DNA of 64,000 nucleotides from Nannocystis bainbridge (GTDB lineage: Bacteria > Myxococcota_A > Polyangia > Nannocystales > Nannocystaceae). Shown here one piece after another: positions 1 to 64,000 of the stretch. A program made the position numbers and the translations under genes. The stretch spans positions 192,001-256,000 of the forward strand of contig NZ_JAQNDL010000002.1 in NCBI RefSeq assembly GCF_028368995.1, read 5' to 3'. The notes beneath the pieces were generated by a model that saw nothing but the letters and a program-made list of their open reading frames with translations, was not told where the DNA came from and ran no database searches. Numbering within the stretch: the first letter of the stretch is position 1; each line of letters starts with the position of its first letter.

Positions 1-738
1 ACGAAGCCTGCTCTCTCGCGCGCGGCCCTGCCGCCCGCCATCCAGCGCGCCCTCGACCTCGCCGTCGACGCCAAGGCCGCTGCGCCCGTCGTCCTCCAGC
101 TCACCGACGTGGCCGGTTACACCGACTGGGCGCTGGTCGTGTCCGGCCGATCCGACCGCCACGTCGGCGGCATCACCGAGGCGATCATGGCCGGTCTCAA
201 GGACCAGCAGCGGTCGCCGATCGGCACCGACGGCCTCGAGGAGCACCTGTGGGACCTCCTCGATTACGACGATTTCCTGGTCCACGTGTTTTACCACCCG
301 GTGCGCAAGCACTACGACCTCGAGAGCATGTGGCGCGACGCGCCGCGGGTCGAGCTCGGGCTGCCTGAAGATGTCATGGACACCTCGGCGCTCGAGGGCC
401 TGACGCCGCCGACCGACATGCCGCCGTTCCGCGGCGGCAGCTTCGGCGCGTTCCCGGGCGAGCTCGAGGACGAGGAAGAGCTGGCCGACGCGCCGGGTGA
501 GCTGCCCGAGGGCGCCGAGGACGAGGAGCCCGAGGAGGGCGACGAGGACGAGGCCGCCGAGTACGACGAGCCCGACGACTTCGCCGACGAAGAGGGCGAG
601 TACGCCTACGACGAGGGCGACGAGGGCGACGAGGACGACGACGCGCTGGCGGCCGAGGACCCGGACAGCGACGCGGCCCCGGCCGACGCGCCCCCGGCCG
701 ACGCGCCCCCGGCCGACGTGCCCCCGCGGCGCAAGTGA
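1..738 (+). CDS. rsfS: Ribosome silencing factor RsfS (Iojap family) with long acidic C-terminal tail; 5' end truncated by the window
   Basis: Frame is open from base 1 (..ALDLAVDAKAAAPVVLQLTDVAGYTDWALVVSGRSDRHV..WDLLDYDDFLVHVF..RKHYDLESMW), the RsfS signature; adjacent to rlmH as in the conserved rsfS-rlmH pair. Confidence 0.9.
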   Translation, partial: TKPALSRAALPPAIQRALDLAVDAKAAAPVVLQLTDVAGYTDWALVVSGRSDRHVGGITEAIMAGLKDQQRSPIGTDGLEEHLWDLLDYDDFLVHVFYHPVRKHYDLESMWRDAPRVELGLPEDVMDTSALEGLTPPTDMPPFRGGSFGAFPGELEDEEELADAPGELPEGAEDEEPEEGDEDEAAEYDEPDDFADEEGEYAYDEGDEGDEDDDALAAEDPDSDAAPADAPPADAPPADVPPRRK

Positions 739-748
739 GCGTTCGCCC

Positions 749-1174
749 GTGAAGATCAGCGTCGTCGCCGCCGGCAAGCTCAAGGACACCGCGCTCGTCG
801 CGTTGTGCGCCGACTATGCTCGGCGCGTGCAGCCGTTCGTCACCGTCGAGACGCTCGAGGTGCGCGACCTGGCGGCTATCCGCGCCCACTGGACCCGCCA
901 CGAGGGCGCGCGCGTGCTGCTCGACGAGCGCGGCGAACAGATCGCCACCCGCGAGCTGGCGCAGTGGATCGACCGCTGGCGCCGCGACGCCCGCGACGTC
1001 GCGCTCTACATCGGCGACGCCGACGGCTTCACCGTCACCGACCGCACTCAGGCGGACCGCCTGATGGCCCTGTCTCGCCTGACCCTGCCGCACCGGCTGG
1101 TCCGGCTGATCCTGCTCGAGCAGCTCTACCGCGCCGGCAGCCTGCTGGCGGGTCACCCGTACCACCACGGGTGA
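749..1174 (+). CDS. rlmH: 23S rRNA (pseudouridine1915-N3)-methyltransferase RlmH
   Basis: GTG start at 749; MKISVVAAGKLK..LLDERG..IGDADGF..LSRLTLPHRLVRLILLEQLYRA..GHPYH. Confidence 0.95.
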   Translation: MKISVVAAGKLKDTALVALCADYARRVQPFVTVETLEVRDLAAIRAHWTRHEGARVLLDERGEQIATRELAQWIDRWRRDARDVALYIGDADGFTVTDRTQADRLMALSRLTLPHRLVRLILLEQLYRAGSLLAGHPYHHG

Positions 1175-1186
1175 GGCTGTCCGAGC

Positions 1187-1266
1187 GGGCATGTCCCGAA
1201 GGGCATGTCTCGAAGGGCATGTGTTGGAGGGCATGCCCGAAAGAGCATGTTTGAAAGGACATGTTC
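1187..1266. repeat. Tandem array of the 14-bp palindromic unit TGTCC-N4-GGACA (degenerate), exact 14-bp period
   Basis: GGGCATGTCC cgaa GGGCATGTCT cgaa GGGCATGTGT tgga GGGCATGCCC gaaa GAGCATGTTT gaaa GGACATGTTC. Confidence 0.9.
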
Positions 1267-1420
1267 AAAAGGCGAGCCGACGTCGTCTGGACGCAAGCGC
1301 GACTCGTGACGGGCGGCGTGGCCCGCGTGTCCGCGTCTCCCTGCGCTGCCCAGGCGTCCTCCGCCTCGCCGCGGTCGCGCCTCGCGCCTCGGCCCGTCGG
1401 TGGTTTATCCTGCGCTCGCC

Positions 1421-2326
1421 GTGGACCAGCCGCCGCGCGGACAGCCCGACCTGCTCGCCCTCGTCGCGCGCCACGCGACGAGCGAGGGGCGGACCGACTC
1501 GCCGTACCCGGGCCTGTGGTTTTGGCGCGCCGATCGGCCGTTCAGCGGGCGCAAGTCGCAGGCGCTCACGCTGTCGCTGCTGGTGGTCGTCCAGGGCCGC
1601 AAGACCGCCAACTTCGGCGCGCAGGCCCTCACCTACGATCCGCTCCACTACCTCCTGCTCACCGGCGAGGGCGAGTTCGAGAGCGCCGTGATCGAGGCCG
1701 ACCCGGAGCGACCGTACCTGTCGCTCAGCGTCGCCATGCCGCCCGATGTCGTCGCTCGCACCCTGATCGCCCTGGCCGACAGCGAAGTCGGCGGCGGCGA
1801 CGAGCCGGCGCCCGCGTACGTGTCGCGGCTCGACGCCCCGATCGTCGGCGCCCTGTGTCGCTTGCTCGAGGCAGTCGGCGATCCGGCCGAGCGGACCGTG
1901 CTGGCGCCGCTCATCGTCGAGGAGATCGTGTTCCGCCTGCTGCGCTCCGAGGCGGCGGCGGTGCTGCGCCGGGCCGTGCGTCGCGGCGACGAGGCCCGGA
2001 TCCAGGAGTCGATGGCGTTCATCCGCGCCCACGCGAGCGACCGCCTGACCGTCGAGGAGCTGGCCCGCCGCGCCGCCATGAGCCCGTCCCACTTCGCCCA
2101 CCGCTTCCGCGCCGTCGCTCGCGTCAGCCCGATGCGCTACGTCAAGCACGTCCGCCTGCACGAGGCGCGCGCGCTGCTGCTCCGCGGCGCGCGAGCCGGC
2201 GAGGCCGCCGATCAGGTCGGCTACGCCAGCGCCTCGCACTTCACCCGCGACTTCAAGAGTTACTTCGGCGTCCCGCCGGCCGAGTACGCCCGCCGTCTGC
2301 ACGCCGCGCCCGGGCAGCCCGCCTAG
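1421..2326 (+). CDS. AraC-family transcriptional regulator (AraC_N/YqhC-like)
   Basis: VVVQGRK N-terminal domain; C-terminal double HTH ([41 protein letters not shown]); start at 1400 or 1421 uncertain. Confidence 0.9.
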
Positions 2327-2343
2327 CTCGCGCGGCCCGCGGA

Positions 2344-2414
2344 TCGCAGGATCGGGCCGGCGTAGCGCCGCGCCCGTCCTCGCTGGTGCGTGCCTGCGTC
2401 TCGCAGGATCGGGC
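2344..2414 (+). promoter_or_regulatory. Direct repeat TCGCAGGATCGGGC x2, probable operator of the adjacent AraC protein upstream of the aldo/keto reductase
   Basis: Identical 14-mers at 2344-2357 and 2401-2414 between the regulator and the reductase. Confidence 0.6.
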
Positions 2415-2472
2415 AAGAGAAGCGCAGCGGTCGGCGTGGCGGCCGCGGGGGCTGTCGCATACACAGGAGGCC

Positions 2473-3459
<987 letters not shown>

Positions 3460-3722
3460 GCCAGCGGCCGGCGAGGGCGCGGTGGCCGGCCGAGCGAGCG
3501 GGACGCCGAGGTGGAGCGTACCTGTCCGATGGGACAGGCCGAATCCGATGTTTGCGAGGTCGTCCGCTCGCGCGATCGTGACGCCGCGATCGTCGCCGCA
3601 GGTCTGCTCGTGGTGCGGCCGCCGGTCGAGCGAGCAGCTCGCCGGGGAGCTCTGCAGGCCCGGGCGCCCGGGTTGCGAGAGGTGCTGTCGCGGTTCTGCG
3701 GCAGCGGTCGCGTGGGGCCGCA

Positions 3723-3774
3723 GGACATGTCTGTTTGGATATGTGCGAATGGACATGTCGTCATGAACATGTCC
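3723..3774. repeat. Tandem 14-bp TGTCC-N4-GGACA-type array (about 3.5 degenerate units); a perfect solo copy lies at 3523-3536
   Basis: GGACA TGTCT gttt GGATA TGTGC gaat GGACA TGTCG tcat GAACA TGTCC. Confidence 0.85.
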
Positions 3775-4012
3775 TGAGTTTTCGTCCGGGCGCCGCCGGT
3801 CGGTGCATCCCGCGCGAGCAGGGTCGGTGACGCGCCCGTCACCGGGATGTCGCCCGCCCGTGGTCCGGCGCCGCGGCTCACGCGCGGGCGGTCCGCGGCG
3901 ACGGACGGGCGTGCGCGCGCGATCGCGGGTGTACGCGCGAACGCGGCGCGTGGGGCTGCAGCAAAAGCGGCGCGGGCTTCCCGGGGCCCGAAGGACGCGC
4001 TAGACGACCCGC

Positions 4013-4864
4013 ATGCCTGCACGCTTCGCTTCCTCCGCGCTCCTGCTGTCCGTCGCCGTCCTGCTCGCCTGCAGCCCGAGCGAGCCCGCGACCACCGACG
4101 ACACGACGGGCGGCACCGGCACCGGTGAGACCGACGCGACGACGACCACCGGCACGCCGACGACCACCGCCGCGCCGACCAGCACGAGCGACACGAGCAC
4201 CAGCGACGGCACCACCTCCGAGGGCACGACCTCGCCGGTCGACACCACGACGGACGCCGAGACGACGACGACGACGACCGGCGAGACGACGACCGGCGAG
4301 GCGACGACCGGCGAGACGACGACCGGCGACGAGACGACCACCACGACCACCGGCTCGACCACCGACGACACCGGCGAGACCACCAGCGGTACCACCGGCG
4401 ACGAGGGCCTCGGGCCCGACGCCCAAGCGGCGATCGACGCCCTCGAGCTGGTCGTCGACGGCGTGCTGTGGACCAGCGAGTCCGACTACCCGTGGACCGT
4501 GTTCGGCCTGCCCGACGCTGCGCCGATCGGCGTCGACAACCTCAAGGAGCTGCTCGCCCCGCAGATCGTGGTCGAGAACGGCGAGGCCCCGCTCGAGGAG
4601 CAGACGATCGAGCAGAAGCCGTGGGACAAGATCTTCCTCGACATGACGACGCCGCAGGACTGGTGGACCGACTACGAGATCCAGCGCGCCGAGCAATACC
4701 AGGCGATCCAGGACGTGCTGGAGGGCCACCTCGTGAACCTGAAGATGTTCCGGATCGGCGAGAAGTCCGGCAACTGGCTGTCGGGCGCGATCGACATGTT
4801 CGTGATCGGCGAGACGGTCGACGGCGACCTGGTCGGGATCCAGACGATCACCGTCGAGACCTGA
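4013..4864 (+). CDS. Lipoprotein with Thr-rich tether and C-terminal nuclease A inhibitor (NuiA)-like domain
   Basis: Lipobox VLLAC; Thr/Gly/Glu/Asp linker; GVLWTSESDYPWTVF..LVNLKMFRIG..IDMFVIGETVDGDLVGIQTITVET follows the NuiA pattern. Confidence 0.75.
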   Translation: MPARFASSALLLSVAVLLACSPSEPATTDDTTGGTGTGETDATTTTGTPTTTAAPTSTSDTSTSDGTTSEGTTSPVDTTTDAETTTTTTGETTTGEATTGETTTGDETTTTTTGSTTDDTGETTSGTTGDEGLGPDAQAAIDALELVVDGVLWTSESDYPWTVFGLPDAAPIGVDNLKELLAPQIVVENGEAPLEEQTIEQKPWDKIFLDMTTPQDWWTDYEIQRAEQYQAIQDVLEGHLVNLKMFRIGEKSGNWLSGAIDMFVIGETVDGDLVGIQTITVET

Positions 4865-4878
4865 GCCCCTGGCGCTCA

Positions 4879-4939
4879 GGGCATGTCCGAAGACACAGGG
4901 CCTTTCAGGCATGCCCTTTCGGACATGCCCGAAACGCCA
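4879..4939. repeat. Tandem 14-bp TGTCC-N4-GGACA-type array (about 4 units) between convergent genes
   Basis: GGGCA TGTCC gaag ACACA GGGCC tttc AGGCA TGCCC tttc GGACA TGCCC gaaa CGCCA. Confidence 0.85.
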
Positions 4940-4946
4940 GGCAGCC

Positions 4947-5387
4947 TCACTGCTTGCGGACCACGCCCCCGTCGTCGACCGTGAACGTCAGCTCCTCGCG
5001 CAGCAGCTGGTTGCTGTCCTGCGAGCGCGACAGCATCACGGTCGCCGTGGCCTCCTCGAAGCCCTCGGCGACCGACAGCAGCACGCGGAAGGTCTGGGGC
5101 GTGCGCGGCGGGACGAAGCCGTCCCAGCGGGTCGTGCCGCCCTCGACGTTGAAGCCCTTGATGTAGATCTCGGCGACCAGCTTGTTGGTCTCGACGATGC
5201 CGGCGACCCGCATCTTGAGCACGAGCTCGACCTGGCGCGGGCCCTTGGGTTCGTAGGTGAGGTCGAGCTGGAGGTCGGCGGCGTCCTCCTTGACCGACTC
5301 GCTGCGCAGGGAGACCGGGCCGGCTGCCGGCTTGTGGGCGCAGCCGAGGAGCGACGCGGCGAGGGCCAGGGACACGAAGAGGCGCAT
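4947..5387 (-). CDS. Hypothetical lipoprotein
   Basis: Lipobox LLGC after hydrophobic signal; beta-rich mature part; GC3-biased codons. Confidence 0.75.
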   Translation of the reverse strand: MRLFVSLALAASLLGCAHKPAAGPVSLRSESVKEDAADLQLDLTYEPKGPRQVELVLKMRVAGIVETNKLVAEIYIKGFNVEGGTTRWDGFVPPRTPQTFRVLLSVAEGFEEATATVMLSRSQDSNQLLREELTFTVDDGGVVRKQ

Positions 5388-5420
5388 GGGGGCCGGTTTT
5401 ACCCCGACGCCGCCGCGGCG

Positions 5421-6587
5421 TCAGCGGGGCCCGAGCCCGAACTGCAGCGCGAGCTCCAGCCCGAGCGACAGCTCGAGGCCGCCGACGCGGAAGCGGGGCA
5501 CGCCGACCGCGTCGGCCAGGCCGACCACCCGCGGCCCGTCGTGGTCGTCGATCCCGAAGCTGCCGCCGAGCTCGATCCGCGGGCCCACGCGCAGGCCGAG
5601 CCGCGGCGACGGCCGAGCCCGCCAGCCCGGCGACAGCCGCAGGAACCCGCCCAGCAGCGGCGGACGGGCCACCGTGTCGTCGTCGCCCGACGCCGCCAGC
5701 GGCGCTCGCTCGCCCGCGCGCGTGACCCACCACGGCTCGATCGCCAGCCCGACCAGGATCGGCAGCTCGAACCGACCGCGGCGCAGGGCGTAGCCGGCCG
5801 CGATCGCCACGCGCAGGCGGCCGAGGCCGACCCCTGCCTCGGCCTGGCCGATCGCGCGGGTCTCGAGCGCCGCGGCGAGGCCCCGCGGACTGCGGACCTC
5901 GAGGCCGAGCCCGCCGCCGCCGCCGCCCAGGGCGCCGCCGTACGCTGGCGGACCGAGGCCGAGCACCGCCGCGGCGTGCAGGCCGACGCCGAGCTCCCAG
6001 CGTGGCCGATCGGACATGTCCTTTTGGACCTGCGCTTTTGGGCCTGTCTCTTCGGCCATGTCGAGGGGCGGCGACGGCTCGGGAGGTGGCGGCTCCGGCG
6101 GGGCCGGCTCGGGTGGCACCAGCTCGGGAGCGGCTGCGGGCGGTGGGATCGCCACGTCCTCCTGGTCGGGGATCACCGCGCCTTGCTCGACGGCGAAGAT
6201 CAGGTTCGCGGCGGTGCTGGCGACCACGCGGACCTCTTGCCCGATCTCGACCGCGAAGCTGCGCTCGTACGCGCGGCCGTCGGAGGTGATCACGCGGATC
6301 GTCCCGCGGTCGTCGGCGGCGCGGGTGAGCTGGAGATAGAGGTACGGCGCCTCGGTCGGGGCCGCGCCGCCGTGGCGCTCGATCGGCAGCCGCGGCAGGC
6401 GCAGGGCCAGGGCCGCCAGCACGGCGGCCTCGTCGAACCCGCGGATGTCGGCCCGCGCGGCCCGGAACTCTTGCGGCTCGCCGGTTGTCGCGTCACCTGT
6501 CCCCGGGGACATGCCCGAAGCGACACCCGGCTCGGCCGCGGGGGCGACCAGCACCGTGACGAGCGCGCATGTCGAGGCGAGGAGCAC
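5421..6587 (-). CDS. Secreted protein with Pro-rich linker and probable C-terminal outer-membrane beta-barrel
   Basis: Signal peptide, PEPAPPEPPP linker, amphipathic beta strands ending LGLELALQF; last genes of the ECF operon. Confidence 0.65.
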   Translation of the reverse strand: MLLASTCALVTVLVAPAAEPGVASGMSPGTGDATTGEPQEFRAARADIRGFDEAAVLAALALRLPRLPIERHGGAAPTEAPYLYLQLTRAADDRGTIRVITSDGRAYERSFAVEIGQEVRVVASTAANLIFAVEQGAVIPDQEDVAIPPPAAAPELVPPEPAPPEPPPPEPSPPLDMAEETGPKAQVQKDMSDRPRWELGVGLHAAAVLGLGPPAYGGALGGGGGGLGLEVRSPRGLAAALETRAIGQAEAGVGLGRLRVAIAAGYALRRGRFELPILVGLAIEPWWVTRAGERAPLAASGDDDTVARPPLLGGFLRLSPGWRARPSPRLGLRVGPRIELGGSFGIDDHDGPRVVGLADAVGVPRFRVGGLELSLGLELALQFGLGPR

Positions 6588-6606
6588 GGGGCGAGCCTAG
6601 CGTGTT

Positions 6607-7605
6607 TCAGCCGCAGCCGTTGTCGACGCACACCGCCGCGCCGAGGTAGGCGGAGTCGCAGCAGACTTCGAGGTCGCCGGCGCAGGCCGACGGGCACGGG
6701 CAGGTCAGGCAGGCGCCCGCGTAGGCGAACGGGCGGCAGTCGCCCGCCAGGCACAGCTCGTCGCCGGGGCACGCGCTGCCGCAGTCGTCGCAGTGCAGCG
6801 GGTCCTCGGCGAGCACCACGCAGGCGCCGTCGCAGTCGACGCGGCCGTCGCCGCAGCCCTCGGCGCACTTGCTGGCGTTGCACACGCCCTGGTCGCCGCA
6901 GTCGTTGTCGCACTCGCCGCAGTGGCGCGGGTCGCTGCGGGTGTCGACGCAGGTCTCGCCGCAGCGGACCAGGCCGTCGCGGCAGCGACACTCGCCGCCG
7001 TCGCAGCGCTCGCGCTGGGCGTCGCAGGTGCCGTCGCAGCAGGCGTCCGCGGCCACGCAGCCCTCCCCGCACTGGACCTGGCCCTCGGGGCACGGCGACT
7101 CGCCGCAGGCGGTCGAACAGGTCGGATCGCAACCTTCCTGGCCTTCGGGACAGGCGGTGTCCTCGCCGCAACCTTCCTGGCCCTCGGGACAGGTCTCGGA
7201 GTCGTGCGAGGTGTCGTCGCTGTCGTGATCGCTGTCGTTGTGGTTGTCGTCGGTCGAGCCGGCGCCGCCGATGGTGTACTCCTTGAGGCAAGCCGGAGCG
7301 CCGAGGAGCAGGGTCAGGGCAGCGAGGCGGCGGAGCGCGCCTGGAAGGTCGAGGACGGGGGCGGGCGCGAGGCGGCGGAGCGGGCTCGGGGGGCTCGCGG
7401 TGGTGGCCGGATCGAGGGGGGCGGCGGCGAGGCTGCGGCGCGCGTTCATCGGGCACGGGGAGCTCGGGGAGCTCGCGGTGGTGGCCGGCTCGAGGGGCGC
7501 GCAGGCGAGGTCGCGCAGGCTCACCTCGCTCGCCTCGCGCGCTCGAGCGGCCGGGCGGAGCGGGCTCGCCGGGCGGGCCGGCCTCGCGCAGGCGTCGTGG
7601 GTCAC
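6607..7605 (-). CDS. Cysteine-rich lipoprotein (Stig1-like CVDxxxDxxHCGxC repeats); start uncertain (7605 GTG or 7449 ATG)
   Basis: LLLGAPAC lipobox-like segment; CVDTRSDPRHCGECDNDC and CVVLAEDPLHCDDCGSAC; GTGA overlap with the upstream stop. Confidence 0.7.
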   Translation of the reverse strand: MTHDACARPARPASPLRPAARAREASEVSLRDLACAPLEPATTASSPSSPCPMNARRSLAAAPLDPATTASPPSPLRRLAPAPVLDLPGALRRLAALTLLLGAPACLKEYTIGGAGSTDDNHNDSDHDSDDTSHDSETCPEGQEGCGEDTACPEGQEGCDPTCSTACGESPCPEGQVQCGEGCVAADACCDGTCDAQRERCDGGECRCRDGLVRCGETCVDTRSDPRHCGECDNDCGDQGVCNASKCAEGCGDGRVDCDGACVVLAEDPLHCDDCGSACPGDELCLAGDCRPFAYAGACLTCPCPSACAGDLEVCCDSAYLGAAVCVDNGCG

Positions 7606-8699
7606 GGCGTCTCCCCGCCGGCGAGGGCGGCGTCGGCTTGCTTGCGGTGGGCGCCGGTCGGGTGGTGCTCGAGATAGTCCTGCCAGCAGGCAGCGCGGGC
7701 GTCGGCGGGGCTGCGACGGCACAGACCGGCGCGCGCGTCGTCGGCGAAGCGGCCGGCGGGGAAGCGGCCCAGGTACTCGCGCCACGCGGCGGCCTGGCCG
7801 TCGCCGCCGCGCAACTGGCGGGTCAGCGCGAACAGATCGCCGTAGGCCAGCTCGGCCCGCGCGCCGGCGCCGGGCAGGGCGAGGATCTCCCGGAACTTGC
7901 GCTCGGCGGCCGCGAGCTCGCCCTTCTGCCACAGCTGTTGCGCCTCGTCCTCGAGCGACAATCCGGGCGCGGCGTCCTCCTGCGACTTGCGCCGGCGGGG
8001 GCCGTCCTTGGCGAGGGCTTTGCGCGGGCGCGTTTCGTCCGGGACGTCGACAGTCGGTGATGTCCCTCGGGACATGTCCTCGGGGGCACTTTCACGTGTC
8101 GTTTTGGGCATGTCCTGGGGGACATTCGTGACTGTCTCTTGGGACATGTCATTCCGGTCCGCGGCCCGCTCGGCGGCGCCGTCGGTGTGGACCTCGGTGG
8201 TGCCGCCGAAGCGCGCCTCGCCGTGACGCCCGCCCGCGCCGTCGAGGGCCGCCGCGGTGCCGCGCTCGCCGGCCCGCTCGGCCACGAGATCGGGGCCGAC
8301 GACGGCGAGCAGCACGGCCGCGGCGAGGGCCGCGACGACGCCGAACACCACGCCGAGGCGGCGGCGCCCGGGGACGGGGGCCGGCGGGATGCTGGCCAGG
8401 CGCCGCTCGGCCAGCTTGCCGTCGAGCTCGGCCTTCAGCGCGGTGGTGAACGGCGCCAGCGCCCCGGCGTCGCCGCGCCCGTGGCCCGGCGCGAGCGGGA
8501 CCACGGGCGGCAGGACGCCGGCGCGCGCGACCGCGTCGGCCGGGACGGCGGCGGGGTCGAGCTCGCGGGCGCGGGCCAACATGGCCGCAAAGTCAGGTGC
8601 GGGTCGGGCCCTGGCGACCAGGCGATCGAGGTGCTCGGCGGTGTCGCGGGCGAACGGCGCGAGCGCGGGCGGGGTGCCGTCTTCGTCATGCGTCGCCAT
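7602..8699 (-). CDS. Putative single-pass anti-sigma factor with C-terminal TPR/BamD-like domain
   Basis: Overlaps the ECF stop; one TM (LGVVFGVVAALAAAVLLAVVG); C-terminal helical repeats (WREYLGRFPAG, WQDYLEHHPTG). Confidence 0.7.
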   Translation of the reverse strand: MATHDEDGTPPALAPFARDTAEHLDRLVARARPAPDFAAMLARARELDPAAVPADAVARAGVLPPVVPLAPGHGRGDAGALAPFTTALKAELDGKLAERRLASIPPAPVPGRRRLGVVFGVVAALAAAVLLAVVGPDLVAERAGERGTAAALDGAGGRHGEARFGGTTEVHTDGAAERAADRNDMSQETVTNVPQDMPKTTRESAPEDMSRGTSPTVDVPDETRPRKALAKDGPRRRKSQEDAAPGLSLEDEAQQLWQKGELAAAERKFREILALPGAGARAELAYGDLFALTRQLRGGDGQAAAWREYLGRFPAGRFADDARAGLCRRSPADARAACWQDYLEHHPTGAHRKQADAALAGGETP

Positions 8700-9342
8700 G
8701 GTCGCGCTCCTTGTCGGCCGAGTCCTCGGTGAGCCAGCCGAGCCGCACGAGCTCGCTGCGGATCCGCGCACGCGCCCGGGTGGCGCGCACGCGGAGGTTG
8801 CCGGGCGAGATGCCGAGCTCGGCGGCGGCCTGCGGCGCCGGCATGTCCTGCAGGTCGCACAGCACGAACGCCTCGCGCAGCTGCGCGGGCAAGGTGTCGA
8901 GCACGGCGAGCAAGACCTCGGCGCGGCGCTGCCGGAGGTGCGCGCCCTCGGGGTCGGCGTCGGTGCCGACGCTGCTCTGGGCGCTGACGACCTCGAGGCG
9001 ATCCATGGCCTGGTCGCCACGGTAGCGCGAGCGCCAGTGCTTGCGCACGATGTTGACGGCGATCCCCCGCAGCCACCCGGCGAAGGCGCCGCGGCCCTCG
9101 AACTGGGCCAGGCCGACGAAGGCCCGCGCGAAGGTCTCCTGGACCAGGTCCTCGGCGGCCGCGGTGTCGCCGGTGAGGTAGGCGAGGTGGCGGAACACGC
9201 GGTCGAAGTGCTCCTGATAGAGGCGCGACCAGGCTTCGATGTCGCCGCCGCGGGCGCGATGAAGGAGCTCGGCCTCGCGGTCCTCCGCTTCGGAGGCGCT
9301 CGGCGCGGAGCCCGGACGTAACAGTTGCAGGAGCGAACCCAC
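8686..9342 (-). CDS. ECF RNA polymerase sigma factor
   Basis: Region 2 (AAAEDLVQETFARAF..FAGWLRGIAVN) and region 4 (LPAQLREAFVL..AAELGISPGNLRVRATRAR). Confidence 0.92.
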   Translation of the reverse strand: MGSLLQLLRPGSAPSASEAEDREAELLHRARGGDIEAWSRLYQEHFDRVFRHLAYLTGDTAAAEDLVQETFARAFVGLAQFEGRGAFAGWLRGIAVNIVRKHWRSRYRGDQAMDRLEVVSAQSSVGTDADPEGAHLRQRRAEVLLAVLDTLPAQLREAFVLCDLQDMPAPQAAAELGISPGNLRVRATRARARIRSELVRLGWLTEDSADKERDHGDA

Positions 9343-9372
9343 TCAGCCCCCAGGTACCCGATCGCACCGCGG

Positions 9373-9467
9373 TGTTACAGGGAATCGCAGGCGCGAAAGC
9401 GCACTGTGGGGAGGGCGAAAAGTTTTTTGACCAGCGGCTGTAACAGGCCGGCCGCGGCGGGGACTCG
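9373..9467. promoter_or_regulatory. Pair of divergent CTGTAACA boxes, putative ECF -35 elements for the sigma operon and the repeat lipoprotein
   Basis: TGTTACAG at 9373-9380 (CTGTAACA on minus) and CTGTAACA at 9438-9445; each TGTAAC is followed about 15-16 bp later by GGGTAC or GGACTC. Confidence 0.45.
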
Positions 9468-9486
9468 GGGCGGGAGACCCAACATC

Positions 9487-10257
9487 ATGCGCATCCTCGG
9501 CACCGCGATCCTTTCCCTTTCCACGACCCTGTTCCTGTTCGGCTGTGACATCGACCTGAACGGCAAGAACGCCGACGACCAGGCCGATGACGACAAGGAG
9601 GGAGACGGGGACGGCGAGGGTGGCGGGGACGGCGACGGTGGCGGGGACGGGGAGTCGCAGGGCGATGGCGAGTCGCAGGGCGATGGCGAGTCGCAAGGTG
9701 ACAATGAGTCGCAAGGCGACGGCGAGTCGCAAGGCGAGACGCAGGGCGACGGCGAGTCACAAGGCGAGACGCAGGGCGACGGTGAATCGCAAGGCGACAC
9801 GCAGGGCGACGGCGAGTCGCAAGGCGACACGCAGGGCGATGGCGAATCGCAGGGCGACACGCAGGGCGATGGCGACACGCAGGGAGACGGCGAGTCGCAG
9901 GGCGATGGCGACACGCAGGGCGACGGCGGTGAGTCGCAAGGCGACACGCAGGGCGACGGCGGTGAGTCGCAAGGCGACACGCAGGGTGATGGCGGCGAGT
10001 CGGAGGGCGACACGCAGGGTGATGGCGGTGAGTCGCAGGGCGACACGCAGGGCGACGGCGGCGAGTCGGAGGGCGACACGCAGGGCGACGGTGGCGAGTC
10101 GCAAGGCGACACGCAGGGCGATGGCGAGTCGCAAGGCGACGGCGAGTCGCAAGGCGACACGCAGGGCGATGGCGAGTCGCAGGGTGACACGCAGGGCGAT
10201 GGCGAGTCCGAGGGCGACACGCAGGGCGACGGCGAGTCCGAGGGCGACACGCTCTGA
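9487..10257 (+). CDS. Lipoprotein made almost entirely of acidic GDG(G)ESQGDTQ tandem repeats
   Basis: ATG 9487, lipobox FLFGC, then about 20 imperfect GDGESQGDTQ repeats to the stop. Confidence 0.8.
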   Translation: MRILGTAILSLSTTLFLFGCDIDLNGKNADDQADDDKEGDGDGEGGGDGDGGGDGESQGDGESQGDGESQGDNESQGDGESQGETQGDGESQGETQGDGESQGDTQGDGESQGDTQGDGESQGDTQGDGDTQGDGESQGDGDTQGDGGESQGDTQGDGGESQGDTQGDGGESEGDTQGDGGESQGDTQGDGGESEGDTQGDGGESQGDTQGDGESQGDGESQGDTQGDGESQGDTQGDGESEGDTQGDGESEGDTL

Positions 10258-10513
10258 TCGCTTCGGAGCGCCCAGTGCATGCGCCTCGCACTTCGAGGCG
10301 CGGCCCTTCGAGGCGTTACCGTGAGCTCGTCATTGTCAGCCACGACGGCGATCCTCGCGGACACGCGATGCCTCGCATCTGAAGAAATGCGGCGTCGCGT
10401 CTCGCCATCTTCGTGAAGCAACACCGATCGACGTCTCCGAACGCGACGACGCGCCGGAATCGACCTCGACGAGGTCGATCCGGCGCGGGCACCGTCACTC
10501 GGACTGCAGGGGC

Positions 10514-10774
10514 TCAGCGGTTCTGCTGATCCTTGCGCATCGGATCGCGCTGATCCGTCTCGACGTCCTGGCCCACGCCGGTGCGGCCACGGTTCGGGTC
10601 CTGCTGCTGCTGCTGCTGGTCCCGGTCGGTGCGCGGCGTGCTGGCCGGCATGTCGGGCTGCTGGCGGCCGCCCTGCTGCGGGTTGCGCTGACGATCGTCC
10701 TGCGTCTGGCCGACACCGCGGTCGCGGCGGTTGTCGTCCTGCTGCTGCGGGTTCTTCTGATTCGGGGTCGTCAT
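10514..10774 (-). CDS. Small Gln/Asp/Arg-rich hydrophilic protein (86 aa)
   Basis: AGGAGA RBS before ATG 10774; MTTPNQKNPQQQDDNRRDRGVGQ..; internal GVGQ repeat. Confidence 0.7.
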   Translation of the reverse strand: MTTPNQKNPQQQDDNRRDRGVGQTQDDRQRNPQQGGRQQPDMPASTPRTDRDQQQQQQDPNRGRTGVGQDVETDQRDPMRKDQQNR

Positions 10775-11058
10775 GGATCGTTCTCCTGAACATGTCCCTC
10801 GGGACAGGGCGGTGATTCGCCCGTCCGGGGCTCGGCGTCGGGAGCATGGTCGGCAGCGCGAGGCGGGCAAGTGATTTGGTGACGGTCGAAGCGCGGCGCG
10901 CCGTGCGACGATGCGACTTCGACGCGGTCCGCCTGCGAAACCGTTGTACCGCGGTGGCAGGGTCCGCTCGGGTGATCGGACCGGACTCGGCCTCGTGCGG
11001 CGCCGCGGCCACGCCGTCCGCGCGGACGGCGTGGCGTGCTCGACTGCCGCGCCCGGGC

Positions 11059-11916
11059 TCAGGTCACCAGCTCGGCGAAGATCCGCAGCATCGGTTCGGT
11101 GAACAGCGGCGACGGCAGGATCGTGCCGCCGAGGGCCCACGCGCGCGCCAACGGCAGCGGCCAGCGGCGCACTCCCAGCGGGCCCTCGACCGCCAGCAGC
11201 AAGCCCTGCAGCGAGAAGAACGCGGCCGTCCGCACGACCATGTCGAGGTCGAGCGCGGCGGCGACGATCCAGGTGTGGAGGGCGACGCTGACGGCGAAGG
11301 CGAGCGCGAGGCCGGCGCCGGGGCGGCCGCGGCGCGCCAGCGGGACGAAGCAGTGCTGCCGGAGCCAGCGGTTGACCACGAGGTTCCAGCGCTCGCCCCA
11401 GAAGTCGCGCAGGCTGCGGGCGAGGATCGGGTGGCGCTGGACCGGCGGCACGCGGGCCCCGAGCAGGCGGCCGATGCCCTCGAGCAGGCCGGCGGCGGTC
11501 TCGGCGAAGCCGTAGAGGAAGGCGCAGCCGGCCAGCCAGCGCAGCGGCAGCCCGCCGACCTGCGGGGCCAGGACGACGCCTGTCCACAAGGACATGAACA
11601 TAAAGACAGCCGCGGCCGCGGTCCGCGACCACACCGCGGGGTCGAAGCGCGGCGGGACCCACTCGCAGCGGCGGCTGTCGACGATCGCCAGCACGTGCAC
11701 GACCCGGCGCAGCGGGCTGAACTCACGCGGCTCGCGGGCGAGGTCGATCAGGCGCGCGAAGCCCCAGAACGCCAGCGCCGCCAGGAGCGCGCGGGAGAAC
11801 GGGGTGCTGGCGGCGAACGGGGCGAGGAACGCGGGCAGGGCGACGCACAGCCCGAGCGCGCGCCGCAGCGGCGAACCAGCGGTCACGAGGGCGGCGAGGA
11901 CGAGGAGCGCGAGCAT
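11059..11916 (-). CDS. Membrane-bound O-acyltransferase (MBOAT_2/wax synthase-like)
   Basis: Multi-TM; PILARSLRDFWGERWNLVVNRWL and AFAVSVALH motifs. Confidence 0.85.
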   Translation of the reverse strand: MLALLVLAALVTAGSPLRRALGLCVALPAFLAPFAASTPFSRALLAALAFWGFARLIDLAREPREFSPLRRVVHVLAIVDSRRCEWVPPRFDPAVWSRTAAAAVFMFMSLWTGVVLAPQVGGLPLRWLAGCAFLYGFAETAAGLLEGIGRLLGARVPPVQRHPILARSLRDFWGERWNLVVNRWLRQHCFVPLARRGRPGAGLALAFAVSVALHTWIVAAALDLDMVVRTAAFFSLQGLLLAVEGPLGVRRWPLPLARAWALGGTILPSPLFTEPMLRIFAELVT

Positions 11917-12083
11917 CGTCGCGCGCAGTGTACCCGGCCGGCGCCGCGCTCGACCAGCTGGCTCGTGGGACAGGTCACAGCACCGCTGCGCCGACGCACC
12001 GCAGCGACGATCCCGCGGCGCGCACGCGCGAGCGCACCCGCTCGAGATCGCGGCTCAGCCCGTTCGAAGCGCACGCCTCGCGC

Positions 12084-13409
12084 TCACGGGCAGAAGTTGC
12101 CGTGGGGGTTCTCCGAGGTGCAGGTGTTGAGGGTCGCGCCTTGACCCTTGGGCACGCTGACGGTCTCGAGGTGGATGTGCGGGGCCGACGAGCAGCCGGA
12201 GTTGCCGCTGTAGGCGACGAGCTGGCCCTGATCGACGTGGCTGCCGTTCTGGATCCCGGGGCCGAGTCCCTCGATGTGGAGGTAGTAGACGAACAGGTCG
12301 TTGGCCGGGTTGTTCGGGTCGCCGCAGTCGGACTTCAACTTGACGTAGTTGAAGGCATTCCAGCACTGCATCGTGCAGCCCATGTCGTAGCAGTTGGGCA
12401 GGCCGGTCTGCTGGCCGACCACGGTGCCGCCGATGCCGGCGTAGATCGGGGTGCCGAGCGCGACGCCGTAGTCGATGCCGTAGTGCGAGCCGCCGTTGCC
12501 GCAGGCCGAGAAGCCCTGGGTGACCACGCCCGGCGGGACCTGCAAGCAGCACTCGCCGCCGTTCGGCACCGCCTTGCACGCGTCGGCGACGCCAGGCGCG
12601 TTGACCTGGCAGCCGTCGGGGCACACGGTCTTGTTCACCGTCTTGCCGCCGGCGCAGTCGTAGAGATCGTTCGCATCACCCGCGGGCAAGCTCTGGCCGC
12701 AGTAGAGACCGTCGCCGCTCATCGCGCCCTGGCACGGATCGCTCTCGGGGTTGCACGCGTCGGCGACGCCGGGCGGGTTGACCTTGCAGCCGGCGTTGCA
12801 CGCGGTCTGACTGGCGGTGGCGCCGTTCTGACAGTCGTAGAGGACGGCCGCGTCGCCGCCCATGAGCGTGCCGCCGCAGTAGAGGCCGTTGCCGCTCATG
12901 GCCGAGGCGCACGGATCTTGCGCGATCGCCTTGCACGCGCCGGCCTCGCAGCCGGCCGGGCAAGGCGTGACCGATCCGGTGAGGCCGCCGCTGCACTGGT
13001 AGAGGCTGTTGTGATCGGCGAGACCGCCGAGCTCGCCGCCGCAGTGCGGACCGTCGCCGAGGCCGTCGCACGGATCGGCGGGCAAGTTCGGGTCGGTGGT
13101 GCTGGTGGTGAGCGGACCCTGCGTGGTGCCGTCGCTGGTGGTGGTGAGCGTGGTGCTCGTCGGTTCGCCGGACGTCGTGGTCGGTGGACACAGCGTGAGC
13201 TGGTCGCACGGCGCAGCGGTGGTCGCGCTGTCGGTCGTGGTCGCTCCGCCCGTGCTGCCGGAATCGCTCGTCGCGGCGTCGGTGGCCGTCAGCGCCGACG
13301 CGCTCGTGATCGTGCCCACCGACAGGCCCGATGGCCCCGCGGAGTCACCGCAAGCGAGCGTGAAGCTGACGAGCAGGACAGGCGACAGGAGCGCGGTCGA
13401 GCGAGTCAT
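12084..13409 (-). CDS. Lipoprotein M23 metallopeptidase with Thr-rich tether and three Cys-rich repeats
   Basis: Lipobox TLAC; repeats of type DPC..G.YCG..LYDC..C..GC; M23 motifs HYGID, YLH and SGNSGCSSAPHIH. Confidence 0.85.
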   Translation of the reverse strand: MTRSTALLSPVLLVSFTLACGDSAGPSGLSVGTITSASALTATDAATSDSGSTGGATTTDSATTAAPCDQLTLCPPTTTSGEPTSTTLTTTSDGTTQGPLTTSTTDPNLPADPCDGLGDGPHCGGELGGLADHNSLYQCSGGLTGSVTPCPAGCEAGACKAIAQDPCASAMSGNGLYCGGTLMGGDAAVLYDCQNGATASQTACNAGCKVNPPGVADACNPESDPCQGAMSGDGLYCGQSLPAGDANDLYDCAGGKTVNKTVCPDGCQVNAPGVADACKAVPNGGECCLQVPPGVVTQGFSACGNGGSHYGIDYGVALGTPIYAGIGGTVVGQQTGLPNCYDMGCTMQCWNAFNYVKLKSDCGDPNNPANDLFVYYLHIEGLGPGIQNGSHVDQGQLVAYSGNSGCSSAPHIHLETVSVPKGQGATLNTCTSENPHGNFCP

Positions 13410-13491
13410 CGTCGTCGACGATACGCGCGCGCTGCACCGGGGGACAAGGCAGGGCTGGGCGAGCCTCGGCGAATTCGCGAAGCTAGGCCGC

Positions 13492-14850
13492 ATGCGCATT
13501 ACGTTATCGCTCGCTCGCGTGTTCGTCGTGTCGCTCGCCGCCGCTGGAGCGGGGGCGTGCGGCGACGACGAGAAGGGCAGCGCCTCGGGGTTCGCGACCG
13601 GGACAGGGACGACGGTGACGAGCGACGACTCGACGACGGCGCCGACGACCGAAGCTCCGACGACGACGACCTCGACCTCGACCAGTTCGACTTCGACTTC
13701 GAGTTCGACGAGCACGAGCACGAGCGAGCCGGTGGTCCCGACCGCCGGCATGACGACCGACGAGACGACCGACGAGACGACCTCGACCTCGACGACGGAC
13801 GGCAGCAGCGGCACGACGGGGACCGAGGAGTGCGGGGCGCCCGGCATCTTGCTGGTGTGCGACAAGGGCGACGACGTCGATCCGTTCCACGCGATCGGCG
13901 TCGGTTGTCCGGGCGCCGCGGAGAACACCATCCCGATCACGAGCCCCGTGTTCAACTCGCAGCCGATCGCCTGGCGAGCGGCGCGAGGCTTCGGCACCGC
14001 CGAAGATCCGAATGCGCCGGGCGAGCTGCTGTTCCGCCCGCGCGAGGGCGAGAAGTTTTTGGTCCTCAGCACCGGCCGGGTCGAGAAGCTCGACGGCGAC
14101 GGCGTGCTGGTCGAGACCGTGCCGCAGTTCGACAACGACAACAACTTCAACCCCGACGAGCCGAACGCCCTGCCAGCGCCGATGAGCCACCTGGTCGGCT
14201 CGGACAACGGCCAGGGCGGGACCCCGTTCGCCGGGTGCGACGGGGTCCACGACTGCTCGGACAGCATCGAGCCCAACTGGACGCTCGGCAACGGCGACCC
14301 GAACGACATGCTGTCCGGCGCGTTCACGGTCGAGGTCCCGCCGGGGGTCGACGGCTTTTTGTTCGACGCGGTGTTCTTCTCCTCGGAGTACCCGGCGTTC
14401 GTCGGCGACACCTACAACGACATGTTCATCGGCTGGTCGACGAGCGAGGCGTACACCGGCAACGTCACGTTCTTCGACGGTCAGCCGTTCACGGTCACGT
14501 CGCTGGCAGAGGCGATGGAGACCGCCGGCTACGTCGCCGACGCGCCCGAGCTGGCGGGCACCGGGTTCGAGACCCACGGCACCACCGGCTGGGTGACGAT
14601 CCAGGCCCAGGTGGTCCCCGGCGAGACTTTCACGTTCGCGTTCGCGTTGATGGACATGGGCGACAGCAGCAAGGCGACCGTGACGGTGGTCGACCACTGG
14701 CGCTGGGACTGCAAGGGCTGCGTGCCGCTCGAGGTCGATCCGCTGTGCGGCACCGAGGGCCACCCGAAATGCTGCGGCCTGTGCGTCGATCCGGCCGACG
14801 ATCCGCAGTGCGGGAGCGAGGGTCACCCGGCCTGCTGCACCGCGGGCTGA
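13492..14850 (+). CDS. Thr-rich lipoprotein with choice-of-anchor L-like domain and Cys-rich tail
   Basis: Lipobox GAGAC; LVLSTG and FFSSEYPAFVGDTYNDMF motifs. Confidence 0.7.
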   Translation: MRITLSLARVFVVSLAAAGAGACGDDEKGSASGFATGTGTTVTSDDSTTAPTTEAPTTTTSTSTSSTSTSSSTSTSTSEPVVPTAGMTTDETTDETTSTSTTDGSSGTTGTEECGAPGILLVCDKGDDVDPFHAIGVGCPGAAENTIPITSPVFNSQPIAWRAARGFGTAEDPNAPGELLFRPREGEKFLVLSTGRVEKLDGDGVLVETVPQFDNDNNFNPDEPNALPAPMSHLVGSDNGQGGTPFAGCDGVHDCSDSIEPNWTLGNGDPNDMLSGAFTVEVPPGVDGFLFDAVFFSSEYPAFVGDTYNDMFIGWSTSEAYTGNVTFFDGQPFTVTSLAEAMETAGYVADAPELAGTGFETHGTTGWVTIQAQVVPGETFTFAFALMDMGDSSKATVTVVDHWRWDCKGCVPLEVDPLCGTEGHPKCCGLCVDPADDPQCGSEGHPACCTAG

Positions 14851-15015
14851 CCCGCCGTCATCGCCATCGCGGAGGCCCGGATCGGGAGATCCACCCGGGC
14901 CGGCGGTGGGCCCGGGGCTCTCGCGGGCGAGGGGGCGCGTCCGCGCGGAGGTCTCCACGGCCGGCTCCGGCGGCGACAGTGGTTCTCACGTCGGCGATAC
15001 GATAGGGTGGCGGCC

Positions 15016-16428
15016 ATGGCTGTTCGCTCTGGCTTTCGTCACCTGTCTCTTGGCACATGTTCTCTCGTATTCGCGCTGGCTGGCTGTTCGACGGCCGCGA
15101 GCGGCACCGGCGGGTCGACCGACGGGCTGACCGACGCCGACTCGGGCGGTAACAACTCGACCGGCCAACCGGGCACCGGCTCGGACACGGCGGTGCCGAC
15201 GGGCGGGAGCAGCGAGACCTCGCCGACGACCAGCGACGACGGCGTCACGTTCGGCTCCACCGACGCGACCGCGACGGAGGGCGTGACCAGCACGACCGAG
15301 GCCGGCACGACCGAAGGCCCGCAGACGACCTCGGGCACCGACTCGGACACCGCCACCACCGCCGTCGACACCACCGACGGCACGAGCACCACGGGTGAGA
15401 GCTCCGACGGCACGACGTCCTCGACGACCGAGCCGGTCGACGATGACGACGACGACGACGACATGGTGCCCGACGTCGACGACAACTGCCCGAACGACGC
15501 CAACCCGCTGCAGGAAGACACCGACGGCGACGGCATGGGCGACGCCTGCGACGACGACGACGACAACGACACCATCCCCGACGACGTCGACAACTGCCCG
15601 CTGGTCCCCAACCAGGATCAGAAGAACACCGACAACGACGCGTTCGGCGACGCCTGCGACGGCGACCTCGACGGCGACGGGATCCCCAACGGAGACGACC
15701 CGTTCGCCAACGACGGCAACCTGCCGGGCGTGACGACGCCGTTCAAGATCTACGCCCACTCGTCGGGCAACCTCTACACCGTCGACGTCACCGACCCGTA
15801 CGCGGTGTCGATGGTCAGCAACTTCAAGTTCTCCAACGACAACTGCGACCACTCGGTGACCGACGTGGCGATCGATCGCTGGGGCGTGCTGTACGCGGTC
15901 ACGTTCGGGTGCGGCTACGTCATCAACCCGCAGACGGCCCAGGCGTACAAGCTCGGGACCCTGCCGCAGAGCTTCAACGGGCTGACGCTGATCCCGAAGG
16001 GCATCCTCGACCCCAACAAGGACGCGCTGGTCGGCATCGCCAACACGGGTCAGTGGTACCAGCTGACGCTGCAGAACGGGATGTTCGCCATCCAGCAGAT
16101 CGGCCAGTACGGCGCCGGCTACACCTCGGCGGGCGACGCGTTCTCGATCGAGAACGTCGGCACCTACGGCGCGGTCAACAAGCAGGGCGTCGCCGGCACG
16201 GTGATCGTGCAGGTCGACCCGAAGACCGGCGCGGTCCAGAGCGAGCTGGCGACGCTGCCCCAGAACCCCGCCGTCTACGGGCTGGCCGGCTGGGAGGGGC
16301 TGATCCTGGCGTTCGACTCGAGCGGGCAGATGTTCCGCATCGACCCGCAGACCAAGGTCGTCACGCCGCTCGGCAACAAGGGCGTGGCGTGGTGGGGCGC
16401 CGGCGTCGGCACCGTGATCCCGCAGTAA
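15016..16428 (+). CDS. Lipoprotein with Thr-rich tether, thrombospondin type 3 Ca-binding repeats and beta-propeller-like head
   Basis: Lipobox LAGC; [24 protein letters not shown] and [24 protein letters not shown] repeats. Confidence 0.85.
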
Positions 16429-16702
16429 ACAGCAGGGCGAGGGCGGCCCAGCCGCCCGCCTCGCCCCCGCTGTTGCAGCCGCACGGCTCGTAGACCGGCG
16501 GCATCGAGGCGGTGTCGCCGGTGGCATCGCCGGCGGTGCCGTCAGTCGCAGTGCCGGTCGTGGCCTCGTCCACGACGGTGTCGCTGACCGTGCCCATCGT
16601 CGGCGAGGTGCCCCACGCCGGCTCGTCCTCGGCCTTCAAGACCCCCGTGGTGGTGGCGGACGGCGCGAGCAGGGCGAGGGCGAAGACGAGGGGGTGGACC
16701 AT
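16361..16702 (-). CDS. Small secreted protein with MYXO-CTERM-like C-terminus
   Basis: Signal peptide, Thr/Asp/Gly linker, CGC..hydrophobic helix..RRRR; 3' end overlaps the convergent gene by 68 bp. Confidence 0.5.
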
Positions 16703-16782
16703 GCCCGCGAGCATAGGCGGGCGCGCGCCCGCCTGTCCACCGCGAACGTCCGGGCCGTGAGGGCTCGGAAGAGCACCCGAAC

Positions 16783-16857
16783 GGACATGTCACGGAGGAC
16801 ATGTCGCATGGGCTATGTCGCCGAGGACATGTCCATATCAACATGTCCTCGACGCCA
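16783..16857. repeat. Tandem 14-bp TGTCC-N4-GGACA-type array (5 units)
   Basis: GGACA TGTCA cgga GGACA TGTCG catg GGCTA TGTCG ccga GGACA TGTCC atat CAACA TGTCC tcga CGCCA. Confidence 0.9.
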
Positions 16858-16868
16858 TGCGCGCGCGG

Positions 16869-17819
16869 TCAGGCCGGCTTGCGGATCGCCCAGTGGGCCT
16901 CGAGCGGGGCGTCGCACAGGCCGCTGCGGTGCGACTCGAAGTTGATGGCGTTGCGCGGGCCGAGCGGGGCGCTCTCGCCCTCGCTCAGCGTGATGTCGGC
17001 GCCGCCGAGGGTGAACTGCAGCTCCCACAGCTCGGCGTCCTGGCAGCAGCCCTCGCAAGCGCAGGTCTCGAGGCTGTGCGGGGTGACGGTGAGCTCGCCG
17101 GCGGCGGCCTGGGTCGGGGTGAAGCCGCGGCCGGCGTGGTAGACGGCGGGCTCGCCGGGCGCGCCGAGGTCCCACACCGAGATGGCGGCGAACTGACAGC
17201 CGCCGAAGCCCTCGACGCGGTCGACGACGATCCGCGGGCAGGCCGGCATGAGCGGCAGCCAGGCGGCGGGGGCGGAGACGTTGAGGGTCCAGGGGTCGGG
17301 GATCAGGCAGTTCTGACCGCAGGCGCAGCCGTCGAGCTGCCACAGGGGGCCTTTCTCGGGGCTGATGCGGGTGCCGGTGAACTCGAGCGGACCGCACGCG
17401 ACGGGCTTGCCCTGCTGCACGAGCTCGGCGCCGAGGTCGTCGCCGTCGACGCCGCACACGCCTCCGCCGGTGGTGGTGTCGGTGGTGTCGGTGGTGGCGG
17501 TGGTGCCGGGCTCGGAGGTGCTGGTGGTGGTGCCGTCGGTGGTGGTGGTGCCGGTGGCGTCGGTGGTGGTGGTGCCCGGCCCGGTGGTGCCCGTGGAGGT
17601 GGAGGTGCTGGTGACCGTGCTGGCGCCGGTCGGCTCGGGCGTGGTCGTCGGCGCGTCGGAGGTGGCGTCGGGCCCGGTGGTCGGCCCGCTGGTGTTGTCA
17701 GGGCCGGTCGCGTTGGCGGTGGTCGAGGGGTCGCCGCCGGTGGTCATGGCGGTGGTGTCGTCGGCGCAGGCGACCGCGAGCGCGGCGAACATGGATAGGG
17801 CGAGTTCAAGGCGAGGCAT
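16869..17819 (-). CDS. Hypothetical lipoprotein with Thr-rich tether and Cys-containing head
   Basis: Lipobox LAVAC; long Thr/Gly linker; Cys-rich C-terminal domain. Confidence 0.75.
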   Translation of the reverse strand: MPRLELALSMFAALAVACADDTTAMTTGGDPSTTANATGPDNTSGPTTGPDATSDAPTTTPEPTGASTVTSTSTSTGTTGPGTTTTDATGTTTTDGTTTSTSEPGTTATTDTTDTTTGGGVCGVDGDDLGAELVQQGKPVACGPLEFTGTRISPEKGPLWQLDGCACGQNCLIPDPWTLNVSAPAAWLPLMPACPRIVVDRVEGFGGCQFAAISVWDLGAPGEPAVYHAGRGFTPTQAAAGELTVTPHSLETCACEGCCQDAELWELQFTLGGADITLSEGESAPLGPRNAINFESHRSGLCDAPLEAHWAIRKPA

Positions 17820-17954
17820 GCTGCAAGGGTAGCGAGTCAGGGCGCGGATGGCCCGTCGCGTCCGCGAACGGACCGATGTGCGCGGCGCACTGCGGGCCCG
17901 CGAGCCCGGTGCGCGGAGGGTCCAGGGCCCGTCGGCCCACGAGCACGAAAGGTC

Positions 17955-18100
17955 GCGCGCGTGAGCTCCGAGGGCGTGATGGGCGTGACGCGGCGGCTCC
18001 GCGGAGTCGCGCGGGTGAGCTCCGGGAGCGTGACGGGGCACTACGCGGAGGTTCCGCGGAGTCGCGGATGAGCTCCGGGCGCGTGACGGGCACGACAGGA
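17955..18100. repeat. About 54-bp intergenic tandem repeat (about 2.7 copies) with internal hairpin
   Basis: TGAGCTCCG at 17962, 18016 and 18069; CGCGG(N)..TCCGCGGAGTCGCG repeated. Confidence 0.7.
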
Positions 18101-18232
18101 CGCGGGCTCCGGTGCGCGTGGTGGCCGGGGCGCGGACGTTCCGTCGCGGTCATGCCCGGGACCGCGAGCGAGGTTGCCGGGCAGTCAGAGAAGACGCCGC
18201 GAGTGACGGTGGCCACGCGCGTGGGCGCGGCT

Positions 18233-19156
18233 TCAGGGCGACTTCTCGCCGGCGGGGACGGCGAACGGGAGACGGTTCTCGGCCAGCGGGACAGGGCAGG
18301 TGGCGTAGGCCGTGAAGGCGCAGGGGGGATTGTGGGCGCGGTTGAAGTCGAGCAGGACGCTGCCGTCGACCGGCAGCTCGGCGAGCAGGAAGCGGCCGCC
18401 GTGGTAGGTCTCGCGGCCGCTGGTGCGATCGCTGAAGACGAACAACAAGGAGTCGCCGTCGGGGCCGTGCTCGAGGATCGGGGTGAGGCGATGCTCCTGG
18501 CCGGCGATCGTGAAGACGGCGACGCCGGGGACCTGGACCGGCTGGACGGTGCCGAGCACGGTGGGATGCTCGAGGGTCCGCGGGCTCGCCAGCGCCTCGA
18601 AGCGAGCGTGGACCTGCCAGGCCGGATCGAGGGCGAACGTGGCGATGCCGGCGAACTCGCGCCGCTCGGGGGCCTGCAGGTCGTAGAGGCGCAGGCCGAG
18701 GCGCTCGCCGCGGGCGATGATCAGGAAGGTGAAGCGATCGCCGAGCACGACGCGATCGGCGGGCTGCGATGGATCGATGTCGGAGCGCAGCGAGACGTCG
18801 GTGATGGCCTCGCCGCGCAGGCGAGCGTCGACGCCCGGGGCGAGGCGCAGGCGGACGCGGCCGGCGGCGAGGGCGAGCACGCCGACCTCGGCAGGGGCGC
18901 CGTCGGGGAAGACGATGTCGGCCCCCGGATCGGCGCCGAGCCGGTAGTCGCCGTCCCGCAGCCAGTAGAGCCCGGCGAGCGCGAGCCAGCCCTGCGGCTG
19001 CGTCAGCGCCTCGATCCGCGCGGCGTGCCAGCGGGCGTGATCGGCGGCGAAGGCCGGATCGGCGGCGGGCGGCGGCGGCGGCTGCGGGCGACAGGCGGCG
19101 AGGGTCACGCCGAGCGCGAGCGTCACCCGGGCCTTTTTAAAGAATGTGGGTCGCAT
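18233..19156 (-). CDS. DUF1684 family lipoprotein
   Basis: Lipobox LAAC; GWLALAGLYWL, FSDRTSGRETYHGGRFL, LDFNRAHNPPCAFTAYATCP..NRL..AGEK. Confidence 0.88.
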   Translation of the reverse strand: MRPTFFKKARVTLALGVTLAACRPQPPPPPAADPAFAADHARWHAARIEALTQPQGWLALAGLYWLRDGDYRLGADPGADIVFPDGAPAEVGVLALAAGRVRLRLAPGVDARLRGEAITDVSLRSDIDPSQPADRVVLGDRFTFLIIARGERLGLRLYDLQAPERREFAGIATFALDPAWQVHARFEALASPRTLEHPTVLGTVQPVQVPGVAVFTIAGQEHRLTPILEHGPDGDSLLFVFSDRTSGRETYHGGRFLLAELPVDGSVLLDFNRAHNPPCAFTAYATCPVPLAENRLPFAVPAGEKSP

Positions 19157-19186
19157 GGGTACGCGAGGGGGCGGCCTTGACAGATG

Positions 19187-19270
19187 TGTCCTGAAGGACA
19201 TGTCGTGGAGAGCATGGCCTTCGAGGCATGTCGCAGGGAGCATGCCCTTCGGGGCATGTCCCGACGGTCA
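19187..19270. repeat. Tandem 14-bp TGTCC-N4-GGACA-type array (6 units)
   Basis: TGTCC tgaa GGACA TGTCG tgga GAGCA TGGCC ttcg AGGCA TGTCG cagg GAGCA TGCCC ttcg GGGCA TGTCC cgac GGTCA. Confidence 0.9.
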
Positions 19271-22200
19271 GAAGGTGATGCCGACGTCGAAGATGAAGCG
19301 GCCGTTGCGGTCGTCGATCGGCTTGACGTTGCCGGGGGCGATCGAGTTGGGCAGCAGGATCGCGTAGCCGAGGGCCAGGGTGACCAGCTTGATGTCCCAC
19401 TTGACGAAGTTGATGCCGACGCTGCGGCGGAAATCGCGGGCCAGCTGCACCTGCGACCAGCGCTGGGTCAGGATGCCGAAGTCGAAGAACAGCGAGTGGT
19501 GGATCTTGCCGCCGAGGAAATCGTTGAGCGAGGTGACCTGCAGGGCGATGGTGGCGAGGGCCCGGATGTGGCCGCCCTGGGCGGTGTAGTGCAGGCGCTT
19601 GAAGCCGTCGCCGGTGTCGATCGCCTCGATGTCGACCAGCATCGTCTCGGGGAAGATGCCGCGCAGGCCGAGGTCGGCCGTGCCGCCGCCCCAGTAGCGC
19701 CAGATCTCGGGCACGCCCGCCGCGCCCGAGCCGCCCGGCAGGTTCGGCAGCGGGATGGCGTGGCCGTAGCGCAGGGCGTAGCGGAAGTTGAGGCGGTTCG
19801 CCGTGCGCGGGATCGGGATGAAGTGCTGGAACGCGAGGTCGGTGCGCAGGAACCAGTCCTGGCCGCCGAAGTAGGGCGAGGCGAAGCGCACGTCGCCCTG
19901 GATGATGATGCCCTTGTCGGGGTTCGAGGGGTTCTCGGTGTTGTTGTAGGTGAAGCCGGCCGTGAGCGCGCCGGTGCGATCGGAGACGATGGCGTCGCGG
20001 CGGTTGACGACGGTGGGCAGGCCGAGCTCGGTGTCGGGGGTGAACGCCGGCTTGGAGATGTCCTGCGAGATGTTGCTCTTCTGGATCAGGTAGCCGACGT
20101 AGAGCTGGAGCGCGCGGCTGCGGCTGTAGCTGAGGGTGATGTTGCCGACGGCGAGCTCGATAGGTCCGCGCGCCGGGGTGACGCGGCGCTGGTACTGGCC
20201 GTTGATCTCGAGCGTGAGCGGGGTGGCGAAGATCCGCGGGCGGGCCAGGCGGCCGCGGACGCTGCGCTCGTAGCAGGGCTGGCCGGCGCAGTCGCCGAGG
20301 AACGGCACGTTGGACGAGAAGCGCTGGGTGTTGAAGCCGTAGTGGCCGAGGATGTCGAAGTCCCAGGCGGTGCCGAACAGGTTGGGGAAGATCGGGTGGA
20401 GGAACACGTAGAACGGGTCGAGCGTGGCCAGGCCGACGCCGCCCTGCAGCTTGACCGAGACGTCCTTCGACTCGCGCATCTCGAGCACCTGGTGGACGGC
20501 GCAGCGCTCGTTGGGGTCGTCGTCGAGGTCGCAGCCGGTCGGGTAGGCGGTGAGCTCGGTGCTCTCGGCGACGTCGAGGCCGTCGACGTTGGCGCGCGAC
20601 TCGTCGGCCTTGGCCCGCGAGTACACGCCGCCGGTCTTGTGGGCGAACTGGCGCCGCAAGATCCAGTTGTGGGTCTTGAAGTTGCCGCGCACGACGGTGT
20701 CGCCGAACACGCCGGGGCGGCCCTCGTAGACGCTGATCTCGGCCTCGACCTCGACGGCGGAGCCGCTCTTGTACGCCTGGCACAGGCCGATCTCGGGGTC
20801 GACGAGGCGCCTGGCGTTCGGGACAGGTTTGACCTCTTTGGTGCGCGGGTCGGTGTAAAGCCAGCGCAGCTCGGCGTCGGCGACCGGGAAGCCGTCGTTG
20901 CGGTAGTTGTCGACGATGCCCTGCTCGGTGTCGCGGTCGAGCGAGGTGGCGAGCGGGATGTTGCCGGGGCGGTCGTCGCCCTTGTGGCGCAGGGCGGTGC
21001 CGCGGAGCATGCGGGTCGCGCCCCACTCGCCGCGGTCGTGGTGCGGCTGGCCCTCGATCTCGCGGTCGCCGGGGACCGGGCCGTCGAGGTAGCGGACGAC
21101 CTCGGGCTTGCGCGAGGTGAACACGCGCGGGCCCGGCTCGACGCTGACGCGCACGTAGAGCTCGGCGCGCGACTGCTTGCGCAGGGCCGCGAGGCCGCGG
21201 GGGTCGAGGTCGCGCACGGCCCAGGCGGCGAACGAGTCGCGGCGCAGGATCGTCTCGACGTCGACGTCGGCGTACTCGCCCTTCTTGTCGAGGCCGTCGG
21301 GCCAGAAGGCGACGCGCACGCCGGCCTGGGCGCACAGGTAGCCGGCGTCGGCGAACTTGGCGAGCAAGGCCGAGAGGTGGTCGACGACGGCGGCCTCGGT
21401 GAAGGTGCCGGGGGCCCGCAGCACGCGCTCGTCGGCGAACTCGCGCTCGAGCCGCTCGCGCACGCCGCGAGGGACGCCGCGGCCGACCACGAGGTCGAGC
21501 TTCTTCATGCGCACGACCGGGCCCTCCTTGATCTGGAAGGTGAGGGCGCCGGGGGCGTTGCCGTAGTCGTCGTAGCGGCCGTCGATCTCGGCCAGCAGGA
21601 AGCCCTTGCCCTGATAGAAGCCGCGCAGGTTGGCGGCCTCGCGCTGGGCCGTCTGCGCGCTCGGGGCCTCCCGGCGCGAGAACAGCTGCAGCTCGCTGCG
21701 CAGGCGCTGCTCGGAGTAGCTGCGGCGGCCGATGAAGGACGTCTTGACGCCGGGGCCGAGGTCGACGTCGACGGTCAGCGGCAGCTTGCCGGTCTTCGGG
21801 ATGTCCTCGGGCTTGAGGTCGTCGTAGCTGGTGCCGACCTGGACCTGCGGGTAGGGCAGGGCGAGCCGCGAGGTAGCGGTGCGGCGGATGATGGCGTCGC
21901 GCGGCTCGGCGAACTGCCGCTCGACGCGCTCGCGGCTCTCCTCGATGCGCTCGCGGGTGATCCGGGCCGGGAACGGGGTGGCCTTGACGCGCGGCCAGAA
22001 GGCGCGGCGGATCCAGCCCTTGTCGTCCTCGGAGACCTTGCCGACGACCTTCACCTGGCGCATCGGCACGCGGAAGGCGGGGCCCTTGTCGAGGTACACG
22101 TAGAGGTCGACCTCGTCGCTGGCGCGCCCGCACGTGAGCCCGAGCGAGGCGTTGCCGCGCAGGTAGCCCTTGTCGTAGAGGTAGCGCTTCAGCCGATCGA

Positions 22201-23401
22201 TCTCGTCGGCCTCCCACTTGGTGCAGGCGGCGTCGCCCGGCTCGCACACGGACGGCCGCTCCTTGCGCTGCTGTCGCGGCGAGACGCACTTGCCTCGCGA
22301 CAGCGAGCCGGGGCGCGAGTTGATGCTGAGCTCGCGCTGGACCTCGGTCTTCGACAGCGGCAGGTGGCCGCGGACCCGCACGCGGCGGATGCTCTGGCCC
22401 GGCTCGACGCGGATCGACAGCAGGTTGGCGCCGTCGGGCTCGAACTGGGCCCGGTAGCCGAGCTGCTGCAGCTGGGCGGAGATGGCGGCCGGGATCAGGT
22501 AGCCGGTGCCGAGGTTCAAGATCTTGCGCAGGCGGACGCCGTCGTCACCGGGCAAGAACTTGTCGCCGACGACGCGCGAGCGCTCGATGCGGGCGAACAC
22601 GACGCCGGGGTCCTCGCCCTCGAGCACGGGGCGGACGCTGAGCTCGACCTCGCCGGCGCCCTTGGGCTCGAGGGCGATGACGTAGCTGCCCTCCTCGGCG
22701 GTGAGCTCGAGCTGGTAGTAGAGGAGGGCGTAGTCCTTGCCGCGCAGGTCGACGACGCAGGCGGTGCCGCGCAGGGTGGTGCCGCGCTCGCGCGTGCCGA
22801 CCTCGAAGCCGCCGCGGTCGCGCAGGCTGTCGAGCGCGCGGTCGATGAGGCCGAACGGGTCGGCGCCGGCGTCGACGCGGGCGCAGGTCGGGCCGCTGGT
22901 GACGACGCTCGGGGCCTGGATCTCGGGCGCCTCGGTGGTGGTGGTCGGCGCGGCCAGCTCGCTGCCCTCCGGTGGCAGCTCCTTGTCGGGGGCGGGCGCG
23001 GACTCGATCGGCACGTCGGTGATGCCGACCGGCGCGGCCGGCGGGGCCGGCTGGTCGGGCTTGGCCGCCGGCCCCGCGTTCACGCCCTGCGGCTTGCCGA
23101 CCGGGGTCCGGCTGTCCTTGGGGGCAGGTTCTTCGGGACCTGTCCCTTCGCTACTGTCGTGGGGGGCAGGTGCTTTGGGACCTGTCCCATCGTTGCTGGT
23201 CTTCGGGGCAGGCCCCTTGGGGCTCGCGCCGGAGTCGTCGGGGCTCGGGGCCGGCGTGGTGGTGATCGGCGCCTGCGATCCGGGCGGCGGGCCCGGGGGC
23301 GCGGCGGCCCACGCCGGCGCGGCGCTCGTCCACGCGAGCGCGAGGGCGGCGAGCAGGCGCGCGAGGCGGCGGTCAGCGCAGGCTGGGAAGCTGGTATTCA
23401 A
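19268..23401 (-). CDS. Omp85/BamA-TamA family outer-membrane protein with POTRA domains
   Basis: Signal peptide, POTRA-like repeats (VRGHLPLS, YDKGYL, VRGNFKT), barrel loop GGG..LRG, terminal F; follows a TamB-like gene. Confidence 0.85.
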   Translation of the reverse strand: MNTSFPACADRRLARLLAALALAWTSAAPAWAAAPPGPPPGSQAPITTTPAPSPDDSGASPKGPAPKTSNDGTGPKAPAPHDSSEGTGPEEPAPKDSRTPVGKPQGVNAGPAAKPDQPAPPAAPVGITDVPIESAPAPDKELPPEGSELAAPTTTTEAPEIQAPSVVTSGPTCARVDAGADPFGLIDRALDSLRDRGGFEVGTRERGTTLRGTACVVDLRGKDYALLYYQLELTAEEGSYVIALEPKGAGEVELSVRPVLEGEDPGVVFARIERSRVVGDKFLPGDDGVRLRKILNLGTGYLIPAAISAQLQQLGYRAQFEPDGANLLSIRVEPGQSIRRVRVRGHLPLSKTEVQRELSINSRPGSLSRGKCVSPRQQRKERPSVCEPGDAACTKWEADEIDRLKRYLYDKGYLRGNASLGLTCGRASDEVDLYVYLDKGPAFRVPMRQVKVVGKVSEDDKGWIRRAFWPRVKATPFPARITRERIEESRERVERQFAEPRDAIIRRTATSRLALPYPQVQVGTSYDDLKPEDIPKTGKLPLTVDVDLGPGVKTSFIGRRSYSEQRLRSELQLFSRREAPSAQTAQREAANLRGFYQGKGFLLAEIDGRYDDYGNAPGALTFQIKEGPVVRMKKLDLVVGRGVPRGVRERLEREFADERVLRAPGTFTEAAVVDHLSALLAKFADAGYLCAQAGVRVAFWPDGLDKKGEYADVDVETILRRDSFAAWAVRDLDPRGLAALRKQSRAELYVRVSVEPGPRVFTSRKPEVVRYLDGPVPGDREIEGQPHHDRGEWGATRMLRGTALRHKGDDRPGNIPLATSLDRDTEQGIVDNYRNDGFPVADAELRWLYTDPRTKEVKPVPNARRLVDPEIGLCQAYKSGSAVEVEAEISVYEGRPGVFGDTVVRGNFKTHNWILRRQFAHKTGGVYSRAKADESRANVDGLDVAESTELTAYPTGCDLDDDPNERCAVHQVLEMRESKDVSVKLQGGVGLATLDPFYVFLHPIFPNLFGTAWDFDILGHYGFNTQRFSSNVPFLGDCAGQPCYERSVRGRLARPRIFATPLTLEINGQYQRRVTPARGPIELAVGNITLSYSRSRALQLYVGYLIQKSNISQDISKPAFTPDTELGLPTVVNRRDAIVSDRTGALTAGFTYNNTENPSNPDKGIIIQGDVRFASPYFGGQDWFLRTDLAFQHFIPIPRTANRLNFRYALRYGHAIPLPNLPGGSGAAGVPEIWRYWGGGTADLGLRGIFPETMLVDIEAIDTGDGFKRLHYTAQGGHIRALATIALQVTSLNDFLGGKIHHSLFFDFGILTQRWSQVQLARDFRRSVGINFVKWDIKLVTLALGYAILLPNSIAPGNVKPIDDRNGRFIFDVGITF

Positions 23402-26400
23402 GGCGCAGCTCGAGCGAACGCTGGCGGAGAGGGTCGAAGATGATGCGCTCGTTGAAGTAAGAGCGGCGGTTGTCGCGGAACTCGAGGACGGCGGAGTCGA
23501 GCAGGCGGAAGCGGACGCGCCAGTCGTAGCTGTTGCGCAGGAGCAGGCCCGGGTAGCCGCGGGTGTAGCCGGCGCCGATCGTCATGTTGCCCCAGTCGGT
23601 GCGGAACCACGGGCGCGGGGTCTCGGCGTTGACCTCGACGCCGAGCTGACCGAGCTGGGCGCCGACCTGCGGCAGGTAGGGGGCGAGGCGCGGGACCGAC
23701 TTCTCGACGTAGCGGTTGAGGTTGATCTCGGTGAGGTTGCCGACCAGGCCGAGCGGGCGCCCGAGCAGGCCGCCGGAGCCGTAGCGGCGGACGTTGGCGT
23801 CGGCGACCTCGCGGTTGCCGCTGCCGAGGATGGCGTAGTCGACACACTCGCGCTGGGTCCGGCTGCGCGCGCGCGTGTCGCCGAGCACGGCGCAGCGGAA
23901 GGTGATGGCGTCGAGGGTGCCGCCGAGGATCAGCGACATCTGCCGCGGCTGGTTCTCGATGTAGACCGGCTCCTGCCGCTGGGCGCGGACGTCGACCTTG
24001 CTCGACGACAGGTTGTTCTCGAGCAGGACGCGGCCGAAGGTGATGTCGTAGGCGCCGTTGAGGATGGCGACGTCGAGCACGCCGGCGGTGACGTCGACGC
24101 GGCCCGACATCTCGAGGTCGGCGATCGAGCCGCCGATCGCCAGCGAGACCTGACCCTCGACGCCCTTCATGATGTTGTTGTCGACCCGGAATGGCGTGGT
24201 CGTGCGGAGCCGGAGGTCGAGGTTCATGTCGCGCAGGATCTCGGGCGGCGGAGCGGACGGCGCGGAGCTCGGATCGGCGAAGGATAGCACCTTGACGCCC
24301 TGCTGCGCGTCGCGCACCCAGCGGCCGCGCGCGACCTGCACGTCGCCGCGCAGGGTCTGGACGTCGCGCCCCTCGAGGACGATGCCCTTGCCCGAGATCG
24401 CCGCGTAGAGCTGCGGGCGACCCGAGTTGTCGAACATCTTGTACTGCACCTCCTCGAGGTCGACCCGCAGGCTGCTGCTCTCGAGGCGCGAGAAGTCGGG
24501 CGCGAGCACGACGTTGCCCCACAGCGACAGCGAGCCGCGGTCGCCGACGCGGGCCGCGAGGTGGCCCTCGGGCGCGACGAGGTCGTCGATCGCGGCCGTG
24601 CGACCGCCGACGATCACCGCGAAGCCTTCCTGCTTGCCCGGGCACGGGTCGGACTCGTTGCAGCGCTGGATCTCGATCACGCCGTTGTCGAGCTCGATCG
24701 CCTCGAGGCCGAGGCCCGCGAGCTCCATCATCAGGCCGCCGGGCGCGGGCTGCAGGCGGGCGCGCACGGTCTTGAGATCGAGGCTGTCGCCGACGCGGCC
24801 GGCGGCGTGGGCGTCGGCGATCTGCAGGCCGCCCGAGCTGGCCGCGAAGGTGTCGGGCAGGAACTCGCGCAGCAGCCGACCGTCGAGGCGGCCGCGCGCG
24901 GCGGCGGAGAAGCTGCCGCCGCACTCGCCGCCGAGCACGTAGAAAGTGCGGTGGCCGTTGAGGTCGCCGAACTGCACGGTCTGGCCGCGCACCGACAGCT
25001 CGCCCGAGGCGAGCAGGGCGTCCTGGGCCCACTGCAGCGACAGCTTGGGCACGGCGAAGGTGGTGCCGGCGGCCTTGGCGGTGACGGGCTTCTGCGGGTC
25101 GGGGACGCTGAAGCTGCCGGTGATGATCGGGTCGCTGACGTGGCCGTCGAGCTTGACGTCGAGGCCGATCTTGCCGGCGATGCCGGACACGGCGGTGCCG
25201 GCGACGAAGGGGTGGAGGCCGGCGAGGTCGAGCTCGCCGGCGACGCGGGCGCTGGCGCCGGTGGCCGGGGGCGTGCGCGCGGCGGTGGGCGGCTCGCTGC
25301 AGTCGCGCTTCTCGTCCTTCTTCGGCGCCTCGGGCGAGGCCGACAGCTCGACGTCGCCGGACACGGTGAGGGTCTTGCCGACGGCGACGCCGCCCGAGCG
25401 CAGCTCCCAGCCGTCGCGCAGGCTGAGGCGCGTGCCCTGCAGGGTGGCGACCAGGCGGTTGGCGGTGCACAGCGAGTCGGACTCGCGGCACGGGTCGCCG
25501 GGCAGGTTGCTGCCGGCGGCGACGCCCGAGCTCGGCGAGCGACCGGCGGCCCACAGGCGATCGAGCTCGACGAGGATCTTGAGGTCGCGGTCGCCCTGGT
25601 CGTCGTGCCACAGGCACGAGGTGATCAGCGGCTGTCCCGGAGGACAGGTACGGGCTGTGACCGTCAGGCCCTCGGCCTGGCCGTGCAGGCCCTCGCCGGG
25701 CTCGATGCCTGCGGCGCCGAGGAGGTTGCGCAGCGGCAGGTTGGCGAAGTGGACCGCGAGGTCGGCGGCGTACGGCGGGCCGGCCTTGCTGCCGCGCGGC
25801 TTCTCGCCGATGGCGACGATGGCGTCGACGTCCCACTCGTACGGGGCGCGGCGCCGGCGGCCGCCGTCGTCGCCGAAGCGGCCCTTGACGACGATCTCGC
25901 GCCGCGCGGCCAGGCCGTCGCCGGCGGGGCGGTCGTTGCTGTCGAGCTGCAGCTCGCCGCTGCCGAGCGGGATGCCGACGGCGTTGATGGCGGTCAGCTC
26001 GACGGTGCCGTGCACGCTCGGGCGCGTCAGCGTGCCGGTGATCTCGAGGTCGGTGCCGCGATCGATCTGGGCCCCGGCGGGCAGGTCGGTGAGGCCGGCG
26101 ATCGCGGCGAAGGTGCTGATCGGCAGGCGGCGGCCGCTGATCTTGAGGTCGAGCTGCGGGTCGCTGTCGAAGCTGACCGAGCCCTTGCCGGTCAAGGAGC
26201 CGACCGGGACGGTGAGGTCGGGCGCGGCCGAGGGGCTGGGCCGGCGGTGCTGGCGGGCCACGAACTCGTCGATGTTGACGCCGTCGCGGGTGAGGCTGAA
26301 GCGGGCCTCGGTGTCGCGCAGCTCGCCGTGGCCGACCTTGAGCTCGGGCACCGAGGCGGCGCCGCGGGCCTGGAATTTGGAGAGCGGGACCGGGCGCTTG

Positions 26401-29288
26401 GCGTCGTCGCCGACCTCGAGCCGGATGTCGGCCTTGCCGGCGACGCTGTCGCCAGCGACGCGCTCGAGCTCGACGCCGGTGAGGTCGATGGTGGCGCGCA
26501 GGGTCGGATCGCTGCTGACGCCCTTGCCGTCGAACAGGCCGACGTCGACGTCGAGCGCCCCGGCGCCGCCGAGCACGGTCGCCCGCTCGCTCTTGAGGCT
26601 GAGCACGCCGTCGCGCAGGCCGAGCGAGACGTCGCGGATGTTCTGCACCGCGAACTGACCCTGGCCGACGTCAGACAATTGCAGCGACCCGTTGCGGCCG
26701 CTCGGGCGACCGAGCGGGCCGTGGACGGTGAGGCCGGCCTGCAGCCGCTCGACGAACGGGCTCATGCCGAGGCTGGCGAAGAAGCTCTTGCCGTCGGTGA
26801 TCTTGAGCTTGATGTCGGTCGGCTTGAGGTGGGCGAACTTGGCGTCGAGGCCGCCGTCGACGCTGAGGCTGGCGCCGTCGACGGTGACGAGCAGGTCGGC
26901 GAGGTCGAGGCCCTCGACGCGGTCGAGGACGACGCCGCCGTCGATGCGGATCCGTCGCGGCAAGCCGTCATGGGTGCGCCGGCGCTCGATCTTGAGGCCG
27001 CCGATCTCGAGCACGATGCGGTCGAGCGGCGAGGCCTCCTCGGCGGGTGGAGTGCTCGCGGCGGCCGAGGCGAGGGCGTCGGCGACCGGCTCGGCGGCCT
27101 CGCCTCGCGCCTTGGGCCGGGTGGCCTTGCCCGACTTCTTGGGCGGCGGCGCAGCGGGAGCGAGGGCGTAGGTGACGTCGGCCGGGGTGGCGGCCGGGGC
27201 AGGCGCGGTGTCGTCGCTGCTGGTCGGGGCCGGGGCGCTGAGCTCGAGCGCGAACTCGCGGAGGTCGAGCTTGCCCGAAGCGGTGCCGGCGAGCATCGCC
27301 CGGGTGCCGCCGGCGGCCACGAGCTCGCCGGGGTCGATGCCTTGCAGCTCGGTCTGCGCGGTCAGCAGCATGCGCCGCTCGGGGCCGGTGCCGAGCACGA
27401 GGTGGTTGCGGGCCTCGTGCTCGCGCAGGTGGAAGCTGCCCCCGAGGACATGTCCTTCGAAGCGGGCGATGTCGAGGATCCACCGCTCCTCGCCGGCCGG
27501 GATGTACTGCGACCAGGCGACGGGCACGGGGTCGCGGCCGAGGGTGGCGTCGATGGCGGCGTCCTTGATCGCCCAGTCGACGTTCGGGTCGGTGAAGAAA
27601 TTGAGGCCGACGCCGGAGGCGGCGATGGCGATGCGGATGTCGTCGAAGGGGCCGCGGAAGGCCAGCTGCGCCGGGGCGCCGAAGGCGTCGATCATCGGGT
27701 CGGCGAGGCCGTGGACGCGGGTGATGAGGCGACCGATCGGGCCGGCGTCGGTGAACAGGGCGGTGACGTCGACGCTGCGCTTGCCGGCGGTGAAGATGTC
27801 GCGCAACCACCCGCGCAGGATGCCGTGCGAGCCGCCGATCTCGCCCTCGGCGCGGATCCGGATGTCGCCGAGCGGGCCGTCGCCGCCGGAGGCGAACTCC
27901 TCGAGCTTGAGGTTCTGGATCGGGAGTTCGTAGCCGAGCGCGGTGATCCGCGCGAAGCCGGTGGTGGCGAGCGCGCTGAGGCCGAATTGCAGCGGCTTCT
28001 TGAGCGGCGGCGGCTCCTTGGGGTGCTGACCCTCGAACAGGAGGACGGCGCCGACATCCTCGAGCGCGAGCTGGGTCTGCCAGCCGGTCTGGCCGCGGAA
28101 ATCGAGGTCGAGCGCGAGCTCGGCGAGGTCGGTGTGGTCGATGCGGATGCTCAGCGCGCGGGTGTGGACCTCCGGGTAAGGTCCAGGGCCGGGCCCGAAA
28201 GCCTCGACGAGGTCGACGATCCAGGCCTCGGTGCCGTCGCCGTAATGGGTCTTGATCTCGGACACGTTGAGCCGCATCGGCGCTTCGGTCCAGATGTCGG
28301 TGAAGTGCAAGACCCACGGGACCTCGAGCACGGCCGGCACGAGGAAGCGGTTCCACGGGATGATCTCGTGCAGGATGATCTCGGCGTCGATCGGGCCGTC
28401 GCACTCGGCGATGACGGTGTCCGGCTCCGGCATGTCCTGCTTCATGTAGCCGCGCCACAGCTTGAGGCCGGTGACGGTGGCGTGGTGCGGACGGCCCGTG
28501 ATGAGATCGAGGATGAGGTCGGGGCCCCAATGGACGCTGCCGAGCTCGAGCCGGCCGTTGACCTGCTTGTCGATGACGACGGTGAGGATCCGGCCGAGAG
28601 TGGCGTCGTTGACGAAGAAGTAGGCGACGACGTAGACGACGCTGAAGAGGCCGAGGAAGCCGAGGACGAACGAGATCGGCAGCTTGATCAGGAGGAACCG
28701 CAGCAGCGGGTTCTGGCGCCGGACCGGCTGCGGCGAGGCGGCGAAGCGGACGATCTGGGGGTGCAGCGCGCCGATCTCGTCAGGGTGCGCGAGCGCGTGG
28801 AACAGCAGGGCCTCGCGCAGCTGGCCGAAGCCGTGGTGCAGCCGCGGATCGACGTCGGGGCCGGGGACGTCGCCGTCGACGCGGCCGAGCACGTGGTCGC
28901 GGATCCGCGGCTCGACGTCGTCGTCGACGGCCTCGAGCGCCTTCTCGACGATCGGCGGCAGCTCGGCCCGGAAGGGCCGCGGGCGGGCCAGCGGGATCCG
29001 GTAGGCGAGCCGCAAGGAGCGCTCGACGGCCTCCTCTCGCACGCGTCGCCGCAGCTGCTTGCGCAAGGTACGGCGTGCGCTGCGCAGGTCGCCGGCGGCG
29101 ATCCGGCCGACGAGGCGCTGGCGCCCCAGGTCCTGGTAGGCGTCGAGCAGGAGGGCGAGGCTCGGTCCGCCAGGGAAGAGGTGACGGAAGCGTCGGGAGT
29201 TGCACAGCCGTTCGAGGCGCACCCGCCCGTCAGCGAGGAGATCGGCCTCCTGCTGCCATGCGCTGCCCGTTACCCCGGCGTTGGCCAC
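23373..29288 (-). CDS. TamB/AsmA-like translocation and assembly protein (1971 aa)
   Basis: N-terminal TM anchor, long beta-taco-like repeats (GTLTRPSVHGTV, GHVSDPIITG), DUF490-like C-terminus; coupled to the Omp85 gene. Confidence 0.75.
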   Translation of the reverse strand: MANAGVTGSAWQQEADLLADGRVRLERLCNSRRFRHLFPGGPSLALLLDAYQDLGRQRLVGRIAAGDLRSARRTLRKQLRRRVREEAVERSLRLAYRIPLARPRPFRAELPPIVEKALEAVDDDVEPRIRDHVLGRVDGDVPGPDVDPRLHHGFGQLREALLFHALAHPDEIGALHPQIVRFAASPQPVRRQNPLLRFLLIKLPISFVLGFLGLFSVVYVVAYFFVNDATLGRILTVVIDKQVNGRLELGSVHWGPDLILDLITGRPHHATVTGLKLWRGYMKQDMPEPDTVIAECDGPIDAEIILHEIIPWNRFLVPAVLEVPWVLHFTDIWTEAPMRLNVSEIKTHYGDGTEAWIVDLVEAFGPGPGPYPEVHTRALSIRIDHTDLAELALDLDFRGQTGWQTQLALEDVGAVLLFEGQHPKEPPPLKKPLQFGLSALATTGFARITALGYELPIQNLKLEEFASGGDGPLGDIRIRAEGEIGGSHGILRGWLRDIFTAGKRSVDVTALFTDAGPIGRLITRVHGLADPMIDAFGAPAQLAFRGPFDDIRIAIAASGVGLNFFTDPNVDWAIKDAAIDATLGRDPVPVAWSQYIPAGEERWILDIARFEGHVLGGSFHLREHEARNHLVLGTGPERRMLLTAQTELQGIDPGELVAAGGTRAMLAGTASGKLDLREFALELSAPAPTSSDDTAPAPAATPADVTYALAPAAPPPKKSGKATRPKARGEAAEPVADALASAAASTPPAEEASPLDRIVLEIGGLKIERRRTHDGLPRRIRIDGGVVLDRVEGLDLADLLVTVDGASLSVDGGLDAKFAHLKPTDIKLKITDGKSFFASLGMSPFVERLQAGLTVHGPLGRPSGRNGSLQLSDVGQGQFAVQNIRDVSLGLRDGVLSLKSERATVLGGAGALDVDVGLFDGKGVSSDPTLRATIDLTGVELERVAGDSVAGKADIRLEVGDDAKRPVPLSKFQARGAASVPELKVGHGELRDTEARFSLTRDGVNIDEFVARQHRRPSPSAAPDLTVPVGSLTGKGSVSFDSDPQLDLKISGRRLPISTFAAIAGLTDLPAGAQIDRGTDLEITGTLTRPSVHGTVELTAINAVGIPLGSGELQLDSNDRPAGDGLAARREIVVKGRFGDDGGRRRRAPYEWDVDAIVAIGEKPRGSKAGPPYAADLAVHFANLPLRNLLGAAGIEPGEGLHGQAEGLTVTARTCPPGQPLITSCLWHDDQGDRDLKILVELDRLWAAGRSPSSGVAAGSNLPGDPCRESDSLCTANRLVATLQGTRLSLRDGWELRSGGVAVGKTLTVSGDVELSASPEAPKKDEKRDCSEPPTAARTPPATGASARVAGELDLAGLHPFVAGTAVSGIAGKIGLDVKLDGHVSDPIITGSFSVPDPQKPVTAKAAGTTFAVPKLSLQWAQDALLASGELSVRGQTVQFGDLNGHRTFYVLGGECGGSFSAAARGRLDGRLLREFLPDTFAASSGGLQIADAHAAGRVGDSLDLKTVRARLQPAPGGLMMELAGLGLEAIELDNGVIEIQRCNESDPCPGKQEGFAVIVGGRTAAIDDLVAPEGHLAARVGDRGSLSLWGNVVLAPDFSRLESSSLRVDLEEVQYKMFDNSGRPQLYAAISGKGIVLEGRDVQTLRGDVQVARGRWVRDAQQGVKVLSFADPSSAPSAPPPEILRDMNLDLRLRTTTPFRVDNNIMKGVEGQVSLAIGGSIADLEMSGRVDVTAGVLDVAILNGAYDITFGRVLLENNLSSSKVDVRAQRQEPVYIENQPRQMSLILGGTLDAITFRCAVLGDTRARSRTQRECVDYAILGSGNREVADANVRRYGSGGLLGRPLGLVGNLTEINLNRYVEKSVPRLAPYLPQVGAQLGQLGVEVNAETPRPWFRTDWGNMTIGAGYTRGYPGLLLRNSYDWRVRFRLLDSAVLEFRDNRRSYFNERIIFDPLRQRSLELRLEYQLPSLR

Positions 29289-29291
29289 GGT

Positions 29292-29708
29292 TCAGGGCTC
29301 TAGCCTATCATCCGCGGCACCACCAGGGCCGGACGGCGGGGCAGAAGTTGCACCCCCCGACGCGGCGGCCGGGCGGCCCCACGCAGGATGATGGAGCCGG
29401 ACCCGCTCGCCCGTCGCAGGCAGCGCGACTTGACAGGCGAGGCGACTCGGCCCCGTGAAGCCGAATCGCGCCTCGATCGCGGTCGGCTGCGAGAGGGCCG
29501 CGAGCCCGACCTCGACTTCGACGGCGCAGCTGCGACAGACACCCTCGCCGCGGCAGCTCTGGCCGAGCGGCAAGCGAGCCGTTCGCACGGCGTCGAGCAG
29601 GGTCGGCGGGAGCTCGTCGTCCGCGGCGACGATGTCGGCGACCTCGAGGACGATCTGCCGCGTCGCGGTGAAGAACTCGATCGCCACGCGGGATCGAGTG
29701 TGGCCCAA
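29292..29708 (-). CDS. 2Fe-2S ferredoxin-like protein
   Basis: SCRGEGVCRSC..RLACQ motif. Confidence 0.8.
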   Translation of the reverse strand: MGHTRSRVAIEFFTATRQIVLEVADIVAADDELPPTLLDAVRTARLPLGQSCRGEGVCRSCAVEVEVGLAALSQPTAIEARFGFTGPSRLACQVALPATGERVRLHHPAWGRPAAASGGATSAPPSGPGGAADDRLEP

Positions 29709-29842
29709 TCTCGCGGGACGGCGCTGCTAAATCCGTGGCGCCCGCGAGGGGCGATCCGCGGCGTCGCGTGCTCGCCGCGCGGCGTGCAGGAGGGCGAGCC
29801 TCGGCGCGCTCAGCCGCAGCGGGCGCGGCCGCTTCGCGGCAC

Positions 29843-29878
29843 AAAAAAAGAAGGGCCCGTTCGTGAGAACGGGCCCTT
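29843..29878 (-). terminator. Rho-independent terminator downstream of tRNA-fMet
   Basis: Hairpin AAGGGCCCGTTC-N4-GAACGGGCCCTT followed by a T-run on the minus strand. Confidence 0.9.
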
Positions 29879-29884
29879 CAAGAG

Positions 29885-29958
29885 TAGCGGGGACGGGATT
29901 TGAACCCATGACCTCCGGGTTATGAGCCCGGCGAGCTACCTGGCTGCTCCACCCCGCA
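29885..29958 (-). tRNA. tRNA-Met (CAT), initiator fMet type; CCA not encoded
   Basis: TGCGGGGTGGAGCAGCCAGGTAGCTCGCCGGGCTCATAACCCGGAGGTCATGGGTTCAAATCCCGTCCCCGCTA; 1:72 mismatch and GGG/CCC anticodon stem. Confidence 0.97.
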
Positions 29959-29970
29959 GCGAGGACTTGC

Positions 29971-29999
29971 CTTGTACTTCTCTGGCGTCGGCGCGTCAA
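29971..29999 (-). promoter_or_regulatory. Sigma70-type promoter of the tRNA
   Basis: TTGACG-17 bp-TACAAG on the minus strand just upstream of the tRNA. Confidence 0.7.
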
Positions 30000-30101
30000 C
30001 GAAATTGTGTTGGCCCTCGGTCGATTTGGATCTGGGCATGGGGCGAAATCGCGCAGAGAGGGTCTCGAGACAGGGGACAGGCGGGGCCTGGTGGTCCTGA
30101 A

Positions 30102-30665
30102 TCAGCGAATTGGCCCCGGATCGGGCTCGCGGGCGAGGTCGGCGAGGTCGACGCGGACGGGCGAGAGATCCCCGGTACCGTCCGCACGATCCCAGAGGGT
30201 CGCCAGGACGGCGAGCGGCTGATTGACGGCGTCGAGGCGCAAGACGCTCTCCCGCGGCGGCGGGCCCGCGGTGAAGTTGAGGGGGCAGTGGTCGACGCGC
30301 GGGGTGGGGTCGGCGACGGCGACCGGCAGGCCGTGCGAGCGGCAGATCAGCGGGCGCTCGGCGTAGACGGCGCAGGCGCCATCTACGAGGAGGGCGCAGT
30401 GGTGCTGGTGAGCCGGGTCGTCGGCTTGCTCGCGGACCCTGTTCCGAAGGACAGGTGTCCGGACGGACAGGTCGGCCAGCGCGCGACGGATGGGCTCGGC
30501 CTCGGCGGCGTAGACGCCGAAGCGGTGGTGACAGCAGCTGTCGCAGCCCGCGCGACAGGCGAAGGCCGCGGGGGTGCGCGCCTCGGCGGCGGCGAAGTGG
30601 GCGTCGACGCGGCCGCGCAGCTGGACGAGGATGGCCGCGAGGGCAGGTCGGTCCGGGTCGCTCAC
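30102..30665 (-). CDS. YkgJ-family cysteine cluster (CxxxCxxCC) protein
   Basis: CRAGCDSCC..CALL..CAVYAERPLICRSHG. Confidence 0.85.
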   Translation of the reverse strand: MSDPDRPALAAILVQLRGRVDAHFAAAEARTPAAFACRAGCDSCCHHRFGVYAAEAEPIRRALADLSVRTPVLRNRVREQADDPAHQHHCALLVDGACAVYAERPLICRSHGLPVAVADPTPRVDHCPLNFTAGPPPRESVLRLDAVNQPLAVLATLWDRADGTGDLSPVRVDLADLAREPDPGPIR

Positions 30666-30695
30666 GCAGGCGACGGGATACCAGAGGCCGCGGGC

Positions 30696-31700
30696 TCAGG
30701 CGCCGGAATGCGCGCGCGCGGCCGTGAGGGGGGCGGCGGGCCGGCTGCTGCGGAGCGTGGCGGTGATGGCGCGCTGGACGGCGACGGCGCGGTCCTCGTC
30801 GTCGGCGGCGAAGGTGCAGCCGGCGACGTAGGGGTGGCCGCCGCCGCCGTGCGGCTCGAGCAGCGCGGCCATGCTGTGCTCGCGAGCGTCGCGCGGGAGC
30901 CAGGGGTTGTAACCGGCGGTCAGCTTGATCCGGCGGTCGGGGCCGCGGGTGAGGGCGACGACGTAGCGGATCCGCGGGTGGTGGTAGTACGGGATGAACT
31001 TGTTGTAAGCGCGGACCGGCTGGTCGATGAGGCTGTAATGAAGGACGTCGCCCTCGACCACGGCGGTCTCGCCGATCAGCCGGATGTCGTGGCGGTTCTG
31101 CTCGAGCCGCGGGCGCAGGAGGGCCTGGACGTAGTCGGCGGCGGCCAGGCCCGCGAGCGAGCAGACGAGCAGGTCGTGGATGAAGCGCTCGCCGAGCTCG
31201 CGGTCGTGGTTGTTCTCGACGAAGGTCATCAGCAGCAGCGCCGGTTCGGTCAGCTCGACCGGCATGCGCGGGTCGGGGAAGGCGGCGCTGTCGATGATCT
31301 CGGCCCAGCGGATCAACTCCGCGTGGGCCGACAGGTCGCAGGCGAACCGCTCGCGCACGACGCGGGCCAGATAGCCGGCGCAGCTGCTTGCGGTCGGGTC
31401 GTGGAACTTCTGGCCGCTGGTGTCGGCGAGGAAATGTTCGCGGTCGCCGGGCAGCTGGAAGGCGCTGGCGTGGTGGTCGAAGTACCAGGCGAGCCGCGGA
31501 TCCTGGCTGTAGCGAAAGTCGACGCTGGCGACGTCGTCGGCCTCGAAGTCTTCGGGGTCGTAGGGGTCGCCAGGCCGGTGATCCTTGGGGATCAGGCGGC
31601 AGGGGCGGGGGCCATGGCGCTGGCGATCGAAGGCGGCGAACAGCGCGGCCGAGGCGGCGCCGTCGAAGCACCAGCCGTGATGGAGGATATGAACCGCCAT
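30696..31700 (-). CDS. DHH-family phosphoesterase
   Basis: HHGWCFDG, VDF, FDHH and GGGHPYVAG motifs. Confidence 0.85.
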   Translation of the reverse strand: MAVHILHHGWCFDGAASAALFAAFDRQRHGPRPCRLIPKDHRPGDPYDPEDFEADDVASVDFRYSQDPRLAWYFDHHASAFQLPGDREHFLADTSGQKFHDPTASSCAGYLARVVRERFACDLSAHAELIRWAEIIDSAAFPDPRMPVELTEPALLLMTFVENNHDRELGERFIHDLLVCSLAGLAAADYVQALLRPRLEQNRHDIRLIGETAVVEGDVLHYSLIDQPVRAYNKFIPYYHHPRIRYVVALTRGPDRRIKLTAGYNPWLPRDAREHSMAALLEPHGGGGHPYVAGCTFAADDEDRAVAVQRAITATLRSSRPAAPLTAARAHSGA

Positions 31701-31746
31701 GCGGCGGCCCTTATACCGGCGGCGTCCGGCGCCGTCTCCAAAGCGG

Positions 31747-32622
31747 CTATTCGTCGCGCTCGACCTGGCCGGGCTGGCGCGCGTGGAGCGTGAAGATCCC
31801 CTCGGGCAGGCGGCGCAGCTCGGCGCCCTCGGGCGCGGGCGGCAGGTCCGCCGGGCCATCGTCGTGGATCAGCAGGGAGGCCTGGACCCGCGATTCGGGG
31901 CCGTGGGCGAGGGTCCGCCGCGAGCCGGCCGGGGCCGGGGCGTCGGCCACGAGCAGCCGGCCGCCGCGGTGGATCACGCCGACGGTGCGGCCGTCGCAGA
32001 CGAACAGGTTGAGCCGGGCGGGACGGCCGAGCATGTCGTCGAGGGTGGCGAGGGCGCGGCGGATCTGCGGCGGGGCGACGTATGGTTTGTTCAGGTCGCC
32101 GGTGGCGTGGAGGGCGGCGAGGAAGCCGAACACGACCAACTCGCGGTCGCCCGAGTGGGTGAGGGCCCGCTGCAAGAAGTCGGGCAGGGAGGCCTTGAGG
32201 CGGTCGCGGAGGGCGTCGCCGGGGTCGTCGGCGACGGCCAGGGCGCCCTCGGCCCGCACGCCGAGCCAGCGCTGGAAGCGGGCCAGGCCGAGGCGCGGCA
32301 CGGGGATGTCCTCGGAGCCAGGTCCCGAGGCCGCGAAGGCGTGGGCGGCGAGGGTGGTCTGGCTCGGCGCACGCAAGAAATCGGCGATGAAGTCGGCGCG
32401 CAGCTCGCGGACCACGGGACGCGACTGCACGAGGGTCTCGCTGCCCTGCACGCCGCCGACGCTCCAGGCCCGCACGAGCGCCGGGTCGACCGGAGGCCCG
32501 TCGTCGGCGATGAAGCCGTGGCCCTCGCAGCAGCGCGACAGCACTCCGGCCAACCAACTCGCAGGCACCCCACGACCGTCCGGATTGCCGTGCACAAGCG
32601 CAAACAGGGCTACGTTATCCAC
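31747..32622 (-). CDS. Hypothetical protein, possibly a degenerate class II glutamine amidotransferase (Ntn) fold
   Basis: Order of segments (GHGF, FQRWL, SGDRELVVFGFL, RLNLFVCDG) resembles the YafJ/EgtC family, but there is no N-terminal Cys. Confidence 0.5.
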   Translation of the reverse strand: MDNVALFALVHGNPDGRGVPASWLAGVLSRCCEGHGFIADDGPPVDPALVRAWSVGGVQGSETLVQSRPVVRELRADFIADFLRAPSQTTLAAHAFAASGPGSEDIPVPRLGLARFQRWLGVRAEGALAVADDPGDALRDRLKASLPDFLQRALTHSGDRELVVFGFLAALHATGDLNKPYVAPPQIRRALATLDDMLGRPARLNLFVCDGRTVGVIHRGGRLLVADAPAPAGSRRTLAHGPESRVQASLLIHDDGPADLPPAPEGAELRRLPEGIFTLHARQPGQVERDE

Positions 32623-33034
32623 GTTCCGATCATAGCGAGGGGGGGGCGCAGGGACCAGTGCGACGGCGACGGGTCCGCGTCACAGCGGGGCCACGCGCAC
32701 ACCGCCCCGCGCGGCGATGCATCGGCGCAGAGTCCGAACGCGGCGGAGGGGCGATCACGAGGGCTTTGCAGAGGTCGCCGTGGGACTCTCGCAGCGTCGG
32801 CTCGGTCGCTGCCGGGGTGACGCACGCCAAGTGCGAGATCGCCTGTCGAGGACGGGAAAAACACCCTGGGAGGCCGCGAGAATCGACGGGGGCAGGCGTA
32901 TACAGGCACGAATTCGCCTGTTGGGACCGTTGGCGACGATTGCGCCGAAAACTCGCGTGGAGGTAGGTATCGGTGTGAAAATGCTTGCCCGGGGGGTTGC
33001 CGCCGAACGCGGCTTGATCTCAGAATGTGCGCGC

Positions 33035-33721
33035 ATGCGAGTTCCCACGGGCCGCCTCCGGATCGTCAGCACCCAACCCACCGAGGGCGCCGAGGTGCAT
33101 GAGGGACCGCCGTCGCCGGGCCGTTACATCCGGGAGGCGCGACAGCGCCGGGGGATAAGCGTCGAGCAGCTCGCGCTCGAGACCAAGATCCCTCGCCCCA
33201 GCCTCGAGGCGCTCGAGGACGATCGGTTCAGCGCGTTGCCCGGGCCAGTGTTCGTCCGCGGGTTCTTCCGCTGCTGCGCGCGCTCGCTGAGCCTCGACTC
33301 CGACACCGTCGCCGGGTTGCTCCACGACCACCTGCACGCCCAGAAGGCGGGCGCGCAGCGAGGGACGCGGCGCCCCGTGGCCCACTCGGCCAATCATCGA
33401 GCGTCGGCGCCGGTCCAGGCGATCGGCGGCCCGCGCAGGCCGGCTCGCGCCGAGGGTGCGAAGTCGAAGCCGGCCACGGAGTCCGCCCCGCGTCCGGCGG
33501 CGCTGGCAGCGGCCCCCGTGGCTGCCGCAGAGTCGGGCCCGAACGTGGTGTTCGAGGCGGTCCATCGCTTCGGCGTCCAGTCGCTCGACATGCTGCGCGC
33601 GCTCAACCGGATCCCGCAGAGCCGCACGCTGATGTGGATCGCGGTGTGCCTGGTGATCGCCGTGATCGCGGTGACGGCCTTTGCGCTGTCCGGCGGACAG
33701 GTGACCCCGCCGCACTCCTGA
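33035..33721 (+). CDS. RodZ-like helix-turn-helix membrane protein
   Basis: GRYIREARQRRGISVEQLALETKIPRPSLEALE..LPGPVFVRGF..ARSLSLD; C-terminal TM; start uncertain. Confidence 0.85.
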   Translation: MRVPTGRLRIVSTQPTEGAEVHEGPPSPGRYIREARQRRGISVEQLALETKIPRPSLEALEDDRFSALPGPVFVRGFFRCCARSLSLDSDTVAGLLHDHLHAQKAGAQRGTRRPVAHSANHRASAPVQAIGGPRRPARAEGAKSKPATESAPRPAALAAAPVAAAESGPNVVFEAVHRFGVQSLDMLRALNRIPQSRTLMWIAVCLVIAVIAVTAFALSGGQVTPPHS

Positions 33722-33892
33722 TGCCTCGAGTCGTCGCGCCCCCTCCTTACTTAAGGAAGAGGCAGTGACGCTCGACGCTGCGGTCGCGTGAACTCCGGCG
33801 TAAGGCGGTCAAATCGTGGCGAAGACCCGTGACACGCGGTTTGGGCACGGATTGGCGCCTGCTCGTGGACGGTTGCGTATAGTGGCCCCCGC

Positions 33893-35251
33893 ATGACGCC
33901 GGCGCTCAACCAAAACGATCTGGCGCGGCTGGTCCATGCGGGCGATCCGCGGCGGGTCGCGCGGGCGCTCGCGCGGCTGGACGCCGTACAGATCGCGGCG
34001 TACCTCGACAACTTCGAGCCGCACGAGCAGGACCTGGTGTTCCAGGCGCTGCCCGCGGAGCGGCGGCCGCAGGTGCTGGCGGCGATGCGCTACGAGGTGG
34101 CGGCGGAGCTGATCGGCAGGCGGGCGCCCGAAGAGGCGGCCGGGATGCTCGGCGACATCCAGGAAGATGACGCGGCCGACATCCTGGGCCGCGTCGACGA
34201 GGGCAAGCTGCGCGAGATCCTGGCGCACTACGGCGACGAGGACGCGCATGCGCTCGAGGAGCTGCTGGCGTACGGCGAGCGCACCGCGGGCGGCATCATG
34301 TCGCCCGAGGTCTTCTCGATCCACCACGACGTGACGATCGCGGAGGCGACCCGGATGGTGCAGACGGCGGACGACCTGCCGCAGCACGTCCACTACCTCT
34401 ATGTCGTCGACGAGCACGACCGCCTGGTCGGGGTGATCGGGCTGCGTCAGCTGGTGCGCAGCAAGCCGGACATGCCGATTCACGCGGTGATGACGACCGA
34501 GCTGGTGTCCGTGACGGCCGAGACAGATCAGGAGCAGGTCGCCGAGCTGGTGAGCCGCTACGACCTGGTCGGCATCCCGGTGGTCGACGACCAGCGGCGG
34601 CTGCTCGGCGTGATCACGATCGACGACATCCTCGACGTCGTCCGCGAAGAGGCGACCGAGGACATCCTGAAGATGGCGGGCGCGGGCCAGATGATGGTCG
34701 AGACCCGCACCTTCTCGGCCAGCTTCCGCGCCCGCATGCCCTGGCTCCTGGCGGCGGCGGCGGGCGGGCTGCTGGTGGCGGCGTCGCTGCAGGGCTTCGA
34801 GGGGGCGCTGCAGTCGGTGCCGGCGCTGGCGCTGTTCATGCCGGTGGTCGCCGGGATGGGCGGCAACGTCGGCACGCAGAGCTCGACGATCGTCGTTCGC
34901 GGCCTGGCGGTCGGCTACGTCGAGACCAATCGGCTCGGCCGGCTGGTGCTCCGCGAGGTGGGGCTCGGCGCGACGCTCGGCGCGCTCTACGGCACCGGGA
35001 TCGCGGTCGCGGCGCCGTTCGTCGGCGCGACCAGCAGCGATCCGGTCCACCTCGGCGCGGTCATCACCCTGGGGATGATGGGCAGCATGATGATCGCGGC
35101 GGCCGTGGGCACCAGCGTGCCCCTGCTCATGAACCGGCTCAACATCGACCCGGCGGTGGCGACGGGGCCGTTCGTGACGACCTCGGTCGACATCCTGGGC
35201 CTGCTCTTCTACTTCTGGCTGGCGACGGTGCTGCTCGGAATCTCCGGCTGA
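33893..35251 (+). CDS. mgtE: Magnesium transporter MgtE
   Basis: MgtE_N, CBS pair, GMGGNVGTQ and DPAVATGPFVTTSVD motifs. Confidence 0.95.
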   Translation: MTPALNQNDLARLVHAGDPRRVARALARLDAVQIAAYLDNFEPHEQDLVFQALPAERRPQVLAAMRYEVAAELIGRRAPEEAAGMLGDIQEDDAADILGRVDEGKLREILAHYGDEDAHALEELLAYGERTAGGIMSPEVFSIHHDVTIAEATRMVQTADDLPQHVHYLYVVDEHDRLVGVIGLRQLVRSKPDMPIHAVMTTELVSVTAETDQEQVAELVSRYDLVGIPVVDDQRRLLGVITIDDILDVVREEATEDILKMAGAGQMMVETRTFSASFRARMPWLLAAAAGGLLVAASLQGFEGALQSVPALALFMPVVAGMGGNVGTQSSTIVVRGLAVGYVETNRLGRLVLREVGLGATLGALYGTGIAVAAPFVGATSSDPVHLGAVITLGMMGSMMIAAAVGTSVPLLMNRLNIDPAVATGPFVTTSVDILGLLFYFWLATVLLGISG

Positions 35252-35278
35252 CCGCGGCGGTTGTCCCCGAACTCGCGC

Positions 35279-36046
35279 ATGCAGTCGCAACCAACGCCCG
35301 CGGTCATCCTCCGCACGCGCCCGCTCGGCGAGGCGGACCTGATCGCGATCGTGCTGACGCCGGAGCAAGGCAAGCTCGAGACGGCGGCGGCGCGGGCCCG
35401 CAACTCGAAGAAGCGGTTCGCCGGCGGGCTGTCGCCGGGGATGCGCGGGGTGGCGGCGATCGCTCGCGGGCGCGGGGCGCTGCTGCGGCTGGAGAGCTTC
35501 GACGCGACCGCCGCGCACGCGCCGGTCGGCGCCGACCTGACGCGCTTCGCCTATGTGGCCTACCTCTGCGAGCTGACCGACGAGCTGGTGCTGGCGCGCC
35601 ACCCTGACCCGGAGCTGTTCGCGGCCCTGTGTCTGGCGCTCGAGCAGATCATCGCCGGGGCGCCGCAGGCGCTGCATCTGCGGCAGTACGAGCTGGCGCT
35701 GCTGCGCTGCCTGGGGCTGTCGCCGGCGCTGACGCGCTGCTGCGTGTGCGGGGTCGAGGTCGAGGTCGAGGGCGACGGCAGCGCGGCGTTCGACGGGCCG
35801 CGCGGCGGGGTGCTGTGCCTGGAGCACGAGCGCGGGGCGCCGCGGCTGCCGACCGCTGCGCTGGCGGCGATCCACCACCTCGAGTCGGGCGGCGATCCGG
35901 CGGCGCTGGCCTCGGCCCCGCCGGCGCTGCGCCGGGCGGTGCGTGACGCGATCCAGTCGATCGTCCGCTCACACCTGCGGCGCCCGCTGCACGCGCAGGC
36001 CTTCTTCGCGGCGCTGCCGCGCGACGCCGGCGCGGAGGGGGTGTAG
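35279..36046 (+). CDS. recO: DNA repair protein RecO
   Basis: AVILRTRPLGEADLI..GARNSKKRF-like (RARNSKKRF); Zn finger CCVCG..GGVLC. Confidence 0.92.
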   Translation: MQSQPTPAVILRTRPLGEADLIAIVLTPEQGKLETAAARARNSKKRFAGGLSPGMRGVAAIARGRGALLRLESFDATAAHAPVGADLTRFAYVAYLCELTDELVLARHPDPELFAALCLALEQIIAGAPQALHLRQYELALLRCLGLSPALTRCCVCGVEVEVEGDGSAAFDGPRGGVLCLEHERGAPRLPTAALAAIHHLESGGDPAALASAPPALRRAVRDAIQSIVRSHLRRPLHAQAFFAALPRDAGAEGV

Positions 36047-36076
36047 GTGCCGCGCGGCTGTGTTAGGGTCCCGCCG

Positions 36077-38044
36077 ATGTCGCGCCCCAAGTCTGCGTTC
36101 GCGTGTGCGCTGGCCGTGCTCGCCGCGTTGGGCGCTTGTGAGCGGCGCAATCAGGGCATCTCGGCCGCCGAGGCCGGGATCTACTTCCCGGCGGCGCTGA
36201 CGCTCGACCCGCGCGTCGCCGACGGCGACCCGGCGCGGTGGTTGTTCGTCGCCAACGCCAACAGCAACCTGGCCTACAACGCCGGCTCGCTGGTCGCCGT
36301 CGATCTCGATCGGTTCTTCCACGCGTGGATGAACTGCCCGAGCCTCTGCCTCTACAAGGTCGACGACGGCACCTGCAGCGCCGCCGCCAAGACCGACCCG
36401 TGCGGGATCCGTGAGACCGTGCAGGACATCGGCGAAGACGTCGACGCCGACACGCCGTGTCGCCACGCCGCGTTCCGTCCGCAGGTGATCGAGTGCGAGG
36501 ACACGCAGGTGATCGCCCGCGTCGACGTCGACGGCGACGGCGAGTCCGACAAGCCGCTGTCGGTGCGCATGGGCAGCTTCATCACCGCGCTGGCGGGGTG
36601 GAGCCGCAGCGCCAAGGAGGCGCTGCTGCTGGCGACGGTGAAGGCCGACCCGAGCATCACCTGGGTCGAGCTCACCGGCGGCATCGCAAAGCCCTTCGAT
36701 CCCGAGCGACCGCTGGCGCCGACCGACCTCTCGTTCGAGTGCGGGCAGGGCACGACCGACCTGTTCGACTCGGGACGCTGCGCCCGCTCCGGCGACGACT
36801 CGCACGCGCTGCGCTTCCCGTTCGACGACGGCGACAACCGCCGCATCGGCCCGGAGCCGTCGAACATCCTGGTGTCGAAGCTGCGCAACTGGGCGTTCGT
36901 GACGTTCGCGACCACGCCCGAGGTGGTGCTGATCGACCTCGCGTACCCGGTCGGCGGGCAGCTGCCGGCCAACCCCGACGACACCACCGGCGAGCCCGAC
37001 ACGACCACCGGCACGTCGACGACCACGAGCACCTCGACGACCAGCGACACGACCGACACGTCGAGCACGACCGACGCCTCGAGCACGACGGACACCTCGA
37101 GCACGACCGACGCCACGAGCGCGGGCGACACCTCGACGACCACCGGCGCGCCGCCCGAGCCCGAGCCGGTGCCGCCGGGGACCAAGCCGCTCATCGTCGA
37201 CGCGCGCTCGGTGTTCCTCATCGGCGAGTCGTTCGGCGGCGGCGGGTGGGGGATGGCCGAAAGGCCATGTGTGCCCGGCAGCTCGCAGGTGCCCAACGTG
37301 ACGAAGGTGCCGGTCACCGCTGACGGCGAGCCGACCGACTGCGGGCGCTCGCTGATCTACAGCAGCTTCCGCACCGGCCTGTTCTTCGCCCGCCTGACCC
37401 CGGACGAGGCGCTGCCGACCGCCAACCAGGTGTGCATCGGCGCGCCGCGGCTCGACGCCGAGGGCAACCCGATCGACCAGGAGGGCCAGCCGATCGACGC
37501 GCCCGAGCCGGTGCAAGCGGGCGAGCCGGGGGCGCTGCTGTGCACGCCGCAGATCTTCTCGGCGGGGTTCACGTCGGCGGTCGGCTTCACGGTGCCGCAG
37601 GGCTCGGGGCAGATGGGCGACATCGCCTTCTCGCGCGACGGCCGGCGCCTGTTCGCGGTCCAGAGCAGCCCCGGCGCGCTGCTGTTCGTCGACACCAGCG
37701 TCGACGAGCGCGGCGAGACCCGCGACGAGTCGGCCGGCCTCGTCGAGCTGTGCAGCGGCCCGAGCCGCATGGCGCTGTTCGAGGACGGCGCCAACGAGTA
37801 CGCGGCGGTGTCGTGCCCGACGCCCAGCGAGGTGTTCATCATCGATCTGTCCGGCTTCCGCGTGGTCGCCAACGTGGCCACCGGCGCCGGCCCGCACCCG
37901 ATCGTGGTCGACCAGGCGCGCCAGCTGCTCTACGTCGGCAACACCCTCGACGCCACCGTCAGCGTCATCGACATCGCCCGCGACCGCCCGACGCGATTCG
38001 CCGAGATCGCTCGCGTCGGCCTGCAAACGCCCTACAAGCGCTAG
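36077..38044 (+). CDS. YncE-like beta-propeller lipoprotein with internal Thr-rich insert
   Basis: Lipobox LGAC; LFVANANSNL, VATGAGPHPIVVD..LYVGNTLDATVSVID. Confidence 0.75.
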   Translation: MSRPKSAFACALAVLAALGACERRNQGISAAEAGIYFPAALTLDPRVADGDPARWLFVANANSNLAYNAGSLVAVDLDRFFHAWMNCPSLCLYKVDDGTCSAAAKTDPCGIRETVQDIGEDVDADTPCRHAAFRPQVIECEDTQVIARVDVDGDGESDKPLSVRMGSFITALAGWSRSAKEALLLATVKADPSITWVELTGGIAKPFDPERPLAPTDLSFECGQGTTDLFDSGRCARSGDDSHALRFPFDDGDNRRIGPEPSNILVSKLRNWAFVTFATTPEVVLIDLAYPVGGQLPANPDDTTGEPDTTTGTSTTTSTSTTSDTTDTSSTTDASSTTDTSSTTDATSAGDTSTTTGAPPEPEPVPPGTKPLIVDARSVFLIGESFGGGGWGMAERPCVPGSSQVPNVTKVPVTADGEPTDCGRSLIYSSFRTGLFFARLTPDEALPTANQVCIGAPRLDAEGNPIDQEGQPIDAPEPVQAGEPGALLCTPQIFSAGFTSAVGFTVPQGSGQMGDIAFSRDGRRLFAVQSSPGALLFVDTSVDERGETRDESAGLVELCSGPSRMALFEDGANEYAAVSCPTPSEVFIIDLSGFRVVANVATGAGPHPIVVDQARQLLYVGNTLDATVSVIDIARDRPTRFAEIARVGLQTPYKR

Positions 38045-38048
38045 CCCG

Positions 38049-41000
38049 ATGACCCGCCGCCCCGCAACCACGCGTGTGAACCTCTCGGCCCTCGCCGCGC
38101 TCGTCGTGCTCACCGCGGGCGCGACCAGCTGCGGCAACCGCCAGAACCAGGTCGTCCCCAACCGCGTGCTCGACCGCCCGCTCGACATGGCGCTCGCGTG
38201 CGTGCGCAACGAGAACGGGGTGCTCACGCCGCAGTCGCTCGACCTGTGCTCCGACGCGGTGTCCGAGTCGGTGTGCGGCGACCTGCGGTTGGTCGGCTTC
38301 GTCGCCAACTCCGAGCGCAACGACATCGCGATGTTCAGCCGCTGCGCCGGCTCGGTCATCGACATGAACATCGGCGCGCCGGGGCCCCAGCTCATCAGCG
38401 CCGGCGAGGTGCCGTCGAGCATGACGGTGACGACCGGCCTGCAGGCGGGCTGCTTCGCCGTCTCGGGCAACCTCGGCAGCTGCGACCTGAGCGTGCTCGA
38501 CGTCACCGGCCTGGCCTCGTACGCCTTCGAAGAGCCGCCCGAGGAGGACCCGGCGGCCTACGTGTCGACGGTGGCGCCGCGCCGCGCCGACGGCACGCCG
38601 CTCGGCGCCCGCCCCGGGCAGGTGCTGGCGGTGCCGCCCGAACTGAGCAACACCGGCGAGCCGATGCAGGGCTGCGACCCGGCCAACCCGGGCAGCGTGT
38701 ACGTCACGTTCCCGTCGTGCCAGCTGATCGCCGAGGTCGACTTGCGGACCCAGCGGATCCTGCAGAGCCGTCAGTTCGTGCGCGACCCCAAGAACGACGC
38801 GATCACGGTGGTCGACACCGGCGCCGATCCGTCGTGCCCGATCGACTGCGCCGAGCAGTTCGAGGACCCCGACTACGCCGACGCGCTGGCCAGCGCGCCG
38901 ACCGGCGACCCCGACGGCATGTACCCGCTGGCGATGGCGCTCGTGACCCCGCCGGTCGATCCGACCGCCTGCGTCGACCTCGCCGACCTCGCCATCGAGG
39001 ACGTCTCGCTGTACGTCGGCGGGCTCGGGTCCGACAACGTCTACGAGCTCCGCTTCGACAACAAGACCTGGACCGACGATCCGCTCGAGTTCGAGTTGAC
39101 GGCGGCGCAGGGCATCTCGGCGATCCGGCCGACGCCGCCGATGCTGATGGCGAGCGGCAACAACCTCGAGCCGGAGCCGTATCAGTTCCTCTACGTGATC
39201 GCGGGCGACGGCTCGACCCGCGTGGTGCGGCGCGACTTCAGCCCCAACCGCACGGAGCTCGGCAGCGAGTGCGACACGCAGGTCGACCCGACGGTGGTGA
39301 CGGCCGCCGCGTGTCACCCGGCCGAGTTCCCCGGCGAAAATCCGCCGGACCGGCGGCCGTTCGCGCGCGGGCCGGGCATCCGCGGGCCCAACGGCTCGCT
39401 CATCACCGACTGGACGTTCCAGAAGTGGTACCGCTCGTCCGAGGTCGAGGCCGCCGGCGGCAGCTTCGATCGCTGCCCGTCGAGCAGCGCCGACACGGCC
39501 GAGGCGACCGCCGAGGGCCGCGAAATCTCGTCGCCGTTCACCGGCCCGGGCGTGGTCGGCGTGGCCTCGACCAGCTTCGGTCGCCTCGTCTTCGGCGTGT
39601 TCGATCAGTTCCAGGACGATCGCCGGATCGCCACCGCGTACGACTACCTCGGGATCATGGACGCCCAGATCCCGCCGCACTCGCTGTGGCCCAACGTCGA
39701 CCCGACGCAGCCGACGACCACGATCGAGTCGCTGCCGCGGATGGACGACAAGGCGCCCGAGCGCCTGCTGCCGAACGGCATCTCCGATCCGACGGTGACG
39801 CGCGTGCTGTCGCCGAGCCTGCGCCGGATCGATCGCGCCTACGAGACGCGCGTGAGCTGCGACGACGACAACGACTGCAACGACAGCCGCTGCTTGAAGA
39901 GCCCTGGCGAGGTCACGGGCTACTGCGAGCAGCTCGGTCCGGCCCTGTCGCCGCCGGTGTCCGAGCGCGAGCAGGATCGCCTGGCCAAGAGCGACGCGGA
40001 CGACGACGTGATGGCGTCCGGCCTCTACGAGAACGACGTCGTCCGGGCCGTGGTGCGCGACTACTCGGCGTGGGTGACCGGGACGTGGAACCTCTTCTGG
40101 GAGGGCGAGATCCCGGGCACCACCAGCTCGAGCGGGCAGCTGCTGTGCGAGGAGCCCGGCTGGGCCGGCGGCACCTGCCTCAGCACCACCGCCGGTGACA
40201 CCCGCCTGGTCGACAAGACCGCGCAGTTCTGCGAGCGCGGCGTGCTCGGCGGCGACAAGCTGTTCATCCTCGGCTGCAACCAGGACCCCGAGTGCGGCGC
40301 CGGTCAGTACTGCTTGCTCGATCCGCAGGCGCCGGCGGGCTCGCCGGGCCTGTGCGTGTCGGAGGTCTCGTACGGCACTTCGCGCGAGGAGCTGCTGCAG
40401 ATGTGTCGCCCGTTCCTGCGCGACGACTGCGGCTCGGCGCGGCGCGAGTGGGCGATCACGCGGGCGTTCCAGCAGGAGCTGTGGCTGCAGGTGCTCGACC
40501 GTCCGCTCGACTCGTTCGTGATGATGCGCGGCGAGGGCACCTCCGCTTCGACGCCGGTCACCGAGGTGGAGCGCGAGGGCCTGTGCCGCGGCGACTACGT
40601 GGTCGGTCACGTCGTCGACGACGAGGCGACCTGCGCGCGCGCGTCTGACGAGCCGAACTGCGGCGCCGACGGGGCGCTGCCGTGCTGCTCGCCCGACTAC
40701 GAGTTCATCGGCGATCCCGGGTTCGTCGAGTGCGAGGGCCGCCTGTCCTGCGCCCCGGCGCAGCCCGACAACGGTTGCAGCACCCACGCCGACTGCGCGG
40801 CGCTGTCGTCCGAGTTCCCGCTGTGCCTCGACGGCCTGTGCAAGCGCCAGTGCGGGGATGACGAGGACTGCTCGCTGACGCCGTTGCCCGGGCCCGAGTG
40901 CTTCCGCGAGCTCATTCGCTACCAGGTGCTCGCGCGCAACAGCTTCATCGTGCGCGGGCCGTACGACTTCCTGCCGCAGAAGGTGAAGGCCGATCCGGAC

Positions 41001-41633
41001 TCGGGGGAGTGCTACGAAGATCCCGAGGTCTCGAACCTTCTCACCAGCCGGATCCGCCTCGGCGAGGACGAGCAGGACTCGCGGCAGAACTCGCTGTGGC
41101 CGATCCCCAGCTGCCCGGCCGGGAGCAATCGGCCCGACGGGGCGGCGCCGAACCCCTGCTTCATCGACGTGTCGCGCCCGGCGACGCTGAGCAGCCAGGA
41201 CACCGCTCGCGCGCTGTACCACTTCTTCATGTACGGCCCGCCCGAGGACGGTCAGCGCCCGGTGCCGGCGATCCGCTACAGCAACCCGATGATGAGCTTC
41301 GTGCTCGACCTGACGAGCCTGCTCGATCTGGCGGCGCCGATCCCGGGCACCGACGACGCGCTGTGGCCGGCCGAGTTCGCCGAGTTCAAGCGATCGCGGA
41401 TCCCGGGTCGCGCCCGCGAAGCGTTCGGGACCAAGGCGGGTTATGCGCCTTATGACGCAAATGTGGTCACGGCCAGCGTGACGCTGACGGGGCCGACGCG
41501 GGTCGTAAACGCGCCCGAGCTCTCGACCGTGTTCGTGGTCGACAGCGCTGGCGGCACGACGCGCGGGCAGGTCGTGCGCGTGACCCTCGCCGGCGGTCAG
41601 GTCCAGCCCGACGTCCGGTTCCTGGTCCGCTAG
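38049..41633 (+). CDS. Large cysteine-rich lipoprotein (1194 aa), function unknown
   Basis: Lipobox ATSC; 4 bp after the preceding gene; many Cys and propeller-like segments. Confidence 0.75.
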   Translation: MTRRPATTRVNLSALAALVVLTAGATSCGNRQNQVVPNRVLDRPLDMALACVRNENGVLTPQSLDLCSDAVSESVCGDLRLVGFVANSERNDIAMFSRCAGSVIDMNIGAPGPQLISAGEVPSSMTVTTGLQAGCFAVSGNLGSCDLSVLDVTGLASYAFEEPPEEDPAAYVSTVAPRRADGTPLGARPGQVLAVPPELSNTGEPMQGCDPANPGSVYVTFPSCQLIAEVDLRTQRILQSRQFVRDPKNDAITVVDTGADPSCPIDCAEQFEDPDYADALASAPTGDPDGMYPLAMALVTPPVDPTACVDLADLAIEDVSLYVGGLGSDNVYELRFDNKTWTDDPLEFELTAAQGISAIRPTPPMLMASGNNLEPEPYQFLYVIAGDGSTRVVRRDFSPNRTELGSECDTQVDPTVVTAAACHPAEFPGENPPDRRPFARGPGIRGPNGSLITDWTFQKWYRSSEVEAAGGSFDRCPSSSADTAEATAEGREISSPFTGPGVVGVASTSFGRLVFGVFDQFQDDRRIATAYDYLGIMDAQIPPHSLWPNVDPTQPTTTIESLPRMDDKAPERLLPNGISDPTVTRVLSPSLRRIDRAYETRVSCDDDNDCNDSRCLKSPGEVTGYCEQLGPALSPPVSEREQDRLAKSDADDDVMASGLYENDVVRAVVRDYSAWVTGTWNLFWEGEIPGTTSSSGQLLCEEPGWAGGTCLSTTAGDTRLVDKTAQFCERGVLGGDKLFILGCNQDPECGAGQYCLLDPQAPAGSPGLCVSEVSYGTSREELLQMCRPFLRDDCGSARREWAITRAFQQELWLQVLDRPLDSFVMMRGEGTSASTPVTEVEREGLCRGDYVVGHVVDDEATCARASDEPNCGADGALPCCSPDYEFIGDPGFVECEGRLSCAPAQPDNGCSTHADCAALSSEFPLCLDGLCKRQCGDDEDCSLTPLPGPECFRELIRYQVLARNSFIVRGPYDFLPQKVKADPDSGECYEDPEVSNLLTSRIRLGEDEQDSRQNSLWPIPSCPAGSNRPDGAAPNPCFIDVSRPATLSSQDTARALYHFFMYGPPEDGQRPVPAIRYSNPMMSFVLDLTSLLDLAAPIPGTDDALWPAEFAEFKRSRIPGRAREAFGTKAGYAPYDANVVTASVTLTGPTRVVNAPELSTVFVVDSAGGTTRGQVVRVTLAGGQVQPDVRFLVR

Positions 41634-41756
41634 GAACGCCGACCCCGGCGGGTCCTGCGAGCGTGAGGGGGCGGGACTGCCGCCGCCCGCGCAGCGGGGC
41701 CTGGGGGCGTGGAGCAGCGCGGTGAGGCTTGGGGGCGCCCCGGCACTTGCGTTACC

Positions 41757-42536
41757 ATGGGCGCCGCGGTGCCGCAGTTCAAGATCAAGTTCGGGGGGCG
41801 CACCTTGTCCCTCCCCACTGGGTCCCACCTGGTCGGGCGCATGAGCGACTGCTTCTTCACGCTCGACGACGACCTGACCTCGCGCTACCACGCGCGCCTG
41901 CACGTGTCCGCCTCGGACCTGCAGGTCGAGGACCTCGACAGCAGCAACGGCACGTTCCTCAACGGCCAACGCCTGCCGGGTCGCGTGAAGACGCAGCTGG
42001 TCCACGGCGACAACCTGAAGATCGGCCGCGAGGTCATCGCCATCCTCAGCGACGGCAGCCAGGCGCCCGTCGACGATCCGATGGACAGCCTGCGCAAGAC
42101 CATCGGCCCGCACGAAGAGACCCAGTTCCCGTCGCTCATCAGCCAGCTGGTCCAGAAGAGCCTCAACATGGGCAAGATCAAGGAGGCGGAGCGCTACGCG
42201 CTCGCGCTGACCAATCAGCTCATGGGCTCGAGCGTGCCGGTCGATCACCCCACGGCCAGGTCGTGCGTGGTGTGCCTGATCGCCCTGGCCCAAAAGTCAT
42301 CCTCGGGCGTGTGGCTCGACCGCGTGTTCCGCCTGCACGCCGTGCACGGGTGGCTGATGCCCGACGAGATCATCGAGCAGCTCCGCGGCGCGCTCGACCG
42401 CATCACGCGGATCCCCGGCACCGGCCTCGAGGACTACGAGCGCACGCTGCGAGAGATGGCCCGCGACGGCGTCGACGTGCCGCGCGGGTTGATGTCGACG
42501 ATCGCCGAGTTCAGCGACGCCTTCGGCGGGCCCTGA
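41757..42536 (+). CDS. FHA domain protein
   Basis: VGR..SRYHA..EDLDSSNGTFLNG..GDNLKIG. Confidence 0.9.
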   Translation: MGAAVPQFKIKFGGRTLSLPTGSHLVGRMSDCFFTLDDDLTSRYHARLHVSASDLQVEDLDSSNGTFLNGQRLPGRVKTQLVHGDNLKIGREVIAILSDGSQAPVDDPMDSLRKTIGPHEETQFPSLISQLVQKSLNMGKIKEAERYALALTNQLMGSSVPVDHPTARSCVVCLIALAQKSSSGVWLDRVFRLHAVHGWLMPDEIIEQLRGALDRITRIPGTGLEDYERTLREMARDGVDVPRGLMSTIAEFSDAFGGP

Positions 42537-42659
42537 GCTTCTTCAGCGGGTGAGCGGCGTAAGCCGTCGCAAGCGACGCGACGCTTACGGTGCGCGTCGT
42601 CCTGCAAGATTGTGCGCGTGCATGGAGCACGCGCCGACGTGCTTGAGAGCGACATCCCC

Positions 42660-43250
42660 ACGCGTGCATCGTCCGCTTCCGATGCGGCGTGTGCTCGCAT
42701 CGAGGATGCGTCGTTATGCTCGGTGATTGAGAAGCAGCGATCAGGGCGTCGTTCTCCTCCGATGCGGCGGGCGCTCGCATCGAGGATGCGTCGTCATGCT
42801 CGGTGATTGAGAAGGAACGACGACCTTGTCGCGTGCGTCGTCCGCTTCCGATGCTGCGGGCGCTCGCATCGAGGATGCGTCGTCATGCTCGGTGATCGAG
42901 AAGGAGCGACCACGGCGTCGTCCTCCTTCGATGCGGCGGGCGCTCGCATCGAGGATGCGTCGTCATCCTCCGCCTCTGATGCGGCGGGCGCTCGCATCGA
43001 GGATGCGTCGTCATCCTCCGCCTCCGATGCGGCGGGCGCTCGCATCGAAGATGCGTCGTCATGCTCGGTGATTGAGAAGGAGCGATCACGGCGTCGTCCT
43101 CCTCCGATGCGGCGGGCGCTCGCATCGAGGATGCGTCGTCATGCTCGGTGAGTGAGAAGGAGCGACGATGTCGTCGCGTGCGTCGTCCGCTTCCGATGCT
43201 GCGGGCGCTCGCATCGAGGATGCGTCGGCATGCTCGGTAGGTGAGAGCAG
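42660..43250. repeat. REP/BIME-like mosaic of 8 hairpin repeats between convergent genes
   Basis: Core CGATGCGGCGGGCGCTCGCATCG-AGGATGCGTCGTCAT at about 42680, 42760, 42849, 42929, 42977, 43025, 43105 and 43194. Confidence 0.9.
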
Positions 43251-43366
43251 CTCACCATGCGCATGAAGCTCGTCGGATGACGACAGCACCGATCCGGAGC
43301 GAGCAGGTGCAGCTCGCTCGTCAGGATCGGTGCTCACGGCGGCGCGGCCCGTGACGGGCGCGGCGC

Positions 43367-44869
43367 TCAGGAGTGCATGCGCTTCTTCTTGCGCCGGCGC
43401 CGACGCGGGGCCGTGGCCTCGTCCTCTTCGACCGCGGGCGGCGGCGGCGGCAGCGGTTCGTCGTCGGCGAAGTCGACGTCGGCGGCGAGCGGGGGCAGGC
43501 CGAGGCGGTCGCGGCGGGCGTCGCTGAGCTGGAAGAAGTTGGCCAGTTCCTCGAGCACGGCGAAGCGCAGCTCGTGGTCGAACTGCTCGGCCGAGCGGGC
43601 CAGGCGGACCAGGTTGCGGCGGTAGATCGCGAGGCCGGTCAGCTCGGGCGGCTCGTCGTCGGAGCCGCCGCGGGTGGCCAGACTGAGCGCGCTGATCCGC
43701 GGGTCGACGCCCTCGAGCACCAGCTCGAGCGACGGTACCTCGTGGACCAGCAGCACCAGCGCGGCGCGGCGCTGGCCGAGCTCGCGCAGGGTCTCGTCGG
43801 GGCAGTTGCTGAGGATCTGCACCACCTTGCGGTGCAGCTGCGCCGGGCTCGGCAGCCACTTCGGCGGCGCGTGGTTTTGGTCGAGCCGGTACACGCGCAG
43901 GGCCGCGTGGCAGGCCGCGCGGGCGTCACCGCGGGCGTACTCGGCCTCGCTCAGCAGGTGCCAGGCGTCGCCGTTGTTGGGGAACCGCTCGGCCGCGGCG
44001 CGCAGGGCCGGCAGGGCCGACTCGGGTACGCCGAGGTCGAGCCACAGCCGGCACATGCGCAGGATGAACTGCAGCACGCGCTGGACCTGGGCGCCGCGCT
44101 CCTCTTCGTCGAGCGGCTCGCCGTCCTCGTCCTCGTCGAGCTCGGCCACCGCGGCTTCGGCGGCCTCGGCGGCCTCGGCGGCCTCGGCGGCCTCCTCGGC
44201 GTCGACGGCTTCACCGTCGCCGCCGGCCTTCGCCTCGCTGTCCTCGCGCACGATCACCGGACGCCGGCGGCGACGCTTGACCGAGCCGTCGAGCTCGAGG
44301 TCGGACGCCTGCGTCGAGGATGAACTCAAGGACATGTCCTCTTCGCCAGCCTCGATGTCGCCGGCCTCGAGCGACGCGTTCAGGATCGCGGAGAACAGCG
44401 GGTGCTCGCGCAGCGCGTCGAGGCGGGCGCGGGCCTCCTCGTCGCGGCCGAGCGAGACCAGGCACTCGGCGCCGAGCAGCTCGAGGTCGAGGGCGTCGAT
44501 GGCGCTGACCGACTCGACGCCGAGGCCGTCGTCGCAGAACTGCAGGGCGCGCGCGGAGTCGCCGAGGTCGAACAGGGCGATCTGGGCGGCAGCGGCGTAG
44601 GGCTCGAAGTAGTCGGGGTCGAGCTCGATCGCCTGGTCGTACCAGCGCAGGCTCTCGACCGGGTCGCCCTCGGCGAGTGCGATCGCGCCGAGCAGCACCG
44701 CGGCGTCGGGCGCGTCGGGGCGGATCCGCTGGGCCTGCAGCGCCGACTGGCGCGCGGCCTCGTAGTCGGCGCGATCGAGCAGAGACCAGCCACGGTCGAG
44801 ATGGGCCGCGTAACGGCTGGTCTCGCCGAAGCCGGAGTCGTCGAGGTCTTCCCCGTCGCCGATCGACAT
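43367..44869 (-). CDS. TPR protein with C-terminal minimal zincin-like domain lacking HExxH
   Basis: TPR helices; IYRRNL..ELRFAVLEELANFFQL where this family usually has HExGH. Confidence 0.7.
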   Translation of the reverse strand: MSIGDGEDLDDSGFGETSRYAAHLDRGWSLLDRADYEAARQSALQAQRIRPDAPDAAVLLGAIALAEGDPVESLRWYDQAIELDPDYFEPYAAAAQIALFDLGDSARALQFCDDGLGVESVSAIDALDLELLGAECLVSLGRDEEARARLDALREHPLFSAILNASLEAGDIEAGEEDMSLSSSSTQASDLELDGSVKRRRRRPVIVREDSEAKAGGDGEAVDAEEAAEAAEAAEAAEAAVAELDEDEDGEPLDEEERGAQVQRVLQFILRMCRLWLDLGVPESALPALRAAAERFPNNGDAWHLLSEAEYARGDARAACHAALRVYRLDQNHAPPKWLPSPAQLHRKVVQILSNCPDETLRELGQRRAALVLLVHEVPSLELVLEGVDPRISALSLATRGGSDDEPPELTGLAIYRRNLVRLARSAEQFDHELRFAVLEELANFFQLSDARRDRLGLPPLAADVDFADDEPLPPPPPAVEEDEATAPRRRRRKKKRMHS

Positions 44870-44990
44870 GCCCGCTCCGTATAGCACGCCGTGCCATGGT
44901 TCGGACGGGGCGCGCGCGCGGCCGAGGTCGCCGCGGACGCATGGCCGATTGCTTGGGCCCGTCGACGCGGCCGGCGTATGCTCGCGGGCC

Positions 44991-46817
44991 ATGAGCCGAT
45001 TGCCCGCACGTTCGCGACCGGGTGCGCCGGGCCCGAGGGTCCTCAAGCCGCGCGGAGGCTCGCTCGGGCGAGCGCTCCTTCACACCGCCGTGATGGTCGC
45101 CGTGCTCGGCGCCTGTCGTGGATCGCAGGCGGTCGGTCCGGCGGGGCAGGCGACGCGCAGCGTCGATCCCGGCCAGGTCGATCCGGCGTTTCAGGGCGAA
45201 TGGGACGCCGTGCAGGCCGCCCACGAGAAGGACCCGAGCGGGGCCGCGGTCGTCGAAGCGGCCGATCGTCTGCTCGCCCGCGACCCGCCGCTCAACCTGC
45301 GGCTGGCCGCACAACAGTTGAAGGCCGACGCGAACCTCGAGCGCGGAGACTACGCGGCGGCGCTGACCTCGGCGCGCGCGGGTCTCGAGGACGTGGCGAA
45401 GGTCCGTGCGAAGGGGACCGATCTCGCTCCGCCCGAGCGCGAGCTGGCCGAGGACCTCGGTCGCACCCGCGCGCTCGCCGAAGCCGAGGTCGGGGATCCA
45501 CAAGCGGCCCTGCAGGCCATCGCCGCGGCGACCCGCGGCGACCGCGGTCCAGATCTCCTCGCCGCGACCGCGCGAGCGCGCGAGCGCCTCGGCGACCGGG
45601 CAGGCGCGGCGCTGGCCTACGCGCAGTGGCGCGAGGTCGTGCCCGACGGCAGCGCCGCGGCCGCGCTCGCCGAGGCTCGCATGCGCGAGCAGTGGCGCGG
45701 CCTCGACGCGAGCGCGCTCGAGGAGGCGGCGCGCACGGCCGCCGGGACCGCGGCCGCGCAGTGCCTGCTGGTGCGCGCCGGTCGAAGCGCGCCGGCGGGC
45801 GCTCCGGCGTGGGTCGGCGGCTGTCAGGCGGCGAGCGCCGGCGGGCCGCCGCGGATCGGGCTGCTGCTGCCGCGCTCGGGCAAGTTCGCCGGGCTGGCCG
45901 ACGTGCAGCTGGCGGCCGCGACCGCGGCGGTGCGGGTATTGGCCGGGCCGGCCGGACGCGGCCTGCAGGTCGCTTGGGAGGATGCCGGCTCGAGCCCGGC
46001 CGAGGCCAAGCAGGCCGCCGCGGCGCTGCTCGCCTCGGGCGCCTCGGTGCTGGTCGGCCCGGTCGGCCCCGGCAACGTCGAGGCCGCCGCCGAGGTCGCC
46101 GCCGCCAGCGGCGGCCGGGCCCGGCTGGTGGTCCCGGGGGAGGGCGCAGGTCAGGTCGTCGGGGTCGCACCGACGATCGAGGCCCGCGCCGCCGCGCTCG
46201 CCCAGGCCGTGGGCCGCGCGAACCGCACGACTGCGGTGATCCTCGCGCCCGACAACGCGTACGGCAAACGCGCCGTGGCGGCTTTCGAGAAATCACTTCC
46301 GAAGATGGGGGTGAAGTCTCTGAAAACAATCTACTATCCGGCCAACACGACAAGCTTCAGCAAGATCCTCGACCCGGTCCGCTCGAGCCTGAAGACGGCG
46401 GCGGTGCTGATCCCCGACCAACTCGGGCGGGTCGAGCTGGTGGTCCGGCAGATGGTCCGCGACGGCGTGGTCGTCGAGCGCGCCAAGCAGCCCGGGGTGC
46501 CGGTGCTGACGACCGCGGAGGGCTGCTCGCCCGAGGCGATCGGGGCCGGGCACGAGGTGCTGGAGGGCGTCCTGGTGGCGCCCGCGGGCTGGGAGACGCC
46601 CGAGGCGGCCGGCTTCACCGAGGCGTACACGGCGATGGAGGGCTCGGGGCCGCCGGACCAGGCGTGGCTGGTCTACCGCGCGGTCGCCCAGGCATGGGCC
46701 GGCGGCGACGCGGCGCCCCCTCCCGCGGCGGCCGTGCTCAGGGTAGAAAGCGGTCGCTTTGTCGCGACCGAATCGGCCGTCTCGCTCACTCCCGCGGAGC
46801 GCCCCCAGGGCCGCTGA
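44991..46817 (+). CDS. LpoA/LppC-like lipoprotein (TPR plus type 1 periplasmic binding fold)
   Basis: Lipobox VLGAC; IGLLLPRSG, LVGPV, ILAPDNAYG motifs. Confidence 0.75.
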   Translation: MSRLPARSRPGAPGPRVLKPRGGSLGRALLHTAVMVAVLGACRGSQAVGPAGQATRSVDPGQVDPAFQGEWDAVQAAHEKDPSGAAVVEAADRLLARDPPLNLRLAAQQLKADANLERGDYAAALTSARAGLEDVAKVRAKGTDLAPPERELAEDLGRTRALAEAEVGDPQAALQAIAAATRGDRGPDLLAATARARERLGDRAGAALAYAQWREVVPDGSAAAALAEARMREQWRGLDASALEEAARTAAGTAAAQCLLVRAGRSAPAGAPAWVGGCQAASAGGPPRIGLLLPRSGKFAGLADVQLAAATAAVRVLAGPAGRGLQVAWEDAGSSPAEAKQAAAALLASGASVLVGPVGPGNVEAAAEVAAASGGRARLVVPGEGAGQVVGVAPTIEARAAALAQAVGRANRTTAVILAPDNAYGKRAVAAFEKSLPKMGVKSLKTIYYPANTTSFSKILDPVRSSLKTAAVLIPDQLGRVELVVRQMVRDGVVVERAKQPGVPVLTTAEGCSPEAIGAGHEVLEGVLVAPAGWETPEAAGFTEAYTAMEGSGPPDQAWLVYRAVAQAWAGGDAAPPPAAAVLRVESGRFVATESAVSLTPAERPQGR

Positions 46818-47901
46818 CGCGCCGTCCGGCCCGGGCCGGCGCGGTCCTCATGGCGCACCGGCAGAGGCCGGTCGGGGCTCTCGCGCCCGACCCGAAGCCC
46901 AGCCGGAGCGCGGGCACGGAGCCCAAGGCTCGCCGGAGCGTGGCCGTGGGGCCCAGGGCTCGCCAGAGCGTGGCCGTGGGGCCCAGGGCTCGCCGGAGCG
47001 TGGCCGCGGGCCGCAGCCCGGGTCGCGCGACGGCCAGCACGGGCGGCCAGATCCGCGCGGGCGTGACGGTCAGCGCGGCCGTTCGGAGGGCCCGGAGCGG
47101 GGCCCTGGAGCGCGTGCGGGCGACAGGCCCTCGCTCGGGCGCGACGACTACCTCGTGCCCGGCGAGCGGGCCGTCGTCGAGCTGCTGCGCGGCGCCCCGG
47201 CGCGGGTCAGGCGGATCCTCGTGCTGCCCGGGCACGAGCTCGAGCTGCGGCGTCACGCGCCGTCCGGCGTCACGATCGATGTCTGTACACTGGACGCGAT
47301 CGCCGCGGTGATCTCGCCCGAGCTGGCGCGGGGGGTCGTGGCGATCGCCCGTCCGCCGCGCGCCTGGGACCTTGAAGAGCTGCTCGAACTCAAGCCACCC
47401 AAAGGTGCCAAACAACTGTTGATTGCGCTCGATGGAGTGCAAGATCCACACAACCTCGGGGCGATCGTGCGGAGCGCTGAATTCTTCGGCGCGACTGGGG
47501 TGTTCTGGGCCCGTGACCGGTCGGTGGCGGTGACGCCGACGGTGGTGCGGGCGTCGGCGGGGGCGACCGAGAGGTTGCCGCTGGGGCAGGTGACGAACCT
47601 GGCGCGCGCGCTGGCGCGGGCCAAGGAGCTCGGCTTCTGGGTGGTCGGCACGGTTGCCGAGGCCGGCGCGGACCTGCGCCGACTGGCCGCGGACGGCATG
47701 CCGGACGCGCTGGTGCTGGTGCTCGGCAGCGAGGGGTCAGGGCTGCGCCGGTTGACGCGTGACTCCTGTGATTTTCTCGCGACCATTCCGGGCGCGGGCG
47801 GAGTCGCGTCGCTCAACGTCTCGGCGGCGGCTGCCGTCGCGCTCGCGACCCTCTGTACGCCGGCGCCGGTCGAGGTCCCGATCGAGCGGGACGGCGGGTG
47901 A
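46759..47901 (+). CDS. rlmB: 23S rRNA (G2251-2'-O)-methyltransferase RlmB/TrmH family with repetitive N-terminal extension; start uncertain
   Basis: LDGVQDPHNLGAIVRSA, RASAGA, VLGSEGSGL, SLNVSAAAAV. Confidence 0.85.
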   Translation: MSRPNRPSRSLPRSAPRAADAPSGPGRRGPHGAPAEAGRGSRARPEAQPERGHGAQGSPERGRGAQGSPERGRGAQGSPERGRGPQPGSRDGQHGRPDPRGRDGQRGRSEGPERGPGARAGDRPSLGRDDYLVPGERAVVELLRGAPARVRRILVLPGHELELRRHAPSGVTIDVCTLDAIAAVISPELARGVVAIARPPRAWDLEELLELKPPKGAKQLLIALDGVQDPHNLGAIVRSAEFFGATGVFWARDRSVAVTPTVVRASAGATERLPLGQVTNLARALARAKELGFWVVGTVAEAGADLRRLAADGMPDALVLVLGSEGSGLRRLTRDSCDFLATIPGAGGVASLNVSAAAAVALATLCTPAPVEVPIERDGG

Positions 47902-48047
47902 ATCCGGGGGAGTCCGAGTCGCCCCGCGATTTCGCGGCCGGCTGCTTTAGGACCTAGCGAAGCAGGCAAATCTTCGCCACCCTATGGCAGCCTTCGCATG
48001 CCGCTCGCACGGCAGACGCCCCGCGGCGTCGCCCCTTGAGGCTTTCT

Positions 48048-51000
48048 ATGTCCGAACTCCGCTCCGTCCTGTTTCAGTTCCTGACCCAACCGTCTGACCC
48101 GGCACGGCGCAGTGAACTCGCCGCCTCGTTGGCTTCGGTCGACCTGGCGACGGCGCGCGCCGAGGCCAAGCAGGACCCCGGCTCCGGGGACGCCGCCGCG
48201 AAGGTCGTCGGCCGCATGATCCTCGACGGCGCCAGCAACGAAGAGGTCGTCGAGGTCGCCAAGCTGGCGGCGCAGAAAGCTCCGCGCGAGGGCGCCGGCA
48301 ACGACGTGGCCCTGCTCGCGGGCGTGGTGGTGTGGCGGCTGTCGAACCAGGCGACCCAGGCCGAGCCTTACTTCCGCCGGGTCCGCCGCAACGAGCCCGC
48401 CAATCCCCAGATCCTCGCCTTTTATCGCGAGATGTTCTCCGCCGACGCGGACGCGAGCCAGCTCATGCAGGTGCTGGTGCAGGCGCGCCGCTCGCTGAAG
48501 AAGGAAGACACCGACCAGCGCTTCGCGCTCGCCCACGAGATGGCGGACCTCGCCGAGAAGAAGCTCGGCAGCATCGACCGCGCGATCGAGGTCTGGCGCT
48601 CGGTGCTGCGCGAGGACGGCTACGACCCGCGGGCCGCCAAGGCGCTCGAGCGGCTGTACCGCGAGGGGCAGAAGTGGACGGCGCTGGTCGAGCTGTTGAA
48701 GGAAGAGTTCGACCGCGTCCAGGACCGGCCCGAAAACCGTGACGAGCGGATCGGACGTCTGCTCGAGATCGCGGAGCTGTACCGCGACCAGCTGCGCCTC
48801 GACGCCATGGCGCTGTCGATGCTGCAGCGGATCCTCGAGATCAACCCGCGCCACGCCGCCACCATCAAGGCGCTGGCCGACACCTACGGCGCGTCGGGCC
48901 GGTGGAACGACCTGCTCACCGTCTACGGCCGCCTGCTGGACGCCGCGCGCGCCGAGAAGGATGTCCCGCGCCAGATCGACATGCTGCGCCGGGTCTCGAG
49001 CATCTGGGTCGACCAGCTCGACAACACCAGCAAGGGTATGGAGCCGCTCCACGAGGCGCTGCGGCTCGGGCCCGACGACCGTGAGACCCGCGACGCGCTG
49101 GCCCGCATCCACGAGCTGCGCAAGGACTGGCGCGCCCTCATCGACCTGCGCAGGGACGAGCTGGCGGGCGCCAGCGGCGAGCGGGCCTGCGAGCTGCGCA
49201 TCGCCCTCGCGCGCATCGCCGAGGACAAGCTGAACGACCGCGCAGAGGCGATCGCGGGCTGGCGCGAGGTGCTGGCGCAGCACGGCGAGGTCGAGGAGGC
49301 CTTCGTCGCGCTCATCGACCTCTACGAGCGCGAGGGCCGGTGGTCCGAGGCGACCGACATCCTCCGCCGCCAGATCGACGCCGCCGCCGCGCCGGTGCGC
49401 AAGGTCGAGCTGCTGGGCCGCCTGGCCCACTTGCAGGCCGATCGGCTCGGCCAGCCCGAGGCCGCGATCGAGACCTGGGCCGCGGTGGCGCGGCTCGATC
49501 CGAGCCACCACGAGGCCAGCGAGGCGCTGCGCGCGGCCTACGTCGCCGCCGGCCGCTGGGACGACCTGGTCGCCCTCTACGACGCGCAGGGTCGCCTCGG
49601 TGACGTGCTCGACGTGCTCTACGCCGCGGCCGAGCAGCTTACCGACGAGGACCCGAGGATCGCGCTGTACCAGCGGATCGCCGGCCTCGCGCAGGGCCGC
49701 CTCGGCGCGGCCGAGCGCGGGCTGGAGGCGCTCGAGCGGGTGCTGGCGCTGCGCCCGGGCGACCTGGCGGTGGCCCGCGAGCTGCTGCCGATCTACCGCG
49801 AGCAGGGCAGCTGGCACCGCATGCTGGCGACCTACGAGGTGCTGCTGGCCGGCGTGAGCGACGACGACGACCGCCTCGAGCTGCTCGCGGTGATGCGCGA
49901 CATCGCCCTGCAGAAGCTGAGCGACCCCAAGCTGGCGCTGCAGTGGGCGGCGCGGGCCTACGAGCTGCGGCCGACCGACGGGGTGCTGCGCGCCGGGCTC
50001 GAGGCCGCGGCCGGGCGGGCCGATGGTTGGTCCGAGCTGAGCGCGATCTACGAGCGCCGGATCGCCGCGGCCGACTGTGACAACGGCGAGCGGCTCGAGC
50101 TGCTCGACAAGCTGGCGACGATCGCCCGCGAGCGGCTCGGCGAGCCGCTCGAGGCGCAGCGGTTCTTCCGCCAGATCCTCGACCTCGACCCGGCCAACAA
50201 GGTCGCCCACGCGGCGCTCGAGGAGATCTACACCGCGACGTCGCGCTGGGCCGACCTCGCCGGCGTGTTCCTCATCCGGCTGTCGGTGACCCGCGAGAAC
50301 AACGTGCGCCTGCCGCTGCTGCGCCGCGTCGGCGCGCTGCAGGAGCACAAGGTCGGCGACCTCGACGCCGCGATCGAGACCTACCGCGAGATCGTCGGCA
50401 TCGCCGCCGGCGACGGCGAGGCCCTCGACGCGCTGACCCGGCTGTACCGCGCGCGCGGCCGCTGGGCCGAGCTGGCCGAGGTGCTGCAGCGGCGGCTCGA
50501 CTCCGGCGAGTTCCGCGGCGAGCAAATCCCGGTGCTGTTCGAGCTGTCGCAGCTGCACGCGACCCGCCTGCTCGACTCGCAAAAGGCGATCGCCGGCTTC
50601 CTGCAGATCCTCGCCGTCGAGCCCGATCACCTGCCGACGATCGACGCGCTCGAGGTGCTGCGCCGCGCCGACCCGTCGAGCGCGCTCGCCATCATGCGCG
50701 GGCTGCTGCCGTACTACCGCAGCATCCACGACCACGGCCGCGAGGCCGAGGCGATGGAGGTCATCACCATGGCCGAGCCCGACGCCGCCACGCGGGCGAG
50801 CGGCCTCTCGAGCCTGGCCGCACTGTACAGCCAGATGGAGGGCCGTCGCGCCGACGCGCTGCGGGTCCGTCGCGAGCTGTTCGTGATGAACCCCGAGGAC
50901 GCGGAGCTGCGCGGCGAGGTCGAGCGGACCGGCCGCGAGCTGCAGCGCATGGACCTGGTCGCCGGCGCGTATGGGCAGATCCTGCAGAACATGCGCCGGG

Positions 51001-54000
51001 CCGAGGAGGCCGCCGAGGCCGAGGGCCGCGCGGTGACGAAGGAGCAGCAGGCGCTCTACAAGGACCTGCTGCAGTCCCGGGCCGTCGCGCTGCGCGACGA
51101 CCTGCAGCAGTTCGACGACGCCGAGGTCGCGTTCGCCGAGCTGCTCGACCGCGACGAGGCGCACGAGGCCGCCTACCACGCGCTCGACGAGCTGCTGAAC
51201 CGCCGCGACGCCCACGGCGAGCTGCTCAAGCTGTACCGCCGCCGCGCCGACATCATCATCGACGCCGGCGAGCAGAAGCGCCTGCTCGAGCGGATCATCG
51301 CCATCGCCCGCGACGTGCTGAACGACCGCGAGGTAGCGACCCGCACCGCCGAGGAGCTGCTCGACCTCGTGCCGGAGGACCTCGGCGCCGTCGCCACGCT
51401 GGCCGGCATGTACGAGTTCAGCGAGCGCCAGGACGATCACTACGCGCTCGAGGAGCTGCTCGGCCGCTGGGCCGAGCGCGTCGACAGCGACGCCGAGCGC
51501 CACGATCTGGCCAGCCGGCGCGCCGGGCTGCGCATGGACAAGCTGGGCGACGCCTACGGCGCCGTCGAGCTGCTGCAAGGAGTGATCGCGGCCGACCCGG
51601 GCCACGAGCACGCGCGCCGGCTGCTCGAGCGCCTGCTCGACAACCCCGACGTCCAGCTGCAGGTCGCCAACCTGCTCGAGCCGATCTACGACGCGCTCAA
51701 GGATCACGGCGCGCAGGTCAGGGTGCTGCGCGTGCGCCGGGCCCAGGCCGAGAAGCTCGGCTCGACCGACGCCGCGACCGCCCTCCTCCTCGAGATCGCC
51801 CGCATCGAAGAGAACGAGCTCGGCGACTCCGAGGCCGCGTTCGCGGCGGTGCGCGAGGCGTACCTGCTCGACCCGCGCCGCGCCGACGCGCGCACCGAGC
51901 TGCAGCGCCTCGGCGTCGAGCTCGAGAAGCAGCGCGAGCTCGTCGAGGTGTGGCAGCAGGCGCTGGCCAAGCTGCCCGACAACAACTCGAAGATCGAGCT
52001 GCTGTCGCGCATCGCGGTGGTGCTCGACGCCCACCTCGACGACCGCGACGGCGCGCGCTCGGCCTACGCCGAGCTGCTGGCGCTCGAGCCGGCCGACGTC
52101 GACCTGGCCAAGCGGGCGACGCTGGCGCTGACGCGGCTGCACCGCGCGGCGGGCGACGCCAAGGCGCTGGTCGAGGGCCTGCGCGGGCTGCTGCGCTACA
52201 TCGACAAGGACGCCGAGCAGGTCCGGATCCTGCTCGAGATCGCGGAGCTGCACGCCGACAAGCTCGAGGACCCGAAGGGCGCCGCGGCGACCTACGTCGA
52301 GGTCCTCGACATCGACCCGGGCAACTTCCAGGCGCTCGACGCCCTCGAGCGGATCTACGTCGATGGCGGCGAGTGGGAGTCGCTGTGTCGCGTGCTGCGT
52401 CAGCGCGTGATGAGCACCGACGACCCGTTCGAGCAGGCCCGCCTGTGGCGCAAGGTCGGCGAGATCCAGCGCGACCACCTGAGCGATCCGCACCAGGCGA
52501 TCGAGGCGTTCCAGTGGATTGTCGACCTCGCCGTCGCGCCCAAGGAGACGCAGGCCGCGCTCGACGCGATCGTCCGCCTCAACCTCGAGCTCGAGCGCTG
52601 GCCCGACGCGGAGGAGGGGCTGCGCCGTCTGATCGCCCTCGCCACCGACGACGAGCGCAAGGCCGAGCTGCTCGGCCGCGCCGCCGAGGTCGTCGGCGAA
52701 AAGCTCGGCCGCTACGCCGACGCCACCGACCTGCTCGAAGAGGTGCTGCGCCTCGACCCGCGCGACCAGCGGGCCCGCGCCACCCTGACCGAGTACCTCG
52801 CGCGCGACGAGATCCGCGACCGCGTGATCGCGGTGCTGTATCCGCTCTACGAGTCGGAGCAGAACTGGCGCGCGCTGCTCGACCTCGAGGAGCGGCAGGC
52901 CCGGCACCAGCCGGCCGGGCGTCATCGCATGCTCGCGCTCTTGCAGGTCGCGCGCACCCACGAGGAGCGGCTGTCCGATCCGGGCCGCTCGTTCGAGGTG
53001 CTGATCGACGCGCTGGCCGAGGCCGGCGAGCAGGAGGAGATCGTCGAGGTCCTCGACCGCATCGATCGCCTCGGCAACGAGCTCGGCCGCCACGAGGCGG
53101 TCCACGACGCTTACCTGCAGCACGTCGACAACGTCAGCAGCTCGGCGGTGGCCCACCGCATGCTCGCGTCGATCGGCAACATCGCCCGCGTGCTCGGCCG
53201 CAACGCCTCGGCCCGCCGGGCCTTCGAGCGCCTGTTCGAGGCCAGCCCCGTCGACATCGCCGCCGCCGAGGCGCTCGAGCAGGTGCTGGTCGAGGAGAAC
53301 GACTACGCGGCGCTGGCCGAGCTGCTGGTCCGTCGGGCCCAGCGCAGCGACAGCGACCTGGTGCGCGACGCCTTCTTGATCCGCGCCGCGGAGCTGCACC
53401 GCACGAAGCTCGACCGCCTCGAGGACGCGATCGACCTGTACCAAAAGACATCCGCGACCGCGCAGCGCGGCGACGAGGTGCAGGCGGTGCTCGGGCCGCT
53501 GTACGAGCGGACCGAGCGCTGGGCCGATCTGACCGAGTTCCTGCGCCGGCGGCTCGAGGGCCTGTCGGGGCGCGAGCTGGTCGAGACCCACCTGCGCCTG
53601 GCCCAGCTCTACCGCGAGCAGCTCGGCGACCTGAGCGAGGGCCTGCGGCAGTTCGCCGAGGCGCTCAAGGCCGACCCCGACTACGTCGTCGGCACCGAGC
53701 AGCTCGCGCGCTACCTGGCCGACGAGGACCTGCGCCCGCAGGTCATCGCTCAGCTCGAGCCGGTCTTCACCGCCGTCGGCGACTGGCCGCGCCTGATCCA
53801 CATCCAGGAGCTACGCCTGCTCGAGGCCGGCGACGACCCCCACGCCCGCATCCCGATCCTCCTGAAGATCGCCCGGATCTACGAGGACCAGATGGAGACG
53901 CCCGAGGGCGCCTTCACCACCGCCGGCCGCGCGTTCGCCGAGGCGCCGACCGACGGCAGCGTGCGCGAGCTGCTGGCCCGCCTGGCCCACGTGCTGAACC

Positions 54001-57000
54001 GGGTCGAGGAGCTCGCCAACCTCTACACCAAGTACGTCGAGGACAACGCGAGCGACGAGGGCGACGAGACGCTGGCGATCGTGCGCGAGGCGGCCGAGCT
54101 GTGGTCGGTCGCGCTCGGTCAGCCGCGCCGCGCGGTGCCGCTGTACCAGCGGCTCATCGAGGCCCGCCCCGACGATCGCACGGTGTTCCCGGCGCTCGAG
54201 GTGGCGTTGACGCAGGCCGAGATGTACGCCGAGCTGGCGGCGGCTTACTGGCACGAGGCCGACACCTCGCTCGACGAGGAGCGTCAGCTCGAGGTGCTGC
54301 AGCGCCTGGCCGAGCTGTCGCTCGGGATCCTCGACGACCCCGATCAGGCGATCCGCGCCTACCGCCGCGTGCTCGAAGCCCAGCCCGATCACGAGGCGGC
54401 GCGCTCGCGGCTCGAGCGGGTCTACGCCCAGCGCGAGCGCTGGGACGACCTCATCGAGCTGTTGCGCGAGCGGCTGGTCCGCACCGAGTCGCCGGGCGAG
54501 CGCGAGGTGGTGCTGCTCAACGTCGCCGACCTGCAGGAGCAGCAGCTCGGCAGCGTCGACGCGGCGCTCGACACCGTCGAATTGCTGCTCAGCGAGCAGC
54601 CGGGCAACGCCGGCGCGGTCGGCTCGCTCGAGCGCATGGCCGAGGGCCACGAGGGCCAGCGGGTGCGCATCTTCGGGGTGCTGCGGCCGATCTACGAGCT
54701 CACCGGCAACACCATGCGCCTCATCGCGGTCGACGAGTGGCAGCTGACGCAGACGGAGGATCCGGCGCAGCGCCACCAGATCTACCGCGAGATCGCGGCC
54801 TACTACGGCGGCCTCGATCAGGGCCAGGCGTACGCGTTCCGCACGCTGGCGCGCGCGCTGGCCGAGCCGGGTCCGGCGGGGGCGATCGAGTCGCTCGACG
54901 CCGAAATCCAGCAGATCGCCCGCGCCCACGGCTGGCTCGACGAGCTGCGCCAGGCGCTGCTGATGGCCGCCGAGTCGGCGACGCTGCAGTCCGACGCCGA
55001 CCGCCGGGTCGCGCTCGAGCTGCAGGCCGCGCAGATCGCCATCGACATCGGCGACTTCGACGGCGCCGCCCGTACTTTGCGACATGCCCTCGAGGTCATG
55101 CCCGATCAGCCAGAAGTGCTCGCGCTCCTCGACGAGGCGCTGGCGGGCCTGGCCGACTTCGAGGGCCTGCGCGGGGTGCTCGAGCGGCGGGTCGCCGTCG
55201 CCGAGGACGACGAGGATCGCATCGGCCTGCTGCGCCGCCTGGCGCGCCTGGTCGAGGAGGGCCTCGGCCAGCCCGAGACGGCCGAGGCCGTGTGGCAGCG
55301 GATCCTCGACATCGAGCCGGGCAGCACCGACGCGATGAACCGCCTGCGCCGGCTGTACGCGGCCCGCGGCGCCTACGACCTGCTGATAGCGATCATCGGC
55401 CAGCAGATCGACTCGGCCGACGATCCGGCGACCCGCACGGCGCTGCGCAAGGAGCTGGCGCGGATCCACCGCGAGGCCCGGTCCGACCGCGACAGCGAGA
55501 TCGAGACGCTGCGCGCGCTGCTGCTCGACGCGCCCGAGGACGACGAGGCGCTGGCGATGCTGGCCCAGGGCCTGCTCGCGCAGGACCGTCACCGCGAGGC
55601 GGGCGACGTCATCATCGAGCGCGCCGCGATCGCGCCGAGCCGCGAGCGCCGGGTCGTCCTGCTGCTCGAGGTGGCGCGGCTGCACATCGGCCCGCTCGGC
55701 GACGCCGTCGGGGCGATGGCTCACTACGAGTCGGTGTTCCAGGTGACGCCGGGGCACCCCGAGGCGATCGGCGACCTGATGCGGCTGGTCCGCGACAAGG
55801 CCAGCTCCGACGCCGCGGCGGCGCTGATCATCCCGCAGCTCGAGCAGAGCGGGCGCTGGGCCGACCTCGCCGAGGTCTACAAGGCCCGCTCCGAGCTGAC
55901 CGACGATCCGTCCGAGGCCGCCGAGGCGCTGCGCCAACTGGCGAGGATCCGCTACGAGCGGCTCAACGACCCGCGAGGCAGCCTCGAGGCGTCGAACCTG
56001 CTGCTCGACCGGGTCGCCGCCGACGAGATGCGGCCGGTCCTCGAGTACACGGCGCGCCTGTCTGTCCTTTTGGACAGGGCCGAGGAGCACGTCGAGTCGC
56101 TGGCGCGACGGGCCGCGGTCGAGTCGCTCGACCCGGCGGCGCGCCTGCTGGTCGCCCAGGCCGCGGCCGGGGTGGCCGAGGAGATCCTCGGCGACCGCGC
56201 CCGCGCGCTCGGGCTGCTGGCGGCGATGCTCGACGCGGGGATCGCCGACGAGGCGACCGCGCGGCACATCGAGCGCCTGGCCCGCGCCGGCGGTGAGAAG
56301 CGCCTGCTGGCCCGGGCCCTGCGCGAGTCGGCCAAGCTGGCCCTCGGCCAGTCCGGCCGCGCCGACATCCTGGTGCGGCTCGGCGACGCCGAGTTCGACA
56401 CCGGCGAGCTGACCGGCGCGACCGAGGCCTACCGCGACGCGCTCGACGAGCGACCCGGCTTCGCCGGCGCCGTGGCCGGGCTCGAGCGAGTGCTCGACCG
56501 GCTGCAGAAGACCGGCGGCGAGGTCGGTCAAGGGCTCATCGAGCCGCTCGAGAACTCGTACCACCTGGCCGGCAACCGGCCGGGCCTGGCCAAGCTGGCG
56601 CGGCTGCGCCTGCAGAGCGCGACCGGGGCCGACCGCGCCGCCGCGCTCGAGAACCTCGGCCGCCTGGTCGACGAGGGCGGCGGTTCGCCGGACGAGGCGC
56701 TCGAGGCGTGGGGCAACCTGCTGCAGATCGACGGGGCGCACCCGCTGGCGATCGAGCGGGTGGTCGCGCTGTCCGCCAACAAGCAGCTGCTGATCAAGGC
56801 GGTCCAGTTCATGGCCGGGGCGATCGACGCTGCCCGCGAGGAGCAGCGCTCGTGCAGCCAGCTGTGCATCGAGACCACCAAGATCCTGCTGCGTGACCTG
56901 CGGCAGTACACCGCGGCCCTGCGCGCCCTGGCGCCGGTGCTGGCCGAGAACCCCGACAACCTCGAGGCGCTCGAGCTGCAGATCATGGCCTCGCGCGCGG

Positions 57001-58739
57001 CCGGCGATCTGCCGATCCTCCACGACTCGCTGGTCCGCTACGCGACGCTGGCGAGCAACCCCGACCTGTCGATCCCGCTGCTGCAGGAGGCCGCCAACGT
57101 CGCCGAGGCTCAGGCCGACCCGATCACGGCGATCATCGACCTGCGGGCGCTGCTCGACTTCGATCAGAGCCACGAGCAGGCGTGGGCGCGGCTGCTGCAA
57201 CTTCTCGAGGCGACCCAGGATCAGCCTGGTCTCATCGCCGCGCTCGATCAGCGGATCAGCATCACCGCCGACGAGAACGAGCGCCGCGGCCTCCGGCTCA
57301 AGCTGGCGCACCTGCAGGTCGAGGTCGGCAAGGTCGACGACGCCGTCACGATCTACAACGACATGCTCGGGGCCAGGCCCGACGACCTGCAGGCGATGCA
57401 GGAGCTCGAGAACCTGCAGCGCCGGCTCGGCAACTGGCGCGAGGTCCGGGACGTGCTCGAGCGCAAGCTCGACCTGCTGCAGGCGGGCCAGCGCGTGCCG
57501 GTGCTCGAGGAGATGGCGGTGCTGTCGGAGGAGAAGCTCGGCGACGTCGACGAGGCGATCGAGCGCCACCAGCGGCTGCTGCTCGAGGCGCCGCGGCACA
57601 CGCCGAGCCTGGTCGCGCTGTGGCGGCTGTACGAGGGCGCCGAGAAGTGGGAGGACCTGTCCCACCTGCTCGAGCAGTTCCTCGCGGTCCTGCGCGAGGT
57701 CGGCGGCGTCGATCAGCGGCGCGAGGTCGGCCTGCGGCTGGCCGAGCTTTACTCGGAGCGCCTCGGCGAGGCCGAGAAGGCGCGCGCCCTGCTCGAGGAG
57801 CTGCTGCAGACCGACCCCAACTCGGTGCCGGCGCTGATGGCCCTGGCCGCGGTCGAGGAGCAGCAGGGCAACGAAGAGGCGATGCAGGAGCTGCTGCAGC
57901 GCGCCGCCGGCCTCCAGCCGCAAGGCACGGTCGGCGCCGATCTGCAGCTGCGCCTGGCGCGGCTGGCCGGCACGCCGGAGAAGACGCGCGAGCACCTCGA
58001 GATGGCGCTCCACCTGCACCCGGCCAACGTCGAGGCGGCCCGCACCCTGCTCGAGCTCAGCCGCAAGGAGGGCTACTGGGAGCAGGTCGCGTACCTGCTG
58101 GCGCTGCTCGCCAGCCTCGCGGAGGGCGACGAGCAGCGCAAGCTGATCATCGAGCGCGTCGACCTCCTGGTCGAGAAGGTCGGCGACGTCGAGGAGGCCC
58201 TGCGCGCGCTGGCGCCGGTCTACGAGGTCGTCCAGGACGACATCGAGATCAACCGCCGGATCGCCGACGCGCTGTTCGTCAGCGGCCGCTTCGAGGACGC
58301 GAGCGGCATGTACGCGTGGCTGGTGCAGGTCGCGTCGGCGCAGCCGAAGAAGACCAAGCTGCTCGCGCACTACCAGACGCGCATGGCCCGGATCGCCCTG
58401 GCCAGCGAGACGCCGGACATGAAGGCCGCCCTCGACAAGCTCAAGGACGCCTACAAGATCGACACCACCAACGCCGAGACGATGGTGCTGCTCACCGACG
58501 TCTACGCCCACCAGAACGCGTGGGACGACTCGCTCAAGCTGGCCCGCGCGATGCTGCTGCAGAACGTCGACCAGTCGGGCATGGTCCGCCGCGGCGACAT
58601 CTACCTCCGCCTCGCCAACGCGCACCTGGGGCTGAAGGAGACGTCGAAGGCGCTGTCGATGCTGCGCCGCGGCCTCGAGGAGGACCCGGAGCACCCGGAT
58701 CTCGGCAACAAGATCCGGGAGATCCAGGCCGCCTCCTGA
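48048..58739 (+). CDS. Giant TPR-repeat protein (about 3560 aa), myxobacterial AgmK/GltI-like class
   Basis: Continuous TPR-like helices (ALDALERIY..W..L..L) over 10.7 kb; strong GC3 codon bias; no signal peptide. Confidence 0.85.
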   Translation: MSELRSVLFQFLTQPSDPARRSELAASLASVDLATARAEAKQDPGSGDAAAKVVGRMILDGASNEEVVEVAKLAAQKAPREGAGNDVALLAGVVVWRLSNQATQAEPYFRRVRRNEPANPQILAFYREMFSADADASQLMQVLVQARRSLKKEDTDQRFALAHEMADLAEKKLGSIDRAIEVWRSVLREDGYDPRAAKALERLYREGQKWTALVELLKEEFDRVQDRPENRDERIGRLLEIAELYRDQLRLDAMALSMLQRILEINPRHAATIKALADTYGASGRWNDLLTVYGRLLDAARAEKDVPRQIDMLRRVSSIWVDQLDNTSKGMEPLHEALRLGPDDRETRDALARIHELRKDWRALIDLRRDELAGASGERACELRIALARIAEDKLNDRAEAIAGWREVLAQHGEVEEAFVALIDLYEREGRWSEATDILRRQIDAAAAPVRKVELLGRLAHLQADRLGQPEAAIETWAAVARLDPSHHEASEALRAAYVAAGRWDDLVALYDAQGRLGDVLDVLYAAAEQLTDEDPRIALYQRIAGLAQGRLGAAERGLEALERVLALRPGDLAVARELLPIYREQGSWHRMLATYEVLLAGVSDDDDRLELLAVMRDIALQKLSDPKLALQWAARAYELRPTDGVLRAGLEAAAGRADGWSELSAIYERRIAAADCDNGERLELLDKLATIARERLGEPLEAQRFFRQILDLDPANKVAHAALEEIYTATSRWADLAGVFLIRLSVTRENNVRLPLLRRVGALQEHKVGDLDAAIETYREIVGIAAGDGEALDALTRLYRARGRWAELAEVLQRRLDSGEFRGEQIPVLFELSQLHATRLLDSQKAIAGFLQILAVEPDHLPTIDALEVLRRADPSSALAIMRGLLPYYRSIHDHGREAEAMEVITMAEPDAATRASGLSSLAALYSQMEGRRADALRVRRELFVMNPEDAELRGEVERTGRELQRMDLVAGAYGQILQNMRRAEEAAEAEGRAVTKEQQALYKDLLQSRAVALRDDLQQFDDAEVAFAELLDRDEAHEAAYHALDELLNRRDAHGELLKLYRRRADIIIDAGEQKRLLERIIAIARDVLNDREVATRTAEELLDLVPEDLGAVATLAGMYEFSERQDDHYALEELLGRWAERVDSDAERHDLASRRAGLRMDKLGDAYGAVELLQGVIAADPGHEHARRLLERLLDNPDVQLQVANLLEPIYDALKDHGAQVRVLRVRRAQAEKLGSTDAATALLLEIARIEENELGDSEAAFAAVREAYLLDPRRADARTELQRLGVELEKQRELVEVWQQALAKLPDNNSKIELLSRIAVVLDAHLDDRDGARSAYAELLALEPADVDLAKRATLALTRLHRAAGDAKALVEGLRGLLRYIDKDAEQVRILLEIAELHADKLEDPKGAAATYVEVLDIDPGNFQALDALERIYVDGGEWESLCRVLRQRVMSTDDPFEQARLWRKVGEIQRDHLSDPHQAIEAFQWIVDLAVAPKETQAALDAIVRLNLELERWPDAEEGLRRLIALATDDERKAELLGRAAEVVGEKLGRYADATDLLEEVLRLDPRDQRARATLTEYLARDEIRDRVIAVLYPLYESEQNWRALLDLEERQARHQPAGRHRMLALLQVARTHEERLSDPGRSFEVLIDALAEAGEQEEIVEVLDRIDRLGNELGRHEAVHDAYLQHVDNVSSSAVAHRMLASIGNIARVLGRNASARRAFERLFEASPVDIAAAEALEQVLVEENDYAALAELLVRRAQRSDSDLVRDAFLIRAAELHRTKLDRLEDAIDLYQKTSATAQRGDEVQAVLGPLYERTERWADLTEFLRRRLEGLSGRELVETHLRLAQLYREQLGDLSEGLRQFAEALKADPDYVVGTEQLARYLADEDLRPQVIAQLEPVFTAVGDWPRLIHIQELRLLEAGDDPHARIPILLKIARIYEDQMETPEGAFTTAGRAFAEAPTDGSVRELLARLAHVLNRVEELANLYTKYVEDNASDEGDETLAIVREAAELWSVALGQPRRAVPLYQRLIEARPDDRTVFPALEVALTQAEMYAELAAAYWHEADTSLDEERQLEVLQRLAELSLGILDDPDQAIRAYRRVLEAQPDHEAARSRLERVYAQRERWDDLIELLRERLVRTESPGEREVVLLNVADLQEQQLGSVDAALDTVELLLSEQPGNAGAVGSLERMAEGHEGQRVRIFGVLRPIYELTGNTMRLIAVDEWQLTQTEDPAQRHQIYREIAAYYGGLDQGQAYAFRTLARALAEPGPAGAIESLDAEIQQIARAHGWLDELRQALLMAAESATLQSDADRRVALELQAAQIAIDIGDFDGAARTLRHALEVMPDQPEVLALLDEALAGLADFEGLRGVLERRVAVAEDDEDRIGLLRRLARLVEEGLGQPETAEAVWQRILDIEPGSTDAMNRLRRLYAARGAYDLLIAIIGQQIDSADDPATRTALRKELARIHREARSDRDSEIETLRALLLDAPEDDEALAMLAQGLLAQDRHREAGDVIIERAAIAPSRERRVVLLLEVARLHIGPLGDAVGAMAHYESVFQVTPGHPEAIGDLMRLVRDKASSDAAAALIIPQLEQSGRWADLAEVYKARSELTDDPSEAAEALRQLARIRYERLNDPRGSLEASNLLLDRVAADEMRPVLEYTARLSVLLDRAEEHVESLARRAAVESLDPAARLLVAQAAAGVAEEILGDRARALGLLAAMLDAGIADEATARHIERLARAGGEKRLLARALRESAKLALGQSGRADILVRLGDAEFDTGELTGATEAYRDALDERPGFAGAVAGLERVLDRLQKTGGEVGQGLIEPLENSYHLAGNRPGLAKLARLRLQSATGADRAAALENLGRLVDEGGGSPDEALEAWGNLLQIDGAHPLAIERVVALSANKQLLIKAVQFMAGAIDAAREEQRSCSQLCIETTKILLRDLRQYTAALRALAPVLAENPDNLEALELQIMASRAAGDLPILHDSLVRYATLASNPDLSIPLLQEAANVAEAQADPITAIIDLRALLDFDQSHEQAWARLLQLLEATQDQPGLIAALDQRISITADENERRGLRLKLAHLQVEVGKVDDAVTIYNDMLGARPDDLQAMQELENLQRRLGNWREVRDVLERKLDLLQAGQRVPVLEEMAVLSEEKLGDVDEAIERHQRLLLEAPRHTPSLVALWRLYEGAEKWEDLSHLLEQFLAVLREVGGVDQRREVGLRLAELYSERLGEAEKARALLEELLQTDPNSVPALMALAAVEEQQGNEEAMQELLQRAAGLQPQGTVGADLQLRLARLAGTPEKTREHLEMALHLHPANVEAARTLLELSRKEGYWEQVAYLLALLASLAEGDEQRKLIIERVDLLVEKVGDVEEALRALAPVYEVVQDDIEINRRIADALFVSGRFEDASGMYAWLVQVASAQPKKTKLLAHYQTRMARIALASETPDMKAALDKLKDAYKIDTTNAETMVLLTDVYAHQNAWDDSLKLARAMLLQNVDQSGMVRRGDIYLRLANAHLGLKETSKALSMLRRGLEEDPEHPDLGNKIREIQAAS

Positions 58740-58747
58740 GCCGCGCC

Positions 58748-58774
58748 GGGCGACGGGCTGCTCGCCCGTCGCCC
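58748..58774 (+). terminator. Hairpin after the giant TPR gene, possible terminator
   Basis: GGGCGACGGGC-tgctc-GCCCGTCGCCC followed by GTGTCTTTT. Confidence 0.55.
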
Positions 58775-58775
58775 G

Positions 58776-58845
58776 TGTCTTTTCGGACAGGTCTCCAAGC
58801 ACAGGTTCGAGAGGACAGGAACCAAGGGACATGCCCGTAAGGATC
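58776..58845. repeat. Tandem 14-bp TGTCC-N4-GGACA-type array (5 degenerate units) overlapping the ycaO start codon
   Basis: TGTCT tttc GGACA GGTCT ccaa GCACA GGTTC gaga GGACA GGAAC caag GGACA TGCCC gtaa GGATC. Confidence 0.8.
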
Positions 58846-60057
58846 GGCGACCACGACCTCGCCGCGCCCAAGGGCCACACGGCCGGGACGCACCGCACGC
58901 GCAGCCCGGCCGCGACGCTGGCGGCGTTCGGCCCGCTGATGCCGCGGCTCGGGATCACCCGGCTCGCCGACGTCACCGGGCTCGACGTCGTCGGCGTGCC
59001 GGTGGTCCAGGCGGTGCGCCCCAACGCGCGCTCGGTCAGCGTGTCACAGGGCAAGGGGGCCGACCGCGACGCCGCGGCCGCGTCGGCGCTGATGGAGGCG
59101 ATCGAGGGCTGGCACGGCGAGCGGGTGGCGGCGCCGCTGCGGTGGGAGCGAGCGGCGGCGCTGCGGCGCGAGGGCGAGGCGGTCGTCGACCTGCACGGGC
59201 TGCCGCGCCGCGAGGGCGCCGAGGTGCGCGAAGACCTGCCGCTGCTGTGGTGCCTCGGCTGGGACCTGCTGGCGCAGCGGCCGACGTGGGTGCCGCACGC
59301 GTGCGTGAGCGTCGATTTCGTGCGCGACCCACGCGAGCCGCTGCCGCCGTTCATCGAGAGCACCAGCGGCCTGGCGTCCGGCAATCACCTGCTCGAGGCG
59401 GTGGTGCACGCGCTGTGTGAGCTGATCGAGCGCGACGCGACGGCCCTGGCGCCGCTCGAGATCGACGACGCGCGCCGCGTCGACCTCGAGGTGGTGACCG
59501 ACCCGAGCTGCCGCGAGGTGCTGGCGCGCCTGGCGGCGGCGGAGCTGGTGGTCGGCGCCGTCGAGGTCACCTCCGACCTCGGCGTGCCGAGCTACGCCTG
59601 CCGGATCGTCGACCGCCCCGGGGCGCCGCGCTGGGCCGCGCGCGGGGCCTGCGGCGGCTACGGGGCCCACCTCGATCCGGCGGTCGCGCTGCTGCGCGCG
59701 CTGACCGAGGCGGTCCAGAGCCGGCTGACGCTGATCGCCGGCAGCCGTGACGACCTGTCCCTCAAGACATACGAGGCGTTCACCGATCCGCAGGCCAGCG
59801 CCGACGAGGCCGCGGCGCTGACCCGGGCGCGTCCGCGGCGTGCGCTCGGCCCGAGCCTGGCGACCGACAGCTTCGACGGCGACCTCGAGCTGCTGCTCGC
59901 CCGCGTGCGCGCGGCGGGCTGCCCGGCGGCGGTGGTGGTCGATCTGACGCGGGCCGAGATCGGGGTGCCGGTGGCGCGGGTGGTGGTACCAGGCCTCGAG
60001 GGCAGGTTCGCGGGCATGGCCCCGGGGTCGCGAGCGCTGGCGCGAGCGGGCCGCTGA
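58831..60057 (+). CDS. YcaO-family protein (resembles the TfuA-associated, non-PxP class)
   Basis: GTHR..GITRLADVTGLD..RPN..SVSQGKG..SALMEAIE; STSGLASGN..EAVVHALCELIERDA; RALTEAVQSR; VVVPGLE. Confidence 0.9.
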   Translation: MPVRIGDHDLAAPKGHTAGTHRTRSPAATLAAFGPLMPRLGITRLADVTGLDVVGVPVVQAVRPNARSVSVSQGKGADRDAAAASALMEAIEGWHGERVAAPLRWERAAALRREGEAVVDLHGLPRREGAEVREDLPLLWCLGWDLLAQRPTWVPHACVSVDFVRDPREPLPPFIESTSGLASGNHLLEAVVHALCELIERDATALAPLEIDDARRVDLEVVTDPSCREVLARLAAAELVVGAVEVTSDLGVPSYACRIVDRPGAPRWAARGACGGYGAHLDPAVALLRALTEAVQSRLTLIAGSRDDLSLKTYEAFTDPQASADEAAALTRARPRRALGPSLATDSFDGDLELLLARVRAAGCPAAVVVDLTRAEIGVPVARVVVPGLEGRFAGMAPGSRALARAGR

Positions 60058-60058
60058 G

Positions 60059-60232
60059 AGCATGTCCGAAAGGACATGTCTTTTAAAATTGCGGTGGGCG
60101 CGAGCATGTGTCTCGAGGGACATGTTCGAAGGCGGGGTCGGGCATGTCTCGAGGGATATGTTCGAAGAGACATGTGATTCGGGCGACTGGCGGTCGCAAT
60201 CAGGTGTCCATCGGGACATGGTTGAAAGGACA
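60059..60232. repeat. Largest cluster of TGTCC-N4-GGACA units (perfect copies at 60063 and 60205)
   Basis: TGTCC gaaa GGACA; TGTCT cgag GGACA; TGTCT cgag GGATA TGTTC gaag AGACA; TGTCC atcg GGACA TGGTT gaaa GGACA. Confidence 0.9.
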
Positions 60233-60415
60233 GATAACAGGACGACGGAGCTGGCCGCTCGGGTGCAGGACAAACCGCGAGCGCCGGGCGATCGCGGGGC
60301 CGGAGCGACGGGAGGCCGGTCGCGCGAGCCCCGATCGCCGGGGCCGCTGCGGACGCGACTCTGGCGGGGCGCTTCGGCGCGTGCGCGGCGGCGGCGGAGC
60401 GGGTACCTTGTCGGC

Positions 60416-61048
60416 GTGACTTCGATCCGCAGCGACGAGCAGCTGCTGACGGCCTGGCGCGCGGGCGAGCGGCGGGCCGGGGAGCAGCTGTTCGAGCGCT
60501 ACTACGAGCCGGTGGCGCGCTTCTTCTTCAACAAGACGGAGGCGGGGCCGGAGCTGATCCAGCAGACCTTCCTGGCTTGCGTCGAGGCGGTGCCGCGGTT
60601 CCGCGGCGAGGGCAGCTTCCGCAGCTTCCTGTTCGCCATCGCCTACCGCCAGCTGTGCCGTCACTACCGCGATCGCAAGGGGGACAGGATCGACCTCGAG
60701 GAGGTCTCGGTCGCGGCGATGGACCCGTCGCCGAGCCAGGTCCTGGTCGAGGGCGAGGAGCTCAAGCTGCTGCTCGCCGGGTTGCGACGGATCCCCGTCG
60801 ACTGCCAGGTCGTGCTCGAGCTGCTCTACTGGGAGCAGCTCACCACCGTCGAGATGGCGGCGGCGCTCGAGATCCCCGAGGGCACGGTGAAGTCGCGGCT
60901 GCGACGCGGGCGCGCGCTGCTGCGCGAGGCGATCGAGACGCTGGCCAGGACCCCCGATCTTGCGACGAGCACGCTGATGGGGATCGATACCTGGGCGGGG
61001 GCGCTGCGGGCCCAGGCGGGCCTGCCGGCGGACCCGCGCGAGGAGTGA
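60416..61048 (+). CDS. ECF RNA polymerase sigma factor upstream of a Ser/Thr kinase
   Basis: DEQLLTAWRAG..QQTFLAC..FRSFLFAIA; EMAAALEIPEGTVKSRLRRGR. Confidence 0.9.
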   Translation: MTSIRSDEQLLTAWRAGERRAGEQLFERYYEPVARFFFNKTEAGPELIQQTFLACVEAVPRFRGEGSFRSFLFAIAYRQLCRHYRDRKGDRIDLEEVSVAAMDPSPSQVLVEGEELKLLLAGLRRIPVDCQVVLELLYWEQLTTVEMAAALEIPEGTVKSRLRRGRALLREAIETLARTPDLATSTLMGIDTWAGALRAQAGLPADPREE

Positions 61049-61149
61049 CGGTTGCGGGTTCGGGGGCCGGCGGAGCGGTGCGCGTGCGGGCCCGGTCGCG
61101 CGCAGCCGGGCCGCGATGCGCCATGCGAGCCGACCTCGGCGAGGCGGAA

Positions 61150-61260
61150 CACGTGCGGGCCTTCGGGCGCGGGCAGCGATGATTTTCGTGATCCGAAATC
61201 GAAAGTCTGGCACGCGGGCGTTCGGGTGCGGGGCGCGACGATTTTGGTGATCCGGAACCG
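61150..61260 (+). repeat. About 59-bp direct repeat x2 upstream of the kinase, possibly a duplicated promoter
   Basis: GATTTT(C/G)GTGATCCG(A/G)AA at 61181 and 61240, with similar upstream flanks. Confidence 0.6.
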
Positions 61261-61296
61261 GCGGGTTGGAACCACTGCGGACAGGAGCGCCCCCGC

Positions 61297-64000
61297 ATGT
61301 CCGAAGCCAAGGTCCAGGAGTCCGTCATGAAGCTCGTCGATGTCGACGAGACCCACCCCGATCGACTCGAGGCCGAGGCCTCGCTCGACGGCGACACGCT
61401 GGAGACGCCGGGGCTGCGCCCGGAGGTGCTCGGCGACGCGGCCCAGCGGCGGACCAAGGCGATGATCCGCGCGTCGCTGTTCGCGGGCGCGGGCGAGGCG
61501 CCGACGATCGGGCAGTACCAGGTGCTGAGGCGCCTCGGCGAGGGCGGGATGGGGGTCGTGTACGCGGCCTACGACGACGCGCTGCAGCGCAAGGTGGCGC
61601 TCAAGCTGCTGCGCGGGGCGGCGCTGCGACTGCCGCAAGGTCGGGCGCGCACGCTGCGAGAGGCGCGGGCGCTGGCCCGGCTGTCGCACCCCAACGTGGT
61701 CCACGTGTATCAGGTCGGCGAGGTCGACGACGAGGTGTTCGTGGCGATGGAGTTCCTCACCGGACCGACGCTGCGCGAGTGGTTGGCGGCCGCGCCTCGC
61801 TCGTGGCGCGAGGTCCTGGCGGTGTTCCGCCAGGCCGGCGAGGGGCTGGCGGCGGCGCACCGCCAGGGCGTGGTGCACCGCGACTTCAAGCCGGCCAACG
61901 TGATCCTCGGCGACGACGGGCGCGTGCGGGTGGTCGACTTCGGCCTGGCGCATTTCGGCGGCGAGGGTGAGGCGCTGCCGGCGTTGCCCGCGGCGGGCGA
62001 GCCGACCGACGTGCTGCTGACGCAGACGGGCGCGGTGCTGGGGACGCCGGCGTACATGGCGGCCGAGCAGTTCGCGGGCGGACGCGGCGATCCGAAGACG
62101 GATCAGTTCAGCTTCTGCGCGGCGCTGTTCGAGGCGCTGTACGGGCAGCGGCCGTTCGCCGGCGCCGACGTGCGCGCGCTGGCGCAGGCGGTGGCGGAGG
62201 GTCGACCGCGGCCGCCGAAGTCCGGTCAGGAGGCGCCCGCGTGGCTGCACCGCGTGGTGGTGCGCGGACTGCAGGCCGATCCGGCCGCGCGCTGGCCGTC
62301 GATGGAGGCGCTGCTGGCCGCGCTACAGACGACCGACACGAAGGTGCGAGACCGGCGAACCTTCGCGGCGATCGCCTCGGGGTTCGGTTTGTTGATGGGC
62401 GTCGGTTACATGTCGGCGAGCCCCGAGGCGCAGCCGGAGGCGGTGGCGCAGGATGACGACGTGGCGGCGGCGCGGGCCGAGGTGACGCGGGCGCAGGACG
62501 CGAAGCGGCTGACGGAGGCGCGCGCCGCGTTGACGCGCGACCCGGTGGCGACGATCCGCGCGCTCGCGGAGCTCGGCGGCGACGAGCCTGCGACGTGGCA
62601 CGAGGCGCGTTTTCTGGCCGCGGCCGCGACGGCGCGCGGGCTGCCGGCGCAGGTGCTGCGGGCCGAGCGACCGCTGGCCGAGGCGCTGCCGCTCGCGGGC
62701 GGGGGGGTGATCGGGCGCGACGAGCTCGGCGCGGTGTGGCGCTGGGACATGTCCGCGGGGACAGGTGAGCAGGTGCTCGATCCGGGCGTGGCCAGGTCGC
62801 TGCTGGTGGCCGACCGCGCGCCGGTGTGGGCCGCCGTCGGGGAGGCTTCGGTGCAGGTGTTCGGCGACGGCGTGGCGCAGACGATCGATCTGCGTGGTGA
62901 GCCGGTCAGCCACGACCACTGGAAGCTGACCACCGACGGGCGCACGCTGGTGGCCCACGCGTGGCTGGACGGGCGCGGCATGGCCAGCCCGATCACGGTG
63001 CGGCTGTGGGACCTGTCGCGCCCGGGCGCGCCGCCGCAGGCGTTCCCGCTGCCACCCGGGCAGTGGCCGGCGATCTCCGCCGACGCGACCGTGATCGCCG
63101 TGGCCGACGGCGGAGCGATGCGGGTGATCCGGCCGCGCGACGGCAGTGAGGCGCGGCTGGCGTATGCCGGTCGGCCGTTCGAGATCTCGCGCGACGGGTG
63201 GTTCGCGCTGGCGCACCCGCACGGCGACGACGACGGCAAGCTCGACGTCGTCGACCTGGCGACGGGCACGGCGCGCCGGGTCGAGGCGGACTGGGGCACG
63301 ATGGTCGGCGACGGCGAGGCCGCGTTCATGCGCCCGGAGTACGGGCATCACGTGCTTTGGCGCGAGTCGCTGGCGACCGGGGCGGTCACGTGGCGGATGC
63401 AAGTGCCGTCGAGCCGCCGCGGCTTCGGGGCGCACATCCTCGTCGACCCGACCGGCGAGCGCTTCGCGCTGGCGCTCGGTGACGAGTGGGCGGTGGGCGA
63501 CCTGCGGACGGGCGGGCTGCGCTCGTTCTTGACTGTCCCGAAGGACAGGTTGCCGCGGTGGGGTCACGAAGGTGCGCTCCTGGTGGTGCACCGCCAGGAG
63601 GTGCGGGTGCACCGGCCGGCGGCGGCGGCGGTGACGCTCGAAAAGCGCGGACCCGGCTGCGCGCTGGCGCCGGGGGCTCGCTGGGCCGCGACGACGCCGT
63701 GGGATCGAGCTCGCGGCGAGTTCACCCGGACCGAGCTGGCGACGGGCACGACGGTGAATTTCCGCTGCTCCGATCCGCCGCCGGCGGCCGACGACATGGA
63801 CGCGATGTACGGGTTGTTGGGGTTCGTCGACGACGCGGGCCAGGTCGCGGTGATCGGCGAGGAGGGCTGGAACTGCTGGTGGGACGAGCAGCACGGCGCG
63901 CGCCTCGGGCCGCAGCGGCTGCTGGGCTTCGTCTTCGGGCTGCCGCGCGGGGTGGCGCAGGTGCAGAACGCCGAGATCGCCATCTGGAGCGGGCCGGGCG
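61297..64000 (+). CDS. Hanks-type Ser/Thr protein kinase with TM segment and beta-propeller-like C-terminal region; truncated at the window end
   Basis: AGGAG RBS, ATG 61297; LGEGGMGVVY, VALK, HRDFKPANV, DFG, GTPAYMAAE, DQFSF; frame appears open to 64000. Confidence 0.93.
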   Translation, partial: MSEAKVQESVMKLVDVDETHPDRLEAEASLDGDTLETPGLRPEVLGDAAQRRTKAMIRASLFAGAGEAPTIGQYQVLRRLGEGGMGVVYAAYDDALQRKVALKLLRGAALRLPQGRARTLREARALARLSHPNVVHVYQVGEVDDEVFVAMEFLTGPTLREWLAAAPRSWREVLAVFRQAGEGLAAAHRQGVVHRDFKPANVILGDDGRVRVVDFGLAHFGGEGEALPALPAAGEPTDVLLTQTGAVLGTPAYMAAEQFAGGRGDPKTDQFSFCAALFEALYGQRPFAGADVRALAQAVAEGRPRPPKSGQEAPAWLHRVVVRGLQADPAARWPSMEALLAALQTTDTKVRDRRTFAAIASGFGLLMGVGYMSASPEAQPEAVAQDDDVAAARAEVTRAQDAKRLTEARAALTRDPVATIRALAELGGDEPATWHEARFLAAAATARGLPAQVLRAERPLAEALPLAGGGVIGRDELGAVWRWDMSAGTGEQVLDPGVARSLLVADRAPVWAAVGEASVQVFGDGVAQTIDLRGEPVSHDHWKLTTDGRTLVAHAWLDGRGMASPITVRLWDLSRPGAPPQAFPLPPGQWPAISADATVIAVADGGAMRVIRPRDGSEARLAYAGRPFEISRDGWFALAHPHGDDDGKLDVVDLATGTARRVEADWGTMVGDGEAAFMRPEYGHHVLWRESLATGAVTWRMQVPSSRRGFGAHILVDPTGERFALALGDEWAVGDLRTGGLRSFLTVPKDRLPRWGHEGALLVVHRQEVRVHRPAAAAVTLEKRGPGCALAPGARWAATTPWDRARGEFTRTELATGTTVNFRCSDPPPAADDMDAMYGLLGFVDDAGQVAVIGEEGWNCWWDEQHGARLGPQRLLGFVFGLPRGVAQVQNAEIAIWSGPG

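Follow-up and report, generated by a model that had tools for sequence, protein, structure and literature searches.

Phased 14-bp palindromic boxes mark the ends of protein-coding genes in Nannocystis

Nannocystis genomes carry a 14-letter word, the palindrome TGTCC-N4-GGACA, thousands of times, mostly as exactly phased rows directly behind genes. This box is a real element, and the sequence-only reading that pointed to it in a 64,000-nucleotide stretch of Nannocystis bainbridge DNA (the window) understated it: the box family is dyad-symmetric, is common to Nannocystis and two related genera, and marks the ends of protein-coding genes. It had not been recognized as a described myxobacterial element, and we found no description of it in the literature searched.

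All 14 perfect copies reported for the window were found at their coordinates, and the estimate of fewer than one expected copy per 64 kb agreed with 100 dinucleotide shuffles (mean 0.03, maximum 1). Among seven reported near-matches, those at 7139, 27437, and 30440 have one mismatch and those at 15044, 44321, and 53437 have two; 55071 is not a match at ≤2 mismatches, whereas its in-phase neighbor at 55085 is. At this threshold, the window contains 75 sites, compared with 24.9 ± 5.3 expected. Across the genome (11.05 Mb, 5 contigs), we counted 1987 perfect copies, whereas other spacer lengths (0–3 and 5–12) gave only 0–16 sites apiece. One-mismatch sites numbered 4258, versus 161 for a reversed control pattern. 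Degenerate copies number several thousand beside the ~2000 perfect ones. Because gene positions come from a crude gene caller that we built on codon usage (7958 genes, 83% coding), counts by location are approximate: 768 perfect sites (39%) lie within predicted genes, versus 18–24 in within-gene synonymous-codon shuffles, and 1203 are intergenic, versus 3–5 from a third-order Markov model of intergenic DNA.

The box behaves as a two-fold-symmetric, sequence-specific unit. Its core is T-G-t-C-c / Y-n-n-R / g-G-a-C-A, with a frequent extension RCM...KGY; C occupies position -1 in 792 of 1562 isolated boxes. One-mismatch variants are scarce at G2 (29) and C13 (21), both nearly invariant, and common at positions 3/12 (946 and 943) and 5/10 (633 and 756). 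The 5-mer half-sites show no enrichment (23,769, compared with a median of 21,970 for letter permutations). The exact 14-bp tandem phasing noted in the window extends genome-wide: among sites with ≤1 mismatch, pair distances peak sharply at 14 bp (485 pairs), 28 bp (305), 42 bp (232), and 56 bp (128), with 64 pairs at 70 bp, none at 13 or 15 bp, and just 2 at 16 bp. Spacers of adjacent units are identical in 3.9% of cases versus 1.8% for random pairs; they are hardly more alike than chance pairs, so the arms are kept while N4 varies, as the sequence-only reading had it.

Perfect sites are densest in convergent gaps (1.5 per kb), followed by tandem gaps (0.62), divergent gaps (0.23), and coding sequence (0.083). 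A site is present in 59–69% of convergent gaps of 60–400 bp and in 1–3% of divergent gaps of 60–150 bp. The distance from a stop codon to the nearest site peaks at -3, +2, +11, and +16, which places the stop codon within the first unit; arrays often begin on the stop codon, and 1282 of the 7958 genes have a site within 30 nt of it. Across GC3 classes, the proportion of genes with a site behind them climbs from 6.9% to 43.8%. Just 9 of 102 tRNA genes have a box ≤150 nt downstream. Density is genome-wide, at 20–88 sites per 100 kb, with no ori/ter or macrodomain pattern.

Table 1. Boxes and box arrays in the window, with their context and their state in other species
Position	Strand	Feature	Context and conservation
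1178..1219	.	3 phased units (1, 1, 2 mismatches)	4 nt past stop of predicted gene 749..1174(+); first unit kept in 3/5 other species, weaker box in a fourth
3523..3536	.	Perfect single box, extended arms CCTGTCC...GGACAGG	64 nt past stop of 2473..3459(+); surrounding intergenic region unalignable in 5 species
3728..3769	.	3 phased units (2, 1, 2 mismatches)	Intergenic region shared with 3523 box
4912..4925	.	One-mismatch box	Convergent gap, 4013..4864(+) / 4947..5387(-)
6003..6030	.	2 phased one-mismatch units	In predicted CDS 5421..6587(-), at local GC3 dip
6498..6525	.	Perfect box and phased 2-mismatch unit	Near 5' end of predicted CDS 5421..6587(-)
7139..7191	.	2 one-mismatch boxes (7139, 7178)	In predicted CDS 6607..7605(-)
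8061..8146	.	Array: perfect at 8061, 8111; one mismatch at 8075, 8133	In open frame 7602..9020(-); translates to low-complexity linker (..DMSQE..DMPK..EDMSRG..) between membrane helix and C-terminal domain
10793..10806	.	Perfect box	Tandem intergenic region, 19 nt upstream of start of 10514..10774(-); box in 5/5 other species, perfect in 2
11581..11594	.	Perfect box	In CDS 11059..11916(-); identical in 5/5 other species
16788..16857	.	One-mismatch box at 16788 and three-unit phased chain 16816-16857	
19187..19270	.	Six-unit 14-bp array, first unit perfect	Last unit 19257-19270 overlaps stop codon of 1272-aa gene 19268..23083(-); RNA fold z -4.4 and -3.3
23113..23126	.	One-mismatch box	Tandem gap downstream of 23373..29288(-); arms kept in 5/5 species
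25633..25646	.	Perfect box	In 1972-aa gene 23373..29288(-); arms identical in 5/5 species
27437..27450	.	One-mismatch box	In 1972-aa gene 23373..29288(-); unchanged in 4/5 species
30440..30469	.	2 boxes 16 bp apart (one mismatch, perfect)	Weakly predicted CDS 30102..30665(-)
56063..56076	.	Perfect box	In 3537-aa gene 48129..58739(+), read as TCT GTC CTT TTG GAC AGG (rare codons); identical in 5/5 species
58776..58789	.	One-mismatch box	37 nt past stop of 3537-aa gene 48129..58739(+); box in 5/5 other species, perfect in 3
59756..59769	.	One-mismatch box	In CDS 58831..60057(+)
60063..60218	.	Gene-end cluster: perfect at 60063, 60205; one mismatch at 60109; phased pair 60145-60172	Starts 5 nt past stop at 60057; orthologous gap unalignable in other species, yet boxes always present
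62750..62763	.	Perfect box	In CDS 61297..(+), a gene just 81-84% identical between species; arms kept in 4/4 mapped species, spacer changes
63534..63547	.	Perfect box	In CDS 61297..(+), read as ACT GTC CCG AAG GAC AGG; rare codons ACT and AGG conserved in 5/5 other species

Boxes within coding sequences are kept at orthologous places in five other species (six species in all), and in this comparison 84 of 820 arm cells differ, as do 69 of 328 spacer cells. Rare codons account for 25–58% of codons at these sites versus 6.4% genome-wide, and the single boxes within genes are kept by selection. Predicted genes also contain 74 arrays of at least three units. Intergenic arrays are rapidly remodeled between species with 90–93% identical genes, and higher-order repeats of boxes are species-specific, such as the 7 copies of ~54 bp in one genome (G007).

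The whole family is without Rho, a finding that is new here. Rho_RNA_bind was detected in 0 of 41 family genomes; it was detected in 26 of 41 genomes of the class, none of them among the 4 family members in that set. A tblastn search with E. coli Rho gave no match in the N. bainbridge genome, whereas controls matched. A hairpin followed by a T-tract occurs in just 167 of 958 convergent gaps and no U-tract follows the boxes; the box is not a canonical terminator. Boxes and terminator-like hairpins do not exclude each other (18% vs 16%). Sister genera that carry no box are Rho-less too, and a 200-kb sample of one of them (G019) contained no analogous palindrome.

We put the chance that the box is the DNA site of a dimeric protein at a little short of even. 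A sequence-specific homodimeric helix-turn-helix (HTH) protein would read the boxes on double-stranded DNA. In Nannocystis the boxes have expanded in number where protein-coding transcription units end. Units placed head to tail every 14 bp would each be turned by 120 degrees, three units per four helical turns, and neighboring dimers could bind cooperatively, winding around the DNA. The sequence-only reading had likewise proposed a dimeric, cooperatively binding protein; the symmetric mismatch tolerance, the unenriched half-sites, the 14-bp register, and the lack of a G·U signature (see below) agree with such a site, and binding itself is what this pattern suggests. The function that we prefer, albeit with considerable doubt, is a gene-end barrier that would limit RNA polymerase read-through and collision. 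A barrier would suit a lineage without Rho and with few hairpin-plus-U terminators, and single boxes in genes may be too weak to stop a polymerase trailed by ribosomes. Observations that count against a barrier are the scarcity of boxes by tRNA genes, the Rho-less sister genera without the box, and the fact that boxes and terminator-like hairpins are not mutually exclusive; the 768 conserved boxes and 74 arrays in genes are also awkward for a roadblock.

No cognate protein is apparent within the window, as had been noted before. A family screen for readers that covered only GerE, PadR, NusG, and Y1 includes the family of our tentative candidate, a 179-aa protein (G000:C3:1036257-1036793(-)) with a PAS-like dimerization domain and a LuxR/GerE-type HTH; that it reads the box is possible rather than probable. 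Full-length orthologs (E ≤1e-38) occur in 19 of 20 box-rich genomes (7/8 in genus g1, 5/5 in g2, and 7/7 in g4); the 41 box-poor genomes, from 14 other genera, have none, and none was detected in another 400 genomes from the phylum, in which no match was better than 2e-19. The four genomes with distant homologs, plus G021, have 1–8 boxes. Of the 53 HTH positions (residues 115–167), 51 do not vary among the three genera, whose overall identity is just 49–60%. The fold resembles those of the PAS-HTH regulators VqmA and EL222. The homodimer model scored 0.60, compared with 0.00 for the best control, and runs agreed in at least 57% of contacts with a partner pLDDT of at least 62. Of 30 proteins solved as one-chain pairs, 20 reached the 0.60 mark, as did 1 of the 23 solved as single chains; because similar complexes have already been solved, the score may reflect likeness to them. 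No box lies near the candidate’s gene in the three genera. Its codon adaptation is middling (GC3 28th percentile), a surprise if it serves about 10,000 sites, and the PAS-like domain points to a conventional regulator that responds to a signal. Genera g2 and g4 have only a few boxes, as sparse single copies rather than arrays, and the presence of the reader is therefore not enough to account for the expansion in Nannocystis. One control protein suggests that g2 and g4 are the genera nearest to Nannocystis (77–78% identity, versus 48–58% for other genera); NusG does not separate them from g15. Given this kinship, the co-occurrence of box and candidate may be one evolutionary event common to many clade-specific genes.

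The boxes could act instead in the transcript, as hairpins (5–8-bp stem, tetraloop) that would end transcription with no U-tract or else shield the 3' ends of mRNA, and the conserved stem might be recognized by a factor, as proposed for the Mycobacterium TRIT motif. We judge this unlikely, although several observations fit it. Boxes stand directly behind stop codons and often overlap them, as TRIT copies are reported to do (PMC3152330). They occur most often in convergent gaps, in which one palindrome can serve the transcripts from both sides; the lineage also lacks Rho and has few canonical terminators. Extended single boxes fold stably (-13.6 kcal/mol for 3515-3545), and arrays fold well as RNA (z from -3.3 to -4.4), which counts against reading at the DNA level. 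However, in transcript orientation G·U-making and A·C-making changes are nearly equal, both in tandem gaps (326 vs 276) and in coding sequence (288 vs 360), and stable tetraloops are not preferred (UUCG 28, its complement 37). Specific bases are kept beyond pairing, with compensatory changes in just 596 of 7530 two-mismatch sites. The strict 14-bp register, without 13- or 15-bp spacing, is needless for a series of hairpins, conserved boxes within genes are left unexplained, the U-tract is missing, and no Rfam family matches the window’s arrays. The lack of G·U tolerance, together with the unenriched half-sites, favors DNA-level reading by a dimer.

It is also improbable, in our view, that the box is a repeat that is selfish or maintained by drive and has no cellular role itself, surviving behind genes where it is least harmful, be it a REP/MITE-like micro-element or a word accumulating by biased uptake, repair, or conversion (as with uptake sequences and HIP1). 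The fast turnover of intergenic arrays and the species-specific higher-order repeats fit such a repeat, as does the avoidance of promoter regions, which purifying selection predicts; the GC3 trend could mirror a gene’s residence time in the genome, and HIP1 is reported to be likewise hyper-abundant, conserved, and present in genes (PMC5861425, PMC4390886). However, RAYT/Y1 transposase has 0 matches in the N. bainbridge genome, versus matches in 6 of 14 control genomes, and the unit is just 14 bp, without terminal repeats, target duplication, or related spacers in neighbors; the missing RAYT/Y1 match and the unrelated spacers also make the repeat-propagating enzyme that the sequence-only reading had allowed for less likely. 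Boxes in genes cost rare codons yet last in six species, passive tolerance predicts neither stop-codon phasing nor exact register, and the double unit is absent from 2.9 million viral contigs. The explanation to which we give least weight is a site for a nucleoid-organizing or DNA-topology factor unrelated to termination, such as a protein that condenses DNA, a site that recruits gyrase (as enterobacterial BIMEs are reported to do), or a mark tied to methylation, with the gene-end bias mirroring supercoil accumulation or site tolerance. This would fit the roughly even genome-wide spread, the sites within genes, and the association with convergent gene pairs and with codon-adapted, presumably highly transcribed genes, but it explains neither the start of arrays on the stop codon nor the tRNA genes that mostly lack boxes.

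Among known systems, parS, matS, SlmA, and Noc sites number in the tens and are confined to or excluded from one chromosome region. Like the box, the sites of ParB, MatP, SlmA, and Noc are short palindromes at many chromosomal places with dimeric readers (a proposed reader in the case of the box); nonetheless, the even spread of boxes over five contigs and their tie to the 3' ends of genes do not support the parS/matS/Noc-like analogy that the sequence-only reading had drawn. REP/BIME and REPIN-RAYT systems resemble the box as abundant short palindromes in composite arrays behind genes and between convergent ones, and BIMEs are reported to bind several host proteins (PMC2817692, PMC3337134, PMC3116915). 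The missing RAYT gene speaks against a REP/RAYT identity, and the box further differs in that 39% of perfect copies lie in predicted genes and that its fully symmetric 14-bp units abut head to tail, whereas REPs are described as regularly spaced and alternating in orientation.

The cyanobacterial HIP1 (GCGATCGC) is reported to be over-represented 15- to 300-fold, with a function long unexplained (PMC5861425, PMC4390886, PMC13756078). Like the box, this short palindrome is hyper-abundant in a single lineage, described within and between genes and as kept by selection; unlike the box, an interrupted dyad concentrated at stop codons, it is an uninterrupted 8-mer tied to two methyltransferases, and the abstracts on HIP1 mention neither gene-end bias nor 14-bp tandem arrays. 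The Mycobacterium TRIT motif (“Tuberculosis Rho-independent terminator”), present in M. tuberculosis in 147 copies, is likewise described as a genus-restricted palindrome of strongly conserved sequence at gene termini, narrowly positioned so as to overlap the end of the coding sequence; most copies are bidirectional, and its authors suspected an unknown factor reading the motif (PMC3152330). TRIT is treated there as one RNA hairpin terminator, whereas the box is a 14-bp unit in phased arrays, also conserved in genes, with ~2000 perfect and several thousand degenerate copies and no RNA-type (G·U) tolerance.

LuxR-type operators have the same dyad. CviR is reported to bind CTGNCC-N4-GGNCAG, and the CviR/CsuR box is given as CTGNCCNNNNGGNCAG, with an ideal form, CTGTCCGATAGGACAG, that contains TGTCC-N4-GGACA (PMC12114271). 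The extended Nannocystis consensus, ACCTGTCC-N4-GGACAGGT, has its outer ACCTGT...ACAGGT in common with the 20-bp lux box (PMC4444344). The candidate reader shares the LuxR/GerE HTH with LuxR-type regulators; unlike acyl-homoserine-lactone receptors, it lacks an autoinducer domain and carries a small PAS-like one. LuxR-type operators are described as occurring singly, upstream of some dozens of promoters, and as being bound by such receptors (PMC12114271, PMC4444344), whereas the boxes number thousands, avoid promoters, and stand in arrays behind genes.

All 14 perfect copies of the palindromic box TGTCC-N4-GGACA that the sequence-only reading had located in the window are indeed there, and its estimate of well under one expected copy per 64 kb agrees with shuffles of the window, which give 0.03. 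Six of the seven near-matches that it listed were recovered as well; there is no match at 55071, although 55085 matches. With up to two mismatches allowed, the window holds 75 sites versus 24.9 expected. Across the assembly of Nannocystis bainbridge (11.05 Mb, 71.5% G+C, five contigs, 90.5% complete), of which the window covers contig C3, 192001-256000, we counted 1987 perfect copies, and identical arms with any other spacer length from 0 to 12 occur 0 to 16 times. Sites with one mismatch number 4258, versus 161 for a reversed control pattern. The codon-preserving shuffle that had been proposed as a check left 18 to 24 perfect sites in genes, whereas 768 were observed, and a third-order Markov model of intergenic DNA gave 3 to 5, whereas 1203 were observed. 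The 5-mer arms alone are not enriched, which indicates that the unit is the whole dyad.

The extended consensus of the box is R-C-(A/C) TGTCC Y-n-n-R GGACA (T/G)-G-Y. Tolerance to mismatches is mirror-symmetric, with G2 and C13 almost invariant and positions 3/12 and 5/10 often variable. Exact tiling at 14 bp, claimed from the window, holds genome-wide: distances of 14, 28, 42, 56, and 70 bp separate 485, 305, 232, 128, and 64 pairs of sites, respectively, and no pairs lie 13 or 15 bp apart. We identified 531 phased arrays of three to eight units, with 417 in intergenic DNA, 40 across a gene end, and 74 in predicted genes. The arms are conserved and the N4 spacer is variable, as had also been claimed, with the spacers of neighboring units identical in 3.9% of cases versus 1.8% by chance. 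We read this as no sharing of spacers beyond chance, so the arrays would not be fresh tandem duplications.

Treated as RNA, box arrays form stable folds (z −3.3 to −4.4). In transcript orientation, we counted 326 G·U-type versus 276 A·C-type variants in tandem gaps and 288 versus 360 in genes. The UUCG spacer is not preferred over its complement, and a search for a U-tract behind the boxes found no T enrichment at +14 to +23 (transcript orientation). Compensatory changes are a minority (596 of 7530 two-mismatch sites). Together, the strict register, the symmetric and base-specific tolerance, and the lack of RNA-type variants favor, at the level of sequence patterns, recognition of the box as double-stranded DNA by a symmetric dimer; alternatively, the reader may be one of RNA that requires the exact stem sequence.

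The distribution of the box was determined in Nannocystis, in two related box-carrying genera (g2 and g4), and in other members of the family and class.

Perfect copies of the box per genome, by taxonomic group
Group	Genomes	Perfect copies
Nannocystis	10/10	114-2090
Genus g2	5/5	87-169
Genus g4	7/7	67-696
14 other genera of the family	41	0-20
Other genomes of the class	16	0-8

A pattern of one and a half units was found 311 times in the N. bainbridge genome, once in a g4 genome (G013), and never in a g2 genome (G011); all 15 sites inspected in G013 are single boxes. A survey of 185,579 species genomes found the exact double unit only in Nannocystis, in three single metagenomic matches, and in Mesorhizobium, and viral contigs had none. 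We rejected the Mesorhizobium double unit as the same element, since it lies at the center of an unrelated perfect palindrome of 48 bp whose loci vary. In about 14 Mesorhizobium species (L033-L079), this palindrome has a pair of box-like units, their spacers complementary to each other, between a C-rich and a G-rich arm, and it looks like a separate REP/MITE-like element. A search for a box-like dialect in a 200-kb sample of a sister-genus genome (G019), using 5-bp arms and spacers of 0 to 10, found no comparable palindrome. In the box-poor genus g32 (G041, G058, and G091), box counts of 17 to 20, versus 2 to 7 for the control pattern, are slightly above those of other box-poor genera. G013 also contains a repeat of at least 560 bp in two copies (L096 and L100); it carries a perfect box close to where a 493-aa open frame ends, and this frame matches no Pfam family.

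Only about 10 GerE-type proteins are encoded in the N. bainbridge genome. One of them, a PAS-like/LuxR-type protein of 179 aa (contig C3, 1036257-1036793, minus strand; GerE helix-turn-helix [HTH] domain, E = 2.6e-11), is a candidate reader of the box. Of 20 box-rich genomes, 19 encode a full-length ortholog (E at most 1e-38). None was identified in the 41 box-poor genomes of the family or in 400 further genomes of the phylum, and g32 is among the genera without one; four genomes with distant homologs, together with G021, contain 1 to 8 boxes. The range of the candidate matches that of the box. Genera g2 and g4 are apparently the nearest relatives of Nannocystis, with NusG less clear, so this co-occurrence may be a single event. 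None of three arbitrary control proteins, a very small set, had the candidate's pattern. Across the three genera, 51 of 53 HTH positions are invariant whereas overall identity is 49-60%, in keeping with a specificity held fixed by many sites.

The predicted structure of the candidate (mean pLDDT 72.4, pTM 0.41) comprises a small PAS-like domain and a four-helix GerE domain, and in whole-chain fold comparison it comes closest to the PAS-HTH regulators VqmA and EL222 (E about 7e-4 to 1e-3). Modeling predicted a symmetric homodimer, joined at the PAS-like domain, with a score of 0.60, versus 0.00 for the best control; at least 57% of contacts agreed between runs, and partner pLDDT was at least 62. 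Among proteins solved as one-chain pairs, 20 of 30 attained this score mark, as did 1 of 23 solved as single chains; similar complexes have already been solved, so the pass may reflect likeness to them. No box lies near the candidate gene in the three genera, and its codon adaptation is middling.

Several other readers were considered and rejected. PadR binds ATGT-N8-ACAT, which fits the array junction; PadR had no match in the N. bainbridge genome, and of 10 further Nannocystis genomes searched, 6 had none either. An extra NusG paralog that reads a non-template hairpin was dismissed on finding a single NusG in each Nannocystis genome with a match. The other GerE proteins are mostly widespread NarL-type response regulators, and a two-HTH GerE protein is present in only 3 genomes among those listed. 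Finally, a search based on autoregulation, in which 39 short divergent gaps were found to hold a box and 20 small flanking proteins were scanned, gave no lead: these include one Rrf2 regulator, one ECF sigma factor, and six proteins without a Pfam family, of which the five translated look secreted or low-complexity.

Gene positions in N. bainbridge come from a crude self-trained gene caller, on which all location counts depend. Perfect sites per kb number 1.5 in convergent gaps, 0.62 in tandem gaps, 0.23 in divergent gaps, and 0.083 in genes. A box with at most one mismatch is contained in 59-69% of convergent gaps of 60-400 bp; for divergent gaps of 60-150 bp, the share is 1-3%. Measured from the stop codon, distances to the nearest following site peak at −3, +2, +11, and +16 to +18, so that the stop codon belongs to the first unit. 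A site occurs within 30 nt of the stop codon in 1282 of 7958 genes and within 100 nt in 2098, and the share of genes with a site behind them increases with GC3, being 6.9% in the bottom class and 43.8% in the top one. Only 9 of 102 tRNA genes have a box within 150 nt downstream. Thirty-one tRNA genes are clustered in 2.6 kb of contig C2 (2556665-2559233), with no box behind the cluster, and a tRNA gene at 29885-29958 on the minus strand (tRNA-Met by ARAGORN) is the sole Rfam match in the window.

Five of the window's boxes sit deep within long conserved genes. The entire window is syntenic in five other Nannocystis species, in which boxes within genes occupy the same places. The boxes at 11581 and 56063 are identical in all five species, as are the arms of the box at 25633; those at 62750 and 63534 are preserved although the host gene is only 81-84% identical, with a varying spacer at 62750. 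Across 18 genic sites, differences affect 84 of 820 arm cells versus 69 of 328 spacer cells, the cells not being independent. Among codons of genic boxes, 25-58% are rare (such as ACA, TGT, CAT, CCT, and AGG), versus 6.4% genome-wide. Intergenic arrays differ in this respect: no alignment between species is possible for the gap behind the gene that ends at 60057, but boxes occur in it in every species. In the orthologs of 60058-60415, G007 (L001) carries a minisatellite of seven ~54-bp copies, each with one perfect box and a half unit, and G001 carries a ~110-bp repeat with a box or near-box in four units.

The array at 8061-8146 lies within an open frame and is translated as a low-complexity linker. 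The protein in question (7602-9020, minus strand) combines a membrane helix with a helical domain at its C terminus, and its linker has repeated D-M-S/D-M-P peptides. A 3537-aa open frame at 48129-58739 on the plus strand, with 93% identity in four species and 90% in the fifth, is probably a megasynthase. On contig C4, a repetitive gene probably occupies a 2.2-kb gap in the gene calls (257445-259600), and box-like sequence writes part of its repeated peptide unit.

The Rho RNA-binding domain (PF07497) was found in none of 41 genomes of the family; in a sample of 41 genomes of the class, it was present in 26 and in none of the four family members. The N. bainbridge genome has no match to the NCBIfam rho model (TIGR00767) or, by TBLASTN, to Escherichia coli Rho, whereas RhlB and TrxA match. 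Terminators consisting of a hairpin and a T-tract occur in only 167 of 958 convergent gaps. Such terminators are found in 18% of box-bearing versus 16% of box-free convergent gaps, and we therefore rejected the idea that boxes complement them.

Based on these patterns, the likeliest reading, which we consider quite possible but somewhat short of probable, is that a dimeric protein binds the boxes as DNA sites, whose stacking at gene ends would let dimers bind cooperatively. As the putative function, we favor a barrier that would keep read-through in check in a genome lacking Rho and poor in terminators. Grounds for this are the gene-end position, the link to codon-adapted genes, and the missing Rho; it is weakened by the tRNA result, by sister genera that have neither Rho nor the box, and by the large number of conserved boxes within genes. 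A TRIT-like hairpin acting in RNA at gene ends is rather unlikely. As described in PMC3152330, TRITs resemble the box in being palindromic, genus-restricted, and narrowly placed at or over the stop codon; unlike such an RNA motif, the box has no conserved pairing in the form of G·U tolerance or compensatory changes. A selfish or drive-maintained word is unlikely, and a site for a topology or nucleoid factor is decidedly unlikely.

A more specific form of the dimeric-protein reading, which we regard as quite unlikely, is that Nannocystis gene ends are made by protein and not by RNA, through a PAS-LuxR dimer that serves as a roadblock after Rho loss. Once the family had lost Rho, this dimer would have been recruited, polymerizing on phased 14-bp arrays at the stop codon, and it would act as a bidirectional, DNA-bound roadblock or insulator that halts RNA polymerase after the ribosome has departed. 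If true, this would be a bacterial counterpart of termination of the mTERF and Reb1/TTF-I type, and the PAS-like domain suggests that protein-made gene ends might be signal-tunable.

These results bear on how transcription units end in high-G+C bacteria without Rho and U-tract terminators. Nannocystis has thousands of copies of one conserved signal exactly at gene ends, and its cultured, sequenced strains include N. exedens DSM 71, N. pusilla Na p29, and N. punicea FL3. Whatever the mechanism, the box is a rare example of DNA-level selection imposing rare codons on hundreds of genes. In practice, it can mark the limits of genes and operons in Nannocystis, a genus whose genomes are mined for natural-product clusters, and can be used in insulator design for myxobacterial expression.

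We found no published description of the box in the literature outside subscription-only papers. Like REP/BIME elements, boxes cluster behind genes and between convergent genes; unlike them, boxes are not confined to extragenic DNA (768 of 1987 perfect copies lie in predicted coding sequences), and a RAYT-associated REP/BIME was rejected, with no match to Y1_Tnp (PF01797) in N. bainbridge and matches in 6 of 14 control genomes. A canonical intrinsic terminator was rejected, as no U-tract follows the G+C-rich hairpin. Sites of the parS, matS, Noc, and SlmA type either cluster in a domain near ori or ter or are kept out of one; box density is even, at 20-88 per 100 kb in all 200-kb bins of the five contigs, also around the GC-skew switch on contig C3, with no macrodomain pattern, and the analogy with these sites drawn by the sequence-only reading does not hold. 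DNA uptake sequences (DUS/USS), which are tied to biased uptake through a competence pilus receptor, differ from the palindromic form and tandem arrays of the box. Like HIP1, as far as the available descriptions of HIP1 extend, the box is strongly over-represented in coding and non-coding DNA and is conserved between species and within genes.

Unlike LuxR-type operators, the box is not located upstream of promoters, given its scarcity in short divergent gaps (1-3% of those of 60-150 bp). In a study of the LuxR-type regulator CviR, its site is given as CTGNCCNNNNGGNCAG and the ideal form as CTGTCCGATAGGACAG (PMC12114271), and this ideal form includes the box. The LuxR-type dyad CTGNCC-N4-GGNCAG from the same source is matched by the box, with an identical core; among 1562 isolated boxes, 792 have C at −1 and 735 have G at +14. 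The 20-bp lux box, as printed in PMC4444344, and the extended consensus of the box have the outer ACCTGT...ACAGGT in common.
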